From a virus: a DNA stretch of 58,634 nt. The notes under the pieces were generated by a model that was given only the letters and a program-made list of their open reading frames with translations, did not search any database and was not told where the DNA came from. This document shows positions 1-58,634 of the stretch, piece after piece. The position numbers and the translations under genes are program-made. Where the stretch lies: the IMG/VR virus record IMGVR_UViG_3300011244_000001. One strand, written 5' to 3'. Every line of letters starts with the position of its first letter. Positions within the stretch are counted from its first letter, which is position 1.

Positions 1-77
1 CCGTGAACCAAGCGCATGACGATCCAGGCGTGCTTGAGCCAGAGCTTTACTGCGTAGCGCAACGCCCGACGATGAGC
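1..77. repeat. Terminal direct overlap: bases 1-77 are identical to 58558-58634 (circular or terminally redundant genome)
   Basis: Base-by-base comparison of both ends: ccgtgaaccaagcgcatgacgatccagg...aacgcccgacgatgagc occurs at both. Confidence 0.95.
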
Positions 78-575
78 CACGACGGGCTTGTACCCACGAT
101 GCAGTTCGTATAGACGTCGCTTGTCATAGATGGGGCGGTAAGGGCATTTCTTAGCGAGGATGTACTTCCGTAGCGACCCAATCGCCCGCGCTGCTGCCGG
201 GTTCCAGGTTACTTTCGCCGCCCCCAACGCCCGCGCCTTTAGCTGTGATGTATTCCAGACGACAGCGAGGCCACAGAAAGCCCACAGAGCGGCAGGGGAA
301 GAAGCCCGCTCTATGTCCACCGTAGAGAACAGTTCTGCGACCATGATGCCGTTGAGGTACAGAACTCCTCGTGCTGCACGCATGAATGGATCGTGCGCGA
401 TTCGTTGATAGAGGATGGCCCGGTATCCCAGGCGCGTCTCGGTCAGCCGGGCCAGCAGAATCTCCATCGCAGCAGCGGCGTCGGGTTGGTTGTGGGCGCG
501 AAGGTTATTGATGCGGGCATGGAGCGACTTAGACAGGCGCGTGTAATACGAGTAGACGTAGACAACCTCGCGCAA
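1..575 (-). CDS. Hypothetical protein, N-terminal part of a junction-spanning gene that continues at 58557..58461. The C-terminal two thirds look like an IS110-type Transposase_20/HhH domain (tentative).
   Basis: Absent from the ORF track because it has no in-window stop. The minus frame is open from TTG 575 (first ATG 467) to base 1: ...MEILLARLTETRLGYRAILY...LNGIMVAELFSTVDIERASSPAALWAFCGLAVV...AHRRALRYAVKLWLKHAWIVMRLVH. Plus ORFs 160..408 and 393..599 are its antisense shadows. Confidence 0.6.
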   Translation of the reverse strand, partial: MREVVYVYSYYTRLSKSLHARINNLRAHNQPDAAAAMEILLARLTETRLGYRAILYQRIAHDPFMRAARGVLYLNGIMVAELFSTVDIERASSPAALWAFCGLAVVWNTSQLKARALGAAKVTWNPAAARAIGSLRKYILAKKCPYRPIYDKRRLYELHRGYKPVVAHRRALRYAVKLWLKHAWIVMRLVH

Positions 576-576
576 C

Positions 577-849
577 TCAGGGGTTATACTCTTCACTAGC
601 CGTCACCCTCAAAATAAATTCCATACGTTTATTGCCGTTAAGAATATATTCATCGTAGAGCGCCGGTTCATTGGTATAGCGCTCTTCTATCTGAATCAAT
701 ACGGGCCGTTTGTCGAACATGCCTCGCCTATCAAGTTCCTGCATCAGTCCTCTACCTACCTGCTCAAGAGCTTCGTAGCGTATATACTCGCGCTCCTCAT
801 CGTTGGCGCGAAGGCGAATGAGTTTAGATACACTGAATACTTTGTCCAT
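577..849 (-). CDS. Hypothetical protein (90 aa)
   Basis: ORF in the operon. Its start abuts the primase stop (851), and its stop at 577 abuts the next gene. Confidence 0.6.
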   Translation of the reverse strand: MDKVFSVSKLIRLRANDEEREYIRYEALEQVGRGLMQELDRRGMFDKRPVLIQIEERYTNEPALYDEYILNGNKRMEFILRVTASEEYNP

Positions 850-850
850 A

Positions 851-1783
851 CTATAACTCCCTTGTTGCCTGATTGATATACAGGTTGATGTCCCTGGCCG
901 TCCAGCCGGACAGGAATATCAGGTCGTCTATCTTGTCTGGTAGCTGCACGTACCGCGCCCGCTCCCCAAAGGCAGCGCCAATCCTCTGCGCCCGAACATG
1001 TCCAGAGCGGTCGGGCTGGAACGTGTCGGGATCGGTAGCCATATACACCCTCGGCCAGTTCAAGTCTGCTATCTCTGCGATCACTCTCGACTCAGGCGTG
1101 GCGTTTGGCAGGGAAAGGATGGCGAGGGGCATATTGGCTTCAAATAGTAGCTCTTGTGCGCTTACCATGCCCTTGATTGCTCCTTCTAGTAGTAAGAGAG
1201 GCTGGGCAGATGGGTCTACGTCAGGCATGGTCCAGAAGGCGGGGGTCATCACGTCGGGGGTCGCCGCGTAGCGCATCGGCGCATCGTCTGAGTCCATGCG
1301 GTACTGAATGGTACGCACGTCGCCGCTGTTATTTTTGTAGGGGATGGTTAGCGCGGGGTAGGGAACGTGAGGACAGCGATGCGTGTAGCCGAGGTTCCAG
1401 TAGTTTTGCGAGTCAGGCTTGACGCCGCGTGCCAGCCATTTGTCCTCCCGTAGTTGCGCGTCCCGGTCGTGCCAGCCCTGCCAGTATGCCTCCTCCTGTA
1501 GCCGCTTGACCAATGCACTTTCCCGCACCAATCTTTCTTCCTGCCGTTCTTGATTGCGCTGGATAGCAGCAGTAATCTCTTCGGGCGTCACCTTGTCGTC
1601 GAGCCAGCCCTGTCGGTTACAAACGCTGCACCAGTAGCGCGGGCGCTCGTTGTCCCAGATGATGAAGCGGTCAGTGCCGCCGCACCAGGGACAAGAGGAT
1701 GAGAAGGATTTTTGTCGTCGTGAGTGAACTTTTAGGTTGGGTAGAGAGCCGAATTTAGCGTGAACAGCGGGCGATAGATGCAT
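851..1783 (-). CDS. DNA primase (Zn-ribbon + TOPRIM)
   Basis: Zn-ribbon CPWCGGTDRFIIWDNERPRYWCSVCNRQGW. TOPRIM-like LLLLEGAIKG (E-G) and YMATDPD (DxD) motifs. Confidence 0.7.
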   Translation of the reverse strand: MHLSPAVHAKFGSLPNLKVHSRRQKSFSSSCPWCGGTDRFIIWDNERPRYWCSVCNRQGWLDDKVTPEEITAAIQRNQERQEERLVRESALVKRLQEEAYWQGWHDRDAQLREDKWLARGVKPDSQNYWNLGYTHRCPHVPYPALTIPYKNNSGDVRTIQYRMDSDDAPMRYAATPDVMTPAFWTMPDVDPSAQPLLLLEGAIKGMVSAQELLFEANMPLAILSLPNATPESRVIAEIADLNWPRVYMATDPDTFQPDRSGHVRAQRIGAAFGERARYVQLPDKIDDLIFLSGWTARDINLYINQATREL

Positions 1784-1837
1784 ATGTTTTTCTCCTAATT
1801 TTGGGGTTGGTCTTACATTATAGGCAGATGAGGGAGC

Positions 1838-1866
1838 TTGTCAATACACTGAAAGCTATGTTAATC
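1838..1866 (+). promoter_or_regulatory. Candidate sigma70-type promoter for the plus block, implying a near-leaderless mRNA
   Basis: TTGTCA (1838-1843), 17-nt spacer, TTAATC (1861-1866). The ATG of the first plus gene is at 1875, only about 9 nt downstream. Confidence 0.4.
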
Positions 1867-1874
1867 TTGCGCTT

Positions 1875-2132
1875 ATGAAACCTTTGTGGATAGACATAGA
1901 AACATCATTGCGACTCGATAAGCTCATCCAAAAAGCGTCGGGAGAACCAAGTAGCTATACCAGTAGACAAGCCACCATCCAACACGGCAAGCTCATTATC
2001 CCTATCATCAAAGTAATAGAGGGACAGTGGCGCGAACCCATCCCTTTACGGCAGGACGAAATAGACCTCTTTGACATGCTGGATACAATAGACGGTAACT
2101 ACCAGGCAAACAATGAACAACAAGACAATTAA
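1875..2132 (+). CDS. Hypothetical protein (85 aa)
   Basis: First ORF of a three-gene plus-strand block with protein-like composition. Confidence 0.55.
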   Translation: MKPLWIDIETSLRLDKLIQKASGEPSSYTSRQATIQHGKLIIPIIKVIEGQWREPIPLRQDEIDLFDMLDTIDGNYQANNEQQDN

Positions 2133-2382
2133 CTTCAAAGATCGCCCAACCCCCGGTCAACAGGGCGTGATTAAACTGATTGACCTCGACAAGTGGGCCG
2201 AACCCGCCTCGTTCTCCGTCGAAATCGTTGACGTATACGAGCGCGACGTACCGTTTGATGGCGTGTGGCTCCGCGAATGGGGTAAGCCCCCAATGGTTAA
2301 AACGGCAACGGTGACATTGTTGTATGAGGGGCAGGAAGTGATACGTGATGCACGATGGAGAGGACTTGATGGGTATTATTGA
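2113..2382 (+). CDS. Hypothetical protein (89 aa)
   Basis: Overlaps the previous stop in operon style. The antisense ORF 2008..2412 looks spurious. Confidence 0.55.
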   Translation: MNNKTINFKDRPTPGQQGVIKLIDLDKWAEPASFSVEIVDVYERDVPFDGVWLREWGKPPMVKTATVTLLYEGQEVIRDARWRGLDGYY

Positions 2383-2791
2383 ACAGTTAGACGGCGCCAT
2401 TCTCGCCCACATCGTCCCGGCTCACTTCATACCAGCCCGCATTGATAGCGAAGGCATCCCTCAGTCCGCCCATGTCGTACCAACCCGTTCCTTCTTCTGG
2501 GCCAGACCTTACGAGGGTCCGCCCGTACCTGGCGACGTCCACTGTGTTGCCTCGTTTGTGATGTGGCAGTCGAGGGGGGGCGAGCTGTTGCTGCACAATG
2601 ACGCAATAGAGGCGCTGGCCCACACATTGGCAACTCGCGCCTTTAGAGCGTATCGTTTCGTTCCTGGCCGGTATGACGACGACTGGATGGTGCGGGCGGT
2701 ATCAAAACAACGCCCGTTTATCCTGACCGAGCAAGGCCCCGGCTCCCTGCTACCTACCCTGTACGCTGCCTGGCAAGTAGCAGGGATATAA
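2369..2791 (+). CDS. Hypothetical protein (about 140 aa)
   Basis: The track ORF starts at 2345. ATG 2369 (MGIIEQLDG) overlaps the upstream stop and is the more likely start. Confidence 0.5.
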   Translation: MGIIEQLDGAILAHIVPAHFIPARIDSEGIPQSAHVVPTRSFFWARPYEGPPVPGDVHCVASFVMWQSRGGELLLHNDAIEALAHTLATRAFRAYRFVPGRYDDDWMVRAVSKQRPFILTEQGPGSLLPTLYAAWQVAGI

Positions 2792-2811
2792 ACTAGCTAA
2801 AGCTAATATAG

Positions 2812-3123
2812 TTATTCCAGGAACTCAGCCCCCAGGACGGCACCCAGCACCTCGCCGTCCTTCGGCTCCCCATCTTCCTTTCGACTCCAATAGTTAATCA
2901 TCCCCACGATAGCCGTGCGCTCCTCTGAGCGGGTGCGCGAGAACTGTACGCTGGTCCAGCCAACGACGATGACGCCAACGGCTGCCAGGAGAGCGCCAAC
3001 GGCTTGCACCCACACGTCAATCTCGGCAACGCGGCCAGGGAAGTAGAAGTACGCCAGGGGGATGCCTAACGCGATGAGCATAGAAATGAACTGTAGGATC
3101 AATTCCGTCCGTGTTTGCTGCAT
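2812..3123 (-). CDS. Small membrane protein (2 TM)
   Basis: Hydrophobic spans LILQFISMLIALGIPLAYFYF and VQAVGALLAAVGVIVVGW. Last gene of the tail operon, convergent with the plus block. Confidence 0.6.
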   Translation of the reverse strand: MQQTRTELILQFISMLIALGIPLAYFYFPGRVAEIDVWVQAVGALLAAVGVIVVGWTSVQFSRTRSEERTAIVGMINYWSRKEDGEPKDGEVLGAVLGAEFLE

Positions 3124-3438
3124 GTCATTTATTCCTTTGAGAACATTAAAGTGTTCTCATAAACTTGCAAAATGGTCCTTCACGATGGTATGCTTCTTGG
3201 TAGAAGCAGTAGGGTAGGCCCAAAACTCTTTCTAATTCCATTCATTTTCTTTGGGTAAGATGAATACACGAAGAAGAAGTTGCTATAACCCTAACAAGAA
3301 AGAACGGCAGGAAGAAAAGGGTACGGTATCCCTGGATACTGGCGATTAAACGAATCAAATAATCCCCCTGTCCCTATTTCCCTCCAATAGCACCATTTAT
3401 TTTCTTGCTTGCTACTCTAAATCGCACGTTCACAATCT

Positions 3439-3756
3439 TTAGATTGCTCTTTCCACTTCCCAATCTTCCATCATTGACTTATCCATATCACCGATGCCGA
3501 ACGTAGCGATGAACTGCACGCGAAACTTACCGGCGTCAGCGACGTCGGCTGTCCCGTAATCCCACTCGAACGCGCCATTGGGACCGCTCGTGATGGTTAG
3601 CGTGCCGGTGATGGCACGGTCATTACCGCTTACCCTGTCCTCGATTCGACCGGACATGACAGCGCCAACCAACACTACCGGATCGCCATCGGCGTCTATC
3701 CAGGTGATGGCCTGCGGCGTATGTGAGGCCCCCTGTACCGCTCGTGCGAGAGCCAT
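3439..3756 (-). CDS. Small tail-fibre-associated structural protein
   Basis: 105-aa ORF immediately downstream of the fibre genes, with beta-rich composition. Confidence 0.45.
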   Translation of the reverse strand: MALARAVQGASHTPQAITWIDADGDPVVLVGAVMSGRIEDRVSGNDRAITGTLTITSGPNGAFEWDYGTADVADAGKFRVQFIATFGIGDMDKSMMEDWEVERAI

Positions 3757-3759
3757 GAG

Positions 3760-4167
3760 CTAGTCCAGGTTGATGACCAACGCGCCAACTGCGAATTTCG
3801 CCGTATCACCGCTGCCGACCACCTTACTCGTGGTCAAGTCGCCCCAGACCAGGAAGTTCCCAGCAGTTGCAGCATCAAGGATAGCAAAGGCGACAACCGT
3901 ACCCCACGACGCAGAGGCAGTAGGGAAGGTGATTTCACCGTCGTTTGCCATTGAGCCAGCCGCAGCCACGCCGAACAGGGTGTTGGCGTTGACACGAGCG
4001 TATGAGCCTCCCGTTACCTCGGTCCCGCCCCCCGCGTCTGTCGGGGCCGCCGTGTAGAGTGCCACATAGGGCGTTGGGGCAGTATAGCCGCCGTTCCCGC
4101 CGATGTGATCCAAGAGTTCCAATTCCAAGAAGTTGCTGAATGAACCAGCCATAAGAATATCCCCCAA
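3760..4167 (-). CDS. Small fibre or receptor-binding accessory protein
   Basis: 135 aa, Gly/Ala/Thr-rich (YVALYTAAPTDAGGGTEVTGGSYARV). Directly follows the 1132-aa fibre gene. Confidence 0.45.
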   Translation of the reverse strand: MGDILMAGSFSNFLELELLDHIGGNGGYTAPTPYVALYTAAPTDAGGGTEVTGGSYARVNANTLFGVAAAGSMANDGEITFPTASASWGTVVAFAILDAATAGNFLVWGDLTTSKVVGSGDTAKFAVGALVINLD

Positions 4168-4170
4168 ACG

Positions 4171-7100
4171 TTAAACTGATACGATATTACCAGACGATCT
4201 CACTGTTCCGCGCCTACCAACCCCTCTAATGGTTCCCGAAAATACAGATACCGGCGTCGGTTCCAGGGTTGCTACTGCGCCCGCCTGACCGCTGCTTAGG
4301 CCAAAGAGCGGCAGGGAAATAGTGAACGAGTCTGCTGTGCTGCCTTGTCCTGCCGAGCTTCCCGTAAGCTGAACGAGATTGACGAGCGTGGCAGCGTTGC
4401 TTGATTGCGCTTGCACGCTGGCTACAAGTCCGTCTATGAGGACGAGGCTTGCAGCAATAGACGATTGTACTTCAACGTCAGCTACAAGCGCAACTGCTGT
4501 CGGGTTAAGGTCGCCAACTATCCCGCCCTGACCGTCCACCTGCCCTGCTAAGGCAAGCCCAACTGCTGTTGTTGCCGAGAAAGTGGAGAGGGCGTTGACG
4601 GTTGCCGCGAGATTGCGGTCTATACCAAGAGGAGCAGCCGTGCTGGACTGACCACTTGCTGTTGCAGACAGCGGCTTGGCGACGACCAAATCAGCGGCAA
4701 CGGATGATTGCGGGCTGACGGAAGCGGCCAATGTCCCTGTCACGACTGCCATGTTTGCGCTGGTACTGGCGACCCCTGCGCTGGACCCGACTAAAGTATG
4801 GGCCACCATCACGTTCGCCGCAATGGAAGCAACCCCGGTAGACGAACCGGCAAGCGGTAAGCGCAGGGTCATGGTCGCTGAATCTGACGACTGCGCGACG
4901 ATATTGGCCCCTAGCTGAATACCTGCCCCTGGCTCAACACAGTCATCGCCCTCCCATACGGCGAGCCATTCGTTAGCGTAGCGTTGGCCGAAGAGAAGCG
5001 TACCGGCTGTGTCGAAGTGCGCTGTGCTTGTTACCCACTCGGACAAATCAGCCGTTTCGACAAGGGCGACATGATGCCCGTTTGTCTCTACGTCGCGCAC
5101 GACGGCGTCTATAATCGGGAAGCCGGAACTCTCGGCATGAGTATGCGGGGCCATAAATACAACGGCCAGGTTAGAGTCGGCGGCATCGCTGCGGTGAGAG
5201 GTGATGAGGCGTTCTAGACGGGCCTCGTAAGCAGTCGCGTCTCCGCTTACGGGTGTATCAGCCTCGATCTGCGCCCACATGATGCCAGCTAGCTTCACGT
5301 CGTCAACGTCAGGAAGCGCCAGAGCTTTGCTGATCGCCAGGTTAATCAGTTCTTGGACATCATCGTACTCGGCTCCAACACAGGACAAGCTAGAACACCA
5401 ATTGGTGATAGACGCCCCTCCGAGACTCGCCTTAGCAAACAGAACCTTGCGCCCAGGTAAGGCAGTTCGCAGTACTTCGTACATGCCCAACTCGATCCCG
5501 AACCCATCCACGCTTTGGGAGCCGTCCGATGGTAGCGCGGCGTAGTCAGTACCCAGCCCCCCTTGCGGGTAGTAAATCTGTAACTCTCCCCCTGCCGTCT
5601 GCCAGTATCCGCTCAACTCGGACCAATCGCCCTGTGCGCCAGCGTTGGACTGACCGTTGATGATGAACAACAGCGCCGGGGGTTCTGGACAGGCAGATAG
5701 ATTCGCTCCGGCAATACTAGCTGCCGCATTAACTGTCCCGGCCAGCGGTAGGCGCTCAGTAAGAGGGGCTACAATTCCCGATTGTGCATTGACGGCAGCA
5801 ATAAGCGGGATAGCTGACCCAACAGCGGCGACAATACTTGACTGTGCGTTGATGGTCGAGGCCAGGGGAATCCCTAGCGCGAGAGAGGCACTGATAGACG
5901 ATGTAGTGCTGACTGCGCTGGCGAGCGACAGGGGAGAGGTTAGGGATGATGATTGGTCGCTGACCGCGTTGATGGTCGAGGCCAACGGTAGGCGTTGGGT
6001 AAGCGGGGCTACAATACTTGATTGTGCGTTTGCGGTAGCCTCGAACGAGATGTTGGTTATTAACCCGGCAGCGATGCCAGACTGTGCGCTAATGACAGCA
6101 TCTAAGGCTACTTGCCCTATTGTATCGAGCGAGGAGGAGCTTGTAGATGATTGCGCGTTGACAGAAGAGGCCAGTAGTAAGTCCAGCGCGAGAGAGGCAC
6201 TGATAGACGCTCCCCCGTTGGCGGAGGCAGCAAGCGGCAGGCCAGAGGTCAGGGATGACGATTGACTACTTGCCGCGTTGATGGTTGTAGCCAATTCTAG
6301 GAGTTTGGTAAGCGGGGCCACAATGCTCGACTGTGCATTTATGGCAGCCCCGAACGAGATATTGGTTGTTAGCTCAGCGGCAATGCTCGATTGTGCGTTG
6401 ACGGTCGAGGTAACAACGATGCTCGCCGTTGGCGATGCTGCTATAGATGACTGTGCGGTAATGGCTGTGGCTAGAGGACGGGCAATGGCCAGGACTGACG
6501 ATTGGCTGCTAACGGCGTTGATAGTAGCAGCGAGTTCAACGAGTGACGGGGCCTGTTTGACCTCAAGGGCCGTTGTCACCGTGCGCCCGTTTGTATCCGA
6601 TGTTGAGCTAACCGTGTAGGCGCTGGCCGTTGCCGCCACGATATAAACGTCAGTGTAGGCCAAGTCTCCGGCAGCCGAAGTGGTACCGGTAATTCCATCG
6701 GTTAGTTCGACGTTGCCGCTACCCGGCGTCCAGGCAGTATGCGTTTGGTATGTTTTAGCTACCGCACCCAAGATCAGGCTATTGGCAACGGTAGTTGTGA
6801 TAGCAACCGGGAGATTCGTGGTCGTCCCGGCGTCCTGCGCTGTCTCGTCGGCCCCATTTGGTGCGGTCTGGTGCGCTCCTGGCACGGTAATAACGGTTAT
6901 TTCGTCGGCCAGATTGACGGTTCCGTTATAGACAACATTGACGCCTTGCGTGCCTGGCGGGGGATTGATGAGGTAGTAGACATCAATCGAGAGCCAGTTA
7001 GTTCCTGAGTAGTTATACGAGATGCTGGCCCCGGTCAGCTTGGTTAAAGGTCTGCCCTTGATGGTGGCAGTAGAGACGAGGCGCTGGTTAAGGCTGTCCC

Positions 7101-7569
7101 TGATCTTGGCAATCAGGTAGGTTACACGATTGGCCTCTGTCCCGCCGTCGTGATTAAACAATGCGCTCGACCGGTCGGCAGCGGTGACAGAGTTGGCGTT
7201 AACCGTTGTCTTTATCTTGGCTGGGTCAATCCCAGCCGCGCCCGCAACTACCTCTTTTGTTGCCAGTGTGGGGTCGTATTCTAGCGGCCCCCACTCGCGC
7301 TGTGCGCCCACAACAACAATGCCGCGTGCGTCCTGAGTAGGCGGGGCTGTACCGGCTAAGTTGACGAGCGGGGAGTAAGAGGCGTGACCGAAAGGGGTAA
7401 CAAAGTTCGGGGAGCGAACAAGCCCGCTGTCTAGCTCAAGTGGTCCCCACTCCCGTTCTGCTCCCAGCACAGTTCTCCCCCGCGCATCACTGGTAGGGGG
7501 CGATGTGCCAGCTAGGTTAACTAGCGGCGAGTAGGAAGCATGATCGAAAGGGGTGAGGATTTTAGCCAC
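4171..7569 (-). CDS. Tail fibre with an internal SASA/SGNH-type carbohydrate esterase domain flanked by NAQSS-type repeats
   Basis: Esterase motifs FIINGQSNAGAQGD, KASLGGASITNW, GIMWAQIEAD and AHFDTAG resemble the sialate O-acetylesterase family. There is a tandem 52-aa N-terminal duplication and about 14-aa repeats xxNAQSSIxAxL on both sides of the esterase. Confidence 0.75.
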   Translation of the reverse strand: MAKILTPFDHASYSPLVNLAGTSPPTSDARGRTVLGAEREWGPLELDSGLVRSPNFVTPFGHASYSPLVNLAGTAPPTQDARGIVVVGAQREWGPLEYDPTLATKEVVAGAAGIDPAKIKTTVNANSVTAADRSSALFNHDGGTEANRVTYLIAKIRDSLNQRLVSTATIKGRPLTKLTGASISYNYSGTNWLSIDVYYLINPPPGTQGVNVVYNGTVNLADEITVITVPGAHQTAPNGADETAQDAGTTTNLPVAITTTVANSLILGAVAKTYQTHTAWTPGSGNVELTDGITGTTSAAGDLAYTDVYIVAATASAYTVSSTSDTNGRTVTTALEVKQAPSLVELAATINAVSSQSSVLAIARPLATAITAQSSIAASPTASIVVTSTVNAQSSIAAELTTNISFGAAINAQSSIVAPLTKLLELATTINAASSQSSSLTSGLPLAASANGGASISASLALDLLLASSVNAQSSTSSSSLDTIGQVALDAVISAQSGIAAGLITNISFEATANAQSSIVAPLTQRLPLASTINAVSDQSSSLTSPLSLASAVSTTSSISASLALGIPLASTINAQSSIVAAVGSAIPLIAAVNAQSGIVAPLTERLPLAGTVNAAASIAGANLSACPEPPALLFIINGQSNAGAQGDWSELSGYWQTAGGELQIYYPQGGLGTDYAALPSDGSQSVDGFGIELGMYEVLRTALPGRKVLFAKASLGGASITNWCSSLSCVGAEYDDVQELINLAISKALALPDVDDVKLAGIMWAQIEADTPVSGDATAYEARLERLITSHRSDAADSNLAVVFMAPHTHAESSGFPIIDAVVRDVETNGHHVALVETADLSEWVTSTAHFDTAGTLLFGQRYANEWLAVWEGDDCVEPGAGIQLGANIVAQSSDSATMTLRLPLAGSSTGVASIAANVMVAHTLVGSSAGVASTSANMAVVTGTLAASVSPQSSVAADLVVAKPLSATASGQSSTAAPLGIDRNLAATVNALSTFSATTAVGLALAGQVDGQGGIVGDLNPTAVALVADVEVQSSIAASLVLIDGLVASVQAQSSNAATLVNLVQLTGSSAGQGSTADSFTISLPLFGLSSGQAGAVATLEPTPVSVFSGTIRGVGRRGTVRSSGNIVSV

Positions 7570-8456
7570 TAGCTCACCATTTCAAAGAACCAGCGAGTAT
7601 CAAGCAGGGGCGGGAAGGCGTTGGAGTTTGCCCCTGCCGTCACGCTGGTCAGATTGGTTCCGTTGTCGAAGAGCGAGTTGTAGTTCTCGACAATCTCCCC
7701 TGTCGCTGTAGCCTGCATCCCCGTTGTGCAGTAGGACATAGTACAGTTATTGACGGTGATGGTCTGACCCCCGGCTAATGCCGTTGCCACACGCACGCCG
7801 CGTTCACTGTACTGAATCAGGCAGTTACGTATAGTGATGCCGCCTACCCGCGTTGAGGCTATGCCATCACCCCCACCAAAGATAAAGCAGTTCTCGACGA
7901 CATGAGCGGCAGTACTGACGGTCGCGCTATGGGTAAACAGAATACAGGTATTTGCTCCCTGCCGTTTGGTGAAATAGCAGTTGCGAATGACGTTTGTGGT
8001 ACCTGTCCCGCCTACGCTGATGTGTTGCGCCCCGGTCGCTGGGCCAAAGTAACAATTTTCGATAATCCAGTTACCGCAGGCGGTTATCAGCGTAATGCCT
8101 GCCCCGGTCGTCAGGTCAATAGTAAAGCCCTTAAATGTTCTGTAGTTTTTGGAGGTTGCGGTAATGGCATTGGCGCGTACTTCCGTTTGGTCGTTGTCGC
8201 TACCGGTAATCCTGACTGGCCCCCCTACGCCATCGGTATTCGTGCCGAGAAAATCACCAATGTAGGTAATGGGGTTCCCAGCCGATCCACTGACATCAAC
8301 GGTCAGCAACTCACGGTAGGTCCCTGGCCCGACATAAACGGTATCACCAGCGACAACGGGGGTATCCTCCACCCCATTCAAGGTGAGTTTCCTTAACGCC
8401 CATGTTAGGCCGCTATTGGCATCACTGCCGCCTATTCCAACATAGCGAGTAGCCAC
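7569..8456 (-). CDS. Right-handed beta-helix (pectate-lyase-fold) tail protein
   Basis: Periodic NCYF / RNCYF / ENCFI / RNCLI / NNCT turns. GTG start at 8456 preceded by GGAGG. Confidence 0.6.
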   Translation of the reverse strand: MATRYVGIGGSDANSGLTWALRKLTLNGVEDTPVVAGDTVYVGPGTYRELLTVDVSGSAGNPITYIGDFLGTNTDGVGGPVRITGSDNDQTEVRANAITATSKNYRTFKGFTIDLTTGAGITLITACGNWIIENCYFGPATGAQHISVGGTGTTNVIRNCYFTKRQGANTCILFTHSATVSTAAHVVENCFIFGGGDGIASTRVGGITIRNCLIQYSERGVRVATALAGGQTITVNNCTMSYCTTGMQATATGEIVENYNSLFDNGTNLTSVTAGANSNAFPPLLDTRWFFEMVS

Positions 8457-8465
8457 TATTGCCTC

Positions 8466-8651
8466 CTAGAAGAGCAGTTCGTCGCTCTCTTCTTCCCCTG
8501 CCGCTCTTTCTTCTCTGGGCGATTCCAATAGCCGTCGCAATTCAAATAATGCGCCGTCAATGCTGGCTAGTTGCCGCTCGGCGCTCTGGACAAGCTGAAT
8601 TTTAAGAGCCTCTAGCTCTTGTACACGAAGTTCAATCGCTTCTTTGTTCAT
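8466..8651 (-). CDS. Small coiled-coil protein (61 aa)
   Basis: The track ORF 8466..8744 overlaps the 1747-aa gene. ATG 8651 (MNKEAIELRVQELEALK) lies just after that gene's stop at 8656. Confidence 0.45.
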   Translation of the reverse strand: MNKEAIELRVQELEALKIQLVQSAERQLASIDGALFELRRLLESPREERAAGEEESDELLF

Positions 8652-8655
8652 TGGC

Positions 8656-11600
8656 CTATTGTCCTCTGTCGAGTCGATTTTGTAAAGCCGATAGCTCTTC
8701 GCGGAGCGTCTGAATTTGCGCCTCTTGTGCTTTAATTTGTCCATGTTGTTGCCAGGCGTTGCCCATCAACAGGCGTTGAATCCGGGTATTGTTGACCATC
8801 ATTCCCCCGTTCTCGTCGAATGTAGCGAGACGCGCCCGCTCCACATCGGCGCGGTTGTACCTTAGCATGTCAGTGAATTGCCTGTCTATTTGACCGGCCA
8901 TCTCTAGTTCAATTCGACGAATAAGTTCTGCGTCATCGTATTCTCCGTAGGTAGAGAGCGTGCCAACTCCGTCAGTCCATATGTCCCCGTCCCCCTTGAT
9001 GATCACGCGGGTTTGTGCGTTGCTGCGGAGAGTGAATATATTGTCGTCGGCAGCAAAGCCCGTAACGCCGGTACCGCTCTTTAGGACAGCGTTGATATTC
9101 ATTGCCCCGACCGAGGTTGTCGCTTCGGTTGTGACAACGGTTGTCACGTAGGGGGAGAGGACAATACCCACATCAGCCTCGCTTAGTCCGGCAATGTTAA
9201 GCCCGCCCGTACCGAACGTGCGTTGGTTCATAAATCCGTATGTTTCTGTCACGACCACATCGGTTATGCCGTGCGCGACGGAGCCGGTAGCGCGTAGGAT
9301 AATGGCGTTGTTGCCAGTGCTTTCATTGTCGGAAACGATCTGCCCTGTGTTGGCCGTTAGTGACCCGCCGCCCCCGGCAATGAGTCCGTTTCCTGCCGTA
9401 ATAACCTGCCCGGCATAGAAGTTACCGTTAGTCTCTAGCAACCCCCCTGTGCCGATGCCGTTAGTCTGGATCAGTACATCATCACCGGTCCCAGCAAATA
9501 TTTTGATACCGTCTGTCGCCACGCGAATCAGGTTGCTTCCGGCTGCCTGAATCTGGACACCCTCGGCGCCAGAAGCCGTGTTTTTGTAGCCAAAAATGGA
9601 ACCTTCTGGTAAGCCATCCGATACGTCAGTGAAGGTGATTGCCTTGCTCGTGGTAAGGATCGGATCGCTTGTTGTTGTTGTTCCCAGCAGGGTAAGCCCA
9701 TCGGCGTCCATGTAGACGTTACCGCCCCCGCCCAGCAACTTACCCGTTGTGTTGATTTGTACCTGTAGCACGCTGGCATTGTAGGTTTCTAGTAGCCCTA
9801 CGCTGCCAGAGCGGTATATCTTTAGCCCGGTCGTTGGACTAGCGAACGTGCCTGTACCCTGCCAGATGCCGCCTGATGCGCCAAGCTCCATCACCCCGGC
9901 GAAGTAACCGTTGCCACTAGCATCAAACGAGATGGTCTTGGTATTGGCCGCGTTGTAGAACTCTAGCGCCGTCGCTGTCCATTGTAGCTTCGGTCCGCTG
10001 GCCGCGCCTATCCGCAGCTTGAACAGCCCGTCGCTCTGATCCTCGCCTACCCACAATCCATTGCCGCCGCTGCTAATGCCGGTCGGTAGCGTGCCGCCAA
10101 TGCCCAGGCTTGGTACAGATGGGTCAAGACGAATCGTTTCAGCAGTTGCGACCGCTGCATACTCCCAGCGCACCCTTACGTGGGCATTATTCCACAAGGA
10201 GGCGGATGCCGTCTTATCTATGAAGGCGAAGGCGATGAGGCCAGTACCGGATGAGGTGTTGGTCGTGCGAATCGATATAATCTCTTCGCTCGTTAGCGGC
10301 GTCATGTCGTCGGAGCGCATGATCTGAGCGTAGAGCGTGACCGTATCGCTAGAGAACGCCGACCCAGAGTGGCGAATCCTTATCCCCACGTTGTTCAGCG
10401 TCGTCCAGGTTGGCGGGTCAGCGAAGCCCATTATCACCTCGCCGCTCCTCCCTGGCTCGTTGTTGATGTAGGACCCAGCCGCAGGGGTATCGTAGCCCGC
10501 GCTTACCTGCGTCCAGAAGGCAGCGCCCGTTGAGTCGGCCTGTAGGTTGCTGATGTCGGAGGTCGGTAGCCTGTCGGCTGTCGTCGCACCGTTGTAGGTG
10601 AAGCGAATCTCTACTTCTTCAACCTTAAATAATGCGTTGTCATTAGAATAGAGGGAGAGGCGTGTGCCGTGAAGCTCGGAGCGCAGGTCAGAAATGATGA
10701 CGCGGTTGCTATTGGCTACTCCGGCATGGAGTCCCCATTCGTAGTTACCTGTCACGCCAACTAACTGACCGATGCGGATGCGATGCTTACGGTTGCCCTC
10801 GGTATACGGGTTGGCCCCATGCCAGGTTGTGATACCCATATACGGGCTGTCTGGCCCGATAGCCGTTGTCCATTGCCATCCGTCGCCCGACTTCCCGAAG
10901 CCTAGTGCAATCAGACCAGCCCCTCCAATCTCGCCTACTGCTGCGGCATTGGCGCTACGTGTGGTGAAGGTCCAGCTTTGCTCATCTGCCGTCAGGTCGG
11001 TATAGCCGCTTACCTGACCCCAGACCAAGAAGGCTTGTAGCCCGCCGCTAGAGCGATCCATCGTGCGGATCATCACCCAATCCTCGTCTGCAAATACTTG
11101 CGAATCAGGGAATCCCGGCACGTCGTTGACATAGAGCGTACCGGTCGAGCTTACGGCAGGAATGGTAAACGGGCGCGATAGCTCGGCCATTGCTGGGGTG
11201 ACGTAGTGAGCACCAACGGATACGCGGGCGATGTCGGCAATAAACGACATGACGTGTAGCTCATCAGCCCGCAGGAAGCGGAAGTCTGCTGTGCCGTCGT
11301 ACTGGATACCCCAGCCTGTACCGAGAAAGCCGCTCGCAAAGCCCTCACGATAGAGAGCATTGGAGGCCATGATGCGGGTGACGTTGGCGGTTGAGTCAAA
11401 TTGCAGTTCGCCAACGGGGGCCAGCTTAAGCGTGTCGGCGGCGGTCGAGATGGTCTTTCCCCCTGCCGTGAATTGCAGGTTGCCGTCCATTACGACCAGG
11501 CCAGAGAAGGGGTCTAGGTTTAGGTTGCCAACATTGGTACGGATAGTACGGGCAGCACTCGTAAATGTTATGTCGCCGTCTACCTGCAAGATAGCCGTGC

Positions 11601-13899
11601 CGGGATCGAGTATCAGGTCATTCGCCGCAATGGTAAGCAGCTGTCCGCTGTTGCGTATCTGAGCCGCGCCCGCGCCGCTGAACTCTAGCTCGTTTACGCC
11701 CCGGTAATTGATACGCCCGTTGACCTCTAGCGCGTAACTGGTCTGATCTGTGTTAAGACCGAGGCCGGTCAGCCTCACTCTTCCCCCTGCCGTCGTTTTG
11801 AGCAGTTCGGCGGGTGTAGTCTGCCCGTCGCTTACGGCAGCAAGGGCGTGGGTATGCGTGTCGGCAAAGAGGGCGTTCGCACTGGTAGCCGACAGAGTTG
11901 TGGGTGTGCCGAGGTCAAGTACCTGTCCTGCGGCATAGACCAACCCCAGACCAGCGCCCGTCGAGCTTGCCAGGACATACCCAGGATGGTCGTTGTCGAG
12001 GAGGCCGGTCAATAGGCCGTGATCGGTGACGCCACTTCCTCCAGTTCCCCCGCTACCGCCTGGTAGGATCGTCACCGTACCACTGGCCCCTCTTCGCGCC
12101 AGGGAATCCAGCGTTTTCATGCGCCCAGCTAACGAACTAGCGAAGTCCTCTGGAGGTCTAATTTGGTTCGCCAGTACCACGTCCCACAGCGGGATACCTC
12201 CTGTTTCTGCGCTGATCCGCACGTTGACGCTTTTGACAAATAGCTCGTTGCCCGTCCCGTATGATTCTGTCCAGTAGCCGGTCGGCGTCTGAACAAATGA
12301 TAGCTCCACGCGCTGGCCTACCTTGAGCGGGACGGCACAGTTAAGCAACATGCCGTCAATCTGGAACTCGCGGTATGGCGCTTTGTGTACGTCCAGGTAG
12401 CGCATTGCTTCAATCGCCAGCATGTCAGCGGCAGGAAGAATGGACTCTGGTGACTCTGACTCAGTGCGAATGTCTGAGAAGTTGACGCTCTTCGACTGTA
12501 CACGACCAAGAGCGGTTTCTTGCGCGGCGTCATAGACGTTCGGCGCACGGTATAGACCGAGTGTGGCCGGGTTGATCTCGACGCTGTAGCCCGCAGCCGA
12601 CAACAGGCTTAGGGTGGCCGGGCTGACGGAGTTGAGGGTGATTACCTCATCTCCAGCGAACGGATAAACCCGCGTCACTCTATCTTTCCTGCCGCGCCTT
12701 GTGATTCCGTTTAGTGCGATGCCTGTGTTGTCGCGCTGCGTTGTGGTATAGAACGCTACATCGGTTGGCGTGTTGGGGACAACGATAGTCAGCGTGCCGG
12801 TATTGCCGCTGTCCTCAGAGAAGCCGATCCACTTGATGCGCCGGATTGGGGCGTTGAGTCCCGACTGGTTGATGTCTAGCCGGAAGTGTTCACCGCTGAT
12901 TTTGCTTGCTTCCATCAGCAAGTCCAGCACCCCCGCGCCGTCTGGTGCAAACTTACTACCCGACGCCGTGCCGTTGAGCGTTGCCGTCCAGCCGGTAGCA
13001 TAGGACATGATCTGCTGGATGTCGTTGGTCGCAACGGTGTTCCAGTTGGTCGTCTCTATCGCGTTTCCACTTGCTACCGCCAATGTCAGCGCGTCACGTA
13101 GGAAGACAAAGCCATCAACTGCCCCGTCATAGGTCGTGACCGGCTCCTCGTCTATGATTGTGACGTGATGAGTGCCGCCTGTCATCGTCACGTCTACCTC
13201 GGACCCAACTAGAAAATCAATTGCGCTGGCCGCTACCTTCACGCGCCGATGGCGAACGACAACCGCGTTTCCTGCATCGGCGTTGCTGGGAACTCGATCC
13301 TTAATCTTAAGTACCGTCGCTGGTACGCCCGGCAATCCCCCCTCGGTGACGCGGGTGACAAAAACGCTTCCATTATTGAGCGTGATGCGTATTTCGTCGG
13401 TAACTAATACTCCAGCTACGCTGGTAAGATCAACGGCGTCATTATTGGTGGGCGCTCCAATACGCATTGTCGTCGAAATCGGTGCGCCAAGCGCGGCGCT
13501 AACCGTAGTCGCGGTTGTGTTTTCGTTGCCGATAGGACGCCAGATTTGGAGCTTGGTCAGTTCGTCAAGCAGGCTAACGCAATGCAACCGTACCATCTCT
13601 GGGCCTTGCGGCTGCGTGAACGTCTCGACCTCCTTGATGATATAGCTCTCGCCAACGAAAAAGGCGTTGGGATACCACTTGTCGCCATAGACAAGGATGA
13701 CGATGTTGCCTGGAACCTCTAACTCGCCGTAGGTAGAGATAACCGGAAACGTCACCTCTGCGCTGCCAACGCCATCAAGGATAGACGACGCGCTGGCGCT
13801 GGTTACAGGCCGCGAGTAGCCCCCTAGCGAGTCCTGTAGAGCGACCGTGAAGTTAGACGGCGAGAAGAAAAAGACGTTTAGGTCGTAGAAACGTGACAA
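8656..13899 (-). CDS. Large tail-tip / host-specificity protein (1747 aa)
   Basis: Sits after the TMP and a Dit-like gene. TTG start with GGAG upstream. Contains a GGSGGTGGSG linker, a DTHTHAL (HxH) fibre motif and a C-terminal coiled coil. Confidence 0.7.
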   Translation of the reverse strand: MSRFYDLNVFFFSPSNFTVALQDSLGGYSRPVTSASASSILDGVGSAEVTFPVISTYGELEVPGNIVILVYGDKWYPNAFFVGESYIIKEVETFTQPQGPEMVRLHCVSLLDELTKLQIWRPIGNENTTATTVSAALGAPISTTMRIGAPTNNDAVDLTSVAGVLVTDEIRITLNNGSVFVTRVTEGGLPGVPATVLKIKDRVPSNADAGNAVVVRHRRVKVAASAIDFLVGSEVDVTMTGGTHHVTIIDEEPVTTYDGAVDGFVFLRDALTLAVASGNAIETTNWNTVATNDIQQIMSYATGWTATLNGTASGSKFAPDGAGVLDLLMEASKISGEHFRLDINQSGLNAPIRRIKWIGFSEDSGNTGTLTIVVPNTPTDVAFYTTTQRDNTGIALNGITRRGRKDRVTRVYPFAGDEVITLNSVSPATLSLLSAAGYSVEINPATLGLYRAPNVYDAAQETALGRVQSKSVNFSDIRTESESPESILPAADMLAIEAMRYLDVHKAPYREFQIDGMLLNCAVPLKVGQRVELSFVQTPTGYWTESYGTGNELFVKSVNVRISAETGGIPLWDVVLANQIRPPEDFASSLAGRMKTLDSLARRGASGTVTILPGGSGGTGGSGVTDHGLLTGLLDNDHPGYVLASSTGAGLGLVYAAGQVLDLGTPTTLSATSANALFADTHTHALAAVSDGQTTPAELLKTTAGGRVRLTGLGLNTDQTSYALEVNGRINYRGVNELEFSGAGAAQIRNSGQLLTIAANDLILDPGTAILQVDGDITFTSAARTIRTNVGNLNLDPFSGLVVMDGNLQFTAGGKTISTAADTLKLAPVGELQFDSTANVTRIMASNALYREGFASGFLGTGWGIQYDGTADFRFLRADELHVMSFIADIARVSVGAHYVTPAMAELSRPFTIPAVSSTGTLYVNDVPGFPDSQVFADEDWVMIRTMDRSSGGLQAFLVWGQVSGYTDLTADEQSWTFTTRSANAAAVGEIGGAGLIALGFGKSGDGWQWTTAIGPDSPYMGITTWHGANPYTEGNRKHRIRIGQLVGVTGNYEWGLHAGVANSNRVIISDLRSELHGTRLSLYSNDNALFKVEEVEIRFTYNGATTADRLPTSDISNLQADSTGAAFWTQVSAGYDTPAAGSYINNEPGRSGEVIMGFADPPTWTTLNNVGIRIRHSGSAFSSDTVTLYAQIMRSDDMTPLTSEEIISIRTTNTSSGTGLIAFAFIDKTASASLWNNAHVRVRWEYAAVATAETIRLDPSVPSLGIGGTLPTGISSGGNGLWVGEDQSDGLFKLRIGAASGPKLQWTATALEFYNAANTKTISFDASGNGYFAGVMELGASGGIWQGTGTFASPTTGLKIYRSGSVGLLETYNASVLQVQINTTGKLLGGGGNVYMDADGLTLLGTTTTSDPILTTSKAITFTDVSDGLPEGSIFGYKNTASGAEGVQIQAAGSNLIRVATDGIKIFAGTGDDVLIQTNGIGTGGLLETNGNFYAGQVITAGNGLIAGGGGSLTANTGQIVSDNESTGNNAIILRATGSVAHGITDVVVTETYGFMNQRTFGTGGLNIAGLSEADVGIVLSPYVTTVVTTEATTSVGAMNINAVLKSGTGVTGFAADDNIFTLRSNAQTRVIIKGDGDIWTDGVGTLSTYGEYDDAELIRRIELEMAGQIDRQFTDMLRYNRADVERARLATFDENGGMMVNNTRIQRLLMGNAWQQHGQIKAQEAQIQTLREELSALQNRLDRGQ

Positions 13900-13909
13900 G
13901 GTTGCTCCG

Positions 13910-14371
13910 CTATGACCAATTGTTTAGCCGGTCAAATACGAGTTCAACATTAACTTCGTGCTGCCGCCCCGCCCAGGCTCCGATGCGGTCAATCAGCGCC
14001 GTTGGACGTGCCGCCAGGACGATAGCCGACACAGTATGAGTGGCTACGCCAGAGGCGGTATACTCAACGCCCGTCAGCACGCCTGACCGCCCGTTGATAG
14101 CAATGAGGGTGGCGGCCTCCTGGTTAGCCGCCTGTTGATTCGCTCCTCGGCAGGAATAGACAGCACGAGAGTTACCCATGACGAGATCGGCGGGCCATGT
14201 ACCGTTGACGTTGTATTTCTCGCCATTAAACAGCGTGACTGTCGGGTTCCGTACCTCATTCCCCGTTTCGGCATAGAAAATCATGCCGCGATTGGCCGAC
14301 GTTAGGGCAACGGTAGACACGCCCCCGGCAGTATTAGCCACAAATTGGCGAAGTTCGTATGAAGAACCCAT
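13910..14371 (-). CDS. Tail component (distal tail protein candidate)
   Basis: 153-aa ORF between the tape measure and tail-tip genes. Assigned by position only. Confidence 0.4.
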   Translation of the reverse strand: MGSSYELRQFVANTAGGVSTVALTSANRGMIFYAETGNEVRNPTVTLFNGEKYNVNGTWPADLVMGNSRAVYSCRGANQQAANQEAATLIAINGRSGVLTGVEYTASGVATHTVSAIVLAARPTALIDRIGAWAGRQHEVNVELVFDRLNNWS

Positions 14372-14413
14372 TAGATCGTGTTTAGCTCCTTGCTAAATCG
14401 TCTTAGCTCCTTG

Positions 14414-17400
14414 CTAAATCGTCACTCCATGACGGCGGAATAGCCCTTCTAGCTCATTCCAGAAGGTATCGCTGCCATATGCGGGCATCCCGCCCTGTCC
14501 CCCGCCGCCCATGCTTCCGTAATTGTTTAGCGTGATGGTATTCTGTCCTCCTCCGCGTCCGGCGTTTAGGTTTTCTATGAAGTTGCGACCCAGTTTGTCA
14601 ACAGAGTTCTTGTTTAGCACGTACTCTCCTTCGTGGAGAATAGCGGGCATCGCTCCGCCGCGCAAGCCGCGACCGCGCTCGACAAAGCCGCCGTGTTGGA
14701 ACTCCGGGAAATCATATCTTGGGCCACTTTCAGGAGGCGCGCCAGGAAGTCCTTCGACGTTCGCGTGTACGGTGATGGTAAAGTTCTCGAATTGAGCTAG
14801 TGCTGACTGAATGGCGTCGGCGGCAGGATCGGTGTTGGCCGTTATCTCTAGTTGGTGTTGCTGTTCTATCCAGGCGTCTACCTCGCCCTGGAAGATGGTA
14901 AATGCATCGCCTTCGTCAACTGTTTTGACGTTGAAGTTAGCGACTCGCTCGCCGCCCCCGTCGAACCAGGCAGCGATGTCGTCATAGGCGTCATCGGTAG
15001 ACGTTGTGATGTCTACCCCGGCCTCGACTCTCGTGACCCCTTGCCCTAGTACCTCCTCAAAGAATCCCCCCGACGTTACATCACGAGTCGGCTCTATTTC
15101 GACCGGGACGCGAACAACACCCCGCCCAATCTCTTCTTCAAAGAAAGCCATGTCTGGGATGGGTCGCACCGTTATCTCGCCTACATCACCCGCGAAGAAA
15201 TCATTCAGTCGGTCAACACTGTTTGGCTCAAGGACAAACCCGACCGGCGCGGCCAACTCCGCCCTGGCGAGAGAGGACTTCAAGCCCTCGAATATCGCCA
15301 ATAGCTGGCGTTCCATGCTTTCCGGCGAGATAAGTCCTTGAGCAACCTTATCGGCCAGCCTGCCTTGTGCCTCGATTAACTTCTGCGTCACGTGGGCCGC
15401 ATCCGCTTCTTCTTTCGAGAACTCGCCAATGGCTATACCGTAAGACGTGACCGCCGCCTCGCTCGCACCAGCCGCAACTATCGCCGCCAGGTTCGCTTTG
15501 CGGAACTCCTCTATGTTGAGCGCCATTTCAAGATGAGCTTGGCCGAACTGTGTAGCCGGGATGCCCAGCGCGGAGATTGCACCTTGATACTGTCTCATCT
15601 CCGCGTGCGCTCCGGCAATTGCTTCTCCTTGATCCTCTGCGCTATCTCCCACTCGCTTAAAGCCAGTCTGTAGGTCGAACAATTCCTGACCTGTGCTGAC
15701 TAGGGCATCTTGGTAGCGTTCTAGCGCCTCGGTCTGCCAGGGAGTAGCCCCGCCCCCAGTACGAAAAGTGACGTCGCGTTCGGGACTGACCAGGGCCTTT
15801 GTGGGGTCTTCTTTGGTAGCGTCGATGATGCCCAGGAACGCCTCTCTTGCCGCCGAAGCCTTTTCGCGGATGACATCCAGGGCGTTCGCAAGAGCCTCTG
15901 ACTGTGCCTCGAAAGCGACGGTCGCTTGCTCCAGGGTGAACCCGCGCTTCATTAAGTCCGATATACTTAGCGTTTCTTTGCGTATCCGGTTGTATCCCGC
16001 GTCCATACGCGAGTCCAGAGCATTAAAAGCCTCGGCTTGCGCCTCTATCCCTCTCGCCAGTTCCTCGCCTATCCCCTTCGCTAGCTCGTCGTTAAGTTTT
16101 TTCTGCTCTTCCTTGAACTTCTTTGTCTCTTCGGTCCCAACACGCAAGGCAGCCTGATAGCCCTGCAAAACGGCCATCCGCAACGCCAGCGGGTTTACCC
16201 TGGTCCCCTCCTCCATTCCGGCCAGTTCGCCGCCCAGGTCGCCCGCTGCTATTGCCGCTTCCTTAGCTTCGTCTGTCCATTCTCTCATAACGGGGACGGG
16301 ATCACGGAAGGCGCTCGTTAGTTCCCTGTGAGATCGCCCCGCCTCTTCCCTAACGCGCCCCAACGCTCGTGCTGCCTCGTCTATTCCCTTCGGAAGAACC
16401 CCTATCTCGCGCAGGATTCCGATAACGGCTTCTATGCTGCCAATATCGAAGCTCGCCAGCTTACCAATTAGCCCCACGAAGTCGCCCAGTCCTCCCAGAC
16501 TAGCCGAGGGGTCCCTGATGTCGGCCAGGACTTGTAAGACGGCAGCAAGCTTGGTTAACTCACCGAGAGCAACGCCCGCGCCCATCTTCCCGATAGTCGT
16601 TGACAGGTCAATGAGATTCTTTTCTACGCCCTCGGTCGATTCGCCGACCTCCTGCATGGCGTCAACTAGCTCACGAGCAAATGCCTCTTTCAGCGCATTA
16701 CCGGCGTTCTCGGCCAGCACCGTCAGTTTTTGGTATGGGTCAACCAGCGAGTCGGTCTTGCCTGCCACCTGGTCAATCAGTAGCCCACCAACGCGCAAGG
16801 TTTCGTTCAGGAAGGCGATTTGTCTCTGCTCTGCCGATAGCTCCTTGACCGTGACGCCAATAGATTCAGCGTAGCGGGCGTTTGCCTCTCTCACCCGCAC
16901 GTTCAGGCCCAGGTTGTCTACCAACCGGAACTCGGCACGCTTGATACCCTTCGCCAACGACTCAAAGAAGAAGGTCGTGTCGCCCAGCGCGGGGTTCAGT
17001 ACCGATGCTGCTTTAGCAATCTCAATGATGCGCGGTACGTTAGCAGCCAGCGACTTGCCGAACTCGCCCGTTGTACCAGCGGCAACCGTAAGGAACGAAC
17101 TCATCAGACTTACGTCTGAGATAGTTCCCTTCGCTGCCCCGCGCATCTGGTTCAGTAAGTCAGGAACGCCGAGAATGTTCTTGGTTAGGTTGTCGAATGA
17201 ATCGGATAGCTGGGCGATACCCGCGCCTTCTTGTGCAACTTCCGCTACCTTCTTGAGTGAGTCAACGAGGAAGTCGGCACCCTTCACAACTGCGGCAAAC
17301 GCAATGGCCGACTTAGCGAGAACAGCCGTCATCCCGCCGTGTCGGTCTATGAAGCCTTTAGAGGCGTTGTCTGCTTTCTGGCTGGCGGCGGCGTAGGTAT

Positions 17401-17752
17401 CGAGGCTGCCCTGGACTTTCTTTAGTTCACTGGCGTAGCCCTGGTACTTCCGCGCTGCCGTGTCAATACTAATTGACCCGTTATTGACCTGTGCGCCCAG
17501 GCTACTCATAGACGAGCGCAGTTGGTCGGCACGAGCCTGCATCGTCTGTAACGAGACAGCGGCTTTTGCTCCGACGGGGCTTATGTTATTGGTTAGACTG
17601 CTGCTGCTGCGGGAAAGCTCGGCGAACGCCTTGCCTATCTGCCCCGCCGACCGTTCGGCACGAGACAGATCGTTGTTCATCTGATTGATTGCAGATGAGC
17701 CGGTCCAGTCTGCGCCAAATAGGATGCGGAGGGTGTCTAGTACGCTTGCCAA
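14414..17752 (-). CDS. Tape measure protein
   Basis: 1112 aa, Ala/Glu/Leu-rich and helical. Lies directly downstream of the G/GT chaperone pair. Gly-rich C-terminus. Confidence 0.8.
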   Translation of the reverse strand: MASVLDTLRILFGADWTGSSAINQMNNDLSRAERSAGQIGKAFAELSRSSSSLTNNISPVGAKAAVSLQTMQARADQLRSSMSSLGAQVNNGSISIDTAARKYQGYASELKKVQGSLDTYAAASQKADNASKGFIDRHGGMTAVLAKSAIAFAAVVKGADFLVDSLKKVAEVAQEGAGIAQLSDSFDNLTKNILGVPDLLNQMRGAAKGTISDVSLMSSFLTVAAGTTGEFGKSLAANVPRIIEIAKAASVLNPALGDTTFFFESLAKGIKRAEFRLVDNLGLNVRVREANARYAESIGVTVKELSAEQRQIAFLNETLRVGGLLIDQVAGKTDSLVDPYQKLTVLAENAGNALKEAFARELVDAMQEVGESTEGVEKNLIDLSTTIGKMGAGVALGELTKLAAVLQVLADIRDPSASLGGLGDFVGLIGKLASFDIGSIEAVIGILREIGVLPKGIDEAARALGRVREEAGRSHRELTSAFRDPVPVMREWTDEAKEAAIAAGDLGGELAGMEEGTRVNPLALRMAVLQGYQAALRVGTEETKKFKEEQKKLNDELAKGIGEELARGIEAQAEAFNALDSRMDAGYNRIRKETLSISDLMKRGFTLEQATVAFEAQSEALANALDVIREKASAAREAFLGIIDATKEDPTKALVSPERDVTFRTGGGATPWQTEALERYQDALVSTGQELFDLQTGFKRVGDSAEDQGEAIAGAHAEMRQYQGAISALGIPATQFGQAHLEMALNIEEFRKANLAAIVAAGASEAAVTSYGIAIGEFSKEEADAAHVTQKLIEAQGRLADKVAQGLISPESMERQLLAIFEGLKSSLARAELAAPVGFVLEPNSVDRLNDFFAGDVGEITVRPIPDMAFFEEEIGRGVVRVPVEIEPTRDVTSGGFFEEVLGQGVTRVEAGVDITTSTDDAYDDIAAWFDGGGERVANFNVKTVDEGDAFTIFQGEVDAWIEQQHQLEITANTDPAADAIQSALAQFENFTITVHANVEGLPGAPPESGPRYDFPEFQHGGFVERGRGLRGGAMPAILHEGEYVLNKNSVDKLGRNFIENLNAGRGGGQNTITLNNYGSMGGGGQGGMPAYGSDTFWNELEGLFRRHGVTI

Positions 17753-17755
17753 GTG

Positions 17756-18369
17756 CTATCTCCTGTATTTCTGTAGTTCATGGAAGCGCACGAGAAGTTC
17801 GGGGTTCTCGTTGGCCCAGGTATTCTTGTCTTTAGCATCGCGGTAGCCGTCAATTGCCGCCTCGACCAGCGCGGCCTCGCGGATACGCGCCATGTGGTAG
17901 GCGGGCCAATTGAACCAGCCCCCAGACCAGGGCCAGCCGTAGCGACGAGATCGCCAGAGCCAAACGAGTTGTGGGGGCGCTTTTGCCCCCTTCACTTTAT
18001 AGATGGCCGCTACTGCGGCTCTGTAAAATTTTCGTCAGGCTCATTCACTGTGGTAAAAAGCGCTGTAACTTTTTCGTACAGCGCCTTGAGCACGCCGGGG
18101 CGTAGACTTCGCATGTCAGAAGGCTTGAACTCGGTCGGTGCGACGACGAACCAATTAGCAGTCATCGCCGCCTCCACGACCGTGCGACGATAGACCACCA
18201 TCGGCTGTTCCCCTGCCGTCTGGCCCCCCAGTAGCTCGTCACTGGCAATGGCCCAGTCCTCGACCTGACCCTGCGTCATATCCAACGCATCAATCAGACC
18301 AAACTCATCTACCTTGATTAGCCGCAACTGGGCGGCAGTTAGCCCCTCTTTCTTAATCTCGTCGCTCAA
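17756..18369 (-). CDS. Tail assembly chaperone G-T fusion made by a -1 programmed frameshift
   Basis: ORF 17756..17995 is in the -1 frame relative to 18010..18369. The -1 frame is open from the slippery site at 18031 onward. Predicted fusion is about 204 aa. Confidence 0.6.
18010..18369 (-). CDS. Tail assembly chaperone (gpG-like)
   Basis: 119-aa acidic ORF between the tail tube gene and the TMP, the canonical position. Confidence 0.7.
   Translation of the reverse strand: MSDEIKKEGLTAAQLRLIKVDEFGLIDALDMTQGQVEDWAIASDELLGGQTAGEQPMVVYRRTVVEAAMTANWFVVAPTEFKPSDMRSLRPGVLKALYEKVTALFTTVNEPDENFTEPQ
18025..18031 (-). promoter_or_regulatory. -1 frameshift slippery heptamer A_AAT_TTT
   Basis: The minus strand reads gac gaA AAT TTT aca in the zero frame, 4 codons before the stop. 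This fits X_XXY_YYZ. Confidence 0.6.
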
Positions 18370-18400
18370 CTTGTTACCCCTTCCCGGCGACCTGGCCGGA

Positions 18401-18793
18401 TTACGTCTTAGTTAGTGCGCCGTCAATACCAATTTGCAATTGGATGGACACGAAACCCTCAACTGGATAGCTTACTCGGTTGTCCCGAATAAGTCCTGCC
18501 CCTGCGTATGCGCCTCCAAAAGTTCCGGTACGGTCAGCGTCAAACGTGAAGGCAGCCGTTTTCCCCGGCGTGAGCGCGTTTAGAAACGGTCCCGGCACAG
18601 GAGAGGCGTTGTCTAGCAGAAGGTTCAGCGTGAATACGGCACTCGGCACACCTACAATTTGCGCCTTGTAGGTTTGGCCTGAAATGGCCTGTTCTGTGAT
18701 TTCGGCAGTCTCTTGGACTTCGACCTCGGTTAGGCCGTCAATCCCCCAGGTGCCGAATGTTGAGAGCATATTCGCTCCCGAAAATTTAGACAT
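18401..18793 (-). CDS. Major tail tube protein (likely)
   Basis: 130-aa beta-rich ORF immediately upstream of the chaperone genes. Confidence 0.55.
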   Translation of the reverse strand: MSKFSGANMLSTFGTWGIDGLTEVEVQETAEITEQAISGQTYKAQIVGVPSAVFTLNLLLDNASPVPGPFLNALTPGKTAAFTFDADRTGTFGGAYAGAGLIRDNRVSYPVEGFVSIQLQIGIDGALTKT

Positions 18794-20873
18794 ATCTTTT
18801 TCCCTCGATAACTAAAGCATTTTTCATCAAGCCTATCCCGTTCTGACCCAGCGATGGGTCTACATGTGGAAGAGCCTGTCCGACAAGCTCGATAATCTGC
18901 TGGGTTTCACGAGAGGGACCTGTCCTCCCGTTGTTGCGCCAGCTATCAAACTCGTCCCAGCCGGTGACGTTCGCGCCAATATGCCCTACATGGCAACTAA
19001 CATCTACCGCTGTCGTGAATCCGAGGGAACCTGCCCTACGGCAAAAATTAACGTCCTCGCCCTCCCCGTTCTGGCCCCACGTTACATAGTGGGTAAATTG
19101 CGGACCGTCTGCGTTGGTTAGCGCCTCGATTACCTCGCGCCTGATTAGCGTAAAGGCTAGTCCTGTGGCGTCCACCTGCATGACTGTTCCATTGGCGACT
19201 TCATCTACAAGCATACTGTAGTAAGTGCCATTTGTCGAATCGGGATGAGATGGTTGTTCTCCCTTTCTCAGCACGATAGCACGCGGAGGTTGGACGCGCT
19301 GGGTGGCAAAGGCGCTCACTATGTCATAGCGCCAGTTGGCCTTGTTGTCGCGCATCTTGTGCAAGGTGTCTGGATTGAATACCATGTCATCGTCAATAAG
19401 CAATAGCGAATCGCAGTGTGTTTGCAGAAAGCTCCTGATTAGATTGGTTGCGGCAAAATGAGTCGGCGCATGGATGGAAGGGTAGAGCCATTCATCGCCA
19501 GGGCGCATACCCTGATGGGCCAGGGCGGTAATCGCGGCGAAGCTCTGCGCCTCCGGGTGTTTGTTGATCCTGACACCTACGGCGATCTTCCCCCAACTCT
19601 CCGGTAGCTCCCACTCGTGCAGGCTGCCGTCATAATCAAAGTGAAAGAGATTCTGGTTGATCCGTTGCTCTGCTCCTGCTGTGCTTTCCTTCCAGCCCAC
19701 ATAATCGGCAATCTCGGCCAGAAGAACGGCAGGGAAGAAAATGAGGTCATCGTAGCTGACGGGCAACACCTGTATCCCCTGGTCGGCGCACCATTCGATA
19801 CACGCCGAGAAATCGCTTAGCTCCTGGCGTATGCGCCGTTCGGAGAACTCGTGGTTGTGGCCGGTAGACATACCGTAGGAGGCGACGAGCGCCAGTTCAT
19901 CACGGTAGACAGCAATGACGAGCGGGTTATTCTGCTGCGATAGGAATAGCTTCACGGCGTCCACGCTGGGCCAGATGCGCGTCCCCCACGCTTTCTCCCC
20001 TGCCGCTCCGTCTCGCCTGTAACCATACAGTGCCGATCCAACCTCACCAGCCGATAGCATGTCGGCCAGATCGTCATCGCGGTAGTAGGCGCTTGACGAT
20101 GGTGAATGTGCTGGGGCTTGGTCTACCATATCAACGCCCATTGCGCCTAGCGCGTGTGACACAACCGATGCACCGGAGCGAGAGGGACCGAGGACAATGA
20201 CGGGATTTCGCCTCAACTCCCCGGCCCGCTTGCGCCAATAAAGCAACTCCCCCGCCAAATGGTTGTCAGAAAAGGCTCCCTTGTCCCCAAAGGTGGACGA
20301 TACTCGCTCGTGTCGTATCACGCAGCCGTCAAACACGCCTATCTGTAGTCCGGCATCGCGTGCCAGATCGCACCACATGACGTCCTCGTGGCCGTAAAAC
20401 ACAAAGTCCTCGTCTAGCATCCCCACTTTTTCAATAGCGTGCTGCGGTAACAGGACGGCAGCGAAAGACACAGTTCCGTTAACCAGTCGTAATACCCCGG
20501 TTGTCTGCACCTGCTGTAGCAGCGAGCCGCCAATACCCTTTAGTCCCGCGCTTACCACGCCTAGCTCTTTGTACTGCGCCAGTTGTGCTATGAGGGAAAG
20601 GCCGTTCTTGGTAGCCAGAGTGCAGTCGTCGTTGAGGAGAAAATAGTCGTCGGGGCCACCAAACCTGATTGCCGTGTTGATTGCCTGGGCATACACAAAT
20701 GGGTCGGGGCGTTGCATGACCGCGACATCGTAGAGAACAGACAGTGGATACATTGTATCTACGTCGCCAGTCACAATACAGATATTTTTAAGCTGCTCGT
20801 TATCTAACCGAGCGATGCTATTGATGCACTCCAATGCCAACGCCGGGTTGTCACTAGGGATCACGATCTTCAT
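18786..20873 (-). CDS. Three-domain glycosyltransferase(GT2)-sulfotransferase-glycosyltransferase(GT2) protein (695 aa)
   Basis: N-terminal GT2: MKIVIPS..., LLNDDC, HEDV. Central sulfotransferase: GPSRSGAS (5'-PSB loop) and VYRDELALVAS (3'-PB like). C-terminal GT2: LLIDDDMVF and GEGEDVNFC. ATG 20873 follows GAAGGA and the upstream stop at 20878. Confidence 0.7.
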   Translation of the reverse strand: MKIVIPSDNPALALECINSIARLDNEQLKNICIVTGDVDTMYPLSVLYDVAVMQRPDPFVYAQAINTAIRFGGPDDYFLLNDDCTLATKNGLSLIAQLAQYKELGVVSAGLKGIGGSLLQQVQTTGVLRLVNGTVSFAAVLLPQHAIEKVGMLDEDFVFYGHEDVMWCDLARDAGLQIGVFDGCVIRHERVSSTFGDKGAFSDNHLAGELLYWRKRAGELRRNPVIVLGPSRSGASVVSHALGAMGVDMVDQAPAHSPSSSAYYRDDDLADMLSAGEVGSALYGYRRDGAAGEKAWGTRIWPSVDAVKLFLSQQNNPLVIAVYRDELALVASYGMSTGHNHEFSERRIRQELSDFSACIEWCADQGIQVLPVSYDDLIFFPAVLLAEIADYVGWKESTAGAEQRINQNLFHFDYDGSLHEWELPESWGKIAVGVRINKHPEAQSFAAITALAHQGMRPGDEWLYPSIHAPTHFAATNLIRSFLQTHCDSLLLIDDDMVFNPDTLHKMRDNKANWRYDIVSAFATQRVQPPRAIVLRKGEQPSHPDSTNGTYYSMLVDEVANGTVMQVDATGLAFTLIRREVIEALTNADGPQFTHYVTWGQNGEGEDVNFCRRAGSLGFTTAVDVSCHVGHIGANVTGWDEFDSWRNNGRTGPSRETQQIIELVGQALPHVDPSLGQNGIGLMKNALVIEGKRYV

Positions 20874-20877
20874 GTTG

Positions 20878-21267
20878 TTATATTCCTTCTGAATAAATGG
20901 ATATTCCGGTAATGCTCCGGTACATTTGTAGGTCGTGTTCGTAGTAGTAGGTGGCGACGTCATTGGCTGCCCTGCTCACGCTGGGCGGGCCGACGAGCGT
21001 CAGGCCGAGAAAGTGGTCAATGACTGCCTTTTGGATTTCCAGTACGGTTGATAGGTCGCGGGCGATGCCGTCTACCTGAAAGCGAGTTTGGTACTCAGCA
21101 ATGCGGCCAGACAAGATGATGTTGGGCGCGGAGTTAAGCAGCCAGTAGGTAGCTGCTGGTACCTCGCTGTCTGGGCGGAGGATTAGCGGGTTCAGGCGTG
21201 TTCCGATCCAGGGCGTTAGGACAGGCACCAGCTCGTCGTGAAAGAGCTTCATTATCCCTGTGGTCAT
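20878..21267 (-). CDS. Tail terminator / tail completion protein (DUF3168-like)
   Basis: 129 aa. Sits between the gp10-like gene and the tail genes, with an ATGA-type overlap with its upstream neighbour. Confidence 0.45.
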   Translation of the reverse strand: MTTGIMKLFHDELVPVLTPWIGTRLNPLILRPDSEVPAATYWLLNSAPNIILSGRIAEYQTRFQVDGIARDLSTVLEIQKAVIDHFLGLTLVGPPSVSRAANDVATYYYEHDLQMYRSITGISIYSEGI

Positions 21268-21788
21268 TACGCCCTCCCTAAGTTGACGAACTTCTTGTAC
21301 TCGTCAATGGCGATTTGCCGCAGGTCTTTCTTCTTGGCTGCCAACGAAGGCATGATGAACGGGCGGGGGGCTACGCGATTACCAAAGGCGCTCGTCCAGC
21401 CGCCGAACTCCAATAGCCGAGCAACGCCTGGCCTGCCATCGGGATCACCAACATCCAGGTTAGCGCGGCCCTTCGAGCTTTCGTTTACCGTAATCGCTCC
21501 CTTTAGTCCCCCAGACTGGTCTGCTGGGGCCTCCCCCGGTGCAGACGAGGGCTTGTTGTAGTAGTTAGACCACCAGCCGCCCGACCAGGGTGCGCCCTCG
21601 CTCCATACCGTTCCTGATTTTGGAGCCTCTAGGCGTTTGATAATCTCTTCCTTGACAGCCTCGGCCATCGCTTTCGATATGGGCGTCATGGCCCGGTCGG
21701 AGTCGGCGTCAATTTTCCGCACGCGGGCAGCGATGCGCTGGCGGCCTTTCTCGAATTGACTAAGGTTCACATTCATTCGGAGCGACAT
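21267..21788 (-). CDS. HK97 gp10-like head-tail joining protein
   Basis: 173 aa. Assigned by position and by the N-terminal lysine/arginine-rich helix pattern. Confidence 0.45.
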   Translation of the reverse strand: MSLRMNVNLSQFEKGRQRIAARVRKIDADSDRAMTPISKAMAEAVKEEIIKRLEAPKSGTVWSEGAPWSGGWWSNYYNKPSSAPGEAPADQSGGLKGAITVNESSKGRANLDVGDPDGRPGVARLLEFGGWTSAFGNRVAPRPFIMPSLAAKKKDLRQIAIDEYKKFVNLGRA

Positions 21789-21790
21789 GG

Positions 21791-22192
21791 TTATAGCTCT
21801 ACTTGCCGGAGATTAACGATGAGGCCCGCAATCGTCATCTCGACCACGCCCTGTACCTCGTACATCTCTGGCGGATCAATAGTGTGGCGCATCTTCTTGA
21901 TAAGCGCAATACGATCCTCTTTCTCGATTACCCCGCGTGCGGAGTAGGGGAACCGAGCGCGAACGAAAATCTCGCTTACTTGCTCTCCTACCTGATCCGC
22001 TCTCTCCCTACCTCTAAACTTAAAAGGCGAGAACGCGAATCCAGCGGCATAGGTTTTGGTCGTTGTGTAGGTCTTGATGGGTTCGCCAAAGCTTCCCGTT
22101 ACGTCGCTGCGTTTAATTAGCAGTGCCACGTCGGTCAGCGAGCGATTGAACTCATGCTCGATCTGCGCCTGTTCGCGGTCGGAGATGTACAA
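21791..22192 (-). CDS. Head closure / head-tail adaptor protein
   Basis: 133 aa, lying between the connector and the gp10-like gene. Confidence 0.45.
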   Translation of the reverse strand: MYISDREQAQIEHEFNRSLTDVALLIKRSDVTGSFGEPIKTYTTTKTYAAGFAFSPFKFRGRERADQVGEQVSEIFVRARFPYSARGVIEKEDRIALIKKMRHTIDPPEMYEVQGVVEMTIAGLIVNLRQVEL

Positions 22193-22594
22193 CTAGACCT
22201 CCTCGCCGTCTATAGGCAGGTCGTCGCTGTAGGCGTCTACGCGGGTCCAGGAGTAGGTGCGGATACCTCGCCCTGCTACCGTTCCGGTCGGTTGGCCCCA
22301 TATGGAGCGCCAACGTTTGGCGTCATCGGCAAATCCCTTACTAATATGGGATCGGGATAACCCAAATTGGTCAGATTCGATATTGGGAAAAGGTCGCCAT
22401 AGAGTGGATAGCCGTTCAAGGGCCGCAGCAACTGCTCGTTGCCAGTTGCCCTCGAAGGCGAGAACGGACTGTAGCTCTTCATCCTCGAAGTTTTCACCCA
22501 AAGGTTGAGGCCCGCTATCCTTCACGGTATCCCCGATCTGATAGCGGACCTTGTGAATGTCTTCTACTAAATTAGCCAGGTAGGAGAACGACAT
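22193..22594 (-). CDS. Head-tail connector (gp6-like)
   Basis: 133 aa. Assigned by position downstream of the capsid genes. Confidence 0.45.
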   Translation of the reverse strand: MSFSYLANLVEDIHKVRYQIGDTVKDSGPQPLGENFEDEELQSVLAFEGNWQRAVAAALERLSTLWRPFPNIESDQFGLSRSHISKGFADDAKRWRSIWGQPTGTVAGRGIRTYSWTRVDAYSDDLPIDGEEV

Positions 22595-22602
22595 CAGCCC
22601 TC

Positions 22603-22923
22603 CTAGTCGCGTTCTATATAGACCGTTAGTGTACCGCTCTTGACGTTGCCGCCCTGAGCAACCAGTACCCGCAGTCGGCCTCGAAAGAGGCTCTGCACGG
22701 TCGGGTAGTACATCGCGGAAGCGGCCAAGTCGGTAATCGCATGAACCTGCTCCCAGTTCTGACCGGGACCAGCAACGAAGAGCGTCACGTCAGCGGTCGC
22801 GTCAAGGGTGCCTTTGTCGGCGTATAGCCCAACAATGCGCCCAGGAGGAACGTAGGACGCCTGATTCGTGTCGGCAGCCCCGCCTGCATCGGTCGTGAAA
22901 GCAATTGTTACCTCAGAGATCAT
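22603..22923 (-). CDS. Hypothetical structural protein (106 aa)
   Basis: ATG 22923 is preceded directly by an iterated-motif copy (CGGCAGGGAAGAAAGGG ATG) that supplies the RBS. Confidence 0.55.
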   Translation of the reverse strand: MISEVTIAFTTDAGGAADTNQASYVPPGRIVGLYADKGTLDATADVTLFVAGPGQNWEQVHAITDLAASAMYYPTVQSLFRGRLRVLVAQGGNVKSGTLTVYIERD

Positions 22924-22940
22924 CCCTTTCTTCCCTGCCG

Positions 22941-23444
22941 TTATTCCACGACTGGCTTTTTGCTGCGGCGTATCACGTTGCGAATGGTATGCGGGTTAGC
23001 GGTAACGTGCGTTGGAAGCTGCACGATTCCCTCCTCTACCCAAGCGTTCCATACGGCATCACCGACGTCGCCCCGCGAGACAAAGCCGCCCTTCATGCGT
23101 CGGAAGCCCCCAGAAAGAATCTTCACGTCGCGGGTCAATACGCCTTGCTGTTCGTTTGCCAACGAACTCTCAGGCGCAGATGGTCTACCGTTGCCCATTA
23201 GTCGAACCTCCGGGCGCACGGCATCGGGGCTAGGATCGTTATCTAGGGCATCACCTACAACGCCGCGACCGTTGATTGCTTCCGGTTCGTTGCTGGTAGC
23301 CTGGTTCTCGGCCTCGGCCTCGTGCTCCTTCTGTTCAACGTCCCTGATAATTGAGTCTACTGCGTGCTGGTCAGGGACCAGCGGGGAATTTACTGGCGGA
23401 ACGCTGGGCGAAGCTACTGAATGAGTTTGTCGATTGTCGTTCAT
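22941..23444 (-). CDS. Hypothetical protein (167 aa)
   Basis: ORF downstream of the major capsid gene with a low-complexity acidic N-terminal half. Confidence 0.5.
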   Translation of the reverse strand: MNDNRQTHSVASPSVPPVNSPLVPDQHAVDSIIRDVEQKEHEAEAENQATSNEPEAINGRGVVGDALDNDPSPDAVRPEVRLMGNGRPSAPESSLANEQQGVLTRDVKILSGGFRRMKGGFVSRGDVGDAVWNAWVEEGIVQLPTHVTANPHTIRNVIRRSKKPVVE

Positions 23445-23465
23445 ATTTATTCCTCGCTGTCCTTA

Positions 23466-24377
23466 TTACGCTACCTGGTGGCCGAAAATCCAGCGCCAGT
23501 CGCTCCATCCGTAGGTGTAGCGCATGTAGCCGCGATAGCGAGCCATCAGGTGATAGTCACCGGTCGGATCAACGGCGAACTCCAAAGGCACGCGGTCGAA
23601 CCAATTCAGGTAGATGCCAGCCAACGACGGATCAATCATGAACCAGTCATTCGTATCTTCCAGGTAATCCCAAACGACAACCTGAAAGCCCTTGCTACGG
23701 ACATAGTTCGGGAACCCGCCAGAAGGTGATTCGGCCTTGTTCATCGCCTGTGTCGCGTAGTAAGCCGTTTCCTCTAGCCCAGGCGGAACCAACAGAACGG
23801 TCGGGTTAATCGGGACCAGGTTGTTGGTATCGTCTACGAATTTTCGCATCAACGCACGAGTGGCAATGATGGAGTCGTAGGTCAGGGCGCTCGTTCCCTT
23901 GTTGCTGTGAGAAGGCGTTGCCGCGCCGGGTTTAAGCGGATGGTCCGTTGCGACCAGCGCCTTGCCGTCCCCGCCTAGATTGGCCGAGGAGAAGGCATTG
24001 GTAAACACGGCTGCACCGTGCTTTTCGCGGGTACGCTGGGCAGTCAGGGCCAACATGCGAACGCGGGAGTTGATGATGTTGTACTGGTCGTCGTCTACCA
24101 GCTTGCGCTCGATAGCGATGCCTTTCGTGTACTCAACATGCACATAGTCGGTCGGGAAGCCCGGAGCGGTCGAGTCATACTCAATGCGCCCGTCGTACTC
24201 GGTCCAGTCACCCATCCCGCCAATGCTCCGATCATGCTCGGCAGCTTTGCTCGAACTCTGCATGTTAAACAGTTTCGGCAAAACTGACTCCGCAATCAGC
24301 GGGGCGCGGGTTTGTTCGAAAATCACTCGAAGGCCCGGTTCCAACAGGAAGGGCCATTGCTCGGAAATTAAAGCCAT
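23466..24377 (-). CDS. Major capsid protein (Mu gpT-like, HK97 fold)
   Basis: 303 aa. FNMQSSSKAAEHDRSIGGMGDWTEYDGRIEYDS...IERKLVDDDQY matches the gpT-type pattern S..E.y..g..p.mreW.GeR...diEDD. Preceded by scaffold and decoration genes. Confidence 0.7.
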   Translation of the reverse strand: MALISEQWPFLLEPGLRVIFEQTRAPLIAESVLPKLFNMQSSSKAAEHDRSIGGMGDWTEYDGRIEYDSTAPGFPTDYVHVEYTKGIAIERKLVDDDQYNIINSRVRMLALTAQRTREKHGAAVFTNAFSSANLGGDGKALVATDHPLKPGAATPSHSNKGTSALTYDSIIATRALMRKFVDDTNNLVPINPTVLLVPPGLEETAYYATQAMNKAESPSGGFPNYVRSKGFQVVVWDYLEDTNDWFMIDPSLAGIYLNWFDRVPLEFAVDPTGDYHLMARYRGYMRYTYGWSDWRWIFGHQVA

Positions 24378-24394
24378 TAGATTACCCTCCTATT

Positions 24395-24823
24395 TTAGCC
24401 GAACGTGGTATTAGTGAAGGTGACATAGACAAGTACATTGCCCTGGTCATCTTCTTCGATATTGTAGACTGCCAGCGAGCCGCCAGTAGCGACATCCGCA
24501 TCAATCGTATTGGCGTCCACAACATTCTGAGTACGTGCGCCCAGCACGGCGGTTAGCACCGTGCCATCGGCAGAACAGCGCCATACCTGGTCGGGCGTGA
24601 CGATAGCTACTTTGAGTAGCCCGCCATCCGTTCCAGAGGCGCGTTGCTCCTGACAAATAGCACTGACGGTAGCGACGTTCGCCGCGATTTTCGCCAGCTT
24701 GCCGGAAGCGAATACAAGTGCATCCCCGATGTCGTAGCCCCCCGTACCATTTACGGGTCGGTCCGTATAGGTCGGGCGCTGGCCGATGAGATCGTAGGCA
24801 AATTCAAATCCTCTTGTTGCCAT
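24395..24823 (-). CDS. Head decoration-like protein
   Basis: 142-aa beta-rich ORF between the scaffold and the major capsid gene. Confidence 0.4.
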   Translation of the reverse strand: MATRGFEFAYDLIGQRPTYTDRPVNGTGGYDIGDALVFASGKLAKIAANVATVSAICQEQRASGTDGGLLKVAIVTPDQVWRCSADGTVLTAVLGARTQNVVDANTIDADVATGGSLAVYNIEEDDQGNVLVYVTFTNTTFG

Positions 24824-24829
24824 AACTAG

Positions 24830-25372
24830 CTATCCTCTAGCTTGCTTGCTTTTGGCGTAATCCTCCGCTGACACCTTGAGCTTAGCTGCAACAGCCAATT
24901 CTTGCTCGGTTAGTGGCGGCAGGCCAGAGCGATTAGCTGCTCCGGCAGTTCCCTCAATAGGGGGAACGGTACGCCTGGTTACTAAAATGGGAGCGGCCTT
25001 GTCTAGCCACTGCCGTTTGTCCAACGGCGCAAGCCCTTGCGGGACGATAGCCTGTATCTCCTCCGGTAGCCCCCTGATGACACTTTGGTTACTTTCCTCG
25101 ATCCCGTCGAGGATTCCCTTTAGTTCGGTTTCTTTAGCGGTTAGCTGTTGAGTGACTGGCAGCAATTCGGCCAACCTTAACTCGGCCTCTGATAATTTAC
25201 TTTTGAAGTCGCCTACCTGCACGGTGAGGTCTTTGTTTTCTACGCGCCGCCTCGCACTCTCTTTCCGCAGCTTCTCGATAACCTTTGAGGTTTTGTCGTC
25301 TGCTGCGCCTGCTAACTGCTCCGCTTCCTGATCTAATACCTCGAACTCTACGTCCTCTTCGTTGGCCGACAT
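24830..25372 (-). CDS. Scaffolding protein
   Basis: 180 aa, acidic N-terminus, long coiled coil (KSKLSEAELRLAELLPVTQQLTAKETELK). Lies upstream of the capsid gene. Confidence 0.6.
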   Translation of the reverse strand: MSANEEDVEFEVLDQEAEQLAGAADDKTSKVIEKLRKESARRRVENKDLTVQVGDFKSKLSEAELRLAELLPVTQQLTAKETELKGILDGIEESNQSVIRGLPEEIQAIVPQGLAPLDKRQWLDKAAPILVTRRTVPPIEGTAGAANRSGLPPLTEQELAVAAKLKVSAEDYAKSKQARG

Positions 25373-25528
25373 CTAGCCTTCCTCTGGTACTAACTTGATG
25401 GACCCCTTCCCTGCCCCGCAAAAGTCGCAACCCTTGACCTCGCCAAGCGCCTTTGTGCCTTTAATGGCCCACTGCGATTTACATAGCTGACAACGTGCGA
25501 CCCAATAACGGGTTTTCTTAACTGACAC
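25373..25528 (-). CDS. Small Zn-ribbon protein (51 aa), below the ORF-track length cut-off
   Basis: GTG 25528 is preceded by GGGGAGGA. Translation VSVKKTRYWVARCQLCKSQWAIKGTKALGEVKGCDFCGAGKGSIKLVPEEG. TAG abuts the scaffold ATG. Confidence 0.5.
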   Translation of the reverse strand: MSVKKTRYWVARCQLCKSQWAIKGTKALGEVKGCDFCGAGKGSIKLVPEEG

Positions 25529-25540
25529 GAAAGAGTCCTC

Positions 25541-25577
25541 CCCAAAACAAAAAGAGCATACTTATTAGGTATGCTCT
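25541..25577 (-). terminator. Rho-independent terminator
   Basis: 9-bp perfect stem agagcatac / gtatgctct (25553-25561 / 25569-25577), followed on the minus strand by TTTTTGTTTT. Lies downstream of gene 25633..25872. Confidence 0.6.
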
Positions 25578-25632
25578 CTCATTCTACGTTAATGTATGTT
25601 ATGTTGTCAAATACCAGCTAAAGCTAGTCAAA

Positions 25633-25872
25633 TTAGAAGGGTAGCGACGTAAACCTACCTCCTTGTAGCCAGCCGAGGAACCGACCATCGCCATCATAGA
25701 CCGTTGTGTACGACTTTGTAAACAGAACTTTAGCGTTTGGGGGCAACACGCCGTCACGGTGGAGATAGTCGAACATTTCGGGGTCATCGTCCTCCTCCGT
25801 GTCGAGAAAGTTAATTCCCTTCTCGATAAGCGCCTGCTCTCGCGCCAGTTCAAGGTCACTCTTTCTAGCCAT
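25633..25872 (-). CDS. Hypothetical protein (79 aa), paralogue of the upstream gene
   Basis: Shares the ...VYDGDGRFLGWLQGGRFTSLPF motif with 25865..26242. Confidence 0.55.
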   Translation of the reverse strand: MARKSDLELAREQALIEKGINFLDTEEDDDPEMFDYLHRDGVLPPNAKVLFTKSYTTVYDGDGRFLGWLQGGRFTSLPF

Positions 25873-26242
25873 TTGTCACCTCGTCAGTATACATATCCGT
25901 TCCGGTCAGTTCGTCCCACTTGTCGGCTGGTTCCGTTCCTAACTCCCAGCGGCCATCCTCGTCAGGTTCGGACGGCAGGGGAAGAAATTCTCCGTTCTTT
26001 ATCCAACCAATGAACTCACCTCTGTCATATACCCTCTCATAGTATCGAGCAATAACGATTATCCGGCCCTGCTCGGTGTCTCCGGGCACGATATTCATTG
26101 GCTCGTACTCTGTGGAATACATGACAGACTCCGGTGGCATAAGAGAGGCGAGATAGCGCTCCTGGTCCAGGTCGGTTAGCTCTGGGCGCGGGGGGTAGAG
26201 GCGAGGCTGTTGCTTCTTGGGCTTTTTGGTTCTACTTGCCAT
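25865..26242 (-). CDS. Hypothetical protein (125 aa), paralogue of 25633..25872
   Basis: ...VYDRGEFIGWIKNGEFLPLPSEP resembles the C-terminus of the downstream gene. Confidence 0.55.
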   Translation of the reverse strand: MASRTKKPKKQQPRLYPPRPELTDLDQERYLASLMPPESVMYSTEYEPMNIVPGDTEQGRIIVIARYYERVYDRGEFIGWIKNGEFLPLPSEPDEDGRWELGTEPADKWDELTGTDMYTDEVTNG

Positions 26243-26921
26243 TTTCGGCCTCCTTCATTTCTAGTTGCTTGTCTAATACTGACTCCACATCAGATGCAAG
26301 CTTGGCCAGCTTTCCCTGCCGTTCGACTTCTTCTAGGCTCCTTCCCTTTAAAGCAACGCCGGTGGCCCAACGTGCCACGCTATCGGGTGTACCATCCAGA
26401 ATAGCATCAATCGCTCTCGCTCGAATATAGTCACGGACACGATCCTTGAATTGATCGATCTTCCACGCTGGCTCACCGCTGTCTCTACCTACCGAAGCGA
26501 AGTCATCAGGGTCGTCGCCTGTCTCAATCGTGAATAGCTCTCTCAAGGCGTACTTGAACGCGCCGGTCTGTGCCTTGTTGAGCGACTTGTCGCCCATATC
26601 GCTTCCCTCCCCTGGCGTGCCGACCATGATCCATTCGCCGCTCGTGTGTAGTAACATGAACGTTGACGAAACGCGAGAGAGGTTCATCGTCTTGCCGTCC
26701 TTCACGCTGTAGGTTTCGAGGGGAAGGACATTGGAATGGACAGGGATAAGCGATAGCCCGTTGGCAACCATGTGTGGGCGAATCGCCTCGATCAAAGCCT
26801 TCTCTCCGGCATAGGTATAGTTGAGGTTTTTGCCCGCCTGCTTCTGCACGTACCCAACCTGCCCCATCACGTCGTTGATAGCTACTGCGATCTCGTTTAG
26901 CGTATCAGAATGTTCAATCAT
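26232..26921 (-). CDS. erf: ERF-family single-strand annealing recombinase
   Basis: N-terminal pattern LNEIAVAINDVMGQVGYVQKQAGKNLNYTYAGEKALIEAIRPHMVANGLSLIP is typical of Erf. Adjacent to SSB. Confidence 0.65.
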   Translation of the reverse strand: MIEHSDTLNEIAVAINDVMGQVGYVQKQAGKNLNYTYAGEKALIEAIRPHMVANGLSLIPVHSNVLPLETYSVKDGKTMNLSRVSSTFMLLHTSGEWIMVGTPGEGSDMGDKSLNKAQTGAFKYALRELFTIETGDDPDDFASVGRDSGEPAWKIDQFKDRVRDYIRARAIDAILDGTPDSVARWATGVALKGRSLEEVERQGKLAKLASDVESVLDKQLEMKEAENGK

Positions 26922-26941
26922 TGCTTTTCTCCTATTCTATA

Positions 26942-27343
26942 TCAGAAGGGGATAGACTCGTCGCTCTCAGCCGGTACATATGTGGCGCTGGAATTGTCGA
27001 AGCGCGGGCCAGTGTCCTCATCTTTGTCGGGCCAGTCAATTAGCTTCAATTCATAGGCCGTCACCTCAAAGCTGGCGCGAGGTCCGTTGCCGTTATCCCA
27101 GACACGCGGTCCACCATCAGGCTCAGCCTGCAATGTGCCACGCACAATCACCCGCGCACCCTTGCGCCCGTACTGCTCAATGAAGTCGCCGGTCTTTTCC
27201 CAGGCGGTGACGCGGAACCAGAGGGTCGTCTTTTCGCCCTTTACGGTCTTGTCAACCGCTACCGAAAAAGTAACGGGTGCGCTTTCTACTCGGCGTGTCG
27301 GCTCTCCGCCCATTCGCCCTGCCAGTGTAATATCGTGATACAT
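26942..27343 (-). CDS. ssb: Single-stranded DNA-binding protein
   Basis: OB-fold pattern (ITLAGRMGGEP...TLWFRVTAWEK...GARVIVRGTLQ) and the acidic tail DESIPF. Confidence 0.85.
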   Translation of the reverse strand: MYHDITLAGRMGGEPTRRVESAPVTFSVAVDKTVKGEKTTLWFRVTAWEKTGDFIEQYGRKGARVIVRGTLQAEPDGGPRVWDNGNGPRASFEVTAYELKLIDWPDKDEDTGPRFDNSSATYVPAESDESIPF

Positions 27344-27460
27344 AGCTGTCTCCTAGAATATAATTGTTTCGCATGTAGCGAATAGCCTTATATTAGCAGA
27401 CAGCAGAGGGAAAGGAGGGGGTTCTTATGCGACTCTCAGGTAAGAACATCATAAGAATAG

Positions 27461-27489
27461 TTCCTTTTGGGGGCGGGACGATCTATAAT
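27461..27489 (+). promoter_or_regulatory. Candidate promoter of the plus block (perfect TATAAT -10, weak -35)
   Basis: TATAAT at 27484-27489, about 8 nt before ATG 27497, which implies a leaderless mRNA. The -35 position reads TTCCTT. Confidence 0.3.
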
Positions 27490-27496
27490 GCGAGCT

Positions 27497-27985
27497 ATGT
27501 ACGCTATTCAAACAAACATCTTCGGTAATCACGCAGCTGCCTGCTGGAACTGCGGGCAGGTGTTCGGGCCGCTCATCACGTTCACAGGAACCGAGTGTCC
27601 TGTGTGCCTGGCCGACAACAGGCTATCTCCTGGCCCCGCACAGGAAGGGGAGTTCCGGTTTTGGCGAGAAAATGATGGGGTAAACGAAGGGGTTGCCCAA
27701 AGCAATCTTGCCCAACGCTACGTCATGCACTCGCCAACGGGCTTCGAGTGGGGGTACGGCGGAAGTGGCCCGGCTGACCTCGCTCTCAATATGGTGCAGT
27801 ATGTACTAGAGAATAACCAGTGGCAAGGAGAGCGCGTGCGAAGGGGTTGGTTCGAAGAAGCCGAGGCGTTCCACCAGGAGGTCAAGAGAAACTGGCTGGT
27901 TAATATACCCCGCGAGGGCGGAACTATTGATTATCGTCAATTCGAGAGGGTAGTCATGGAGTTAGTGAAACGGTATGATGCCTAG
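27497..27985 (+). CDS. Hypothetical protein with an N-terminal Zn-ribbon
   Basis: The track ORF starts at TTG 27467; ATG 27497 (MYAIQTN) is more likely. Contains CWNCGQ...CPVC and the conserved-looking HSPTGFEWGYGGSGPADLALN. Confidence 0.55.
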   Translation: MYAIQTNIFGNHAAACWNCGQVFGPLITFTGTECPVCLADNRLSPGPAQEGEFRFWRENDGVNEGVAQSNLAQRYVMHSPTGFEWGYGGSGPADLALNMVQYVLENNQWQGERVRRGWFEEAEAFHQEVKRNWLVNIPREGGTIDYRQFERVVMELVKRYDA

Positions 27986-28196
27986 ATATGTTACGCACGG
28001 TCCAGCCCGCAGGGGGCAATGGCAGCACATCGGTCGCATGTTCCGCGAACACCCAGAGACGACCGATCAGGCGCTTGTGGACATCGCCGCCGATCTTAAT
28101 CGCAGCTTTGGCGGGCTAGGGCTGTACGGGTCGCTGGAACTGGCGGCGACACTTATCCGCTTTTTTATAGAGAGAGAACAGAAGGAAGGATGGTAG
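27975..28196 (+). CDS. Hypothetical protein (73 aa)
   Basis: Operon-style overlap with its neighbours. Confidence 0.5.
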   Translation: MMPRYVTHGPARRGQWQHIGRMFREHPETTDQALVDIAADLNRSFGGLGLYGSLELAATLIRFFIEREQKEGW

Positions 28197-28198
28197 AT

Positions 28199-28468
28199 AT
28201 GGCAAGTTTTATAGACCAAACGTTCACAGTAAGCTACGGTGATCTTAAGATTGTGGAGGAAACAAAAATGTATAGTCTAAATCCAAGTAAGTTGAACCTG
28301 ATTGAGTATGTTGTATATGACGGCGAAGAGGTCATGGACACCGAAATTGTCGTTGTCACCGGCAAGGATCACGTCGCCCTCAACGTTCACCTGCTGCGCG
28401 ACCAACCAGAAGGGGCGAAGTTGTGGTACGCCGTACTGTTGGTATTTGATAAGGCAGAGGGCGAATGA
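28199..28468 (+). CDS. Hypothetical protein (about 89 aa)
   Basis: ATG 28199 has GGAAGGA about 9 nt upstream. The track start at 28190 is less well spaced. Confidence 0.5.
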   Translation: MASFIDQTFTVSYGDLKIVEETKMYSLNPSKLNLIEYVVYDGEEVMDTEIVVVTGKDHVALNVHLLRDQPEGAKLWYAVLLVFDKAEGE

Positions 28469-28572
28469 GCGAGCTTGCGTTTGCCTTTCTAGTTGCTGCG
28501 TGTGTCCTTACCGCGCTGGCTGTTGGGGCGATTATTCAGATAGTACGGCAGGAGATAAATAGAAATGAATGA
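28465..28572 (+). CDS. Possible 35-aa single-TM peptide
   Basis: ATGA overlap with the upstream stop. Translation MSELAFAFLVAACVLTALAVGAIIQIVRQEINRNE. Not in the track because it is under 60 aa. Confidence 0.3.
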   Translation: MSELAFAFLVAACVLTALAVGAIIQIVRQEINRNE

Positions 28573-28780
28573 AGATGAGATTTTCTGGGCGATGAACATT
28601 GGTGACATGAGCGCACGCGAAGCGGCATTATATGCCGGGGTAAGCGAGGCGGAGATACAGAAACGCTTCGATCAGTGGGTAGGCGAGCCTGGGGATTCGG
28701 AAGGATTTGCTTTTCCCGATCCAGCCGAAGAACGGCAGGAGAAGAAAGGTTGGCTTAGTAAGCTATTCGGGGGCGGGTAA
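28565..28780 (+). CDS. Hypothetical protein (71 aa)
   Basis: The ATG is preceded by CGGCAGGAGATAAATAGAA, an iterated-motif copy that supplies the AGGAG RBS. Confidence 0.55.
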   Translation: MNEDEIFWAMNIGDMSAREAALYAGVSEAEIQKRFDQWVGEPGDSEGFAFPDPAEERQEKKGWLSKLFGGG

Positions 28781-29013
28781 TGGACAAAACATTTGTCAGA
28801 GGCGAACTGTACTTGTTTGGCGAAGATGTGTTTATGGCAACCTATGACTTGGACAAGGCTCGTATAGTCAGAGCGTGGGAGGGATGGACGCCAACGCGCT
28901 CTAGAACCTTTTATCACTGGTTGACATGGGAAAGCGGGCTATTCGAGCCAGTGAGCAGCCATGACGGGAAAAAGCTAGCAGACTACCTGTTGTACGAACT
29001 TGGGAACGGTTAG
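28780..29013 (+). CDS. Hypothetical protein (77 aa)
   Basis: TAATG overlap with the previous gene. Convergent with the MuF-like gene. Confidence 0.5.
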   Translation: MDKTFVRGELYLFGEDVFMATYDLDKARIVRAWEGWTPTRSRTFYHWLTWESGLFEPVSSHDGKKLADYLLYELGNG

Positions 29014-29780
29014 CTGAATCTAATGTAGCATCGGCATGAGGTGAGGCAGTCGCGCTCACCAATGGGGATCAGACTTCCAATCGGAACTGATCCCCTTGCC
29101 GTTTCTGCTAGACAACCCTCACAATGCTCTGCTGCACCCAGCACGTTTTCTTCCATCGTGTATCCCCCCACGCTCGCCCACATCCGCGCCAGTTCCCACA
29201 ACGTCTCTCTCCCTGCCGATATATACATCCCCGCCCGACGCTTAAATTGCCCGTCAAGGCGTATAGTCCCCGCTCGTATCCCGTTAGCTAGACGCGCCAG
29301 GAACGCTAACTCTCTGGCGATCATACCGTTGATGGTCTGTTGCACTTGCGGTATTTGCAGGAAGAGCGGGCCAAATATTAGTAAGGCAGCCGTCATGTGG
29401 CTATCCTCAATTGCCCCCTTCATCTGCCGCTCCCACTCGTCAACTGTTATCTTTCCCTGCCGTAGCTGCTCGGCAAGCTTGAGGTAGTCTAGTCGCTGCT
29501 TATCAATGGCAGAATCGTACTGCTGAATGAGTTCGTCTAGGTCGCGGGGGCCGTTGCGGGAAGCCCAGGTGTTGTTCCATTCCAGGTAGAGAACGACAGC
29601 CAGGTTGAGGAAAAGCAGCAGGTAAGCGCGTCTGTCCTCCTCGTCATTTATTCCCTGCCGATCCAGTAGCGCCAGGAACTCCTCGCGGTCGGTCGGGAAA
29701 TCCTCTGGGCGAGGGACGACAATGCCCCGGTCAAGGAAGCGGTAGGCTTTATTCCTTGCCTGGCGGAGGAGCTTCGTCAT
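29010..29780 (-). CDS. Head morphogenesis protein (Mu F / SPP1 gp7-like)
   Basis: The C-terminus ...HCEGCLAETARG...CLTSCRCYIRFS fits the F-like H.NCRC ending. ATG 29780 (MTKLLRQ) is preceded by AGGAGGAAAAGAAAG. The track start at 29948 lies inside the portal gene. Confidence 0.65.
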   Translation of the reverse strand: MTKLLRQARNKAYRFLDRGIVVPRPEDFPTDREEFLALLDRQGINDEEDRRAYLLLFLNLAVVLYLEWNNTWASRNGPRDLDELIQQYDSAIDKQRLDYLKLAEQLRQGKITVDEWERQMKGAIEDSHMTAALLIFGPLFLQIPQVQQTINGMIARELAFLARLANGIRAGTIRLDGQFKRRAGMYISAGRETLWELARMWASVGGYTMEENVLGAAEHCEGCLAETARGSVPIGSLIPIGERDCLTSCRCYIRFS

Positions 29781-31167
29781 CTTTCTTTTCCTCCTGTGGC
29801 GCTTTACCGTCAGGCCCCAGGCCAGCCTTAGCAAAACGCTGGGCGATTCGAACCGGATCGTTAGTCTCGTCCATCTCGGCCAATAGCTCGGCCTCTTTCT
29901 CGGAGAACCCGGCCACGATTGCAGCTTGCTTGATTCCCGCCCCTGCACCGGTCAAGGCAGTTAGTACAGTCGCCTTCTCTAGCAGCTTCGCCGTCTTTTC
30001 GCGGGTGTCGAAGTCGGCCCAGATCGGCTTGATAATCTGCGCTGTGTCGTATGACGTCCCACCAAAAGCGTTAGAGAGCTTAAGCATCATCCGCGCTGTC
30101 TCGGTCCAGCCTACGCCGATCTCGCTCGATACCGTCTGTGCTTTGGATAAAAGGATGCCCTCATGGGCCTTGTGTGTACCCTCGGAGGCCATTTGCCCCG
30201 ACTGTTGGAAGTACGACAGCGGGGTTCCCGTCACCTGACCTATGCGCTGCACAAAGCTGTCCACGACTTCAATCAGCGGGCGCAGGTCCTCGCCGGGGAA
30301 CACCTTAAGGTCGGCATCGGCAGCGCTTTTAGTTGAGTTGATGATGACGCCGGGGGAGAGTCCCGTTTCGTCTACCGTGTCGCCCACGAGCCAGATGATC
30401 CGAAAGCCCGATGCGTCAGCAGCAGCCAGTAGGTCAATGACAGCTTTGTTGAGCGCGTTCTGCATGGGAATGCCGGGGGATAACTCAGAGAGGCCGTGCG
30501 TGAAGCCCCTGGCCCGGTTGGTGAAGTGGATCATGGGGATGCCAATGGGCTTGCCCTTGTCGGTCCAATCAATGACGGCAGGAAAGCCATCTCTGGCCCA
30601 GGGCAACCAATTGTACTCAGTCTCGGTCGTGGCGAAGTAGCGGCTAATCTGGTGCGGCTCGTAGACGTTTAATCGCCTGAGCTTACCCATCTCCGGCCCC
30701 CATTCGACCCACCATCGCTTTGTTGCCGCATTAGGCTTGCCGGTCGATCCATCATAGTGAATCTGGAATCCCCCTCGTCCGTCGTAGGCAAGCTGGGAAG
30801 AGACGACTGGACGCTTTAGTTCCTCGTCCCACTCGACGAGGGCAGCGCCGTCTCCGTCACGAAGGGTAGAGACGTGGATAGCCGACTGCTTGGCGGGCAT
30901 AGCAAGAAGCTCCCACCATTCGTTGAGGGGCTTTTCGTCTTTGGCGTCAAAGGCGTGGACGTTCAGGCGATTGGCAACGCTGTCTACCACGATGCCCATG
31001 TAATTTGCGCTAAAGTCCTGGTTGGGGCGCAGTTGTAGGTAGGCGCGTTGGCGGTCGGTTATCTGTGCCTGATGGTCGCCGTCGTAATATGCGCGGTACT
31101 GGCGGTAAAGCTCGGTACGCTCCTCCGCCTCGGAAATTAGGTGATCGAGAAAAGGGTTGTTTGTCAA
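29749..31167 (-). CDS. Portal protein
   Basis: 472 aa, immediately downstream of TerL and upstream of the MuF-like gene. Acidic C-terminal tail. Confidence 0.75.
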   Translation of the reverse strand: MTNNPFLDHLISEAEERTELYRQYRAYYDGDHQAQITDRQRAYLQLRPNQDFSANYMGIVVDSVANRLNVHAFDAKDEKPLNEWWELLAMPAKQSAIHVSTLRDGDGAALVEWDEELKRPVVSSQLAYDGRGGFQIHYDGSTGKPNAATKRWWVEWGPEMGKLRRLNVYEPHQISRYFATTETEYNWLPWARDGFPAVIDWTDKGKPIGIPMIHFTNRARGFTHGLSELSPGIPMQNALNKAVIDLLAAADASGFRIIWLVGDTVDETGLSPGVIINSTKSAADADLKVFPGEDLRPLIEVVDSFVQRIGQVTGTPLSYFQQSGQMASEGTHKAHEGILLSKAQTVSSEIGVGWTETARMMLKLSNAFGGTSYDTAQIIKPIWADFDTREKTAKLLEKATVLTALTGAGAGIKQAAIVAGFSEKEAELLAEMDETNDPVRIAQRFAKAGLGPDGKAPQEEKKDDEAPPPGKE

Positions 31168-31207
31168 GGACTATCCCCCGCTTAGTTTACTACATTATAG
31201 TCCCCCA

Positions 31208-32575
31208 CTAAGCATAATGTCGAATCTTAGCCGACCCGCTGCCCTCGTCTATGTGCGCGATGAGGTAGCGCACGGTATCTAGGCCGTGATTATCCAGGTC
31301 AATAGGTACTTCGTCTTTCGTACTGACCTCTTTCTGATCCTCGATATTGCGCCATACGTAGCCGCCAAACTCTTCTTCGGTACAGGTAGGCTTGAACATC
31401 AACTCTAGTTGCTCGTCTACCTCGACCCGCGCCCCGCGTAGAAAGTAGATACGTGGCCTGCCGTCACGCTGAATCTTTAGCCGTTCCTGCACCTTCTCAA
31501 TGCCGGTCTTAATGTCCTTCTTGGCCCCTATGGTCGGGATGCCAGCTTTCTCTAGGACAGCCCTATCTTCGGCGTCATGATCGCAAATCATCGGCGCTTC
31601 GTACTCTTCCCCTGCCGAGTACGTAGCAATGCCGGGTTGCCCGTTCACGCCCTGGATATGTTCAATGGTCGTGCGCCCTGTATAGTATATTTCGCGGTAG
31701 CGGTATAGACGACCGTCTCCATCAGCGGCCCACCAGGTAACGCAGGCAGGATGCGTATATCCGAAGTCCATGACGCGGTAGCGCTTCCAGTTGTCGGGGA
31801 TGGGGAACGGGTCAATGATGTGAATAGCCTCGTCAAAGGCGTCATAGACCTGCCCCTCCGAACCAGCCCATAGCCCCAGCACGCCGCGTTTGTAACGGAG
31901 TCCCGTTAGTGAGTACAGGCGCTCCATTGTGATTTTACCCTGCGCTGTCCACTCTTGCCGCTCGTCGTCCCAGAGCGACGGGTTGTCCTGATGGACGGCA
32001 TTAAACATTCGTAGCTTACCGGCAGCTACACGTTTCAGAAGCCAATGGTTAGGGGGGCCGGGATTGCAGTCGAGGATAACCTGGGAGTACGGCATGTTCC
32101 CGGCCCGGCCAGTGGTACGCGAAAGCAGCTTCTCGTGGTCGTCCAGCAGAAGCTCCTCGGCCTGATTGATGTAGGCTAAGTCGTACTCAGCGGAGAGAAT
32201 CTTGTCGCTGTTGTCCATGCCGCCGATGACAATGCGCGATCCGTTGGGGTAATTAACGACCTCCGGCCTGCCGCCCCCAAAGACAGTGACGGGGCATAGT
32301 TCGTGACCGGGGGGATAGGGTAGTACCTTCTTAATAAATGTCTGGTAAGCGGAGTTGACGAGGGCGGCGTATTGCTTACGGGCGAAGAGGGCGTTTGTGC
32401 CGGGATACTTGACGCACAGGTTATGTACCTTATGTAGAGCGCCGAATGTCTTTCCAGTCTCGTATGGACCGGACAGCACAAGCTCTGGCTCTTTGCTGAA
32501 CCAGGCGCTCCTCGCTGCCCCTCTTAATTTTATACCGTCGTTGGAAAGCTTAACTGCGTATTCTGTATCACTCAC
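31208..32575 (-). CDS. terL: Terminase large subunit
   Basis: Walker A GPYETGKTFG and a Walker B-like LAYINQAEEL. C-terminal nuclease region with DFGYTHP...DTVRYL. 455 aa. Confidence 0.8.
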   Translation of the reverse strand: MSDTEYAVKLSNDGIKLRGAARSAWFSKEPELVLSGPYETGKTFGALHKVHNLCVKYPGTNALFARKQYAALVNSAYQTFIKKVLPYPPGHELCPVTVFGGGRPEVVNYPNGSRIVIGGMDNSDKILSAEYDLAYINQAEELLLDDHEKLLSRTTGRAGNMPYSQVILDCNPGPPNHWLLKRVAAGKLRMFNAVHQDNPSLWDDERQEWTAQGKITMERLYSLTGLRYKRGVLGLWAGSEGQVYDAFDEAIHIIDPFPIPDNWKRYRVMDFGYTHPACVTWWAADGDGRLYRYREIYYTGRTTIEHIQGVNGQPGIATYSAGEEYEAPMICDHDAEDRAVLEKAGIPTIGAKKDIKTGIEKVQERLKIQRDGRPRIYFLRGARVEVDEQLELMFKPTCTEEEFGGYVWRNIEDQKEVSTKDEVPIDLDNHGLDTVRYLIAHIDEGSGSAKIRHYA

Positions 32576-32587
32576 AAGGGAATTATA

Positions 32588-32773
32588 TTATGTTTCCCAT
32601 ACCCCCGCTAATCCCCCATCCCATCTACCCGTTGCCAGGTAGCTCCCCATCATCCGATCCCTCATCCGCTGCACATACAACTTGTCCTTGCAGCGGCGGT
32701 AAATGTTCAGGTCCCAGCGTAGCTCGTAAAGCAGGTTGTCTTTACTGGCGAACTCGTCAATTGTTACGTTCAT
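32588..32773 (-). CDS. Hypothetical protein (61 aa)
   Basis: Short ORF between the GT2 gene and TerL. Confidence 0.4.
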   Translation of the reverse strand: MNVTIDEFASKDNLLYELRWDLNIYRRCKDKLYVQRMRDRMMGSYLATGRWDGGLAGVWET

Positions 32774-32775
32774 AA

Positions 32776-33327
32776 TTATTCTCCTCTACCCATACCTTGC
32801 CAATCGCTGGCAACCAAAACCTCGTCGAACCAGGTGACAGTCGGGCGCGATTCCCACAACGCCTCCATAAACTGAAAGTCGCCGCCGTAGTCAAGCCCGA
32901 ACGCCCATATATTGTCGTACCATACGTCGCGCCGCACGATGAAGTCCTGCCCAGAGATTTCGTTGGCGATTGGCATACGGCTGCGCCAGACCGCCTCTGA
33001 CGGCAACTTACCCAGCCCGGCGCGTAAGTCACGAAAGACGACAATATCCGGTTCCCGTGCTAATTCAACGACTCGCTTTAGCATTTCAACCGCGTAGGGC
33101 GTAGCAAGGTAATCGTCGTCGTCGAGCATCAGCACATATTCGCCCTGGGGGATGTTGCGATGATGGTAAAACTGCATGTTAGCCCAAGCTATCCCCCTGC
33201 CGATCTCGTCTGCCAAAACGATGTGTTCTAGATCGGCGTCGGTCTGTCCTCGAATGGAGGAACGGCAGGAAAGAAGGAGGTTGGGGCGCGAGAGCATGTG
33301 GCGGGTGATGATGGAAAGGAATGGCAT
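32776..33327 (-). CDS. Glycosyltransferase family 2-like protein (183 aa)
   Basis: MPFLSIITRH... N-terminus and the LMLDDDDYL (DxD) motif. Confidence 0.6.
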   Translation of the reverse strand: MPFLSIITRHMLSRPNLLLSCRSSIRGQTDADLEHIVLADEIGRGIAWANMQFYHHRNIPQGEYVLMLDDDDYLATPYAVEMLKRVVELAREPDIVVFRDLRAGLGKLPSEAVWRSRMPIANEISGQDFIVRRDVWYDNIWAFGLDYGGDFQFMEALWESRPTVTWFDEVLVASDWQGMGRGE

Positions 33328-33623
33328 TAGTCGTCTCCCAGGTGTTGCAGCGCGTACTTAAGTTGGCCGTGATACCATATCAGGCGCTCTACTGACGGGT
33401 TCTGGTTCTCGAATAGCTCGTTGTACACAGTGCGGGCCACCCGTTCGCTAATCGTTCCCGATCTAGCAAGCGCAATGATCATTACCGATACCATAACAAC
33501 CAGGTCCCGTTGTGCAGCCAACTCCCGCTTGGAGGCACGCCTATACAGAAACCAGCCGGCAAACGAAGAGACTACGAAAAATCCGAGTAGGATGATAAAT
33601 TGTGTATCCATCCAGTTAGTCAT
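33327..33623 (-). CDS. Small membrane protein
   Basis: ATG 33623 (MTNWMDTQFIILLGFFVVSSFAGWFLY) is preceded by GAGGAAAACATT. The track start at 33650 overlaps the upstream gene. Confidence 0.5.
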   Translation of the reverse strand: MTNWMDTQFIILLGFFVVSSFAGWFLYRRASKRELAAQRDLVVMVSVMIIALARSGTISERVARTVYNELFENQNPSVERLIWYHGQLKYALQHLGDD

Positions 33624-33634
33624 AATGTTTTCCT

Positions 33635-34156
33635 CTACAAAGCATTCCATTGATCTTCGCTGACTACGCTAATCGCTACCTTTTGCATAATGCGAATATC
33701 AGTTCTGGCGCGAACGAGGCCCATGACCAGCGCGTGTTGCTGTAGCGCCTTGATGACAGCCAGCCGCCCATTGTGACGCGCCTTGCTTGCCACGCTCTCG
33801 CTTATCTCATCCGTCGCCTGCATATTCATGTCAGAAGAGGCATTGGCGATTACTTCATTCAAAACGCTCAACTCGAACAGTAAGTGGTCGTTGAGCATAG
33901 AGGACGACATGATGTCGTCGCGGGTCGAGATGAGGGAGCCGATGCGCCTGAGCAGGTCGGGCAGCGACATCTCTAGTATCTGCGCCATTTGCGGGTAAGT
34001 AACGCCTGCCCTGGCGAGGGCGGCTATCTGCTTGTCCAGGGCGGCGTCAACGGCAATGCGGGCAAGAGCGGCAGGGGAAAACTGGTGAGGATCGCCCAGC
34101 ACGAGGGCTGTGCTTTCCGCTAACGTCGGCTCTAAGATCGGTATCACTTCGTTCAT
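33635..34156 (-). CDS. HTH DNA-binding protein, small terminase candidate
   Basis: HTH-like AGVTYPQMAQILEMSLPDLLRRIG. 173 aa, upstream of the packaging genes but separated from TerL by three genes. Confidence 0.35.
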   Translation of the reverse strand: MNEVIPILEPTLAESTALVLGDPHQFSPAALARIAVDAALDKQIAALARAGVTYPQMAQILEMSLPDLLRRIGSLISTRDDIMSSSMLNDHLLFELSVLNEVIANASSDMNMQATDEISESVASKARHNGRLAVIKALQQHALVMGLVRARTDIRIMQKVAISVVSEDQWNAL

Positions 34157-34172
34157 TTATCTATTCTACCGA

Positions 34173-34481
34173 TTATTCGGGAATAACGTCAATGGTTATT
34201 TCCCCGGCGAGAAACAGGACTATATCAAAAAGACTTAAAAATACCTTCCCGTTAGTTAGCCGCACTTCCGCTTTTGGTTTACCGCCCGTTGGCTTCTTGT
34301 AAATCGCCAGGTACCACACAGTCCCCCAATCGCCGCCAGCAGTAGGGAACGAGATTGCTTCTATGTTGTAAATTTGTAGCCTGCCGCCAGCCCACCGCAG
34401 GCGAAAGTCGGGCAACTTCGCCCGTTCGTAGCCCGCGCCCTTAATCTCGTTTCTGCACTCGTCTAATAGTCCTGCGTACAT
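34173..34481 (-). CDS. Hypothetical protein (102 aa)
   Basis: ATG 34481 (MYAGLLDE) overlaps the upstream TAA (TAATG). The track start is GTG 34517. Confidence 0.5.
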   Translation of the reverse strand: MYAGLLDECRNEIKGAGYERAKLPDFRLRWAGGRLQIYNIEAISFPTAGGDWGTVWYLAIYKKPTGGKPKAEVRLTNGKVFLSLFDIVLFLAGEITIDVIPE

Positions 34482-34735
34482 TAGTTTGTCCTTATATTTC
34501 GCCACCGTGTCGCCCACCAGTCGTCAAATGCGTTCCAGTGCTGTATTGCGTCTATCCTACTTGGTATTCCGTGCGTGCCGAACCATTCGCCCCCTGTCCG
34601 CTCAATTGACGGATGAGACGGGCAGTTGTGAATCCAGGCGTAGTTACCTACCGCCACGAAGCTCACTGACGGCAAACGCCCGCACAGAAAGCAAGGTTGA
34701 GGAGATAGGCCGACCAGCACGGCGTCGGGCATCAT
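34481..34735 (-). CDS. Hypothetical Cys/His-rich protein (84 aa)
   Basis: ATG 34735 overlaps the upstream TGA (ATGA) and follows GGAGG. Contains CFLCG...HNCPSH. Confidence 0.5.
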   Translation of the reverse strand: MMPDAVLVGLSPQPCFLCGRLPSVSFVAVGNYAWIHNCPSHPSIERTGGEWFGTHGIPSRIDAIQHWNAFDDWWATRWRNIRTN

Positions 34736-34926
34736 CTGACCCATCCTCCGTTTAGTTGCACTACTATGTAGAGCAGCGCCAGGGTAAAGACAAACAGCAT
34801 CGGGAACATCACCCAATAACCCGCTCTCTCCATCGCCCAGAAAATGACCAGACCTATAGCCAACATAACACCGACCGTCGCAAGCAAGATGAAGGCGAGA
34901 AGCCCTAGCAGCCCAAAGTCAATCAT
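34732..34926 (-). CDS. Small membrane protein (64 aa, 2 TM)
   Basis: ATG 34926 (MIDFGLLGLLAFILLATVG) has an ATGA overlap with the RNA ligase stop. Its RBS is supplied by an iterated-motif copy (CGGCAGGGAAGGA ATG). Confidence 0.55.
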   Translation of the reverse strand: MIDFGLLGLLAFILLATVGVMLAIGLVIFWAMERAGYWVMFPMLFVFTLALLYIVVQLNGGWVR

Positions 34927-35636
34927 TCCTTCCCTGCCGTAAAGTCCCGCGTCTTTACCTTCATCATCACGCGGTTGCTCCACTTGTCGTATAGCTGGGC
35001 GACAGGATGGGCGATGACGCCCTCCATCAGCGCGTTAGGATCACCGCCGTCCAGGTACGCGACAACCGAGGTAATGCCCTGGCGCACGAGTTGGATAATA
35101 GCGTCGAATCCCCAATTTCCCAGCAGCATAGGCACCGTTTCAACGCCGAGCGAATCGGCAATCGTTTCAACCTTCTCTCTGTCTAGCCACCAGCCGTCAA
35201 TCTTGATGTCGAACAGCCGGAAGCGTTGATCCGCGCAGTAGTAGCCGCCCTTCTGAATCCCCGCCCCGTAGCCCTCGCCATATAGGACCACCTGCGGGTA
35301 CAGGCCCTCATCGTTGAGCGAGAACGTATCGAAGAGAGCGTGTCCCATAGCGAGCCTCTCTTGTAGGTATTCCAGGAGCCTGCCGGGTATCGTGGCCTTG
35401 TTCGTGCGCCCGCCAACGAGGATAGCCCCGTCCGGCTGCAATACCACACGAATGTTCATCCCGTCAATCTTCTCGTATACATGCCATAGACCAACGGCTG
35501 AGATCGCTCGATTCTTTAGGCGCGTTGGATCAACGGTGAAATCCAGGTTACGCGCAAAGGCCGTGTCAATCTTGGGGTATTCGGTGCCAGTCGGCAGTTT
35601 CCATTCATAGGGTAGGCCCATCACTAAGTCAATCAT
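34923..35636 (-). CDS. RNA ligase (nucleotidyltransferase superfamily)
   Basis: Motif I YEKIDGMNIRV (KxDG). LYGEGYGAGIQKGG. Motif V-like VMMKVKTRDF. Confidence 0.65.
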   Translation of the reverse strand: MIDLVMGLPYEWKLPTGTEYPKIDTAFARNLDFTVDPTRLKNRAISAVGLWHVYEKIDGMNIRVVLQPDGAILVGGRTNKATIPGRLLEYLQERLAMGHALFDTFSLNDEGLYPQVVLYGEGYGAGIQKGGYYCADQRFRLFDIKIDGWWLDREKVETIADSLGVETVPMLLGNWGFDAIIQLVRQGITSVVAYLDGGDPNALMEGVIAHPVAQLYDKWSNRVMMKVKTRDFTAGKE

Positions 35637-35819
35637 CTACATTCTCCCTTTGATAATGTCCATAAACTCGTCTTTACTTAACTTGCCACCGCGCTCACGC
35701 TCCATTAGCCACACAACTGACTTAACGCCATAAGTAAACCCTATCCAGCCGCCGAGAAGGGCGCCAAAGAAGAATACCAAGAAAAACCAACCAATAAACC
35801 CAATCAATTCTGGTGTCAT
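35637..35819 (-). CDS. Small membrane protein (60 aa)
   Basis: N-terminal TM LIGFIGWFFLVFFFGALLGGWIGF. Confidence 0.5.
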   Translation of the reverse strand: MTPELIGFIGWFFLVFFFGALLGGWIGFTYGVKSVVWLMERERGGKLSKDEFMDIIKGRM

Positions 35820-36169
35820 TTCTGTACCGCCTTCCCTCTCGCGCTTACCGTCGCGCCTAGCGTAACTACCCCCGGCTTGTGCAGGTTCATGCCAGGACCA
35901 GGGGGACGTCCAGGTGCGCCGGAGTCGGTAACAATGGAGTTATAGGCCGTCATCGCCAACGTTATATCATCGTGGATCGAGTGCTGCCAGTCGTTTGAAA
36001 AAACGATAAAGTACAGCGGAACGTCGGTTCCGAACTCTACGTGGGCTACTAGCTTCTTGCTGCGCCGATTAGCAAGCGGCGTGCGGTCGTCAGGGGCAAA
36101 GGCCAGGGTAACGTGGTTGTCCCTGCCGTTTAGGTCATCAATCTCTAGCTTATCTTTCTTGATACTCAT
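35816..36169 (-). CDS. Hypothetical protein (117 aa)
   Basis: Operon ORF with an ATGA overlap with its downstream neighbour. Confidence 0.5.
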   Translation of the reverse strand: MSIKKDKLEIDDLNGRDNHVTLAFAPDDRTPLANRRSKKLVAHVEFGTDVPLYFIVFSNDWQHSIHDDITLAMTAYNSIVTDSGAPGRPPGPGMNLHKPGVVTLGATVSARGKAVQK

Positions 36170-36184
36170 TTTGTTCCTCTTGTT

Positions 36185-36976
36185 CTACTCCGTGTAATAG
36201 TCCGCGTCCCACTGATAAGGAACGTAGACTGTACCGCCTAATCGTCCCATAAAGGTGCGGGCAAAACCATGAATGTCTCGACCGAGATAGGTGATGACCG
36301 CTGCCTTCGTTGGGCCGCTCGTCACCATCTTGCCATGCTTCGCGCTCCATCGTAAGGGCTTCTTGCCGGTCGCTGGATCGAGGAAGGCAATGCGGCCAGC
36401 CGGGACCCACATCGGGAAGTCCCACAACTTTTGGAACCATTCTGTTTCCAGGCTCGCCCAGGTGATATTGAGTACCTGGTAGGCATTGCCCGCCTCGTAC
36501 TCGGCTATCATCTTGTCCATGAAGAGCGGCGTCAGTTCCTTCCCGAATGGATGGTTGAGCCACACGTTGGTCGAGCAGTCGTCCAGTGTGCGCCAGGCGT
36601 TGTCTAGGCCGCTGTTCTCAATCGTGTAGATGCGCTCTGCGCCGATGAATAGGTTGGCGTCCTCCGATGAGGCCGGGTCCAGGTCAATCGTCCCGCCAAA
36701 GAACTCCCTGACGGTATCAATTATCTCTGGCGGCGTCATGTACTCAAAGTCGCCGCTGTCTTGGTTCACTAGCTGGTGAGCGGCGAGGGGAAGCGCCCCT
36801 ACTTCGGCCTTTCGTAAATACTCGCGGTATTCCTCTTCGTTGAGGGGCACGGAGGTCAGTTGCGCCGTTCTCTTGATAGCCTGGTCTATCGTGTCAAGAG
36901 CCGGGGCAAGCTTGGGGTCGCCCAGCGCCGGGTTAAATATAACCTTGCCACTTTTTAAGTTAATCATCGAAAGCAT
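36185..36976 (-). CDS. Phage Dam-type N6-adenine DNA methyltransferase-like protein (variant catalytic motif NHPF)
   Basis: TPPEIIDTVREFFGGTIDLDPAS...GLDNAW...VWLNHPFGKE...LETEWFQ...GRIAFLD follows the phage Dam family layout. ATG 36976 is preceded by AGGAGA. Confidence 0.6.
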   Translation of the reverse strand: MLSMINLKSGKVIFNPALGDPKLAPALDTIDQAIKRTAQLTSVPLNEEEYREYLRKAEVGALPLAAHQLVNQDSGDFEYMTPPEIIDTVREFFGGTIDLDPASSEDANLFIGAERIYTIENSGLDNAWRTLDDCSTNVWLNHPFGKELTPLFMDKMIAEYEAGNAYQVLNITWASLETEWFQKLWDFPMWVPAGRIAFLDPATGKKPLRWSAKHGKMVTSGPTKAAVITYLGRDIHGFARTFMGRLGGTVYVPYQWDADYYTE

Positions 36977-37092
36977 GTATGATTCTCCTACGGAATTTAA
37001 GATGTTCATATTATACGGGATATGAGGAGCGGCAGGGGAAGAGTCTAAGCAGGCTCTTATAATGAGAGGCGAATGAGTGGGCAACTATTTAC

Positions 37093-37120
37093 TTGCACAA
37101 CCTTGAAGTAACGATATAAT
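37093..37120 (+). promoter_or_regulatory. Candidate sigma70-type promoter
   Basis: TTGCAC (37093-37098), 16-nt spacer, TATAAT (37115-37120). Faces the plus gene at 37291. Confidence 0.45.
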
Positions 37121-37290
37121 TTGCTTCAACGTTGTATACTAGCCTACGGAAGAGTAGTCTAGGACGGCTGGCTCACAAAAAGCCAGAGGACGACGAGGAC
37201 GATGATGTTGTCTAAGCGAGACACGCGCCCTAAATCCCCTTGTCACCAATAAGTCACCAAAATGACACAATACACAACAGGAGCATCCAA

Positions 37291-37632
37291 TTGACCGAAG
37301 ATACCTATAAGGAAGAACAGCTACGCGCTTATCAGGCAGGCGTTGGCGCTTATGCCCTGGATGTCATTGATGAGGCAGGTGATTTAATTCACTCGGCTAT
37401 CCTCAATGGCGACTGGTCCGCTCAGGGAGGGACGGGGCAGGGGATCAAGGATATATTTTCTTTTGTCGTTGATCGCATGTCGCTTGATCAGGCAGTAACT
37501 TTGTACTTGGTGCTGGGCGAAGAACTGAAGAATTATTTTTTTCTTGGTACGCTTCGCTTATCGCTCGTTGAACCTGAACTCCCCCTACCTGTAACAGAAA
37601 GAACGGCAGGGGAAGAAGTAGACGACGTGTAA
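37291..37632 (+). CDS. Hypothetical protein (about 113 aa)
   Basis: TTG 37291 is preceded by AGGAGC at 7 nt. The track start is TTG 37240. The C-terminus contains an iterated-motif copy (TERTAGEEVDDV). Confidence 0.45.
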   Translation: MTEDTYKEEQLRAYQAGVGAYALDVIDEAGDLIHSAILNGDWSAQGGTGQGIKDIFSFVVDRMSLDQAVTLYLVLGEELKNYFFLGTLRLSLVEPELPLPVTERTAGEEVDDV

Positions 37633-37660
37633 GGGATCGTCATCCTTTCTTCCTGCCGTC
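37601..37660 (+). repeat. Inverted pair of iterated-motif copies forming a hairpin around the stop codon of 37291..37632
   Basis: acggcaggGGaagaa (37603-37617) pairs with ttcttcctgccgt (37647-37659), giving an 8+5 bp stem with a 2-nt bulge. Confidence 0.5.
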
Positions 37661-37726
37661 TCCCCCCGTCTTTCAAAAGAATCATAAGCTGACTATACGC
37701 AAAGCATAGTCTCCCTTGCTGGGCAG

Positions 37727-37755
37727 CAAAAAAGCCGCTCTCGTTAGAACGGCTT
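37727..37755 (-). terminator. Candidate rho-independent terminator
   Basis: The minus strand reads AAGCCGTTCTAACGAGAGCGGCTTTTTT, a stem of 5+3 bp followed by T6. Lies downstream of 37935..38168. Confidence 0.45.
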
Positions 37756-37934
37756 GTAGGGGCCTTAGAAGGCAAATTGGGCAACCAGGCTCCATCACCC
37801 GTCCTAGCACCCGCGCTCTTAAAAGAGAACCTGTCCCGCCCTGTCCCAGGCAACAAAAAAGGGCCAGTGTTTCCACCAGCCCTTGCTATCGCTCTCGCCA
37901 TGATAATCCGCATAACCAGAGAGAGCGGAAAAGC

Positions 37935-38168
37935 CTACTCTCGATAGTTGTCGTAAATCTCAATGCGCCAATTGGCCACTTCATTATCTCCATAACGATT
38001 GATAACAAGATCGCCTTCGCCGACCTCAACGAGACGATTGATTGCGTCTTCCAGAGACTCGAACTCGACGATGGCATATCTTTCATCTACGATGGGTGCA
38101 GTAATCCCTAACTCGTCTAGGTAGGGTTGAAGGTCATAACTGGTCGCTTTTACCATTACCTTAATCAT
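37935..38168 (-). CDS. Hypothetical protein (77 aa)
   Basis: ATG 38168 (MIKVMVKATSY) follows GGAGGAGGGGG and overlaps the upstream TAA. Confidence 0.5.
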   Translation of the reverse strand: MIKVMVKATSYDLQPYLDELGITAPIVDERYAIVEFESLEDAINRLVEVGEGDLVINRYGDNEVANWRIEIYDNYRE

Positions 38169-38341
38169 TAGCCCCCTCCTCCGGCGCACCATCCGAATAC
38201 GTACATGGCGACAAGGGCGCAGGCAAAGAAGCTCACGAGAATTGCCGATACGAGAGAGAGGGGTCCAGAGGGATCGTCCTGCTCCTGCTCCTGCTCCTGC
38301 TCTTTTAACTTCTTGTTCTCGTCTGTGTCGTAGAAACCCAT
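38168..38341 (-). CDS. Small membrane protein (57 aa) with an EQEQEQEQ tract; not in the ORF track
   Basis: Translation MGFYDTDENKKLKEQEQEQEQDDPSGPLSLVSAILVSFFACALVAMYVFGWCAGGGG. The (GCTCCT)n DNA repeat at 38275-38304 encodes the EQ tract. Confidence 0.45.
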   Translation of the reverse strand: MGFYDTDENKKLKEQEQEQEQDDPSGPLSLVSAILVSFFACALVAMYVFGWCAGGGG

Positions 38342-38345
38342 TTAA

Positions 38346-38633
38346 TCACCTCAATATGAAAAATCTCAATAAAAGGAACCCCAGCACGAGGGCTACCGGG
38401 ACCGCGAGTAGCCAGAGGGTGAGTCCGCCGACCGTAGCGAACTTCTCGGTTAAAAGCGGGTCAATAAACCCCGCACTCCCCCCGGCTGTCATCAACACTG
38501 CGCCAAAGACGATGATGGCCGTTCGTAGCTGGCCGACCTCTTTGGGAACTTGTAGTCCAGTATTGACTATGCCCAACCCAACGGCTATCAGAAGTATCCC
38601 GACCAGTAGGTTGCGGATGGTTAGTCTACACAT
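38346..38633 (-). CDS. Membrane protein (95 aa, about 3 TM)
   Basis: ATG 38633 (MCRLTIRNLLVGILLIAVGLGIV) overlaps the upstream stop. Confidence 0.5.
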   Translation of the reverse strand: MCRLTIRNLLVGILLIAVGLGIVNTGLQVPKEVGQLRTAIIVFGAVLMTAGGSAGFIDPLLTEKFATVGGLTLWLLAVPVALVLGFLLLRFFILR

Positions 38634-39015
38634 CGCCCATTCCCTTAAGACTTGCCAGGCACGCCTCCAACATCTCGGCGCCGCGCTGTGGGGTAACACG
38701 AATATTAACCGTCGTGCCGCGTCCCAGGTACTTGTACCAGCTTACCTCTATCTCTTGCCATTTGAAGTTGTAGGGTTGGGGATCGCGCTCATCGTCCCAT
38801 TGGTACGCTTCAACCTCGAATACCCCATTCTTGAACTTCTGGCCTGTATTAGAAAATGGCGAGGTTCCCCAATCGTCATCTGGGTTGCCGAGTCTCAGGT
38901 CTAGCTCCTCGTCAATCGTCTTGAGGAAGGCAATGAGCCAATCTGGGGCGGGATAGGGTTGCCAGGGTTGGCCGAAAAGAGCTTGTCCTAATTCTGGTTC
39001 GTAAATGTCTGTCAT
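38626..39015 (-). CDS. Hypothetical protein (129 aa)
   Basis: Operon ORF with an ATGA overlap upstream. Confidence 0.55.
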   Translation of the reverse strand: MTDIYEPELGQALFGQPWQPYPAPDWLIAFLKTIDEELDLRLGNPDDDWGTSPFSNTGQKFKNGVFEVEAYQWDDERDPQPYNFKWQEIEVSWYKYLGRGTTVNIRVTPQRGAEMLEACLASLKGMGDV

Positions 39016-39230
39016 TGTAATTTCCTCGCTTTATTCGTAATGCGGCGAAACTTGCTGGGACGATACGTGCGCCCGACCAGCTTGTTCTCTAGCTTAAGAC
39101 GATTGTACTCTTCGTTGTCGTGGAAGGCAGCAAAGGCCAGGGCGGTAGAGAGGTCCACGTTATCGTGGGTCGCGCCTAGCCAATATTGGTAGATGCGGCG
39201 GGCGGAGGCGGATAGTTCACTGAGGTTCAT
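39012..39230 (-). CDS. Hypothetical protein (72 aa)
   Basis: Operon ORF. Confidence 0.5.
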   Translation of the reverse strand: MNLSELSASARRIYQYWLGATHDNVDLSTALAFAAFHDNEEYNRLKLENKLVGRTYRPSKFRRITNKARKLQ

Positions 39231-39415
39231 TGTTCTCCTGTTAGTTTTCTAAGGGCTTCGACTATCGGACTGTCTACCTCTTCCCCGGCCTCTATTGCTT
39301 CTAGCGCAACGCGGGTCCAGAAGATAAGCGTAGCTAGTTCTAACTTTTGGTCATCAATTAAGCGCTCGTACTTTTTTAGCTGTCGGTCCATTGCTTCAAA
39401 ATGCTCGTCGTTCAT
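39227..39415 (-). CDS. Hypothetical protein (62 aa)
   Basis: ATG 39415 (MNDEHFEAM). The track start at 39481 runs into the upstream small gene. Confidence 0.5.
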   Translation of the reverse strand: MNDEHFEAMDRQLKKYERLIDDQKLELATLIFWTRVALEAIEAGEEVDSPIVEALRKLTGEQ

Positions 39416-39569
39416 TATCTTGCTCCTCTCGTTCTTCCCGTCTCCACTCTCGCTCAAGCATCTCTCCATACGCCATCGCACAGGCGGCGGAGCAGAAGTT
39501 CCCTACTTCCGCATCTCTTTGTCCACAATTCAAACAGGTTACAGTTGGTTCGTTCATTTTATCTATCAT
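39396..39569 (-). CDS. Small Zn-ribbon protein (57 aa), not in the ORF track
   Basis: ATG 39569 is preceded by CGGCAGGGAAAGAAATA (iterated motif acting as the RBS). Translation MIDKMNEPTVTCLNCGQRDAEVGNFCSAACAMAYGEMLEREWRREEREEQDNERRAF. Confidence 0.5.
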   Translation of the reverse strand: MIDKMNEPTVTCLNCGQRDAEVGNFCSAACAMAYGEMLEREWRREEREEQDNERRAF

Positions 39570-39739
39570 TATTTCTTTCCCTGCCGCTCTGCGTGATTAA
39601 CGACCAGGTACACGAGTAGCGCGGCGTTCATCCATTGCGGAAATCTATTCATTACGTCGCTTGCTCCGTCAGAAGCTATTATGGCTAACACGAAGCTGCC
39701 TATAAGGGACATGGAAATGTAAATCGCTTTACTCTCCAT
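39569..39739 (-). CDS. Small membrane protein (56 aa)
   Basis: ATG 39739 (MESKAIYISMSLIGSFVLAIIA) overlaps the upstream stop. Confidence 0.45.
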   Translation of the reverse strand: MESKAIYISMSLIGSFVLAIIASDGASDVMNRFPQWMNAALLVYLVVNHAERQGKK

Positions 39740-39977
39740 TGATTCCCTCGTCGTTAAATGACAATAGATACTCAACTATGTCCGGTATGTCGTATCGTCC
39801 ATCAACGACGAGAAGGAATTTGGTGGGGTATCCCTCCATTTGCTCCAACTTGCCGTATGGACTTGATGCCAGCGCGGCCTCAAAGTCACCGTGAAAAACG
39901 ACTGTCTGTGACGAGCTACTGGGAGGCGACGAGTATTCTATGGAAACTCTACGCTTTTTTTCTGGTCTTTTTGTCAT
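39729..39977 (-). CDS. Hypothetical protein (82 aa)
   Basis: First gene after the 40.0-40.37 kb intergenic region. RBS TAGGAGACAGAAT ATG. Confidence 0.55.
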   Translation of the reverse strand: MTKRPEKKRRVSIEYSSPPSSSSQTVVFHGDFEAALASSPYGKLEQMEGYPTKFLLVVDGRYDIPDIVEYLLSFNDEGINGE

Positions 39978-40024
39978 ATTCTGTCTCCTAATTGGCTGCC
40001 GAAGCAGCGGATGTTAATAGCTGC

Positions 40025-40053
40025 ATCATAAGCGATTGCTGGGGGAATGTAAA
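40025..40053 (-). promoter_or_regulatory. Candidate sigma70-type promoter (copy 1 of a duplicated promoter)
   Basis: The minus strand reads TTTACA (40053-40048), 17-nt spacer, TATGAT (40030-25). The block 40017-40045 is near-identical to 47383-47410. Confidence 0.45.
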
Positions 40054-40322
40054 TGGGGGAGAGGGAGGTTCTTATCGTCCCCTCATCTGGGGAGTGAGGG
40101 TTCTCCTAATAAAGTTATAGCCCAACCTCGACAAAGGATGGGCTACGGTTGCAATCGCGGGGCGCAAAAGCAATGACTCACTTGTTATTATAGCAGGGGC
40201 GGGTATGAAGGGGGTGCTTTTTCATTTTGCGTTAATGGGGGCGAAGGGGGGGATCGTGGGCGCGGAGTGAAAGTCGCACACACATGCCGACGTACTACCG
40301 GTTCGCTGCATGAATCATTTCC

Positions 40323-40360
40323 GGTTAGTAGAACAACTGTTCTATGCTGCTCTACTAACC
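40323..40360. promoter_or_regulatory. 10-bp perfect hairpin containing an AGAAC-N4-GTTCT (LexA/Cheo-box-like) palindrome
   Basis: Arms ggttagtaga (40323-40332) and tctactaacc (40351-40360). The box AGAACAACTGTTCT is at 40330-40343. Confidence 0.4.
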
Positions 40361-40373
40361 ACTGTCTCTACCC

Positions 40374-40859
40374 TTAGTCTTCAATCATAAAGGTGTTGCG
40401 TGTGTAATGCGATTGCACCATTGCTTCCACTGCACTAGCAAGGGTGTTGCCCTGGCCTGCGTAGTATCCAACATAGCCATCACTATCCTCATCCAGCACA
40501 TAGACCGTATAGACACAGTGATCATCAACTGTGTACCATACGTAGGGTATAGAGACCGTATCCAGGTAAGAGCGTATGTGTTCATCTGCTACATCTACAG
40601 CATATAGCTGCAGCCAGGTAACTTGGCCTTGCCAGATGTATCCATGCCCACATGCACCACTGTCATTATCTACGGTGCTGCCTGCCACTAGGGGGAGGTA
40701 GTTGGGTGCAGAGAGGCCGGGGGCAAGGCGGGTGTCTGCCTGTACCTGTAGCCCTTGTGCATCAAGGCGTGCTACCCAGTGGCCTGTCAAGGCACTGAGG
40801 AGGAGGGAGAGGAGGATAACGATCAAAGCAATCGCTAAGCGTCTATTGTTGTTACTCAT
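40374..40859 (-). CDS. Secreted or membrane-anchored protein (161 aa)
   Basis: N-terminal signal/TM RRLAIALIVILLSLLLSALTG. RBS GGAGAAACAGCA ATG. Confidence 0.55.
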   Translation of the reverse strand: MSNNNRRLAIALIVILLSLLLSALTGHWVARLDAQGLQVQADTRLAPGLSAPNYLPLVAGSTVDNDSGACGHGYIWQGQVTWLQLYAVDVADEHIRSYLDTVSIPYVWYTVDDHCVYTVYVLDEDSDGYVGYYAGQGNTLASAVEAMVQSHYTRNTFMIED

Positions 40860-41052
40860 TGCTGTTTCTCCATTGTTGTCTGTTGATGATGTTAATCATC
40901 TGTTGGTTGTTAGTACTACTGTATATAGTAGCGTTGATATATGAGTAGAGGATGAGGGAAGGGTGAGAGGAAGGTGAGAGAGGGCGGTAGTAGATACATT
41001 GTATATACATCCCACCCACACATCTCTCATCCATGACGCACCGCGTCATAAT

Positions 41053-41277
41053 TCACCCGTCCTGTAGCAACCTGATTTTTTCTAGCGCATACTCCAGACC
41101 TGTTATTTGCGCCGTCAAGTAAGGTACTAGCCATCTGTGATTCTCGCTAGTCTCTAATCCCCGCGCTTCCAACGATAATCGCGCAACTTGGCCTTCTATA
41201 CTGGCCGTAAGTTCCCGTATAAAGCCTTCAAGGTCTGTTTCTATCGGTCTATTCCATGCGTCAAAATAAGTTGTCAT
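41053..41277 (-). CDS. Hypothetical protein (74 aa)
   Basis: Early-region operon ORF. Confidence 0.5.
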   Translation of the reverse strand: MTTYFDAWNRPIETDLEGFIRELTASIEGQVARLSLEARGLETSENHRWLVPYLTAQITGLEYALEKIRLLQDG

Positions 41278-41289
41278 AATTCACTTCAC

Positions 41290-41736
41290 CTAATCCCAAT
41301 GGTCATCGCCTTCCATGAATATCGCAACCCCTGGAAAGTGACCACTTGCGCCACACACAGCATCATCATATCCATAAAATCCCCATACTGAGTCAGTCTG
41401 TTCCCATTGTTGGCACGAATTGCATTTCTGTTCAAGAACAATCCCATAAACTTCCCCTTCGGCGTAAGCTCTGTACTCATTAGCGTATGCTTCCAACATT
41501 GCGATCAACTTCCGGTTAATGTACCAACCGCTGAATTTACGCAAATCATCAATGTCACCATAGATAACCGCTTCTTGGCGATAATCAATGTTGACGGTAA
41601 TAAATAAATCACGCTCGCCGAGATAGCGATCTATAAATTGTTCTGCGTTCTGCGTGACTTCTACTTTTATTGAATCATCCCTATGCGGTTTATCTGGATA
41701 CTCGTCTAAAACTATCTTAACTCTCTGCTTACTCAT
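41290..41736 (-). CDS. Hypothetical protein (148 aa)
   Basis: Early-region operon ORF. Confidence 0.55.
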   Translation of the reverse strand: MSKQRVKIVLDEYPDKPHRDDSIKVEVTQNAEQFIDRYLGERDLFITVNIDYRQEAVIYGDIDDLRKFSGWYINRKLIAMLEAYANEYRAYAEGEVYGIVLEQKCNSCQQWEQTDSVWGFYGYDDAVCGASGHFPGVAIFMEGDDHWD

Positions 41737-41959
41737 TGTAATTTCCCCATTCTTTTAACAATAAATCTAATCGTCTTATACCACTCTCTATATCCCGTTG
41801 CGCCTTGCGGACTTCTGTGAATCGCTTATCGCCATTGATAAGTTGGCTAAGGTAATCATATACCGCTATACCGTTTACCGTTGCAAAGTCAGACAATCCG
41901 TTAGTGCCTATGCCTATAACATAATCATTACCGTCATGCTCAACCCTAATTTGTCTCAT
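41729..41959 (-). CDS. Hypothetical protein (76 aa)
   Basis: Early-region operon ORF. Confidence 0.5.
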   Translation of the reverse strand: MRQIRVEHDGNDYVIGIGTNGLSDFATVNGIAVYDYLSQLINGDKRFTEVRKAQRDIESGIRRLDLLLKEWGNYNE

Positions 41960-41961
41960 TG

Positions 41962-42252
41962 TTATATCCCCTTCCCGTTACCCGGCGTGCTATGAGTCTC
42001 TATTACATCAAATATAGTTGTGCCGCTGACTAGCATCAAGCGTGCATATCCGCCCATTGCCTCCGCTGCCAAGATAGTGTCTAGCCATGCTTTTGACCAA
42101 TACATATTTGGCGCACTTAAGATCGGCATGGTAGATATATGCTTCATTACAGAAATATGTCGCAAGCATACGGCATGTGTGCCACTCAGTGGATCAACGA
42201 TGATCTCGCCATTCTTAGCCACATAATCAAACACATAATCAAAAGTTAACAT
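41962..42252 (-). CDS. Hypothetical protein (96 aa)
   Basis: Early-region operon ORF. Confidence 0.5.
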   Translation of the reverse strand: MLTFDYVFDYVAKNGEIIVDPLSGTHAVCLRHISVMKHISTMPILSAPNMYWSKAWLDTILAAEAMGGYARLMLVSGTTIFDVIETHSTPGNGKGI

Positions 42253-42270
42253 TGTTATAATCCCCTATGC

Positions 42271-42627
42271 TTAACAATCGCATAATTCGCTCATATAAGC
42301 TGGTCTGTATATGCTGCCAACCTTAATATCATTCCACTCGTCGCCTGGACGTATGCGGGATCGTCCAGTAAGAATAATCGCCTGTTCTGGCAACGCATCA
42401 ATGAAATAGCCATAAGCGTGCCAGCACGCCGATGCTGTTCTACGTCCACTTGCTGATCGGCGTGCGCCAGATGCTTTGCTATCATGGACACGCAGTGTCA
42501 ACCTATGGCCATTTTCACGGCCTGACCAGCGTGGCGATTGGTCAAGTTTGATATTGCCATCGTACCGCTCGTTTGCGGCTTTTAGCGCATTTAAAATGTC
42601 TCGTATTGCCACATGCTTAATTAACAT
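42271..42627 (-). CDS. Hypothetical protein (118 aa)
   Basis: Early-region operon ORF. Confidence 0.5.
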   Translation of the reverse strand: MLIKHVAIRDILNALKAANERYDGNIKLDQSPRWSGRENGHRLTLRVHDSKASGARRSASGRRTASACWHAYGYFIDALPEQAIILTGRSRIRPGDEWNDIKVGSIYRPAYMSELCDC

Positions 42628-42883
42628 TATTCGTTTCCCCTATAGCGGCAAATGCCGCGTTTTGATCTGTATCGAAGTCATGTCCATTATCTTCCGTAAT
42701 GTAAAAGCTATAGTACAAGCCATGCTTAACCGGCAATCTAAAATCGCCTGGGCGCGTTTTCCATGTCTTTAGCTTCCCCGTTACTCGTACACGACGCGGT
42801 AGCCTATCGCTGCCTGTTTCCAGGCGAAAATACAGCGTTTGTCCATGTCTTAATTCCGTTACATTATCTCTAGTGATAATCAT
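42617..42883 (-). CDS. Hypothetical protein (88 aa)
   Basis: ATG 42883 (MIITRDNVTELRHG) is preceded by GGGAGAGTAGGACA. The track start at 42961 overlaps the upstream gene. Confidence 0.5.
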   Translation of the reverse strand: MIITRDNVTELRHGQTLYFRLETGSDRLPRRVRVTGKLKTWKTRPGDFRLPVKHGLYYSFYITEDNGHDFDTDQNAAFAAIGETNNVN

Positions 42884-42887
42884 TGTC

Positions 42888-43049
42888 CTACTCTCCCACC
42901 ACGACATCGCCCACGATAATCGTATATTCAATATCACCCACGATTGCCACATAAGGCTCATTTGTCCAGCCTACGCCATTATCATATTCAGCGTAAATAA
43001 TCGCCCGATCCACGTATTCCGCTAAAAGTTCCATTGTTCTAATCTCCAT
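42888..43049 (-). CDS. Possible small protein (48-53 aa)
   Basis: Only the C-terminal part of track ORF 42888..43193 looks protein-like (M(EIRT)MELLAEYVDRAIIYAEYDNG...). Candidate ATGs at 43049 and 43034. Confidence 0.35.
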   Translation of the reverse strand: MEIRTMELLAEYVDRAIIYAEYDNGVGWTNEPYVAIVGDIEYTIIVGDVVVGE

Positions 43050-43269
43050 TTTTCTAATCGCTGGTCTTATTGCCAACGTGCTAACAGAATAAACGATCCA
43101 AAAGGTCTTTGCATTAACCGCAGATGAGAAAAAATGAAAAAAGCGACAATAGATACAGTTAATCACGCTGGCGCATGCTATAGATGTAGCCATGAATCAA
43201 TCTATATGCTATAGACCGCAAATATTGGTCATGTATTGCGATAAGTCAGGATTATCGAAAATGCCCTAT

Positions 43270-43288
43270 ATATGGAAGCGTTCCATAT
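43270..43288. promoter_or_regulatory. Perfect palindrome ATATGGAA-GCG-TTCCATAT
   Basis: 8-bp arms read directly from the sequence, in the 5' leader region downstream of the candidate promoter at 43319-43347. Confidence 0.4.
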
Positions 43289-43318
43289 TCCCCCACATTG
43301 CAATACGGATTGACCGTG

Positions 43319-43347
43319 ATTATAGGCAACTAGAACATACGTTCTAT
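43319..43347 (-). promoter_or_regulatory. Candidate promoter (perfect TATAAT) overlapped by an AGAAC-N4-GTTCT box
   Basis: The minus strand reads AGAACGTATGTTCT agttgcc TATAAT. The box is at 43332-43345 and the -10 at 43324-43319. Confidence 0.4.
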
Positions 43348-43402
43348 CTTGCCTACTGGTCTATGTGGTCGAGAACAGATGGTCTAGCCGGAATTTCGCC
43401 GG

Positions 43403-43445
43403 GGGAATTTCCCAATCGGGGAATTTTCTGTGAGCAAAATCCATG
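43403..43445. repeat. Conserved intergenic element, copy A (GGGAATTTCCCAATCGGGGAATTTTCTGTGAGCAAAATCCATG)
   Basis: About 36 of 43 positions are identical to 47822-47864. A further GGAATTTCGCC half-site lies at 43390-43400. Confidence 0.7.
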
Positions 43446-43529
43446 TGTGATCATGTGATGTGCGTCATGCGTGTGCGTGCGTGTGTGTGTGATGATGATG
43501 GTGATAGATGGTGATAGCGATGATGTGTG

Positions 43530-43817
43530 CTAGACCTGCATAGCTCTGAGCCTGGCACATAGTTCCTCTGCTGCCACTTGAGCGGCAGACCAGACGGCAG
43601 GCGGAGTATTACGAGCAAGCGGCTCTGTTTTGCCAAGAGGCCATATACTTTTGATAAGAACAACGCATTGCCCATCTCTTTGATAGCCAATGAAATCAAC
43701 AGAGAAATAACCGCCAATAGATAACCAGCCTTGACAGTGACATTCAATCCTATCGATATGAACTTCACCTCTATCATCATTGGCCGACATTTCGACATTT
43801 AAGTATTCAATAACCAT
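43530..43817 (-). CDS. Hypothetical protein (95 aa)
   Basis: ATG 43817 (MVIEYLNVEM) is preceded by CGGCAGGGAAACATC (iterated motif acting as the RBS). The track start at 43877 is unlikely. Confidence 0.5.
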   Translation of the reverse strand: MVIEYLNVEMSANDDRGEVHIDRIECHCQGWLSIGGYFSVDFIGYQRDGQCVVLIKSIWPLGKTEPLARNTPPAVWSAAQVAAEELCARLRAMQV

Positions 43818-43886
43818 GATGTTTCCCTGCCGTTCTTGGTGATTATGCTGGGCAATTGATGGGGAATTACCAACCAATAACCAGAC

Positions 43887-43926
43887 AATATCACCAACAA
43901 TTTAATCAGAATATCACCAACAATTT
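43887..43926. repeat. Direct repeat AATATCACCAACAATTT x2 (period 23 nt)
   Basis: Perfect 17-mers at 43887-43903 and 43910-43926. Confidence 0.8.
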
Positions 43927-43934
43927 GAGAACAC

Positions 43935-43979
43935 TTTACCCACAAATTAGGTAGGAATTCTATCTAAGATGTGGGTAAA
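43935..43979. repeat. Inverted repeat TTTACCCACA ... TGTGGGTAAA (10-bp arms, 25-nt spacer)
   Basis: Arms at 43935-43944 and 43970-43979. Confidence 0.8.
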
Positions 43980-43991
43980 TTATGTAACATA

Positions 43992-44021
43992 TTAGTACCG
44001 GAGAGGAGGGAGGGGGGTCAA
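43992..44021 (-). promoter_or_regulatory. Candidate promoter TTGACC-N18-TACTAA
   Basis: On the minus strand, TTGACC is at 44021-44016 (part of TTGACCCCCC) and TACTAA at 43997-43992. Faces gene 43530..43817. Confidence 0.35.
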
Positions 44022-44215
44022 GAGTTGGGAGGAACCTCCCCCAAGAGTTGGGAGGAACCTAAGATGTACTCTCTTATTTCGTCAATAGCCTTGTACTCCG
44101 CATTATAGGCAATTAGGCGGCAAGGATCGGCATCATATGGGCGTTTGGTGGCCTGCATTGCAATATGTTCCAGTCTCACATCCAGGTATACCAGCAGGTC
44201 GTCAAGTTCTATCAT
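44018..44215 (-). CDS. Hypothetical protein (65 aa)
   Basis: Operon ORF. Its C-terminus (SSQLLGEVPPNS) is encoded by the 19-mer direct repeat. Confidence 0.45.
   Translation of the reverse strand: MIELDDLLVYLDVRLEHIAMQATKRPYDADPCRLIAYNAEYKAIDEIREYILGSSQLLGEVPPNS
44019..44060. repeat. Direct repeat CAAGAGTTGGGAGGAACCT x2 (period 23 nt)
   Basis: Perfect 19-mers at 44019-44037 and 44042-44060. Both overlap the 3' end of gene 44018..44215. A related GGGAGGAACCT lies at 48501-48511. Confidence 0.8.
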
Positions 44216-44535
44216 CAGTGTTTCCTCATCCCCTTGTAAATCTCAAGGATCATCCCCTCAATCTCAGCAACATCAACCCGCTCATCGTCCCATCTAACCC
44301 CATCCGGCGTACCTGGTCGGTAGTCGGGGAAAGCCTTGCCTACCATATCATCATGCAACTCTTGGGATGATTCTATAATCGTATCTCTAAGGGGTAGCCA
44401 TGACGTTATGCCATGCACAAGATTGTCCATGATGGTAAGGTACAAGCCCTCGTCATTCTGTAGCCACAAGGCAACGTTCCACGTCTCATAATTTTTCCAA
44501 CCGTTACACGTTTTATCTTCTAATGTTTCATTCAT
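44215..44535 (-). CDS. Hypothetical protein (106 aa)
   Basis: Operon ORF containing a WKNYETWNVALWLQNDEGLY motif. Confidence 0.55.
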   Translation of the reverse strand: MNETLEDKTCNGWKNYETWNVALWLQNDEGLYLTIMDNLVHGITSWLPLRDTIIESSQELHDDMVGKAFPDYRPGTPDGVRWDDERVDVAEIEGMILEIYKGMRKH

Positions 44536-44807
44536 TGTTGTATCTCCATTCGCTTTACAGCAACGATATAGCTATTAGCATCTTCACTAAAAGACACTAT
44601 ATCGAAGTTGTGCAACTCCCTAATCATAGCAAGCCCCTGATCTAGGCTGCCACTTGTCTCATAGTCATAGCCCTCGTAGATGCGTTTCTTTTCCCCCAGG
44701 AGGGGAAAGTCCGCACTTATAGATACTCTACTACCCCTACTCTCAGTCGGGCCATGATACCGCACCCGAATCAGTCTAACGTACTGCGGTCTGTCAATCG
44801 TTTTCAT
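44532..44807 (-). CDS. Hypothetical protein (91 aa)
   Basis: ATG 44807 (MKTIDRPQY) is preceded by ATGGAGAAAACA. Confidence 0.5.
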   Translation of the reverse strand: MKTIDRPQYVRLIRVRYHGPTESRGSRVSISADFPLLGEKKRIYEGYDYETSGSLDQGLAMIRELHNFDIVSFSEDANSYIVAVKRMEIQQ

Positions 44808-45183
44808 TGTTTTCTCCATTTGCTTCACTTTTTATGCTATACCAACCATCTTCGCCGTCGTCGCCATAGTAATCAAATGTCCATCCCTCTTTCTCGGCTT
44901 GCGAGAAATCGTCAGGATGAAGAAGCGCGTGATCCCTGCCATCATCAGAAAAGTCAGCAACTATATTCATTGTCTTTGTAGCTCCATGTCTTTGTAGCTC
45001 CATGTCTAGGTTATCAATCGCTTCTTGTGCGGTATTCCCCCGCCCCATAAGGATTCTTTCGTCCTGGCGGTACAAAGAGCGTTCTTTTAATATCGCCATA
45101 AAGAACGGGGGGCGAGCATTGGGGACGGCAGAAACCGACAAGAAGCACTGGACGTTATTGAGAAGAAAGTTATTCAGGTTCAT
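44794..45183 (-). CDS. Hypothetical acidic protein (129 aa)
   Basis: ATG 45183 (MNLNNFLL) is preceded by ATGGAGAACAAAAAA. Confidence 0.5.
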   Translation of the reverse strand: MNLNNFLLNNVQCFLSVSAVPNARPPFFMAILKERSLYRQDERILMGRGNTAQEAIDNLDMELQRHGATKTMNIVADFSDDGRDHALLHPDDFSQAEKEGWTFDYYGDDGEDGWYSIKSEANGENNEND

Positions 45184-45394
45184 TTTTTTGTTCTCCATAA
45201 AGCAACTGTGCCATCTCTATGACATCGGTAAGAGCATCATAAATTGTGCTACCGTAGCCGATATAGACCGCCCTTTTGTGGCGTTCCAGCACGGCAACAA
45301 AAGCCGCAGGTTGACCCCGTTCGGCTACATTACGAGCCAGTGTAACCCTCGTTTCCGTTCCCCGTAATGCCGCCTCTAGCTGTTCATTGGTCAT
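45170..45394 (-). CDS. Hypothetical protein (74 aa)
   Basis: Operon ORF. Confidence 0.5.
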   Translation of the reverse strand: MTNEQLEAALRGTETRVTLARNVAERGQPAAFVAVLERHKRAVYIGYGSTIYDALTDVIEMAQLLYGEQKNEPE

Positions 45395-45636
45395 TCGTTG
45401 ATCCTCATAGCGAAGTATGCGCCGTTGTAATAGATATGGATATTGTCGGCAGGGAAGATAAGCTCGACGGGATTGTCGTTGTTATAGACCTGATGGGCGA
45501 CGTTCTCCATTATGATTTGTAGCCGCTGGCGTGCTACCAGGACATTATGCAGGGCTTGTCCACTATCTAAAACAGTAGTCTCCACCAACTCTATATACTG
45601 CTCGGCCAACTCTTTTGCACGTAATACACTATTCAT
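45391..45636 (-). CDS. Hypothetical protein (81 aa)
   Basis: ATG 45636 (MNSVLRAKE) is preceded by ATGGAGAACAAAACA. Confidence 0.5.
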   Translation of the reverse strand: MNSVLRAKELAEQYIELVETTVLDSGQALHNVLVARQRLQIIMENVAHQVYNNDNPVELIFPADNIHIYYNGAYFAMRINE

Positions 45637-45728
45637 TGTTTTGTTCTCCATTGCTATATGTAGACACAGTATAAGGTATCTGAATCCTGTCTGCTGCATC
45701 CTGCTTTACATCCAGGGTGCATACCTGG

Positions 45729-46202
45729 CTACTCGTTGTTTTTTCCTTTTCTGAAATAGGTGTTGGTCAAGTCGGCATCGGTGAAATCCGCTTTGTCCAG
45801 GTTGCAATCAACAAAGGTAGCGTTGCTCAGGTCGGAGTTCCAAAAGCTAGTGCAGACAAACGAGCATCTAACAAATACGGCGTGCTGTAGATTGGCGTGC
45901 GTGATGCGAGCCTTATCAAAGATGCAGTCCGTGATATGCCCATAGCGGAAGTCAGCAAGCGCGAATTGGTAATTAGCAAAGCTCTCGGCATAAAGAATCA
46001 GTCGCTTCGTTTTTTGCTGATCGTTAGCATAGAAACTCCCCGCTAACTCCGGCAGGAGGCGCACAAACGCCCCCCAACCCCATTTTTGAGTGTCATACCC
46101 ATTTTGCCATGTCTCATTGATTAGCGATTGTGGCAGCATTGCCGGAGCGTTGGTAATGGCAACCCGCACGTCGTCGGGCATGATGATAAAATTATCGGCC
46201 AT
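45729..46202 (-). CDS. Pentapeptide-repeat protein
   Basis: The C-terminal half is made of A(D/N)LXX pentads: ANLQHAVFVRCSFVCTSFWNSDLSNATFVDCNLDKADFTDADLTNTYF. Confidence 0.7.
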   Translation of the reverse strand: MADNFIIMPDDVRVAITNAPAMLPQSLINETWQNGYDTQKWGWGAFVRLLPELAGSFYANDQQKTKRLILYAESFANYQFALADFRYGHITDCIFDKARITHANLQHAVFVRCSFVCTSFWNSDLSNATFVDCNLDKADFTDADLTNTYFRKGKNNE

Positions 46203-46389
46203 AGTAATCTTCCCTCAGTATCCAGAATTTTAGGCTATCAAACGCAGCGATCTGCGCGTGTATCTTATTTGCCCAATATGCCGCCTGCTCAACGTCAACG
46301 AATTCAAGCTCGGCGAGTTGCTGCACTTCCCAGGCCATGCGCCGGTCTATCTCCGCTACTACATCGCTTACCTCTAATTTCTTACCCAT
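46192..46389 (-). CDS. Hypothetical protein (65 aa)
   Basis: Operon ORF. Confidence 0.45.
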   Translation of the reverse strand: MGKKLEVSDVVAEIDRRMAWEVQQLAELEFVDVEQAAYWANKIHAQIAAFDSLKFWILREDYYGR

Positions 46390-46606
46390 TTTGTTCTATC
46401 TCCCTTAGCCACAATAGCAGGCTGTTTAGCTGATGAATTTCGCCCTCAGTAAAGCCGATGGCCTGGGCGTATGCATCATCCCCATACTCAACGATGTCGT
46501 ATTCATTGTCATCAGCGGTTGTCTGTAACACGTCGTGATGTTCACCCCGCGCTCTTGCTAACCGTTGCTCCAACTCAGTCCTAATTGTACTAATGTCAAT
46601 GTCCAT
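46382..46606 (-). CDS. Hypothetical protein (74 aa)
   Basis: Operon ORF. Confidence 0.45.
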   Translation of the reverse strand: MDIDISTIRTELEQRLARARGEHHDVLQTTADDNEYDIVEYGDDAYAQAIGFTEGEIHQLNSLLLWLREIEQNG

Positions 46607-46609
46607 TGT

Positions 46610-46993
46610 TTATTGTTCTCCCTCCCAGGGTAGCCACCCGTCCAGGAATGGGCGATCATCAAGGGGGGTATAGGTCGGCTCGTCGTCGTCGTTACCCTCA
46701 TCCCCATCCTCACATGACTCAGGGTAGCCTGTGTAATCCTCGATATTCTCAATCAATTCAAGCGCACTCTCAGCTACATCGCTCCAAGAAAGCTGCGGAT
46801 CAAGGTAGTTTAGCATGTCACGAAGCATATACATCTTACCTTTCATTTGCCCCGCCTGATCTTGCCACTGGTCGTAATCTATTCCACCAGTAGCGAGTGC
46901 ATTTCCGTATGTTTCAAACTCATCCCTAGTATCCTGAACCTGTTTGTTTGCCCAGGCCAACATTTGGCCGCGTGTTGTGATTATCATGTCCAT
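46610..46993 (-). CDS. Hypothetical acidic protein (127 aa)
   Basis: Operon ORF. Confidence 0.5.
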   Translation of the reverse strand: MDMIITTRGQMLAWANKQVQDTRDEFETYGNALATGGIDYDQWQDQAGQMKGKMYMLRDMLNYLDPQLSWSDVAESALELIENIEDYTGYPESCEDGDEGNDDDEPTYTPLDDRPFLDGWLPWEGEQ

Positions 46994-47004
46994 TGTTGTT
47001 TTCC

Positions 47005-47349
47005 CTATACGATGTCTAGTCCATTTTCCCTAATAAAATTTAATGCATCAATACCTATCATCTGCTTTGTATTGATAGTGGCCGTTCCCCATCCCTCAAC
47101 CCTTTCGCCCCAAAAGCTATCTAGTAGACGAGCGACCTTGACGGCATTGCTTAGGCCACGCACAGCAAAGCGCGTGCCGAGTAGTAACCCAAGCGGGTTG
47201 TAGGTCAAGTCCCAATTGCCCCGCCAGCCAGCTTGTACTCCGATGCTGCCTATCAGGTATCCGCACATCTCTGGTATCTCATCCTGCGAGTTATACGGCG
47301 TGAAGTTCAGTTGCACGCGCTTGCCGCGTTTTACAGTTGTTTTAGTCAT
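47005..47349 (-). CDS. Hypothetical protein (114 aa)
   Basis: First gene after the duplicated promoter copy 2. RBS GGAGAAACAACA ATG. Confidence 0.5.
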   Translation of the reverse strand: MTKTTVKRGKRVQLNFTPYNSQDEIPEMCGYLIGSIGVQAGWRGNWDLTYNPLGLLLGTRFAVRGLSNAVKVARLLDSFWGERVEGWGTATINTKQMIGIDALNFIRENGLDIV

Positions 47350-47390
47350 TGTTGTTTCTCCGTTTGCCCTGTTGGGCGATTGATAGCTGC

Positions 47391-47419
47391 ATTGTAGGCG
47401 ATTGTGGGGGCGTTGTCTG
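47391..47419 (-). promoter_or_regulatory. Candidate promoter (copy 2 of the duplicated promoter)
   Basis: The minus strand reads CAGACA (47419-14), 17-nt spacer, TACAAT (47396-91). The block 47383-47410 is near-identical to 40017-40045. Confidence 0.4.
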
Positions 47420-47446
47420 TGTTCTACTTTACAATCGGGGGGTCAA

Positions 47447-47647
47447 TTAGCCTACGTCGTCAATCTCGTCTAGTACTTCCCGATATGCACTAATTTTGGC
47501 GTATAGCATCGTGCGGTAATCGGTATGCGGTAAGCTCTCTAGGTATAGCTCCTCTAGTCTATTTACCTTGTTCTGGACACGATTCTTTAGCACACGCTTG
47601 TATTCATTAAGGCGCGTTTCCCTGGCGAAGTCTTTTGCTGTTGTCAT
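47447..47647 (-). CDS. Hypothetical protein (66 aa)
   Basis: Operon ORF. RBS TAGGAGAACGACTA ATG. Confidence 0.5.
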   Translation of the reverse strand: MTTAKDFARETRLNEYKRVLKNRVQNKVNRLEELYLESLPHTDYRTMLYAKISAYREVLDEIDDVG

Positions 47648-47821
47648 TAGTCGTTCTCCTATCTTGCGCTCTGTGGCGCGTTTGGTAATGCCTATAAGGT
47701 AGCAGATCGGCAGGGCAAAGTATACCGTTTTGGGGCGGTTCTTATCGTTGTCTCATGTTGTTAGGCTTAGTTATGGGGGTCAGGTCTACACGAAGTCGGC
47801 CAACCGGCAAACCTTGTCAGC

Positions 47822-47864
47822 GGAAATTTCCCACGCGGGGAATTTTCTGTGAGCATTTTCCGTG
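47822..47864. repeat. Conserved intergenic element, copy B (GGAAATTTCCCACGCGGGGAATTTTCTGTGAGCATTTTCCGTG)
   Basis: Paralogue of 43403-43445. Contains the perfect 10-bp palindrome GGAAATTTCC (47822-47831). Confidence 0.7.
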
Positions 47865-47911
47865 CAGGCGCGTATGGATAGCTTGTGTGGACAGGCGCGT
47901 GGGTGTGTGTG

Positions 47912-48394
47912 CTAGATGGCGTGGGAGTCGGGGAGAGGGTTACGCTTCATTATCTCCAGCGCGTCAGTGAAGTCGTCCAGGCTTAGGGCGCGTGCCAGAT
48001 GTTGGGAGGATTCCGAGCGCGGTAGGTCCACCATCTCTTCTTCCCCTGCCGCCTCTTCTGTGTCAGGCAGGACAAGTTTATCAGCAATGAGCAGCAACTC
48101 GGCCAGTGCGCGATTGAGGTTGGTTGCACGGATGCGAAGGGGGCGTTTGCCGAAGTAATCCTTGACGAGTATCTGACGTTTGCCGTCGTGATCTTTGTTG
48201 ATTACCACGTCGAATCGCTGGGTAAAGCGGTCGAGGGCTGCCAGCATTTGTAGCGGGAATAGCTGGTCGTTAGGGGTAGGTTCTGGTAGGAAACACCCAC
48301 AATTATGCTGGGTTAATCCAGGTACATTTTGGTATGATTTTGCGAGTAATTTGTCTGAGTATTCAGGGTCAATACCCGTTGATAATTGGTTCAT
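47912..48394 (-). CDS. Hypothetical protein (160 aa)
   Basis: First gene of the early block. Confidence 0.55.
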   Translation of the reverse strand: MNQLSTGIDPEYSDKLLAKSYQNVPGLTQHNCGCFLPEPTPNDQLFPLQMLAALDRFTQRFDVVINKDHDGKRQILVKDYFGKRPLRIRATNLNRALAELLLIADKLVLPDTEEAAGEEEMVDLPRSESSQHLARALSLDDFTDALEIMKRNPLPDSHAI

Positions 48395-48510
48395 AATTGG
48401 TACCTATTTTGGGGGAAGAACGGCAGGAAAAGAGGAGAGGGGGGTCAAAAGTCCGGGGGACCCGTTCCTTACGGGATTCTTCACCCCCCCCTTGAAAGTC
48501 GGGAGGAACC

Positions 48511-49371
48511 TTACGGCGTCGGATTGGTACCGCAGTCGTTGCCCGGATTCAAGCAGCGCGTCACCAGCTTTTGCAACGCTGCCGGTTCCCACGCATTAAA
48601 GAAATCCTGGTGCAACGTGTAGTAAGGCCCAGATGCCAGCGTGATAGTACCAATTGGGCCTGTCCCTACATTGTAGCGATAGAAAGATTCAATGCGCGGC
48701 AGCACTACCGGGTGAGACGACGGACACCTGCTGCCGTTAGGGTAGGCCATGTGGGACTTGTGGTCGGCACTGTCGAGGTTCACCCCATCCCAGCAGTTCG
48801 GGAAGCGCAGGCTCAGCACCATGACGCCCGATGAGCATTGTGTTGGCGGGCGGGGTAAGTCCGTGCCGCTTCCTGGGCCACACTTGAAGATGATGTCCGT
48901 CCCCAATTGCGGATTCTCGGCTGGCGAGTGGGCGTGGGCATTACCCACGATCATCTTTAGGCCAAGCGGGAACGGCTTCACGATAACACCCGATGGCGCA
49001 CCTTTGCGCCGGTAGTAAAACAAGGCGTGCTTGCTTGTGCCGGTCGGCAACACCCGCTGCCCATTCTTGTACACGGCAGGCGACCAGTACGCCGATGTGT
49101 CAGACGGCATCAGGCAGGTTGTTCCCCCGGCACGCAAGCTGGCCGCTGTGCTGTTGGCGTCGGTCGTCTTAGCGCCGATGAAGTCATGCAGGTGGGCTGC
49201 ACCTGCCTGCCCAGGGAAAACGATAGGGTCATCTGAGCGCGAGTGGGAGTACTGGCAACTGGTAATCCATCCGCTGTCGGCTGCGTGCGCGTCTCTAAAG
49301 AACATGATCAGGAGCAGAGCGACGAACGCAACGATGAGAAGAATTGTCATATTACGGTTATAGTTATTCAT
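48511..49371 (-). CDS. Secreted or membrane-anchored DUF1996-family protein
   Basis: N-terminal TM MTILLIVAFVALLLIMFF. DUF1996-type motifs DDPIVFPGQAGAAHLHDFIG, SAYWSPAVY, FPNCWDGVNLDSADHKSHMAYP and CPSSHPVVLPRI. Confidence 0.65.
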   Translation of the reverse strand: MNNYNRNMTILLIVAFVALLLIMFFRDAHAADSGWITSCQYSHSRSDDPIVFPGQAGAAHLHDFIGAKTTDANSTAASLRAGGTTCLMPSDTSAYWSPAVYKNGQRVLPTGTSKHALFYYRRKGAPSGVIVKPFPLGLKMIVGNAHAHSPAENPQLGTDIIFKCGPGSGTDLPRPPTQCSSGVMVLSLRFPNCWDGVNLDSADHKSHMAYPNGSRCPSSHPVVLPRIESFYRYNVGTGPIGTITLASGPYYTLHQDFFNAWEPAALQKLVTRCLNPGNDCGTNPTP

Positions 49372-49386
49372 ATTTAATCCTCGTGT

Positions 49387-49824
49387 TTATCGCCCTTCAT
49401 AATCGCTGCTGCTCGATTCGCTTGTCTTTGGTCCAACGCCCCCCGTGCGGTTATGATTTGTGCGGACGAAATAGAACGTTAAAACGACGAAAAGCGCGTT
49501 GGACAGGACGCTCGGAATCTCAAGGAACTCCCCCCGCCAAATGTTAATCGTCACGTTTAGCCCAGTGAACATCACCAGCGTAATGGCGATGATCGCCTGG
49601 GTGAGTTCCCAAATTCGATTGATGTCCCTTTGGCCTTGCTTGGTAAGGTCCTCCTGCTCCGTTGTCGTCGCTGGCAGAGGTGCGCCAGGCTTATGCGGCG
49701 CGGGCTTCACCTCATGCGTAATCACTACCTCGCCCGTTACCGGCATAGGTAAAGGAACCGCTACCGGGGGCGGCACAAACGCCTGCTGATTCTCTATCCA
49801 GACCTTTCCTTCTTCTTCTTTCAC
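49387..49824 (-). CDS. Membrane protein, holin candidate (145 aa)
   Basis: Pro-rich N-terminal half followed by two TM spans (AIIAITLVMFTGLNVTI and VLSNALFVVLTFYFV). GTG start after GAGGGGG. Confidence 0.4.
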   Translation of the reverse strand: MKEEEGKVWIENQQAFVPPPVAVPLPMPVTGEVVITHEVKPAPHKPGAPLPATTTEQEDLTKQGQRDINRIWELTQAIIAITLVMFTGLNVTINIWRGEFLEIPSVLSNALFVVLTFYFVRTNHNRTGGVGPKTSESSSSDYEGR

Positions 49825-51407
49825 TAAGCCCCCTCACTTGCGTTATGCTCATCTATCCGCACGACAAGCCCCATCAATTGCGCCTTTAAGCTCTCTAGCT
49901 CATAAGTCACCCAGTCAGGAATCGGGGTGAAGGTAGGCGGGTCAACCGGGGGATCAACTGGCGGCTCTTCGGGTTCTGTACCATCGTAGTAGGACAGTGC
50001 GCCGAGGTCGGGCGGGTTGTTGCGGGCGTCGCCTATCATGTCATCCGTGCCGCCCTTTGCGTTTACCACGCCTGCGCCCACAGCCTTGCTTCCTGCTCTA
50101 AGGAAGTAGTTACTTAAATCAATGTCGCTGTCCAGTCCCTTCCAGTTAATCGGAGCAGCGGCGTTTGCCAGCCCTGGATCGCCGTTCACATCGTTACTTC
50201 CTTTGAACTTTGCGGCGGGAGCGACTGACCAGAGGTTATGCTGCACCTTCATTCCCTGCGGGTCGCCAACGGCTATCTCAGCGGCGGCTGGCGCGTTAGT
50301 CCAGTCCACGATGTTGTTCTCAAAGAAGCTGTTGACGTGCGGGTTGCCGCGCATGTTGTCGCCAATGTTGATTCCCTGGCGAGTCAATGGGCCAGCAACA
50401 AGGGTATTATAGCCAATGTAACAATCCTCTAATGTGGTATCGTAGCCTCCTGCCCATCCCCCGCTTCCGGCTTTACCCAGTCCATTTGCAACGTGTAGCA
50501 TCACGCCAAGATTGACGACCAGGTTATTGTAAATCTGGACGCGGGCCGTTTTAGGGAAGCTGGCGTTGTTGCGACAAACGCCCTGCTTGTCGCCTGCCAG
50601 GTTGCCGCACTCGTCACCAATGGCGATAGCCCCCGGCGCGTCCTTATCACCCTCAATGTCGGGGTAGCCAGGAGCGAACCAAACAATGTTGTTGCGAACA
50701 ATGACGTCGGTAGAGCGATTGACGTAGATGTGTTTGTGCGCGACCAAGAAAACCTCATTTTCCTCACACAGTACGCCGACATTTCCCTTACCTAGATTGA
50801 TGCCCTCGCCGTAGGACATACCACACACGTTACCGCGAACAACCGCGTTCTTTGTCCTGCCGATCTTAATCACGCCCCCGCCAGGGTCCTTGCCCCCTGT
50901 TGCGGAGTTGTCGAATGACTGCATACCAGAACGGGTGCAAACGTTGTCCTCGATAGTAAAGCCTTCGATCAGCTTATCTGGCGATATTTTAATGCCGCTG
51001 ACGTAGGTATGGTCAATCGTACAGTTAATGATAGTCCCGCCGTCACAGCCCGTGCCGTTGATACCGCACCCGCCGATGTTGCGAATGGTGCAGCCGTCAA
51101 TTATAATGCCGGGGGCGCGAAGCGAAATCATGCCTGCGTTTTTGTCGCCGGGGAGCGTGCCAGCAGGCCCTTTTCCCTTCTTAGTCTCATCATAGCCGCC
51201 ATCCAGGATCGTCTCGCCCACCCGCTGGCCGCGCCAAGTCGTGTTCTTGGCGGTAATTTTTAGCTCCTCGTGCCACACGCCAGGACCTATCAGCACGGTA
51301 TCGCCTTCTTTCACCAGCGCGACCGCTCGGCCCAGCGTCAGTACGGGCGAGCTTTCGCTGCCATTATTGCTGTCCTTTCCCTCTTTGCTTACATACAAAA
51401 TAGCCAT
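49824..51407 (-). CDS. Right-handed beta-helix (pectate-lyase superfamily) protein, depolymerase candidate
   Basis: Repeats DGCTIRNIGGCGI / INCTIDHT / EDNVCT / VRGNVCG / NNIV. ATG 51407 (MAILYVSKEG) follows AGAGGAAG. The C-terminus is Pro-rich followed by a coiled coil. Confidence 0.6.
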   Translation of the reverse strand: MAILYVSKEGKDSNNGSESSPVLTLGRAVALVKEGDTVLIGPGVWHEELKITAKNTTWRGQRVGETILDGGYDETKKGKGPAGTLPGDKNAGMISLRAPGIIIDGCTIRNIGGCGINGTGCDGGTIINCTIDHTYVSGIKISPDKLIEGFTIEDNVCTRSGMQSFDNSATGGKDPGGGVIKIGRTKNAVVRGNVCGMSYGEGINLGKGNVGVLCEENEVFLVAHKHIYVNRSTDVIVRNNIVWFAPGYPDIEGDKDAPGAIAIGDECGNLAGDKQGVCRNNASFPKTARVQIYNNLVVNLGVMLHVANGLGKAGSGGWAGGYDTTLEDCYIGYNTLVAGPLTRQGINIGDNMRGNPHVNSFFENNIVDWTNAPAAAEIAVGDPQGMKVQHNLWSVAPAAKFKGSNDVNGDPGLANAAAPINWKGLDSDIDLSNYFLRAGSKAVGAGVVNAKGGTDDMIGDARNNPPDLGALSYYDGTEPEEPPVDPPVDPPTFTPIPDWVTYELESLKAQLMGLVVRIDEHNASEGA

Positions 51408-51418
51408 TATCTTCCTCT

Positions 51419-54400
51419 TTATAGACAACTAATCTCATCGGGGACAAGTCTCGCTCGCCCCTGTGGGAAGTCTACCACGATACTGTGAGCGCCGCTAGAG
51501 AGGTCCCACCATTGCACGAGGCCCAGTCCCTCGGCATACCAGTACCGCTCAAAGGGGGAGGATCCATTAGCATTATGACTCACTTCTACCTCGAATATAT
51601 TCATTAGCCGTTTGGCAAGTAGCTGGCCGTTCCAGACACGTCGCAAGATGGCGTAAGTTGTGTCGTAGTACGAAGCCACCGTTTGAGCGCAATTATTTTT
51701 GCTGAAAATCCTGACCAGGGCGATGCGTTTGTAAACCTTGCCGATCTCCATATGGCTCGGTAGCCACTGGTGGGCGCGGCTGCCGGGGTTGTCCTGTAAG
51801 GTGTAGAACGTATACTCGCCGTGACTGGTATCCTCGTCACGGTAAATCCAGTTGCCCTCTACCCATATGCGTTCGTAGTTGCGATTCTTGACAATGCGTC
51901 GGTCTTTCGGCTGTAGCTGCACGTCCTCGGTTGCGCCCGCATGTTCACCGGCGTCGGTGCGAATAACCATCATCGGGCCGTCATCCCCGTTAGGCGTCGT
52001 GAACGCAATCCCTATAGGGTAAATAACCGGCGGGGTCGGTACATCAGGCAAGCGGGATAGCGACCAGCCATCAAGCCAAAAATTATTGCTAATCGCGTAG
52101 TTAGCGCGAATCTCCACCATAACGGTTAATGGTCCACCAGAATGAACAATCTCGTGTGCCGCTTCCACCTTCTTTCCTGCCGTCAATTTGGTCCAGGGCT
52201 GGCCGTTCGCCCTTACCTCTGCCGATCTGGGATCAACGTTATAGTCCTTACGTTTGTTGATGTCGTCCCACTTATACACATCTACCCATACCGGCGTCAG
52301 TAGCCGGTAACGCCCTGCTGCCATGCCCGGCAATGTCTGTGATAGTCGCGCCCATATTGACCGGCCTCCAGCAAAGGTCTTTAGTGCCTGCTGCCCATGC
52401 CAGATGAATATATCTCGCTCTGACGCGGGTAGATGTAGCTTGCCCTTGTGGACGAACTCGCCGCCCTGATAGTCATTCCAGGCGTCAGCGCTATACGGGT
52501 TATCCTCTCCTATAGCCCATTGTACCGTCCAGCCGTTCGGGTTCTGGTTACTTTGGTCAATGTCGGTCCACCCTTCATCAAATGACCCGTTCTTGAGCAG
52601 GTTTCCCGGTTGTGAAGGGGGGTCCTCTTTTGGCGGATCAAGAAATGGGTCGAGTGGGCGGACCTCGTAGTTGTAGCCCTTGATAATTTCCTTCTCGGCT
52701 GGCGAGAAACGCCCGTAGCCGTAGACGATTAGCTGACTGTCCTCACGCACGCCGTCGCTATCCATGATGTCCCGCATATCGTCAAAACTGTAGACTATGG
52801 TATGCCGACCTCCCCATGTGGCCTCGGCAATACGCCCGGCAACCTTCGGCGCGATGTTAGACGGCAGGAGAACAACAATGGCCTTGCGCCGGGTAGGTTG
52901 ATCGGCGCCAACCAGGTCAGCCAGGTCTTGTTCTGTGCCGTTAAAGCGGTTCATGTCCAAGCGCGAGCTTTGTACGCCCCACTCTGGTCCAGGCTCGGCG
53001 TTTGTGTATTGCCAGAACAGCCAGTTTGCCCAGGGCTTAGGAACGGCAGGGGAAGAAGCGACTGTCCACTGCGCCAGCCATAGCGGGTACTCTGCGCCCC
53101 AGGACGGGGACTTGAGCGTGCCGGTCCAATAGCTAGGGCTGGTATAGATAGCCGGTTCATGCGGATGGCCGATTCCCTTTAGCTTGTCGTGTAAGTAATC
53201 CATCGCCCTCATCACCCTGTCGGTGTAGTCGCCGGGGATATTGCTGCCTTCCTCCAGATCGACCGCCACGCCTAACGGCCCGCCGTACTTGACGATAAGA
53301 TTAAAGAAGAACTCCATCTGCTGAATGGGGTCTATGCTGGGGTAGTAGTAATGATACAGGCCATAGGGCAGACCTGCGGCACGAATGAGGGGTATGTAGC
53401 CCGCGATGCGCTGATCCTCGTGCAACCCCGTCAGGTAGCCGTAGGAGGCGCGAGCCATAACAAACTGTGCGCCCTCGACCTTCATTTTGTTGAAATCTAC
53501 ATTGCCCTGCCATTTGCTAATGTCTGGCCCAATGACTGTCATTTTTCCCTCCTGCCCCCCGTCTAGTACGCGAGGCGGTATCTCTGTTTGTTGGATGACT
53601 TGTGCCAGCACTGGAATGTACTGGCTGATATTCTGGTGAATGTCGCCCCAGCCCCGATCTAATGTCCACAGGGCGAGGCCCTTTACTTCGGGGTAGGCGT
53701 AGTGCGCGGCGTAGGTAGACAGCAGTTGACCCATGCCAACATCGGGCGCTGGTGCTCCCCGCTCTGCCCAGCCAAACTCAGTGAAGAACACGCTCACGCC
53801 CTTAATGCCGGGTATGGACTTCCATCTCCCAACGAGCCAGGGGGATTCAAGCGTGTCTGTTTCTAGGCTGTACTCATGCAGGCCGAGGGCCAGCTTGTCG
53901 GGGTGAGCGCGAAGCAGAGCCAGTAGCTCCTGCATCTTCGGCTTTGTCCAGGCATCAAGGTCGGGCGTGCCAGCGGACCAGTCCATCACGGTTATCTTCT
54001 TCCCTGCCGCCAGAGCTATACTACACAGGTAGATACTATACTCGGCTACCCACTCGCTGGCCTCCTTGCGTAGCTCGTTGTTGATCCCGTACCAGACCCA
54101 GGCGGGATCAAGTTCCGGTGATTCTTTCCACAAGTCATTGTGGGTCCGCCAATCCCATTCTGCTGCCAGGATAGGGGACGTATCGTAGTTAGGTACGTCA
54201 ATGAAGCGCGAACCGATGATACCAGTGCGCCGAAAGTGAATGAAGGTATCAGCAGGCGAGTAGCCCGCAGCTTTGGCGAGTTGCTGCACTTCCCAGCAAG
54301 GTCCAGCCGCGTCAATGCTCATCACGCCAACGGGACAGCGGGCGGCAATCAGCTTGTGATAGAAGTCGCCAATCCCATCCTGGTAGCTCTGTCCAGTTAC

Positions 54401-54424
54401 CTTAAATCCGATTCTTGCTTTCAA
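51419..54424 (-). CDS. 1001-aa multidomain glycoside hydrolase / endolysin-like protein (clan GH-A TIM barrel + GH25 muramidase + CBM-like + C-terminal domains)
   Basis: GH-A signatures GINNELRKE and FFTEFGW. GH25 signatures GPDISKWQGNVDF, FVMARASYG, GLYHYYYP, AVDLEE and LFWQYT. CBM4/9-like LLKNGSFDEGWTD. TTG start at 54424. Confidence 0.7.
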   Translation of the reverse strand: MKARIGFKVTGQSYQDGIGDFYHKLIAARCPVGVMSIDAAGPCWEVQQLAKAAGYSPADTFIHFRRTGIIGSRFIDVPNYDTSPILAAEWDWRTHNDLWKESPELDPAWVWYGINNELRKEASEWVAEYSIYLCSIALAAGKKITVMDWSAGTPDLDAWTKPKMQELLALLRAHPDKLALGLHEYSLETDTLESPWLVGRWKSIPGIKGVSVFFTEFGWAERGAPAPDVGMGQLLSTYAAHYAYPEVKGLALWTLDRGWGDIHQNISQYIPVLAQVIQQTEIPPRVLDGGQEGKMTVIGPDISKWQGNVDFNKMKVEGAQFVMARASYGYLTGLHEDQRIAGYIPLIRAAGLPYGLYHYYYPSIDPIQQMEFFFNLIVKYGGPLGVAVDLEEGSNIPGDYTDRVMRAMDYLHDKLKGIGHPHEPAIYTSPSYWTGTLKSPSWGAEYPLWLAQWTVASSPAVPKPWANWLFWQYTNAEPGPEWGVQSSRLDMNRFNGTEQDLADLVGADQPTRRKAIVVLLPSNIAPKVAGRIAEATWGGRHTIVYSFDDMRDIMDSDGVREDSQLIVYGYGRFSPAEKEIIKGYNYEVRPLDPFLDPPKEDPPSQPGNLLKNGSFDEGWTDIDQSNQNPNGWTVQWAIGEDNPYSADAWNDYQGGEFVHKGKLHLPASERDIFIWHGQQALKTFAGGRSIWARLSQTLPGMAAGRYRLLTPVWVDVYKWDDINKRKDYNVDPRSAEVRANGQPWTKLTAGKKVEAAHEIVHSGGPLTVMVEIRANYAISNNFWLDGWSLSRLPDVPTPPVIYPIGIAFTTPNGDDGPMMVIRTDAGEHAGATEDVQLQPKDRRIVKNRNYERIWVEGNWIYRDEDTSHGEYTFYTLQDNPGSRAHQWLPSHMEIGKVYKRIALVRIFSKNNCAQTVASYYDTTYAILRRVWNGQLLAKRLMNIFEVEVSHNANGSSPFERYWYAEGLGLVQWWDLSSGAHSIVVDFPQGRARLVPDEISCL

Positions 54425-54926
54425 TTACCCCCCATTCTTTAATTGTTTTCATATCCCTGAGAAGGGCTGACCTCACCCCCCACCGAGGGTTTCCGGCACG
54501 ATACTGCATTGGCCGCGCTACCTTCTTGATCTCGTCGGCCCACTCCCATCCGGCGAGGGTGATGACCTTGCTGTACAGGTTTGCCCAGGCCAGCACGAAT
54601 AGGTCGGCCCGCAGGTCAGACCAGTCGTTGTAGAAAAGCATATCCCATCCTTCCTTCGTCCTGGTCTTTACATCAATGGTCAGTCCATTATACAGGAAGT
54701 CCACTCCCATGTCGCCCGCCAAACGTTCCGTCTCGTCTACCGGTACGCCTAAGTAGGCAGCTACGGCGATCTCCCCCAGTAGCCCGACGTAGTGGGTGCG
54801 TTCATCGGTCAGGTCGCCGAACCTCTTCGTTGTGATACCCATGTTTTCTTTGCCGTTGCGTAGAATGGCGAGGCGATGGGCAAGTTCGAGGTTGGCCGGG
54901 TTCAGTTGAACTGTTAAGGTTTTCAT
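54402..54926 (-). CDS. PD-(D/E)XK nuclease-like protein
   Basis: GLLGE...GDMGVDFLYNGLTIDVKT fits an E...D...(D/E)xK pattern. ATGA overlap with the helicase gene. Confidence 0.45.
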   Translation of the reverse strand: MKTLTVQLNPANLELAHRLAILRNGKENMGITTKRFGDLTDERTHYVGLLGEIAVAAYLGVPVDETERLAGDMGVDFLYNGLTIDVKTRTKEGWDMLFYNDWSDLRADLFVLAWANLYSKVITLAGWEWADEIKKVARPMQYRAGNPRWGVRSALLRDMKTIKEWGVIESKNRI

Positions 54927-56038
54927 TAGAATGGCGTCTCTACCTTCCAGGGAGCCTTGTATCCCTGGTCGTCGGCGTAAAGCAGCTTGTACTTCTTGAA
55001 CACGTCCCGCTCTTCGGGCGTGTACTCATAGACGAACATGCCGCCAGCCGGAAGGCCGTCGAGACGTTGCTTCGCCACGTAAACAAAGACCAGTCCTGCC
55101 GTCACGACAAATACCTGGTCCTCGTATCGGATAGGCTTACCAATGCGGTATCCCATGCGTGCGGGCGTCCCGATAGTCAAGATGCGGTCGGGTCGGGTGG
55201 CTGTCTCGGCTGTCTCGGCTCCGCTGTACATATCGGGCAACACGATTTCTGGCGGGGTTGCCTCCCCGGTCTTTTCGTTCACTTTCTCCCGTAGCTGCGG
55301 GCCTCTTGGTCGCATCTCCTGGTTGGCCTGGACGCCGAGGATAGAGGCCATGCCGACGACGCCGCCCATCCTTCTCACCTCGTTCACATCGCCCAGCACT
55401 TGTAGCCTGCGTCCCCCATCATTGCTGTACTTACTGCGCTTTGGGTCTACGGGAAACGACTGTAGGTAATCAAAGAAGGCGGCAAGCACAACGTGTTTCC
55501 ACTCATCCACATTGCCGTTTTTGAGCGCGAGGAGCCACTTTAGTGCATTGGTCAGCGTGACTTCATCAAACGTGCCTGTCCCCTCGCTAGGGCGAGAGGA
55601 GAGGGCATAGATAGGGCTTCCTGCGATGCGGCGGGCAGCATTGTTGAGGGCTTGAATCTGTGTGCGGTCCTTGCCATAGACGATAGCCGGTACACTGATA
55701 CCTGCCTCTCGCGCCATGAATGACAGCGCCAGATGCTCCATTGTCGTCTCGGTGTCTACCCAACCGATTACCCCGCCTGGCCCACCTTCGGGATCGGAGA
55801 CGCCCATTTCAAGATAGTAACGAGCGAGGCGCGATGCCCAATTCCGCATGAAGGTACTCTTGCCATTGGATGACCAGCCTACTATCTCGATCATCTCGCT
55901 TGGCAATCCTGGCCCAAAGTAGCCATCCAGACCGGGGAGCAGGATGGGTACCAGGCGATTCTCATTGGCGCGTAGCTGGGTCAGATAATTTCTGGCGATG
56001 CCGCCGATCTCGGCGGGGGTAGTGATGATTCTAGTCAT
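54926..56038 (-). CDS. DnaB-like replicative helicase (C-terminal RecA-type domain only)
   Basis: Walker A GWSSNGKSTF. DnaB-type Walker B VVLAAFFDYLQSF (hhhDYLQ). Confidence 0.65.
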   Translation of the reverse strand: MTRIITTPAEIGGIARNYLTQLRANENRLVPILLPGLDGYFGPGLPSEMIEIVGWSSNGKSTFMRNWASRLARYYLEMGVSDPEGGPGGVIGWVDTETTMEHLALSFMAREAGISVPAIVYGKDRTQIQALNNAARRIAGSPIYALSSRPSEGTGTFDEVTLTNALKWLLALKNGNVDEWKHVVLAAFFDYLQSFPVDPKRSKYSNDGGRRLQVLGDVNEVRRMGGVVGMASILGVQANQEMRPRGPQLREKVNEKTGEATPPEIVLPDMYSGAETAETATRPDRILTIGTPARMGYRIGKPIRYEDQVFVVTAGLVFVYVAKQRLDGLPAGGMFVYEYTPEERDVFKKYKLLYADDQGYKAPWKVETPF

Positions 56039-56074
56039 GTTCTTTCTCCTATTTATTAACGAATGATAAGCCTA

Positions 56075-56104
56075 TTGACAAGAGGAAAAAGAATTATGTA
56101 TAAT
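56075..56104 (+). promoter_or_regulatory. Near-consensus sigma70 promoter on the plus strand
   Basis: TTGACA (56075-56080), 18-nt spacer, TATAAT (56099-56104), with TG immediately upstream of the -10. Confidence 0.6.
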
Positions 56105-56110
56105 GCAGGT

Positions 56111-56169
56111 ACATTGTTCTTTCTCCTCAGTGGAAGCCCCTGGAAATCGGTCCGGGGGCTTTTGGTTTT
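56111..56169 (+). ncRNA. Candidate small RNA of about 58 nt (promoter + intrinsic terminator, no ORF)
   Basis: No start codon between the predicted TSS (about 56111) and the terminator. It contains GTTCTTTCTCCT (56116-56127), identical to 56039-56050, which is the antisense of the helicase RBS. Confidence 0.4.
56134..56169 (+). terminator. Rho-independent terminator
   Basis: Stem AAGCCCCTGG / CCGGGGGCTT (10-11 bp with one G-U pair), 8-nt loop, then TTTGGTTTT. Confidence 0.55.
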
Positions 56170-56557
56170 AACAGTCTTGCCACCAATTCTCTCTCTTCTT
56201 AATAGCCTTCTTGATCCACTCGTCGAGCATACCATTGTCTATATGCTGCTCTGCCACACGAATTAGAATGACGCCCTCGACGGCCAGACGGTTGTACTTC
56301 TCCATATCGTCAATGAATCCCTGCGGCTGAACGTGCCGCCCCCTCGTATAGATACCACCCTCGACTTCAATCACGATGTTCCAGGTTTCTATCCAGAAGT
56401 CCACTGTATTACGCCGGTCGGGGAATGGCTTGTACTGGCGAACAACGGTCCCGTAGCTGCTCGTGCGCCCGTTGATAACTTGTGTCGGGTACAGCTCGTC
56501 TAGCAGGATCGTTATCCGCTGCGACGCCTTGTCCTCTAGTTCGCTCTTATTGCTCAT
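56168..56557 (-). CDS. Vsr/DUF559-like restriction-endonuclease-fold protein
   Basis: NTVDFWIETWNIVIEVEGGIYTRGRH matches the DF...hhhEvDG..H pattern. Confidence 0.55.
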   Translation of the reverse strand: MSNKSELEDKASQRITILLDELYPTQVINGRTSSYGTVVRQYKPFPDRRNTVDFWIETWNIVIEVEGGIYTRGRHVQPQGFIDDMEKYNRLAVEGVILIRVAEQHIDNGMLDEWIKKAIKKRENWWQDC

Positions 56558-57287
56558 CTTGTAGCTCCCGTATAGCGTCGGCTAGTTCTAATGCCTCGGC
56601 CACTGACGGAGGGGGTGGCGGGCGACGGTTATTGTGGCCTTGTTGTTGCTGTCCTCGGTTGCCCTGCTGCTGCTGGGGCTTGGACTTCGACTTGTTGTTG
56701 TTATTCCCGTTGCCGTTACCGCGTTGCTGCTGTCCAAAGCCGCTCGATTCCTTTAGCGCCCCGGCCAATCCTTTTAGTCGCTTAGAGACGGTCGCCCCCG
56801 TCCCTTCCTTGTACTCCGTCCACAGGATAATCATGTGCGCTGCAACCAGGGCCATTAGTTCCTCGCCCCAGGTGATGCCGATGACGACGAGGTATCCGAG
56901 AGGATGGGCGAGGGTAGTAAAGCGTGCCGACGCACCGCCCTCCTCGCTTGACTTCACCCAGCCGGGGGAGTCCTCCATGTAGACAACGACGTTGGTATAG
57001 GCGTCCACGATATTGAGCGCCCACCCACCAACACGCAACCATTTAGCGAGGGGTCGCTGCCCTTTTCGCTCAGCATTGGCGGCGATAGAGAACATTACTT
57101 GCGGGCCAACCTGGAAGAGCCAGGCTAAGGCGCGGGCGGCGATACTGAGGGGACCCGTGATGACCTGGGTAAAAATGTAGGTCTGATCCAGTGACCAAAA
57201 ATATGATAGATAACCCAAGCCTAGTATGACAACGACATGGCCGATTATCCACAAGAGGATGGTGAACGGTGTGTATCGTGAACCCAT
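56547..57287 (-). CDS. Polytopic membrane protein with a Q/N-rich low-complexity tail
   Basis: Several TM spans, then GQQQRGNGNGNNNNKSKSKPQQQQGNRGQQQQGHNNRRPPPPP and a short C-terminal helix. Confidence 0.55.
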   Translation of the reverse strand: MGSRYTPFTILLWIIGHVVVILGLGYLSYFWSLDQTYIFTQVITGPLSIAARALAWLFQVGPQVMFSIAANAERKGQRPLAKWLRVGGWALNIVDAYTNVVVYMEDSPGWVKSSEEGGASARFTTLAHPLGYLVVIGITWGEELMALVAAHMIILWTEYKEGTGATVSKRLKGLAGALKESSGFGQQQRGNGNGNNNNKSKSKPQQQQGNRGQQQQGHNNRRPPPPPSVAEALELADAIRELQDEQ

Positions 57288-57290
57288 TAG

Positions 57291-58340
57291 TTATTCTCCT
57301 GTTCTGTTATCTTTAATGTAGTCTATGATTTCGTTGCTCAATTGGAACCACTCACCGTTGACGCGGTAAGCGTCGAACTGCTGGTGAAGCTCGGCCTCGC
57401 GGTCAAAGCTGCCAGATTCGGTGTGCAGTAGTTCGAGGGTTTCAGCGCTCCCGGTCTGTAAATCTTTCATGCGCCGGGGTATATCGTTGCTGACCCCTAT
57501 CTTCACGTACCCCCCCGACTTTACAAAGTAAACATCGTCACTCCCCCCCAGCGGTTGAGCGTCAGTGGTACTCGACTGAATGTAGCTACGCTGGATAGCT
57601 GGGGGAGTGGGGGAGGGGAAGGTGCGCCGCCCCAATTCGGTCCACTGATGCACCTGATCCTTGCGCGAGGATTCGAGTAGGTCTGTCTTAATCAGGAAAT
57701 CAATCATCGCCTTTGCCGGGTTAGATGCCCCTCGCTCTGCGAACCTACTTATCTCTGCTACCGCCAACCCTCGCTCGCTCACGACCGGCAACTTGCCTTC
57801 CGCCCTGGCCTTGCTTACGTCGCGCAATCGGTCGAACGTCACCCCGTCCGGTAATAGGAACATACTGTTTGATACGCGGAACATGTCGCCTACAACGTGG
57901 CGCTCGCTCCATTCGTCGTCCTCGGTAAAGTCAGTCTCTTCCCACACTAGCCCCGGCATCGTTATCGTCTCGCCGCTACTGGCCTGACGCGGGTAAGCGA
58001 TGGCTGATTCAGCACTCACGCCCACGATAGGGGCTTCTTTTTTTGCGGGGCGGGGCCAGGTGAGGTCGTTGAATATCAGGCCCACGAACACGCCAACGGC
58101 GTACACGATTCCCCAAGCGACCGTCCCCCACAGCCCACCCACGACGGCGGCGTTCCACAACTCCATTGTCGTCCACTCCGGCGCATATGCCAGTAGGTCG
58201 AGAGCTATGTTCACGGCGGCAACAGCAAGCCCCAGGCCATGCGCTAATTGAATTGCCTCATAGTGTGGGTGCTGGGTGTCGGCTGGCATAGAAACGAAGT
58301 CGTCTAGTTCTTCATCCATTGGGTAATTGTACCTTAACAA
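57291..58340 (-). CDS. Membrane-anchored protein with a C-terminal T5orf172 (GIY-YIG-like) domain
   Basis: Two N-terminal TM spans. The C-terminus VYFVKSGGYVKIGVSNDIPRRMKDLQTGSAETLELLH...EAELHQQFDAYRVNGEWFQL fits T5orf172. The track start is TTG 58340; an alternative ATG lies at 58319. Confidence 0.6.
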   Translation of the reverse strand: MLRYNYPMDEELDDFVSMPADTQHPHYEAIQLAHGLGLAVAAVNIALDLLAYAPEWTTMELWNAAVVGGLWGTVAWGIVYAVGVFVGLIFNDLTWPRPAKKEAPIVGVSAESAIAYPRQASSGETITMPGLVWEETDFTEDDEWSERHVVGDMFRVSNSMFLLPDGVTFDRLRDVSKARAEGKLPVVSERGLAVAEISRFAERGASNPAKAMIDFLIKTDLLESSRKDQVHQWTELGRRTFPSPTPPAIQRSYIQSSTTDAQPLGGSDDVYFVKSGGYVKIGVSNDIPRRMKDLQTGSAETLELLHTESGSFDREAELHQQFDAYRVNGEWFQLSNEIIDYIKDNRTGE

Positions 58341-58460
58341 AAATGGAGGAGTTTGTGTTCTCAGGTTTGGTTAATGAAGGGGAAGCTTGCCCGGCGAGAT
58401 AGGGTAAATGGAGTGGAATGGGTAACTGTTTTCTCTCCTGCCGGGCCTACCTATTCTACC

Positions 58461-58634
58461 CTACGCAAAGCGGGCTAACAAGCCTACCGGCAGCTCCCAA
58501 CCAAAAGCGGTCGGGTCAGCCAGCTTGTCGTCAGCATGGACATTACCCAACGGCAGGCCGTGAACCAAGCGCATGACGATCCAGGCGTGCTTGAGCCAGA
58601 GCTTTACTGCGTAGCGCAACGCCCGACGATGAGC
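58461..58634 (-). CDS. C-terminal part of the junction-spanning gene (see 1..575)
   Basis: Same frame as 1..575 across the overlap: ...VMRLVHGLPLGNVHADDKLADPTAFGWELPVGLLARFA, then TAG at 58463-58461. Bases 58558-58634 duplicate 1-77. Confidence 0.6.
   Translation of the reverse strand, partial: AHRRALRYAVKLWLKHAWIVMRLVHGLPLGNVHADDKLADPTAFGWELPVGLLARFA
58558..58634. repeat. Terminal direct overlap (second copy of 1-77)
   Basis: Identical 77 nt. Confidence 0.95.

What the first reader, a model, noticed from the sequence alone, without database searches (positions are those of the whole stretch)
290..58443. Iterated purine-rich motif RGAR-CGGCAGG-RRAAGAAG scattered about 45-60 times through the genome
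By manual scan, the heptamer CGGCAGG or its complement CCTGCCG occurs roughly 58 times. My rough base-composition estimate for chance is about a dozen over both strands.

In about 46 cases the heptamer sits in the same extended context. The consensus is AGA(A/G)CGGCAGG(G)(G)AAGAAG, whose complement is CTTCTT(C)(C)CCTGCCG(T/C)TCT.

Copies with the CCTGCCG form on the + strand:
1533-1546, 5584-5597, 7631-7639, 7955-7964, 8489-8503, 9389-9398, 11455-11468, 11780-11792, 12684-12694, 18208-18218, 19991-20005, 22926-22940, 26310-26321, 29206-29218, 29451-29462, 29651-29660, 31604-31617, 33192-33202, 34928-34939, 36120-36128, 37644-37658, 39575-39586, 43822-43832, 48037-48051, 52169-52182, 53996-54009, 58431-58443.

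Copies with the CGGCAGG form on the + strand:
290-304, 3305-3320, 4309-4320, 11154-11162, 12429-12440, 14148-14156, 19727-19741, 25973-25987, 28546-28559, 28733-28749, 30576-30586, 33263-33277, 34069-34080, 37030-37043, 37604-37618, 45447-45460, 48421-48435, 52862-52873, 53044-53058.

This is not a protein motif, for four reasons:
- It is read in all three frames on the sense strand (AAGEE, RQEE/RQGK, GRE).
- It is read antisense (SSPAA, FLPLP, FPAD).
- It lies in unrelated genes (primase, fibre, tip protein, portal, TerL, GTs, lysin).
- It also occurs in intergenic DNA (3305, 48421, 58431).

About two thirds of the copies put CGGCAGG on the sense strand of the local gene. The motif is nearly absent from the 3.3-kb tape measure gene and from the AT-richer early block at 40-47.7 kb.

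I know of no described element with this sequence. Possible explanations:
- A host-genome signature word copied by the phage, analogous to HIP1, DUS/USS, Chi or KOPS. The motif contains GNAGGG-like and GAAGAAG-like words.
- An array of binding, modification or nicking sites for a phage protein.
- An RNA-level signal, given the CARGGA-like core.
Basis: seen in the sequence. Interest (0 to 1): 0.8.

Follow-up and report, generated by a model that had tools for sequence, protein, structure and literature searches.

The report
Iterated polypurine-flanked CGGCAGG word in a phage
An uncultured 58.6-kb phage carries about 40 copies of one 19-base, strand-asymmetric DNA word on both strands and mostly inside genes; no host genome or other phage searched shares it at this density, so it is probably a site read by the phage's own DNA machinery, function unproven.

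Summary
CGGCAGG occurs 62 times on the two strands, against about 11 in dinucleotide shuffles and 16-20 in codon-preserving shuffles. It is by far the most over-represented word of the genome. All 46 listed coordinates check out.

The excess lies entirely in about 40 copies of a 19-nt unit: a 5-nt purine-rich flank (AAGAA-like), the invariant CGGCAGG, then seven purines. These copies lie on both strands, in every reading frame, sense and antisense, with Poisson-like spacing. In TerL and portal they sit in gap-free alignment columns, so they arose by substitution, not insertion.

Relatives with 57-66% TerL identity lack the motif. One relative has 3-4 full copies in non-homologous DNA. No species-representative genome, metagenome contig or unrelated viral contig carries more than one exact copy. 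True Chi sites in phage P1 also lie on both strands but show no flank conservation.

Best reading (about 0.4): a strand-specific site for a phage-encoded DNA-acting factor, most likely for nicking or priming in replication or recombination. Main rival (about 0.2): a Chi-like signal of an unsampled host. RNA-level and protein-level readings are disfavoured. The function is inferred, not shown.

The parts
285..303 (+). motif copy cagagCGGCAGGggaagaa
   Evidence: exact core; 11/12 flank purines; outside firmly called genes
1533..1551 (-). motif copy aagaaCGGCAGGaagaaag
   Evidence: exact core; 12/12; sense, in primase gene
3300..3318 (+). motif copy aagaaCGGCAGGaagaaaa
   Evidence: exact core; 12/12; intergenic
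4304..4322 (+). motif copy aagagCGGCAGGgaaatag
   Evidence: exact core; 11/12; antisense
5584..5602 (-). motif copy gcagaCGGCAGGgggagag
   Evidence: exact core; 11/12; sense
6230..6248 (+). borderline copy gcaagCGGCAGGccagagg
   Evidence: exact core; 9/12 but C at +7,+8; may be a chance site
7951..7969 (-). motif copy ccaaaCGGCAGGgagcaaa
   Evidence: exact core; 9/12; sense
8490..8508 (-). motif copy aagagCGGCAGGggaagaa
   Evidence: exact core; 12/12; gene end or intergenic
11455..11473 (-). motif copy attcaCGGCAGGgggaaag
   Evidence: exact core; 9/12; sense
11779..11797 (-). motif copy aacgaCGGCAGGgggaaga
   Evidence: exact core; 11/12; sense
12424..12442 (+). motif copy gtcagCGGCAGGaagaatg
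   Evidence: exact core; 9/12; antisense
12681..12699 (-). motif copy aggcgCGGCAGGaaagata
   Evidence: exact core; 10/12; sense
18205..18223 (-). motif copy ccagaCGGCAGGggaacag
   Evidence: exact core; 9/12; sense
19722..19740 (+). motif copy aagaaCGGCAGGgaagaaa
   Evidence: exact core; 12/12; antisense
19992..20010 (-). motif copy cggagCGGCAGGggagaaa
   Evidence: exact core; 11/12; sense
22927..22945 (-). motif copy aataaCGGCAGGgaagaaa
   Evidence: exact core; 11/12; intergenic, directly upstream of the ATG at 22923
25968..25986 (+). motif copy tcggaCGGCAGGggaagaa
   Evidence: exact core; 10/12; antisense
28541..28559 (+). motif copy tagtaCGGCAGGagataaa
   Evidence: exact core; 9/12; intergenic, directly upstream of the ATG at 28565
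28728..28746 (+). motif copy aagaaCGGCAGGagaagaa
   Evidence: exact core; 12/12; sense in + strand gene 28565-28780
29205..29223 (-). motif copy tatatCGGCAGGgagagag
   Evidence: exact core; 9/12; sense in gene 29010-29780(-) as called on the identical contig L131
29449..29467 (-). motif copy agctaCGGCAGGgaaagat
   Evidence: exact core; 9/12; sense in gene 29010-29780(-)
29647..29665 (-). motif copy tggatCGGCAGGgaataaa
   Evidence: exact core; 9/12; sense in gene 29010-29780(-)
30571..30589 (+). motif copy aatgaCGGCAGGaaagcca
   Evidence: exact core; 9/12; antisense in portal gene, in gap-free alignment columns
31604..31622 (-). motif copy gtactCGGCAGGggaagag
   Evidence: exact core; 9/12; sense in TerL, encodes the conserved S-A-G-E, no indel
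32260..32278 (-). borderline copy gggggCGGCAGGccggagg
   Evidence: exact core; encodes the conserved TerL peptide FGGGRPE, so probably protein-driven rather than a true copy
33189..33207 (-). motif copy gagatCGGCAGGgggatag
   Evidence: exact core; 10/12; sense
33258..33276 (+). motif copy aggaaCGGCAGGaaagaag
   Evidence: exact core; 12/12; antisense
34064..34082 (+). motif copy aagagCGGCAGGggaaaac
   Evidence: exact core; 11/12; antisense
37025..37043 (+). motif copy aggagCGGCAGGggaagag
   Evidence: exact core; 12/12; antisense, in the 5' end of the Dam-like methyltransferase gene
37599..37617 (+). motif copy aagaaCGGCAGGggaagaa
   Evidence: exact core; 12/12; sense, at the 3' end of + strand gene 37240-37632; convergent pair with the copy at 37645-37663
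37645..37663 (-). motif copy ggagaCGGCAGGaagaaag
   Evidence: exact core; 12/12; intergenic; inverted partner 48 nt from the copy at 37599-37617
39573..39591 (-). motif copy cagagCGGCAGGgaaagaa
   Evidence: exact core; 11/12; outside firmly called genes
43819..43837 (-). motif copy aagaaCGGCAGGgaaacat
   Evidence: exact core; 10/12; the only strong copy in the AT-richer block 40-47.7 kb
48038..48056 (-). motif copy agaggCGGCAGGggaagaa
   Evidence: exact core; 12/12; sense
48416..48434 (+). motif copy aagaaCGGCAGGaaaagag
   Evidence: exact core; 12/12; intergenic, opposite in orientation to the flanking genes
50849..50867 (-). motif copy aagatCGGCAGGacaaaga
   Evidence: exact core; 10/12; sense
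52169..52187 (-). motif copy attgaCGGCAGGaaagaag
   Evidence: exact core; 10/12; sense in the GH25 lysin gene
52857..52875 (+). motif copy ttagaCGGCAGGagaacaa
   Evidence: exact core; 9/12; antisense
53039..53057 (+). motif copy aggaaCGGCAGGggaagaa
   Evidence: exact core; 12/12; antisense
53996..54014 (-). motif copy tctggCGGCAGGgaagaag
   Evidence: exact core; 9/12; sense
58430..58448 (-). motif copy aggccCGGCAGGagagaaa
   Evidence: exact core; 10/12; intergenic, about 97 nt upstream of the T5orf172-domain gene
57291..58340 (-). candidate trans-factor (inferred only): 349-aa protein with a C-terminal T5orf172/MUG113 domain, which I take to belong to the GIY-YIG nuclease superfamily, and an unassigned 250-aa N-terminal part
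   Evidence: Pfam PF13455 6e-12 and PF10544 1e-8; PHROG 'endonuclease' families; no PDB sequence relative. Lies in the replication module between helicase and primase. No link to the motif has been shown.
851..1783 (-). candidate trans-factor (inferred only): DNA primase with a weak match to the T7-type zinc ribbon
   Evidence: phrog_47 DNA primase 1.3e-10; PF08273 Zn_Ribbon_Prim 0.0018, below the curated cutoff. No link to the motif has been shown.
34923..35636 (-). accessory candidate (inferred only): Rnl2-like ligase, nucleotidyltransferase domain only
   Evidence: PF09414 RNA_ligase 4.9e-16; weak match to T4 RNA ligase 2, PDB 1s68

Best explanation
The motif is a 19-nt, strand-asymmetric cis-acting DNA site. 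It has a 5-nt purine-rich flank, the invariant core CGGCAGG and seven purines in a fixed register. It has been selected about 40 times, by point substitution, throughout this phage's own genome.

Its function appears to depend on the number and density of sites on both strands, not on position relative to genes. I infer that a phage-encoded factor reads it, and that this factor has no recognisable homologue. I infer further that the site marks a strand-specific DNA transaction in replication or recombination. That would be either a site-specific nick, as in T5-, tf- or phiKMV-type interrupted genomes, or a preferred start for a purine-rich primer laid on the pyrimidine strand.

Shown: the motif, its extent, its statistics, its independence from coding, and its absence from the host-like and other phage DNA searched. 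Inferred: that a phage protein reads it. More speculative (about 0.25): that the transaction is nicking or priming.
For: 1. The selected unit is the whole 19-mer, not the heptamer. There are 41 strong-flank copies against about 5.5 expected, and the 21 weak-flank copies match chance. The flanks carry 4.3 corrected bits in a fixed register. Copies outside genes match best.
2. The core is invariant and not palindromic, and no partner motif lies within 130 nt. This fits one asymmetric protein footprint.
3. Copies lie on both strands (17 +, 24 -), in all frames, sense and antisense. Spacing is Poisson-like (CV 0.95 against 0.96 at random) and the order of strands is random. This points to a density-type function on DNA rather than regulation, RNA or protein.
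4. Copies arose by substitution. The TerL and portal copies sit in gap-free, partly conserved alignment columns.
5. The motif is intrinsic to the phage lineage.
   - Relatives with 57-66% TerL identity show no enrichment.
   - In 875 kb of unrelated viral DNA, strong-flank copies occur at 0.019 per kb, against 0.70 per kb here.
   - No genome, metagenome or viral contig holds more than one exact long copy.
   - One relative, IMGVR_UViG_3300012533_000013, carries 3-4 full copies in DNA that otherwise shares no similarity with the window.
6. Plausible enzymes are encoded here: primase, DnaB/RecA-like helicase, a T5orf172-domain nuclease inside the replication module, ERF, SSB and an Rnl2-like ligase.
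7. There is precedent. The nick-associated 9-mer WACTRTGAC is enriched (13 copies against 0.7 expected) throughout coding sequences of Pseudomonas phages (PMC11780129).
8. From general knowledge: hybrids of purine-rich RNA with pyrimidine-rich DNA are unusually stable.
Against: - There is no direct evidence for nicks, primers or binding. No reads or kinetic data were available.
- Described nick motifs lie on one strand only, number 4-13 per genome and are conserved across related phages. Here the sites are on both strands, about 40 in number, and absent from most relatives.
- No DNA-binding or nuclease gene co-varies with the motif. The relative that has full copies shows no T5orf172 or primase homologue in the 23.6 kb compared by tblastn or in the ten ORFs scanned against Pfam. 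The genes shared only with that relative are a small orphan and a widespread small domain.
- Known primases need only about 3 nt of template recognition.
- Pfam and PHROGs find no repressor or HTH protein among the roughly 95 ORFs scanned in all, including the 45 smaller ones scanned together.
Confidence: 0.4

Rival explanations
1. A host-specified signal of the Chi type. The host's RecBCD- or AddAB-like helicase-nuclease, or another nuclease that tells self from non-self, recognises CGGCAGG in a favourable 3' context. The phage appears to be unmodified and packaged by headfuls, and has accumulated the signal on both strands. This would protect its DNA ends and feed recombination-dependent replication.
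For: - The statistical signature matches that of Chi-rich phages. There, Chi is the most frequent octamer, at 1 per 1.9 kb, inside genes, and is gained and lost among related phages (LLS, P1, MD8; PMC12315714).
- I checked P1 directly. The first 50 kb hold 27 Chi sites against 1.2 expected, 15 on + and 12 on -. A headful-packaging phage therefore carries Chi on both strands, as here.
- The core is a G-rich asymmetric 7-mer, a length typical of known Chi sequences (my own knowledge).
- The terminase is of the PBSX/Terminase_3 type, which I take to indicate headful packaging, and the assembly is circular.
- Strong palindrome avoidance suggests unmodified DNA exposed to host nucleases.
- The one relative with full copies also has a modest excess of the bare core, 35 against about 16.
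- From my own knowledge: E. coli Chi activity depends up to fivefold on the 4-7 nt to its 3' side.
Against: - P1 Chi sites carry no flank information (0.03 + 0.39 bits), against 0.96 + 3.33 bits here.
- Bare-core copies are not enriched in the window.
- No species genome among 185,579 shows repeated 19-mer hits, and no unrelated phage contig carries the motif at any density.
- The phage encodes its own ERF and SSB. In lambdoid phages, those with their own recombination modules mostly have few Chi sites.
- The core excess in the relative is no larger than that of several other CGGCA-containing words in that genome.
Confidence: 0.2
2. Dispersed operator or 'stoperator' sites. A phage DNA-binding regulator binds the asymmetric sites across the genome and silences or blocks transcription, as the immunity repressor of Cluster A mycobacteriophages does.
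For: - The sites are asymmetric, roughly the size of a monomer footprint and present in tens of copies. Their specificity differs between related phages, as stoperator consensus sequences differ between subclusters (PMC6550527; PMC9283540).
- Several of the best copies lie in intergenic DNA. Three flank the divergent and convergent junction at 37.0-37.7 kb.
Against: - Stoperators number 20-30 and are oriented with transcription. My recollection is that most lie in short intergenic gaps. Here most copies are deep inside genes, and at least 11 of 31 genic copies are antisense.
- No integrase and no recognisable repressor or HTH protein was found.
- Placement along the genome is random.
Confidence: 0.1
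3. Target of a sequence-specific DNA modification. The agent could be the phage Dam-like methyltransferase with its N-terminal extension, or a backbone or base modification. Sites would be kept because the modification serves packaging, ejection or defence evasion.
For: - The phage encodes a 299-aa Dam-family methyltransferase with an extra N-terminal region of about 100 aa.
- A strict asymmetric 7-bp core containing an adenine resembles Type IIG, Type III or BREX recognition sites (my own knowledge).
Against: - Modification motifs are not normally enriched, and they do not need 12 further purine positions.
- Homologues of the methyltransferase occur in relatives that lack the motif.
- Heavy avoidance of palindromes argues that the DNA is not broadly protected by modification.
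Confidence: 0.07
4. A by-product without function: a mutational or gene-conversion drive, or a remnant of a short repeated sequence that has spread and is not under selection.
For: - The AT-richer, probably recently acquired block at 40-47.7 kb has few copies (1 against 5.4 expected). That would fit slow accumulation.
- No trans-acting factor could be identified.
Against: - The core is invariant in all copies and near-miss cores are rare. Neutral copies would decay.
- The copies are not insertions.
- The motif is kept against codon preferences, as the synonymous shuffles lose it.
- It occurs in non-homologous DNA of a relative.
Confidence: 0.05
5. An RNA-level signal, such as a target for a small RNA, a translation enhancer or Shine-Dalgarno-like element, or a processing site.
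For: - Two copies lie directly upstream of start codons, at 22934 and 28546. Their purine tails could act as Shine-Dalgarno sequences.
- There is a mild excess of sense copies.
Against: - At least 11 strong copies are antisense, and several intergenic copies point against the flanking genes.
- The general ribosome-binding site of this genome is a canonical GGAG/AGGAG, not the motif.
- There is no Rfam match.
Confidence: 0.03

Closest known systems
Nick-associated motifs of phages with interrupted genomes: Pseudomonas phages tf and Rembedalsseter (WACTRTGAC / TACTRTGMC), phiKMV-like phages, T5 and BF23
   Same: A short asymmetric word, strongly enriched over chance (13 copies against 0.7 expected), scattered through coding sequences regardless of frame. 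It is specific to a phage lineage and its function is still unknown (PMC11780129, PMC3517423).
   Different: Those motifs lie on one strand only, number 4-13 per genome and are conserved across about 60 related phages. Here there are about 40 copies on both strands, the unit is 19 nt with polypurine flanks, and most relatives lack it. Physical nicks have not been shown here.
Stoperators of Cluster A mycobacteriophages (L5, Bxb1), bound by a monomeric immunity repressor
   Same: Asymmetric sites in 20-30 copies across the genome. The specificity diverges between related phages together with the protein that reads the sites (PMC6550527, PMC9283540).
   Different: Stoperators are oriented with transcription and belong to temperate phages with an identifiable repressor. 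By my recollection they lie mostly between genes. Here the sites are mostly inside genes, in both orientations, and no repressor or integrase was found.
Chi accumulation in phages that depend on host RecBCD (P1, LLS, Pseudomonas phage MD8)
   Same: The single most over-represented word of the genome, about 1 per 1-2 kb, inside genes, gained by substitution and patchy among relatives. In the headful-packaging phage P1 it lies on both strands, 15 and 12 in 50 kb (PMC12315714).
   Different: Chi is the host's 8-mer and has no flank conservation in P1. It is abundant in the host chromosome. Here the selected unit is 19 nt, bare cores are not enriched, and no genome searched carries the word repeatedly.
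DNA uptake sequences (Neisseria DUS, Pasteurellaceae USS)
   Same: A strict core with weaker flanks, about 1 per kb, in both orientations and inside genes, sometimes as inverted pairs at gene ends. The pair at 37604 and 37652 looks like this. This comparison rests on my own knowledge.
   Different: DUS and USS are properties of the host genome, with thousands of copies. No genome with repeated copies of this word was found, and the sequences differ.
The 21-nt intergenic repeats of T1-like phages (TLS)
   Same: A phage-specific word of about 20 nt of unknown function, in about 20 copies (PMC11447400).
   Different: Those repeats are intergenic, co-oriented with transcription and about 76 nt upstream of start codons, so they look like promoter or enhancer elements. 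Here the sites show no relation to gene starts.

Membership tests
Nick-associated phage motifs (T5, tf, phiKMV type) | Physical single-strand interruptions at the motif in virion DNA | not testable with these tools
   Only assembled sequence is available. It would need native ONT coverage or end-mapping.
Nick-associated phage motifs (T5, tf, phiKMV type) | All or nearly all copies on one strand | tested here: not met
   17 strong copies on + and 24 on -, with the order of strands random.
Nick-associated phage motifs (T5, tf, phiKMV type) | Asymmetric word enriched over chance and found throughout coding sequences | tested here: met
   62 against 11-20 expected, in all frames.
Nick-associated phage motifs (T5, tf, phiKMV type) | Motif conserved across the related phage group | tested here: not met
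   Seven or more relatives with 57-66% TerL identity show no enrichment. One relative has 3-4 full copies.
Stoperators (Cluster A mycobacteriophages) | [quoted passage not shown] | tested here: not met
   17-20 sense against 11 antisense among genic copies, which is not significant. Intergenic copies occur in both orientations.
Stoperators (Cluster A mycobacteriophages) | A cognate immunity repressor and a temperate life style (integrase or parABS) | tested here: not met
   No integrase, ParA/B, HTH or repressor family was found by Pfam or PHROGs in any ORF scanned. A novel fold cannot be excluded.
Stoperators (Cluster A mycobacteriophages) | Asymmetric site of operator size in tens of copies across the genome | tested here: met
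   A 19-nt asymmetric unit in about 40 copies.
Chi-type host recombination signal enriched in a phage | The same word over-represented, and polar, in the host chromosome | tested here: inconclusive
   The host is unknown. The 19-mer is not iterated in any of 185,579 species genomes. The bare heptamer could not be scanned, because the tool needs at least 14 specified bases.
Chi-type host recombination signal enriched in a phage | The short core alone (5-8 nt) is the selected unit | tested here: not met
   Only copies with the polypurine flanks are in excess. P1 Chi sites have no flank information.
Chi-type host recombination signal enriched in a phage | Top-ranked word of the phage genome, about 1 per 1-2 kb, inside genes | tested here: met
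   For comparison, P1 has 27 Chi in 50 kb.
Host uptake or signature words (DUS, USS, HIP1, KOPS) | Thousands of copies in a bacterial genome; strand polarity for KOPS | tested here: not met
   12 single chance-level hits in 12 taxa. The known words are absent or at background in the window. There is no polarity.
Miniature mobile insertion (MITE- or RPE-like, in-frame) | Copies appear as insertions relative to homologous genes | tested here: not met
   The TerL and portal copies lie in gap-free columns.
Protein or codon-driven repeat | One frame and one strand; disappears as an excess under codon-preserving shuffles | tested here: not met
   Copies occur in all three frames, both orientations and intergenic DNA. 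Shuffles give 16-20 against 62 observed.

The most novel reading that the evidence does not exclude
This phage lineage has evolved a previously undescribed self-addressing system. A factor with no detectable homologue reads a 19-nt word with polypurine flanks at about 40 places on both strands. It uses these sites to open or prime the genome at many points for recombination-dependent or multi-fork replication, or to mark the genome as self against a nuclease. That would be a two-stranded, high-density relative of the unexplained nicked-genome phenomenon.
Probability: 0.3. Interest if true: 0.8.

Novelty: new variant of a known kind. Interest (0 to 1): 0.6.

Why it matters
Genome-wide iterated words in phages are rare. 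The known examples are Chi in P1 and LLS, stoperators, and nick motifs. Each has revealed how a phage handles its DNA, whether through dependence on host recombination, whole-genome silencing, or interrupted genomes whose function is still unknown.

This case is unusually clean statistically. About 40 copies of a word of roughly 18-19 bits lie in 58.6 kb, where far less than one is expected. It combines features not seen together before:
- polypurine flanks in a fixed register
- both strands
- mostly inside genes
- absent from close relatives and from all genomes searched

If the sites are nicks or primer starts, they would offer a tractable handle on why some phages interrupt or pre-prime their genomes. 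If they are a host signal, the word would define the Chi-like sequence of an uncultured host and provide a marker linking phage to host.

Tried and rejected
- Host signature. One scan each of genome contigs and metagenome contigs with AGARCGGCAGGGGAAGAAG, and one of viral contigs with GAACGGCAGGRRAAGAA, gave only single hits at chance level. None was related to the window except one relative.
- An Agrobacterium lead. One 8-kb Agrobacterium locus had 13 cores against about 3 expected. However, 50 kb of the A. fabrum plasmid pAt has 12 against 11.5. I dropped this as a local oddity.
- A family-wide system with variable specificity. Relatives have top-word z-scores of only 6-8 and no flank conservation. 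Rejected.
- Core sharing with relative 3300012533_000013. It has 35 cores in 33.5 kb, but several other CGGCA-containing words are equally enriched there, and CTGGCGG and GCTGGCGG are biased to the sense strand. Only its 3-4 full copies count as shared.
- Gene-motif association. The genes shared only with that relative are a small orphan with two homologues and a widespread 70-aa domain with 822 hits. No T5orf172 or primase homologue turned up in the 23.6 kb of the relative compared by tblastn, nor in the ten ORFs scanned against Pfam.
- Insertion or mobile mini-element. Rejected from the alignments.
- Ribosome-binding site. The genome uses a canonical Shine-Dalgarno sequence, and only two copies precede start codons.
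- A second half-site or partner motif within 130 nt. None found.
- Regular spacing or strand switching. Spacing is Poisson-like and the order of strands is random.
- tRNA and Rfam searches. Nothing found.
- Host clues from the lysin, and PADLOC or PDB searches of candidate proteins. Uninformative.
- Near-identical strain for site turnover. The only other contig found (Logan ERR4837124) is 100% identical over 20.9 kb.
- Literature search for the sequence itself. It returned only primers.

Full report
**What the window is.** The 58,634-base window has a 77-bp direct repeat at its two ends, so it is a circular assembly of a complete genome of about 58,557 bp. The same sequence, 100% identical over 20.9 kb, occurs in an independent Logan assembly, ERR4837124.

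It is a tailed phage with no close sequenced relative. There is no nucleotide match among 50,697 phage records. The portal protein is only about 25% identical to those of actinophages.

Nearly all genes are on the - strand. Recognisable genes are:
- primase, 851-1783
- putative tape-measure gene (1,112 aa, no family hit), 14414-17752
- major capsid protein, 23466-24377
- ERF, 26232-26921
- SSB, 26942-27343
- portal, 29749-31167
- PBSX-type large terminase, 31208-32575
- Rnl2-like ligase domain, 34923-35636
- Dam-family methyltransferase, 36185-37084
- pentapeptide-repeat protein, 45729-46202
- GH25 lysin, 51419-54424
- DnaB/RecA-like helicase, 54926-56038
- T5orf172/MUG113-domain protein, 57291-58340

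No integrase, DNA polymerase, tRNA, Rfam family or recognisable repressor was found.

CGGCAGG or its complement occurs 62 times, 28 on + and 34 on -.
- Dinucleotide shuffles give 11.3 +/- 3.5, maximum 22.
- Shuffling synonymous codons within genes gives 19.6 +/- 3.4.
- Shuffling whole codons gives 16.3 +/- 3.3.

The word and its extensions head every list of over-represented 6- to 12-mers. Its z-score is 15.5, or 19.6 for ACGGCAGG. The best word in each related phage reaches only 6-8.

**Anatomy of the motif.** Aligning all 62 sites shows information only at -5 to -1 (A/G-rich, AAGAA-like) and at +7 to +13 (purines, almost no T). Nothing lies further out. After small-sample correction the flanks carry 0.96 and 3.33 bits.

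The number of G after CGGCA varies from 2 to 5. Even so, the purine tract ends at a fixed distance from the core. The fixed register holds more information than a register set at the end of the G run, 3.58 against 2.40 bits. The unit is therefore a 19-nt footprint, R5-CGGCAGG-R7, not two boxes with a variable spacer.

The core is strict. One-mismatch cores in a purine context occur 0-2 times each.

41 sites have at least 9 of 12 flank purines, where about 5.5 are expected. The other 21 are about what chance and coding give. Two of the 41, at 6235 and 32267, look driven by chance or by protein sequence. A quarter of all purine runs of 10 nt or more in the genome belong to the motif.

**Where the copies lie.** They occur in all three frames, sense and antisense, and outside genes.
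- With my stricter gene calls, the strong copies split into 17 sense, 11 antisense and 13 outside called genes.
- Three of those 13 fall in a gene called on the identical contig, which gives about 20 sense.
- The lean towards sense is not significant. Purine-rich coding strands would produce it passively.
- The best-matching copies (12 of 12 purines) include several in intergenic DNA.
- Spacing cannot be told from random (CV 0.95 against 0.96; largest gap 5.5 kb, P = 0.6). The order of strands is random, with 20 runs against 20.9 expected.
- The AT-richer block at 40-47.7 kb has one strong copy against 5.4 expected.
- No second motif accompanies the sites within 130 nt.
- Two copies lie directly before start codons, but the genome's general ribosome-binding site is a canonical GGAG/AGGAG.

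**How the copies arose.** The TerL copy at 31611 encodes S-A-G-E-E in a gap-free, partly conserved column. The portal copy at 30576 is antisense and also lies in a stretch without motif-specific indels. The copies therefore arose by substitution, not by insertion of a mobile sequence.

**Relatives.** Phages with 57-66% TerL identity show no excess of the heptamer, either against dinucleotide expectation or against synonymous shuffles. These are L092, L096, L097, L099, 30 kb of IMGVR_UViG_3300048839_001052, L088 and L090.

One relative is different: IMGVR_UViG_3300012533_000013, with TerL 58% and portal 47% identical. I read 33.5 kb of its 49 kb.
- It has 3-4 full copies, for example agaaCGGCAGGggaagaaaag.
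- These lie in DNA whose only similarity to the window is the motif itself.
- It also has 35 bare cores. Other CGGCA-containing words are equally enriched there, so I count only the full copies as shared.
- No gene tracks the motif convincingly.

**Searches beyond the family.**
- The 19-mer AGARCGGCAGGGGAAGAAG matches three window copies. It gave 12 single hits in 12 unrelated taxa among 185,579 species genomes, about the chance number by my own estimate.
- In metagenome contigs it gave 17 single hits, none related to the window.
- A 17-mer version gave 84 single hits in IMG/VR. Only one was in a relative.
- In 875 kb of 65 unrelated viral loci, strong-flank copies occur at 0.019 per kb, against 0.70 per kb in the window.
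- Known signature words are absent or at background.

**Interpretation.** The data exclude a protein or codon origin and an insertion origin. They make an RNA-level role unlikely. They also speak against positional gene regulation. What remains is a DNA-level, strand-asymmetric site whose value lies in its density.

Two classes of reader are possible. The first is a host enzyme, as for Chi. Chi-rich phages share many of these statistics (PMC12315714). My own count in P1 shows 27 Chi in 50 kb, 15 on + and 12 on -. Occurrence on both strands is therefore what a headful-packaging phage would show.

Three results count against this. P1's Chi sites carry no flank information, while this motif's excess lies wholly in the 19-nt form. 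No genome or unrelated phage carries the word repeatedly. This phage also has its own ERF and SSB.

I therefore favour the second class, a phage-encoded reader (0.4), and keep the Chi-like reading as the main rival (0.2).

Within the favoured class I think nicking or priming most likely. The reasons are:
- the strand-specific polypurine requirement
- a spacing of kilobase order on each strand
- the replication and recombination genes present
- the precedent of nick-associated motifs enriched in coding DNA (PMC11780129)

This last step is inference. The known nick motifs differ in being on one strand, fewer in number and conserved among relatives. A stoperator-like role (PMC6550527) fits the asymmetry and the copy number. 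It does not fit the intragenic, two-orientation placement or the lack of a repressor and integrase.

**Verdict.** This is a real, highly significant, sequence-novel iterated motif. Its closest analogues are nick motifs, stoperators and Chi-rich phages, and it fails at least one defining test of each. I class it as a new variant of a known kind. The function is unproven, and decisive tests need reads, the host or proteins.

Noticed in passing
window, whole genome: Strong avoidance of GC-rich 6-bp palindromes: GCGCGC 1 (27.5 expected), GCCGGC 1 (27.4), GGCGCC 5 (33), TGGCCA 4 (30.5), and none at all of CGCGCG, CCGCGG, TGCGCA, CGGCCG or CTGCAG. GATC, CGCG, GGCC and TCGA are also low. This suggests heavy pressure from Type II restriction enzymes and unmodified DNA.
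   Followed up: partly
window 1-77 and 58558-58634: A 77-bp exact terminal direct repeat. The contig is a circular assembly of a complete genome of about 58,557 bp. The same genome is 100% identical in Logan ERR4837124.
   Followed up: yes
window 37595-37665: Two motif copies in convergent orientation, 48 nt apart, at the end of the + strand gene 37240-37632. They form an imperfect inverted repeat of about 30 nt that could act as a bidirectional terminator. A similar convergent pair lies at 4309 and 4349.
   Followed up: no
window 37085-37240: A divergent intergenic region with a sigma-70-like promoter, TTGCAC-N17-TATAAT, at about 37093-37121. It separates the leftward early operon from a single + strand gene. 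The host therefore uses canonical promoters and Shine-Dalgarno sequences.
   Followed up: no
window 40000-47700: A block with lower GC (44-50% against 54-58%) made of small ORFs. It holds only one strong motif copy and includes a pentapeptide-repeat protein at 45729-46202, which may be a DNA mimic. The block was probably acquired recently.
   Followed up: partly
IMGVR_UViG_3300012533_000013 (L089, L132, L134; contig 1-33468): The relative is rich in several CGGCA-containing words: CGGCAAG 35, CGGCAGG 35, CGGCAAGG 19. It is also rich in CTGGCGG (5 on +, 30 on -) and GCTGGCGG (3 on +, 14 on -). The last is one base from E. coli Chi and is strongly strand-biased. It could be codon-driven or a Chi-like signal of that phage's host.
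   Followed up: partly
L104 (Agrobacterium sp. NPDC058088, NZ_JBHVSU010000012.1, 8 kb): A local cluster of 13 CGGCAGG against about 3 expected, in several frames and both orientations, without purine flanks. It is not a general property of Agrobacterium, since pAt of strain C58 has 12 against 11.5 in 50 kb. Unexplained.
   Followed up: partly
window 4171-7569, 7569-8456, 18786-20963, 48511-51428: Tail or host-surface module: a SASA-type carbohydrate esterase domain, two beta-helix proteins, a DUF1996 protein, and a 725-aa protein with weak matches to glycosyltransferase family 2 that fall below the Pfam cutoff.
   Followed up: no
L092 (ENA ERZ15232935 contig, a relative): This relative carries an IS605-type Y1 transposase with an OrfB/TnpB (Cas12f-like) pair inserted upstream of its terminase genes. 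It also has a repeated CTTTACATAA word, 6-7 copies, that looks like a promoter element.
   Followed up: no

Follow-up and report, generated by a model that had tools for sequence, protein, structure and literature searches.

Why would a phage encode, among the genes for its tail, a single protein that appears to combine two glycosyltransferases (GTs) with a sulfotransferase, and what would such a protein act on? The question is raised by a gene in the window analysed here, the whole 58,634-nucleotide stretch of IMG/VR virus record IMGVR_UViG_3300011244_000001. The longest ORF at this locus (18786..20963, minus strand) spans 725 aa. A start at 20873 (MKIVIPS...) is common to all 11 homologues, giving a protein length of 695 aa as an earlier reading of the letters alone had proposed (hereafter the sequence-only reading), and AAGGA lies 8-12 nt 5′ of this start. 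We therefore treat the 695-aa ORF as real. The gene and the neighbours that matter for its interpretation are:

20878..21267 (-): putative tail terminator / tail completion gene, directly upstream (phrog_347, weak, E 5e-4)
18786..20873 (-): whole fusion gene, 695 aa, 76 kDa, pI 5.1, predicted soluble GT-A / sulfotransferase / GT-A
18786..18793 (-): 8-nt stop/start overlap of the fusion gene with the tube gene (ATGTCTAA)
18401..18793 (-): putative tail tube gene, 130 aa, directly downstream, candidate acceptor (phrog_10528 major tail protein, weak, E 0.009)
23466..24377 (-): major capsid protein, 303 aa, alternative candidate acceptor (phrog_371 major head protein, 1.3e-16)

The terminator and tube calls are weak, and the gene order around them (neck1, terminator, fusion gene, 130-aa tube, two small ORFs, and a 1112-aa tape-measure-sized ORF) fits both. 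The L001 orthologue of the putative terminator has a weak Pfam match to PF11367 (Tail_completion_gp17), and capsid orthologues match PF25209 (Phage_capsid_4). No PDB match was found for the putative tube protein, which is 69-80% identical among relatives and whose family is confined, in IMG/VR, to contigs with the fusion gene. The same gene order is seen in relatives L001-L005 and L007-L012, and wherever the flanking DNA of a relative extends far enough, the gene lies between terminator and tube; the location first noted in the window is thus a conserved one. The stop of the fusion gene overlaps the tube start by 8 nt here and by 4 or 8 nt in L001, L004, and L005, which suggests translational coupling. 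This place in a late operon is evidence of timing, not of target.

Computation shows that the protein consists of two intact GT-A domains around an intact PAPS-type sulfotransferase domain. The three-part architecture is kept at 40-57% identity in 11 full-length homologues, with catalytic residues invariant or nearly so in all three parts. The full-length AF2 model (pLDDT 78.5) matched ppGalNAc-T2, A197, and WrtF in the PDB over 210-270 columns (rmsd 4-6 Å, E 3e-7 to 1e-6), and Foldseek also matched it to enzymes with two GT-A domains. The make-up that the sequence-only reading had put forward is therefore upheld by profiles, Foldseek, and conservation, and every motif it quoted lies where it had placed it. 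The family is currently annotated merely as 'GT2 family glycosyltransferase', so that the sulfotransferase domain has been missed. This central domain contains the following elements:

19590..20222 (-): central PAPS-type sulfotransferase domain, aa 218-428, predicted from family profiles and an AlphaFold model
20166..20189 (-): 5′-PSB loop GPSRSGAS, aa 229-236
20070..20087 (-): YYRDDD (D266)
19968..19988 (-): WGTRIWP (R299)
19878..19907 (-): 3′-PB R324...S332 (YRDELALVAS, aa 323-332)

The sulfotransferase assignment rests on family profiles and predicted structure; on its own, the 695-aa protein has no Pfam sulfotransferase match at E<=1. Sulfotransfer_3 was matched by 6 of the 12 orthologues (E<=0.1, best 1.5e-5) and Sulfotransfer_1 by 3 of the 12, and the homologous domains of relatives P0023 (30.2 bits) and P0034 (39.8 bits) exceed the Sulfotransfer_3 (PF13469) gathering cut-off of 27 bits. 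We compared profile A3, built from an alignment of 24 divergent sequences, with the PDB, and 39 of its 40 matches were sulfotransferases (Stf1 4.4e-7, Stf9 1.5e-5, SULT1A1 2e-5). The structure prediction and Foldseek search suggested earlier gave a domain model (pLDDT 86.4, pTM 0.85) with the sulfotransferase alpha/beta fold: sulfotransferases fill ranks 1-19 (E 8e-6 to 2e-4, TMq up to 0.62), the top names being TPST2, OLS-ST, CurM-ST, Stf1, SULT1A1, and Stf0, and annotated viral sulfotransferases rank on top in BFVD. By profile and by predicted fold, the central domain is a PAPS-type sulfotransferase.

A P-loop kinase, named in the sequence-only reading as the kind of fold that would overturn this assignment, was rejected. 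The profiles and top Foldseek ranks point to sulfotransferases, and the sequence departs from Walker A (G-x-x-x-x-G-K-S/T): G234 is followed by Ala, Ser, or Gly and in no sequence by Lys, and the position after that by Ala, Ser, or Thr, so that the Walker A Lys-Ser/Thr is missing. No kinase family was found in Pfam among the orthologues or in the final A3 profile search of the PDB. A narrower profile, A2, gave one dephospho-CoA kinase in the PDB at a non-significant E of 0.25, and nucleotide kinases begin at Foldseek rank 20.

The residues expected to bind PAPS are strongly conserved. The 5′-PSB loop (G229-P-S-R232-S-G234-A-S) has its Arg in 11 of 12 orthologues and its Gly in 24 of 24 A3 sequences, and HMMER aligns it on GVPRSGTT of TPST1, GLVRTGTT of Stf1, and PKSGTT of SULT1A1. 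The 3′-PB of sulfotransferases pairs an Arg with a Ser eight residues further on, where a helix begins (R130/S138 in mouse oestrogen sulfotransferase); the corresponding segment here aligns with THRPVETIMAS (Stf1), ARNAKDVAVS (SULT1A1), and VRHPYSVIES (CurM). In the superfamily, the catalytic base is a His or Glu next to the acceptor hydroxyl. The candidate catalytic residues here are D266, an Asp in each of the 12 orthologues that varies among Asp, Glu, and Asn in the 24-sequence alignment, and R299, whose position is Lys or Arg in 24 of 24 and aligns with the 'K-N-P-S-H' segment of Stf1. The fold is that of the Stf family (Stf1 2zq5, M. tuberculosis; Stf9 2z6v, M. avium; Stf0 1tex) and of the CurM/OLS sulfotransferases (4gbm/4gox). 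The 5′-PSB (G-x-x-R-S/T-G-T/S-T/S) and 3′-PB (R-x7-S) of Sulfotransfer_3/Stf align with it residue for residue, and as in that subfamily the PSB loop has Arg, not Lys. Unlike the Stf enzymes, the domain sits between two GT domains and is about 205 aa long rather than 270-390 aa, indicating that acceptor-binding insertions are missing.

These features bear on whether the domain sulfates a sugar at all. It could instead modify a protein side chain (tyrosine, in the manner of TPST or RaxST) or a small molecule, or be an inactive spacer or PAP-binding regulator between active GTs. Among single structures, human tyrosylprotein sulfotransferase-2 matches best (E 8e-6, TMq 0.59-0.61), the domain is small (about 205 aa vs about 280) with acceptor-binding parts that are not modellable on known enzymes, and the PSB Arg is lost in two relatives, replaced by Gln in orthologue P0009 and by Glu in the two-domain relative P0021. 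However, the E-values of TPST, polyketide, glycolipid (Stf0/Stf1), and cytosolic sulfotransferases lie within one order of magnitude, so the fold gives no acceptor specificity. Inactivity is countered by the invariance of G234, W296, R324, and S332 in all 24 divergent sequences and the near-invariance of R232; at 18-23% identity to the window domain, this indicates selection for PAPS binding and catalysis. All relatives have the sulfotransferase fused to a GT, for which a common glycan substrate is the simplest explanation, and we consider a non-sugar acceptor or an inactive domain quite unlikely.

Both outer domains, which had been called GT2-like from their motifs, are GT-A/GT2-like by PHROG, Pfam, profiles, and Foldseek. 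The N-terminal one comprises:

20223..20873 (-): N-terminal GT-A domain, beta4GalT/K4CP-A1-like, aa 1-217 (phrog_2456, profile A7)
20625..20633 (-): DXD-type N81-D82-D83 of the N-terminal GT-A domain
20379..20396 (-): YGHEDV (aa 160-165), a 'GYGxEDxD' motif with E163-D164

The phrog_2456 glycosyltransferase matches aa 50-177, and pLDDT is >90 across most of the domain. The DXD-type residues lie in LLNDDC (aa 79-84), and D82-D83 are near-invariant even when stand-alone relatives are included; many such stand-alone homologues are among the best 150 representatives listed. Profile A7 matches residues 95-333 of the chondroitin polymerase K4CP in the PDB (3.2e-7), aligning the DXD with the K4CP DXD region and placing FvgYGleDnd on FTHWGGEDNE. 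The C-terminal part of the protein comprises:

18954..19589 (-): C-terminal GT-A domain, virus-type minimal, STIV A197-like, aa 429-640 (phrog_1574, profile A8)
within 19377..19400 (-): DXD D494-D495-D496 in LIDDDMVF (aa 492-499)
19041..19067 (-): GEGEDVNFC, aa 603-611 (E606-D607)
18975..18992 (-): HVGH (H631)
18786..18953 (-): C-terminal helical tail, aa 641-695, pLDDT 35-57

The C-terminal GT domain matches phrog_1574 at 6e-15 and has 142 relatives in IMG/VR. Pfam Glycos_transf_2 scores 22.9 bits on the 695-aa protein against a cut-off of 23.3, and 11 of 12 orthologues match Glyco_tranf_2_3 and Glyco_transf_7C (E down to 9e-8). The sole PDB match of profile A8 is STIV A197 (1.3e-4), which is also in the Foldseek list of the full-length model; D494-D495-D496 are invariant and align with LDED of A197. 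The helical tail ends in a conserved 'LLkkAre'-like helix in which L682 and L683 are conserved.

Two GT-A domains in one chain are also found in K4CP (E. coli K4), PmHS2 (P. multocida), and LARGE1, and the N-terminal domain has the beta4GalT-type WGGED/GYGxED motif in common with the K4CP GalNAc-transferase domain A1. The two domains here could therefore be imagined to alternate as a bifunctional polymerase in the style of the chondroitin and heparosan synthases, the chain being sulfated to give a long glycosaminoglycan-like polymer, free or anchored to the virion. LARGE1, K4CP, and PmHS2 are indeed the best PDB matches of the full-length model (E about 2e-9), and the A7 match falls on the K4CP GalNAc-transferase domain. 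These whole-chain matches, however, have a TM of about 0.2 and an rmsd of about 25 Å, and so show that each chain has two GT-A domains, not that these are arranged alike. The C-terminal domain resembles A197 only, and is unrelated to the second domain of those enzymes, such as the GlcA-transferase domain; none of them has a sulfotransferase domain. Additionally, about 20 representative families have the sulfotransferase+GT core with one GT, which speaks against a pair that must alternate. The likeness does not imply polymerase activity, which we regard as very unlikely.

The distribution of the domains separates a core from the rest. The three-part fusion is a rare one, with 4 clusters (50% identity) in a set of 1.84 billion representative proteins, and no cultured member of the phage clade carrying it was found. 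The two-part sulfotransferase+GT core is more widespread in phages, and since it stands alone in other phage groups, the sulfotransferase and the C-terminal GT are probably the functional core. Two-domain genes of this kind in unrelated phages also adjoin head genes. Among 51 dereplicated homologues of the C-terminal GT in phages, a major head protein is encoded at -2, -1, or +1 in 9 and another virion structural protein in 8 (binomial P about 1e-3 for a 60-gene genome).

That phages encode enzymes which glycosylate their virions was discovered recently; such glycosylation affects antibody recognition in actinobacteriophages, the only phages for which, to our knowledge, it has so far been documented. 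By analogy with the mycobacteriophage cases and with STIV A197, our best reading of the locus is sulfated glycosylation of virion proteins, to which we assign a probability of roughly 0.45. The protein would be a soluble, cytoplasmic, trifunctional glycan-building enzyme made with the tail proteins late in infection. We found no PAPS or NDP-sugar genes in the complete 58.6-kb genome, so both donors must come from the host, and the enzyme would draw on host PAPS and nucleotide sugars to attach, before or during assembly, a short O-linked glycan to proteins of the virion, the tail tube and/or major capsid protein being the likeliest. The C-terminal GT would add a sugar and the sulfotransferase would then sulfate one hydroxyl of that sugar, while the N-terminal GT, as a later addition, would extend the glycan. 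The particle would thereby gain an anionic sulfated glycan coat that may shield or re-charge its surface, the possible gains being that it sticks less to cell debris or polysaccharide or, as has been proposed for glycosylated mycobacteriophages, evades recognition. Against virion acceptors, neither candidate has an obvious Ser/Thr-rich tail (S+T 17% in the tube, 13% in the capsid protein), and we found no sequence pointer to an acceptor.

The same activities could be directed at the host. The enzyme might add sugars and sulfate to a glycan of the envelope or to the precursor of one in the cytoplasm (lipid-linked units of O-antigen, capsule, or teichoic acid), a late surface change that could, for example, keep progeny or rival phages from adsorbing to debris and to cells already infected. 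GT2/GT-A enzymes commonly use undecaprenyl-linked precursors, and the weak matches of the A7 profile include PglI, an undecaprenol-PP glucosyltransferase, and TagF; the best dual-domain fold matches, discussed above, are polysaccharide polymerases. The phage also makes a heavy outlay on surface-glycan enzymes: the glycan-degrading enzymes mentioned in the sequence-only reading were borne out in part, as a SASA esterase domain, two beta-helix proteins, and a GH25 domain. (The second GT2 that it proposed at 32776..33327 does have a DDDD motif, and is otherwise weakly supported, by a PHROG E of 0.0036 and an hhalign probability of 19%.) The fusion protein itself, however, has no TM-like segment (maximum Kyte-Doolittle 19-residue mean 1.49), signal peptide, or clear membrane anchor. 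Unlike the classic seroconverting prophage GTs, the three-part gene was found in no bacterial genome, and Pfam scans of the phage genome gave no integrase match. The strict terminator/tube linkage and the relatives beside head genes are likewise unexpected for a host-surface moron, and a host envelope target appears unlikely.

Phage DNA is a further conceivable substrate, its modified bases being glycosylated and possibly sulfated as a defence against restriction. GT-A-like DNA glycosylating enzymes exist in phages, and one orthologue very weakly matches Pfam TAGT (TET-associated glycosyltransferase, E 0.062). By contrast, Pfam detected no base-hypermodification genes (hydroxymethylase, TET/JBP, dNMP kinase) in the complete genome, where a Dam-like methylase was all that it found; the fusion gene is in the tail module, not the replication module; and we know of no precedent for sulfated DNA. 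Its probability is slight.

Sulfated virion glycosylation, the reading we prefer, would build on known arrangements. Glycosylation cassettes have been described for the mycobacteriophages Che8, Corndog, and Myrna (Freeman et al. 2023, Cell Host Microbe 31:1216, as reported in PMC11600133 and PMC13313380), and according to the account in PMC11600133, citing Freeman 2023, an O-methyltransferase and three GTs modify both the capsid and the tail tube of cluster O mycobacteriophages. In Corndog, genes for a TylF-type O-methyltransferase, a GT2-like, and a GT25-like protein lie between portal and protease. As in those cassettes, phage GTs and a glycan-tailoring enzyme are found here inside the structural gene block. 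Here, however, the tailoring enzyme is a predicted sulfotransferase rather than a methyltransferase, and all activities are fused in one polypeptide at the terminator/tube junction. With about 25% identity of the portal to actinophage portals and 39.5% identity of the capsid protein to that of a Bacillus phage, no actinobacterial link is established. HMMs of the three domains gave nothing at E<=10 against Corndog gp32-gp49; with no detectable homology to the mycobacteriophage GTs, we use that precedent purely as an analogy. The viral GT-A of STIV, A197, is essential and is believed to add glycans to the major capsid protein (PMC10551542). Like the C-terminal domain, A197 (PDB 2c0n) is virus-encoded, soluble, and DXD-containing, but it is a stand-alone 197-aa protein of an archaeal virus without a sulfotransferase partner, and its donor and acceptor are also unproven.

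More broadly, we tentatively suggest that this clade, and phages with the sulfotransferase+GT core in general, may coat the tail tube and/or capsid with sulfated O-glycans by means of one fused enzyme and host donors. We know of no phage for which a coating of sulfated sugars on the virion has yet been described. If true, it would give the first case of a bacteriophage particle with a sulfated post-translational modification, and a glycosaminoglycan-like polyanionic coat could alter adsorption, aggregation, or recognition by hosts, predators, and immune systems. A sulfotransferase between two GTs in a tail operon suggests a second, chemically different virion decoration, made of anionic sulfated glycans.

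Stand-alone phage sulfotransferase genes have already been annotated in cyanophages and marine phages, where their function is called unclear (PMC10580990), so that what is new is the fusion and where it lies, rather than a sulfotransferase in a phage. The best BFVD matches to the central domain (E 6e-5 to 1e-3) are stand-alone viral proteins of Synechococcus phage S-SCSM1, uncultured marine phages, and OM43-phage MVGs, together with a GT25-sulfotransferase protein of Hokovirus. In contrast to the protein described here, they are single-domain, with a GT fusion only in the giant-virus case, are treated as auxiliary metabolic genes (AMGs), and are not reported in tail or head operons. Virion decoration would give such phage 'sulfotransferase AMGs' (PMC10580990) a concrete, testable role, and the compact 205-aa sulfotransferase and the one-chain GT-sulfotransferase-GT arrangement could serve in the enzymatic synthesis of sulfated glycans.

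We found that the fusion gene occupies 18786..20873 on the minus strand and encodes 695 aa, as the sequence-only reading had it, and all the motifs quoted in that reading lie where it had put them. The longest ORF at the locus is larger (18786..20963, -, 725 aa); the start at 20873 gives the MKIVIPS... N-terminus common to all homologs in our alignment of the fusion family (A1), is preceded by AAGGA 8-12 nt upstream and lies 4 nt past the stop of the preceding gene. The protein (76 kDa, pI 5.1) has no hydrophobic segment long enough to span a membrane, with a maximum Kyte-Doolittle 19-residue mean of 1.49. A search of 5.8 billion proteins yielded 11 homologs at 40-57% identity, 10 of them full length, and the best name any of them carries is 'GT2 family glycosyltransferase'. 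In A1 the conserved residues form three blocks with variable linkers in between: N81/D82/D83, Y160-G161-x-E163-D164 and H188 in the first; S231-R232-S233-G234, Y263-x-R265-D266, W296-x-x-R299-x-W301-P302, R324, S332, R347 and E351 in the second; and D494-D495-D496, G603-x-G605-E606-D607 and H631 in the third. Purifying selection thus acts on all three putative active sites. From sequence and structural models, the product is predicted to be a soluble enzyme whose three catalytic modules are all intact.

The genome is complete and circularly assembled with ~58.56 kb of unique sequence, since a 77-bp exact direct repeat is found at its two ends (1..77 and 58558..58634). Nearly every gene lies on the minus strand, and the fusion gene is located among the structural genes, between the neighbors that the first reading had named tail terminator and tail tube. 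Both are best regarded as putative, being identified by weak PHROG or Pfam matches and by position.

Structural genes of the window in downstream order
31208..32575 (-), terminase large subunit
29749..31167 (-), portal
Between the portal and major capsid genes, SSB/ERF and other genes, then scaffold-sized ORFs
23466..24377 (-), major capsid protein, followed by four small head-tail ORFs
21267..21788 (-), neck1/tail-completion protein
20878..21267 (-), putative tail terminator (PHROG 5e-4, weak; an ortholog weakly matches Pfam Tail_completion_gp17)
18786..20873 (-), fusion gene
18401..18793 (-), putative tube protein, 130 aa (PHROG 0.009, weak)
Past the putative tube gene (-), two small ORFs, a 1112-aa tape-measure-sized ORF, and distal tail and large fiber proteins

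The fusion gene is co-transcribed with the tail genes and is probably translationally coupled to them; its stop overlaps the ATG of the putative tube gene by 8 nt, and in the orthologous pairs this overlap is 4 or 8 nt. The order of a ~130-aa gene, the fusion, a 130-aa gene, a ~115-aa gene and a ~1000-aa gene is kept in all sufficiently flanked contigs (L001-L005 and L007-L012). Among these phages the putative tube protein is 69-80% identical, making it better conserved than the enzyme, and in IMG/VR it is found only on enzyme-bearing contigs (5 of 5); a profile search gave it no significant match in the PDB. Both the domain architecture of the fusion and its location are solid. Upstream, the head module is split at 25373..29487 by genes for recombination and replication (ERF at 26232..26921, an SSB, and DUF6166 at 27467..27985) and by a group of plus-strand ORFs, and the same arrangement separates portal and capsid genes in the related contigs L001 (4705..5910), L004 (4325..5742) and L005 (3745..5161).

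The central domain had been read as a sulfotransferase, with a P-loop kinase as the alternative. Single-sequence searches are silent on this region: Pfam has no match there for the window protein alone, Pfam and NCBIfam together find no sulfotransferase in the fusion protein, and phmmer against the PDB returns only a chance PdxS match. Among the 12 orthologs, Pfam matches Sulfotransfer_3 in 6 (best 1.5e-5), Sulfotransfer_1 in 3, Sulfotransfer_4 in 2 and Stf0 in 1, and no kinase family in any. A narrow profile of aa 218-428 (A2) has 42 PDB matches at E<=10, of which ~35 are sulfotransferases (best the CurM sulfotransferase, 0.012) and a single one is a kinase, a dephospho-CoA kinase at a non-significant E of 0.25. 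We broadened the profile to 24 sequences (A3), taking in 16 two-domain relatives whose central domains share 18-23% identity with that of the window; it recovered Stf1 (4.4e-7), Stf9 (1.5e-5) and SULT1A1 (2e-5), with sulfotransferases making up 39 of its 40 matches and kinases none. In these alignments 'GtgRSGtS' falls over the 5'-phosphosulfate-binding (PSB) loops GLVRTGTT, GMPRTGTT and PKSGTT, 'WGvKdP' over 'WVLKNPSH' of Stf1, and 'veRsreaiiaS' over the 3'-phosphate-binding 'THRPVETIMAS' and 'ARNAKDVAVS'. Two of the relatives, P0023 (30.2 bits) and P0034 (39.8 bits), exceed the curated Sulfotransfer_3 gathering score of 27 bits.

The predicted fold agrees. A separate model of the domain (pLDDT 86.4, pTM 0.85) matches TPST2, the OLS and CurM sulfotransferase domains, Stf1, tick TPST, SULT1A1, Stf0, Stf9 and Teg12 in ranks 1-19 of a Foldseek search against the PDB, and guanylate and adenylate kinases begin only at rank 20, below these ~19 sulfotransferases. 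Within a viral structure library, the domain model most resembles proteins annotated as sulfotransferases, from cyanophage S-SCSM1, uncultured marine phages and giant viruses. The Walker A motif (G-x4-G-K-S/T) is absent, the residue after G234 being Ala, Ser or Gly. With no Walker A Lys-Ser/Thr, no kinase in either the Pfam or the A3 profile search and kinases ranked below the sulfotransferases in Foldseek, we reject the P-loop kinase, and the sulfotransferase assignment stands: family profiles, motifs and fold agree in predicting a compact PAPS-type sulfotransferase of ~205 aa. The only invariant residues of the catalytic core across A3 are G234, W296, R324 and S332, with R232 near-invariant, and these are for the most part the PAPS-contacting positions. 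D266 is a candidate catalytic base (Asp in 12 of 12 orthologs; Asp, Glu or Asn over the 24 sequences), and a second candidate for catalysis is R299, which is Lys or Arg in 24 of 24. In the PSB loop, Gln replaces the Arg in the ortholog P0009, and Glu does so in the relative P0021. We consider it improbable that the domain is inactive or acts on something other than a glycan.

The two outer domains are of the GT-A type. Alone, the window protein falls just under the Pfam cut-off for Glycos_transf_2 (22.9 versus 23.3 bits, aa 476-538); 11 of the 12 family members match Glyco_tranf_2_3 and Glyco_transf_7C, and PHROG glycosyltransferase families match both ends (phrog_2456 at aa 50-177; phrog_1574 at aa 485-639, 6e-15). 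The full-length AlphaFold2 model (pLDDT 78.5 overall, >90 across most of the N-domain) has single-domain matches to ppGalNAc-T2, A197 of the archaeal virus STIV and WrtF, with an rmsd of 4-6 A over 210-270 columns. Using profiles that include stand-alone relatives, we observe that the C-domain finds a single PDB structure, A197 (1.3e-4), a minimal, essential GT-A with the STIV capsid protein as its presumed target (PMC10551542). The N-domain finds the GalNAc-transferase (A1) domain of the chondroitin polymerase K4CP (3.2e-7), with 'FvgYGleDndy' over 'FTHWGGEDNEF', a beta4GalT-type motif, and ppGalNAc-T and beta4GalT7 as weaker matches. As a whole chain, the model matches the two-GT-A enzymes LARGE1, K4CP, PmHS2, LH3 and COLGALT1 at a TM of only ~0.2, so these whole-chain likenesses are architectural and not specific. 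That the enzyme is itself a glycosaminoglycan-like polymerase is a reading that we find decidedly improbable.

An exhaustive HMMER search of 1.84 billion cluster representatives with the A1 profile found all three parts together in only 4 clusters at 50% identity. About 20 representatives of 430-550 aa have only the central and C-terminal parts, stand-alone N-type or C-type domains of ~220 aa are numerous among the best 150 representatives listed, and a few proteins are other fusions. By tblastn against 50,697 phage records, nothing matches beyond two spring-water contigs, and these only in the C-terminal GT (30% identity); 185,579 bacterial and archaeal species genomes, prophage copies included, hold no copy of the fusion. 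Within the collections covered, the gene is confined to phages. The one match in the species genomes is a segment resembling the C-terminal GT (33% identical across aa 474-634) at 8001..8426 of the 21-kb contig CAZYKW010000007.1 (L006) of a Candidatus Woesearchaeota MAG; this contig is possibly viral and binned with the MAG.

Relatives covering at least the C-terminal GT are encoded at 142 IMG/VR loci, and eight loci (L013-L020) have the sulfotransferase+GT form. In P0023 (670 aa) and P0034 (606 aa), a different N-terminal domain of ~175-190 aa takes the place of the N-terminal GT; it has no Pfam match and resembles a class I methyltransferase by eye only. Because the pair recurs alone or with this other N-terminal domain, the data suggest sulfotransferase+GT as the functional core, to which the window's clade has added the N-terminal GT. 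At L015, the only locus with its neighbors scanned, the two-domain gene also lies in a structural block, in the order protease, major head protein, 748-aa lysin-domain protein, 161-aa Ser/Thr/Asn-rich protein, sulfotransferase+GT and small conserved ORFs. Neither phmmer nor hhalign found structural-protein homology between the window phage and the gene neighbors at L013-L020, and the common location therefore does not come from shared ancestry of the whole module. Conserved ORFs of 161 aa upstream and 129-147 aa downstream are common to L013, L014, L016, L017 and L019.

The 161-aa ORF directly 5' of the two-domain gene
L013, 6721..7206
L014, 7479..7964
L015, 7462..7947
L016, 7484..7969
L017, 9042..9527

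The upstream protein is rich in Ser, Thr, Asn and Ala and 68-88% conserved, and the one directly 3' is Trp-rich (A10); neither has Pfam, PHROG or PDB matches, and both are candidate glycan acceptors. Over 51 dereplicated C-terminal-GT homologs, positions -2, -1 and +1 gave 140 neighboring proteins, which include the major head protein (phrog_371) 9 times, a 'virion structural protein' (phrog_1731) 8 times and copies of the same GT family 12 times; the remaining named neighbors are GTs, nucleotide-sugar epimerases and one SAM methyltransferase. At least 9 head-protein neighbors among 51 has a binomial probability of ~9e-4 in a rough, informal test that assumes a 60-gene genome.

We infer that the enzyme would build a short O-glycan on virion proteins, the tube and/or the capsid, and would also sulfate it. 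The A197-like GT and the sulfotransferase may act on one sugar, with the beta4GalT-like GT lengthening the glycan. Modification of a host envelope glycan precursor instead is unlikely, and modification of DNA scarcely credible. When we scanned essentially every ORF in the complete genome with Pfam, no gene turned up for an APS kinase, ATP sulfurylase, PAPS reductase or nucleotide-sugar enzyme, so PAPS and NDP-sugars must be supplied by the host. Signals for that host conflict, the portal being ~25% identical to actinophage portals and the capsid 39.5% identical to a Bacillus phage capsid. The closest analogy is with cluster O mycobacteriophages, in which, according to the account in PMC11600133 (citing Freeman et al. 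2023), an O-methyltransferase and three GTs modify both the capsid and the tail tube. Corndog has TylF-type methyltransferase, GT2-like and GT25-like genes between portal and protease; neither the three domains of the fusion nor the extra domains at the N-termini of P0023 and P0034 are homologous to these Corndog enzymes. The fusion would thus work like that cassette and is not a member of it. Virion glycosylation is already known. Phage sulfotransferase genes have so far been only annotations or 'AMGs' of unclear function. Full-text literature searches returned no description of virion sulfation and no paper joining phage, sulfotransferase, glycosyltransferase and tail tube.

The glycan-degrading enzymes noted in the first reading are real: they are glycan-active proteins of the tail and of lysis.

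Other glycan-active genes of the window
4171..7569, tail protein of 1132 aa; SASA carbohydrate-esterase domain at aa 634-868 (E 1e-18)
7569..8456, pectate-lyase-like beta-helix protein, 295 aa, after the SASA protein
49824..51428, beta-helix protein
51419..54424, protein of 1001 aa, with GH25 muramidase as an internal domain

The first two products are probably receptor-modifying tail fibers directed against an acetylated polysaccharide. The supposed second GT2 at 32776..33327 (183 aa) fared less well: its 'LMLDDDDY' motif is present, and beyond this the evidence is marginal (PHROG, E 0.0036; hhalign, 19% probability to the N-domain profile; Pfam, no GT match). It is possibly a truncated or minimal GT-A. 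This protein also has an SIITR... motif, and its phmmer matches to designed PPR proteins in the PDB were discarded as repeat artefacts. Adjoining the second beta-helix gene and the GH25 gene, the 286-aa product of 48511..49371 strongly matches Pfam DUF1996 (E 4e-47), a family for which we know of no discussion in phages. The region 40000..47000 has a GC content of 44-47% versus ~55% elsewhere and many small minus-strand ORFs with no family matches, and is probably an early region or recently acquired DNA. Among the pooled small ORFs of the window (A6), two match Pfam Gp80 (best E 9.6e-40), the fiber I protein of Ralstonia podophage GP4; one encodes a pentapeptide-repeat protein and one a DUF7249 protein.

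Follow-up and report, generated by a model that had tools for sequence, protein, structure and literature searches.

A predicted antisense RNA opposite the leader of a helicase gene in an uncultured phage, and its counterparts in two relatives

The stretch of DNA that we have analysed (IMG/VR record IMGVR_UViG_3300011244_000001, 58,634 nucleotides), which we refer to as "the window", is a circular assembly, with positions 1-77 being identical to positions 58558-58634 (77 nt), and it represents a complete phage genome of ~58.56 kb, where almost every long open reading frame is carried by the minus strand. A DNA similarity search has returned no deposited phage that is similar at the DNA level, and the portal protein of the phage has ~25% identity at most to that of any deposited phage. 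The GC content of the genome is ~55%, but it drops to 28-35% over positions 56040-56129, where the intergenic gap that is the subject of this work is located; separately, a block of small genes at positions 40000-48000 has a GC content of 44-50%.

Along the minus strand, a primase-like gene (1783-851) is located ~30 nt downstream of a perfect sigma-70 promoter and is followed, beyond the circular junction, by the gene of a T5orf172-domain protein (58340-57291), the gene of a 246-aa protein, a 129-aa gene (56557-56168, with its stop codon at 56168-56170), a gap of 129 nt, the gene of a 370-aa DnaB-C-like helicase (56038-54926) that begins directly downstream of the gap, the gene of a 174-aa protein and the gene of a 1001-aa protein with an endolysin-like domain (51419-54424). 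The endolysin-like domain (phrog_291) occupies the center of the 1001-aa protein, which is situated among replication and early genes, away from the structural genes. The two genes that flank the gap had been labelled "Vsr-like" and "DnaB-like" in a preliminary description of this DNA. The first label has been dropped, as the sole match of the 129-aa gene is phrog_503, a family with no assigned function; the second label is weak for the helicase of the window itself, which matches PF03796 of Pfam with E = 0.016, in addition to the DnaB and primase-helicase families of PHROG, but it is better founded for the relatives of the helicase and their profile, which match DnaB (PDB ID:2q6t) with E = 0.004.

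The plus strand of the gap, i.e. its non-coding strand, carries a promoter that faces all sense transcription: the -35 box TTGACA (56075-56080) is separated by an 18-nt spacer from the -10 box TATAAT (56099-56104), which is preceded by TG. The preliminary description had singled out this site (TTGACA-N18-TATAAT, 56075-56104) as a consensus promoter, and our analysis agrees: it matches sigma-70 at 12 of 12 positions. Only two 12/12 matches occur on both strands of the whole ~58.6-kb window, the other one being the promoter that heads the primase-like gene (TTGACA-N16-TATAAT, 1844..1817, minus strand), which is located on the coding strand; not one of 2000 dinucleotide shuffles of the 129-nt gap has reached the score of the gap promoter. 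A minus-strand promoter (TTGTCA-N16-TTAATA), which had been suggested to lie back-to-back with the plus-strand one, has turned out to be weak, the best sense-strand match in the gap being 9/12.

Transcription from the gap promoter would start at A56111, 7 nt past the -10 box, and would end in the T-tract of an intrinsic terminator, giving a plus-strand RNA of ~57-60 nt (56111-56169), whose 3' bases overlap the stop codon of the 129-aa gene. The strong terminator that had been described at 56134-56169 is present: it consists of an 11-bp stem (AAGCCCCTGGA, 56134-56144, paired with TCCGGGGGCTT, 56151-56161), a 6-nt loop and the T-tract TTGGTTTT (56162-56169), and is not among the calls of a generic terminator scan of the window. 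The predicted 60-nt RNA has a folding energy of -24.7 kcal/mol (z = -3.3). Judging from the sequence, this antisense RNA is probably made. A search of the whole window against Rfam has given no match at the gathering thresholds, with the best sub-threshold scores in the gap being 21-23 bits against cut-offs of 42-72, and the RNA can therefore be assigned to the antisense small RNAs by mechanism only.

Three other arrangements of promoter-like and terminator-like sequences have been observed in the window, away from the gap. At 25610..25550 (minus strand), a 12-bp hairpin and its T-run come directly after TTGACA-N18-TAGAAT and are succeeded by the SD and the GTG of the next gene; this hairpin, which resembles a terminator and would lie at the very beginning of a transcript, is possibly an attenuator or a 5' stabilising hairpin. 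Two strong intrinsic terminators occur in tandem (37884-37859 and 37755-37732, minus strand) within ~1.2 kb (37.1-38.3 kb) that are poor in convincing open reading frames, and this region may hold further small RNAs or an operon boundary. Lastly, a 10/12 promoter-like site (51079-51107) and a terminator-like hairpin (51232-51252) are located on the plus strand inside a 534-aa gene, where they could delimit a second antisense RNA of ~150 nt, an arrangement that is within chance expectation.

The 5' part of the predicted RNA contains a CU-rich core, the "seed" TGTTCTTTCTCCTC (56115-56128), and the complement of this core on the sense mRNA is an SD-like element, GAGGAGAAAGAACA. The core includes one copy of an exact direct repeat, TGTTCTTTCTCCT, the two copies of which are located at 56115-56127 and at 56038-56050, i.e. 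in the translation-initiation region of the helicase gene; the exactness of this repeat had been recognised before, at 56116-56127 and 56039-56050, but its length is 13 nt and not 12. It is the longest word that is shared among 2850 pairs of translation-initiation regions; its significance is tempered, because a common pattern (TAGGAGAAA..AACAATG) runs through the initiation regions of this phage, which share words of 10-11 nt 14 times. The initiation region of the primase-like gene, TTAGGAGAAAAACATATG, also resembles that of the helicase gene, so that the two replication genes share one type of initiation region.

Relatives of the helicase have been collected by three rounds of searching over 5.8 billion proteins, which have yielded 11 sequences. 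The helicase is nearly an orphan, with two close relatives only: L001 (49% identity), encoded on a 2.8-kb ENA contig (ERZ23579493), and L002 (45% identity), encoded on a 3.1-kb Logan contig (SRR14699982). The module that we describe below is thus defined by three metagenomic sequences, those of the window, L001 and L002. An intergenic gap precedes the helicase gene in both relatives, and the module is kept on the antisense strand; the genes upstream of the gap are not the same in the three sequences, so it is with the helicase gene that the module travels.

The antisense promoter of L001 is TTGACT-N16-TATAAT (11/12), with TTGACT at the place of the -35 box, and one of 2000 shuffles is as good; the corresponding site of L002, TGTAGAAT, has no convincing -35 box (8/12) and is not significant, with 596 of 2000 shuffles being as good. 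The -10 motif TGTAKAAT is common to all three sequences. The CU-rich stretch of L002 is identical to that of the window, while that of L001, GTTGTTTTTTCTCCTCCTCTC, has one substitution; in the three-way alignment the core TGTTYTTTCTCCTC is invariant, between genomes whose helicase proteins are 45-49% identical. The stems of the hairpins share their position and differ in sequence (AAGCCCCTGGA in the window, AAGAGCGTG paired with CACGCTCTT in L001, and a 14-bp stem, GAGTGACCCTGG, in L002), so that it is the structure, not the sequence, that is kept; between the window and L001, double, pair-preserving changes occur at three positions, as counted by eye from that end of the stem which adjoins the T-tract. 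A T-rich run follows the hairpin on the antisense side in all three sequences (CCTTTTTGCC in L001 and TCGTTTCTTTC in L002), while the sense side of the hairpin (CCACTGAGG, GAGAGGAGG and TCAGAGGAG) is without a T-run. The RNAs that are predicted for the window, L001 and L002 have lengths of 60, 63 and 53 nt and fold with z = -3.3, -5.3 and -4.8, respectively, each of them beginning with a CU-rich 5' tail that is unpaired, continuing with a stable hairpin and ending in a U-rich tail; these folds have been taken individually, since MAFFT-based consensus folding misaligned the hairpins, which differ in length.

The promoter and terminator pair that was previously proposed to define a short plus-strand RNA, itself a prediction, is statistically exceptional in the window and recurs with equal position and orientation in L001, where the promoter, the hairpin and the tail are all present; it is weaker in L002, owing to the promoter. 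The elements that are kept in three of three sequences are the core (sense GAGGAGAAARAACA, antisense TGTTYTTTCTCCTC), the adjacent hairpin, the antisense T-tract and the antisense -10 box, while two of three keep the full consensus antisense promoter and also a hairpin of the sense mRNA that hides the SD-like element.

This second hairpin, which is absent from the preliminary description, arises from an inverted repeat between positions 56082-56100, i.e. the promoter spacer and the -10 region, and positions 56110-56128, just past the predicted start of the antisense RNA. It is impossible in the plus-strand RNA, because that RNA starts after the first arm, but it can form in the sense mRNA (56082-56128, minus strand), where the SD-like copy and AUGUA (56128-56110) pair with UACAU and an anti-SD, UUCUUUUUCCUC (56100-56082); with its arms being GAGGAGAAAGAA..AUGUA and UACAU..UUCUUUUUCCUC, the hairpin has an energy of -18.4 kcal/mol (z = -4.7). 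L001 has a sense hairpin of different sequence (-17.7 kcal/mol, z = -4.5), and no hairpin has been found in the sense mRNA of L002 (fold z = 0.24).

The anti-SD of the window also has an alternative partner: the segment UUCUUUUUCCUCUU (56080-56093, minus strand) is, according to a repeat finder, 86% complementary over 14 nt to the SD region of the helicase gene (56053-56040). When the leader complement of the antisense RNA is blocked in silico, the anti-SD pairs with the helicase SD in the predicted fold of the window, and the probability of being unpaired, averaged over the SD and the start of the helicase gene, drops from 0.54 to 0.22; the same computation gives a weak effect in L001 (0.60 to 0.48) and is uninformative in L002, where the antisense complement lies outside the modelled segment. 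As far as these predicted folds go, the switch appears convincing in the window only, being weak in L001, and L002 is without the sense hairpin.

The SD-like copy heads a mini-ORF, MYLHYT* (56114-56094, minus strand), whose stop is located 43 nt ahead of the helicase SD and which had been put forward as a possible leader peptide. The mini-ORF is real, but it is not conserved, and the leader-peptide reading is weak: it has 6 codons in the window, its counterpart in L001 (VYLLYT...*) has 18 codons and ends with a TAA that overlaps the helicase SD, which is a coupling arrangement, and no start codon follows the SD-like element in L002. The similarity between the peptides MYLHYT and VYLLYT has been considered as a sign of conservation and set aside, as it probably follows from the conservation of the hairpin arms and the -10 box; measured from the start codons of the two ORFs, the -10 boxes of the window and L001 differ in position by 2 nt.

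With regard to a possible contact between the RNA and the start of the helicase gene, the helicase initiation region AGGAGAAAGAAC-AUG (56036-56050, minus strand) holds the 13-nt exact match to the seed complement and is the sole exact complement of at least 10 nt to the 5' part of the RNA on the minus strand outside the RNA's own locus. By duplex energy with the seed it ranks third of 75 initiation regions of the window, behind those of the genes that start at 46606 and 42627, which form stronger duplexes with the seed. The duplexes between each seed and its own helicase initiation region have energies of -20.2 kcal/mol in the window, -12.7 kcal/mol in L001 and -7.2 kcal/mol in L002, with 1, 74 and 699 of 2000 shuffled initiation regions, respectively, being equally good. 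Cognate pairs of seed and initiation region are not better than non-cognate pairs; every seed pairs best with the initiation region of the window, so there is no sign of co-evolution. The second target over the helicase SD, which had been proposed as perfect, is indeed perfect in the window, but only part of it is present in L001 and none in L002. One of the two outcomes that had been named as refuting the proposal, the loss of the 12-nt identity in relatives that keep the rest of the spacer, is therefore seen in part, with the CU-rich core being kept and its match to the helicase initiation region not.

The module has not been found in the eight more distant relatives with available DNA (36-38% identity; ten loci, among L003-L009 and L149-L152), where two ORFs of ~70 aa precede the helicase gene and a sense-strand promoter is located upstream. 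Nine of these loci (L003, L005, L007-L009 and L149-L152) share a sense-strand signature that consists of a stop codon, N7, TGAGAG, N26 and (TGn)TAnAAT, and in four of them (L007, L008, L151 and L152) this is followed by a leader of ~130 nt, where the motif ATCGARGCG is conserved and a hairpin immediately precedes the first small ORF. The sense strand of the window reads TGAGGAG-N24-CATAAT at 56130..56093, with a spacing of 31 nt against 32 nt in the distant relatives; a promoter signature of the TGAGAG type has been set aside for the window, where it has 4 matches against 3.8 expected from shuffles.

Neither the single protein nor a two-sequence alignment, used as the query in scans for the helicase locus across viral, genome and metagenome collections, has given any relatives, and the scan with a four-sequence alignment has given one distant viral contig (L152) and no genome match. 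The DNA pattern GAGGAGAAARAACA-N4-11-ATTMTA, which combines the core and the -10 box, has 19 viral matches and at least 120 metagenome matches; none of the matches listed encodes the helicase, so these are chance SD-like occurrences.

Taken together, the observations above are best explained, with a probability of roughly 0.5, by a cis-encoded antisense RNA that is made and that lowers the expression of the helicase; we infer the direction of the effect from the switch that is seen in silico and from the analogy with antisense systems of plasmids and phages. A sigma-70-type RNA polymerase of the host would transcribe a short non-coding RNA against the direction of nearly all phage genes, and the one-way intrinsic terminator would end it, leaving a product with a single-stranded CU-rich 5' tail and a terminator hairpin. 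Sense transcripts that read through from the upstream genes into the helicase gene would carry the exact complement of this RNA, namely a hairpin followed by the SD-like polypurine element, and pairing between the RNA and the leader would lower helicase expression by one or more of three possible routes: first, the pairing would take the SD-like copy from its partner, and the freed anti-SD (56093-56080) would close the ribosome-binding site of the helicase gene; second, and in the window phage only, the 5' tail of the RNA would form a direct 13-nt duplex with the initiation region of the helicase gene; third, a double-strand-specific RNase may cut the RNA duplex. The simplest reading that makes use of all the conserved elements is a cis-encoded antisense RNA, the conserved target of which would be the SD-like element and the hairpin in the helicase leader.

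The same elements may be read from the opposite strand, as a unit of the sense mRNA that comprises a processing or stabilising hairpin and an SD-like polypurine element that holds a ribosome and shields or primes the helicase message, as in sequences of the STAB-SD and SP82 type, or else a leader ORF, with the antisense promoter being secondary or fortuitous. This explanation covers L002 best, since the hairpin and GAGGAGAAARAACA are kept in all three sequences, even in L002, which has neither a start codon nor a significant antisense promoter; SD-like sequences without start codons have been reported to stabilise mRNAs, one of them from phage SP82 (PMC7509114), and the stop codon of the 18-codon ORF of L001 is placed as in translational coupling. 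The conserved core could, in such a case, be kept for its function on the sense strand as an SD-like element, and not as the seed of an RNA. We consider a sense-mRNA unit possible but, on balance, unlikely: it does not account for the 12/12 and 11/12 promoters on the opposite strand, nor for a T-tract that is consistently located on the antisense side of the hairpin, the mini-ORF is conserved neither in length nor in presence, and the SD-like element is sequestered in a hairpin in both the window and L001.

Rather improbable, in our view, is a control by promoter interference, where convergent transcription or a seated polymerase throttles the read-through into the helicase block, in the manner of pO against pR of phage lambda, with the short RNA being a by-product and the terminator merely shielding the upstream genes from antisense transcription. 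The orientation of the consensus promoter, which faces all sense transcription, and of the terminator, which acts in the antisense direction only, would fit such a control, and there is a precedent in the lambda pO promoter, which is located just upstream of the replication genes, opposes pR and lowers the pR transcription that passes it (PMC3985674). The explanation leaves aside, however, both the transcribed core, which is invariant although the sequences of the hairpins have fully diverged, and the sense-strand hairpin between the SD-like copy and the anti-SD.

An extended form of the antisense reading is also doubtful: the RNA would be the trigger of a three-part toggle in the leader, capturing the decoy ribosome-binding site and freeing the anti-SD that shuts the real one, and it may also damp other phage genes, so that one constitutive RNA would control the dosage of replication genes. 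The CU-rich tail, which resembles the anti-SD of the 16S rRNA, may in this form damp genes that share the strong initiation pattern, with the genes that start at 42627 and 46606 as candidate extra targets, to which the primase-like gene may be added.

A DNA-level element, i.e. an origin that is activated or primed by the short transcript, or a set of protein-binding sites formed by copies of the ~13-nt motif, is highly improbable: the AT-rich stretch is located directly upstream of the helicase gene and three motif copies (56038-56050, 56082-56094 inverted, and 56115-56127) surround the strong promoter, but no turn of the GC skew has been found at the position of the gap, the motif is indistinguishable from the ordinary ribosome-binding pattern of the phage, no additional copy is seen in the gap of L002, and the early idea that the lambda oop RNA primes replication was abandoned (PMC3985674). 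It is just as hard to believe that sequences resembling a promoter and a terminator have come together by chance in an AT-rich spacer and that the repeat is no more than two occurrences of the ribosome-binding consensus, because, even though initiation regions of the phage often share 10-11-nt words and promoter-like and terminator-like matches overall are not commoner in the window than in shuffles, the promoters are matched by 0 and 1 of 2000 shuffles in two independent genomes (p ~1e-3 or lower each) and the orientation and order of the elements are kept in three.

As a sequence family, the predicted antisense RNA is new, with no Rfam match and no deposited phage that is similar at the DNA level, and by analogy of mechanism it would group with lambda oop, P22 sar, IS10 RNA-OUT and the copy-control RNAs of plasmids. 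P22 sar and IS10 RNA-OUT are small antisense RNAs that are transcribed from intercistronic or leader promoters and mask the ribosome-binding site of the downstream gene. These RNAs overlap the regulated site directly, whereas the RNA gene in the gap is located ~60 nt upstream of it and overlaps only a copy of the site. In plasmid R1 (CopA and CopT-tap-repA) and in the IncB and IncI plasmids (RNAI-repY), the leader of the replication gene is the target of an antisense RNA that, by blocking a short leader ORF or a structural rearrangement, switches off translation of the replication protein. The likeness to CopA of R1 lies in an antisense RNA that is directed against the leader of a replication gene; the differences from the R1 and IncB systems are that the leader ORF is not conserved here (6 codons, 18 codons and none), that the geometry of stop-SD coupling occurs in L001 only, and that the protein under control would be a helicase in place of an initiator.

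Among phages, there is a likeness in arrangement to the pO promoter and oop RNA of lambda, a short transcript that runs antisense to the main early transcript, ends at an intrinsic terminator and is located directly ahead of the replication genes (PMC3985674; PMC12197685); P22 sar is also mentioned in the latter source. The predicted RNA of the gap shares with it a host-type promoter, a short length, an intrinsic terminator and a position beside replication genes, and no sequence similarity has been found between the gap RNA and oop. The oop RNA acts through RNase III on the 3' end of cII and has been reported to have no effect on the stability of the O-P mRNA, whereas the complement of the gap RNA is the leader of the replication gene itself, including the SD-like element. 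On the sense strand, the leader is similar to STAB-SD and the 5' stabiliser of SP82 in having a strong SD-like polypurine element, without a conserved start codon, downstream of a hairpin (PMC7509114), but differs from them in the window and L001, where the element is sequestered within a hairpin and has a start codon after it.

What is unusual in the arrangement is the position of the antisense gene, which overlaps not the ribosome-binding site itself but a copy of it, in combination with an anti-SD; if proven, this would be a variant of the R1 and IncB systems. The practical value of the finding for this uncultured phage, which comes from a metagenome, is limited. If the RNA is real, antisense control beside replication genes would not be confined to lambda-like phages and plasmids, but would also sit in a very distant, uncultured phage lineage, where it would illustrate, in a compact natural setting, the joint use of a decoy ribosome-binding site and an antisense RNA.
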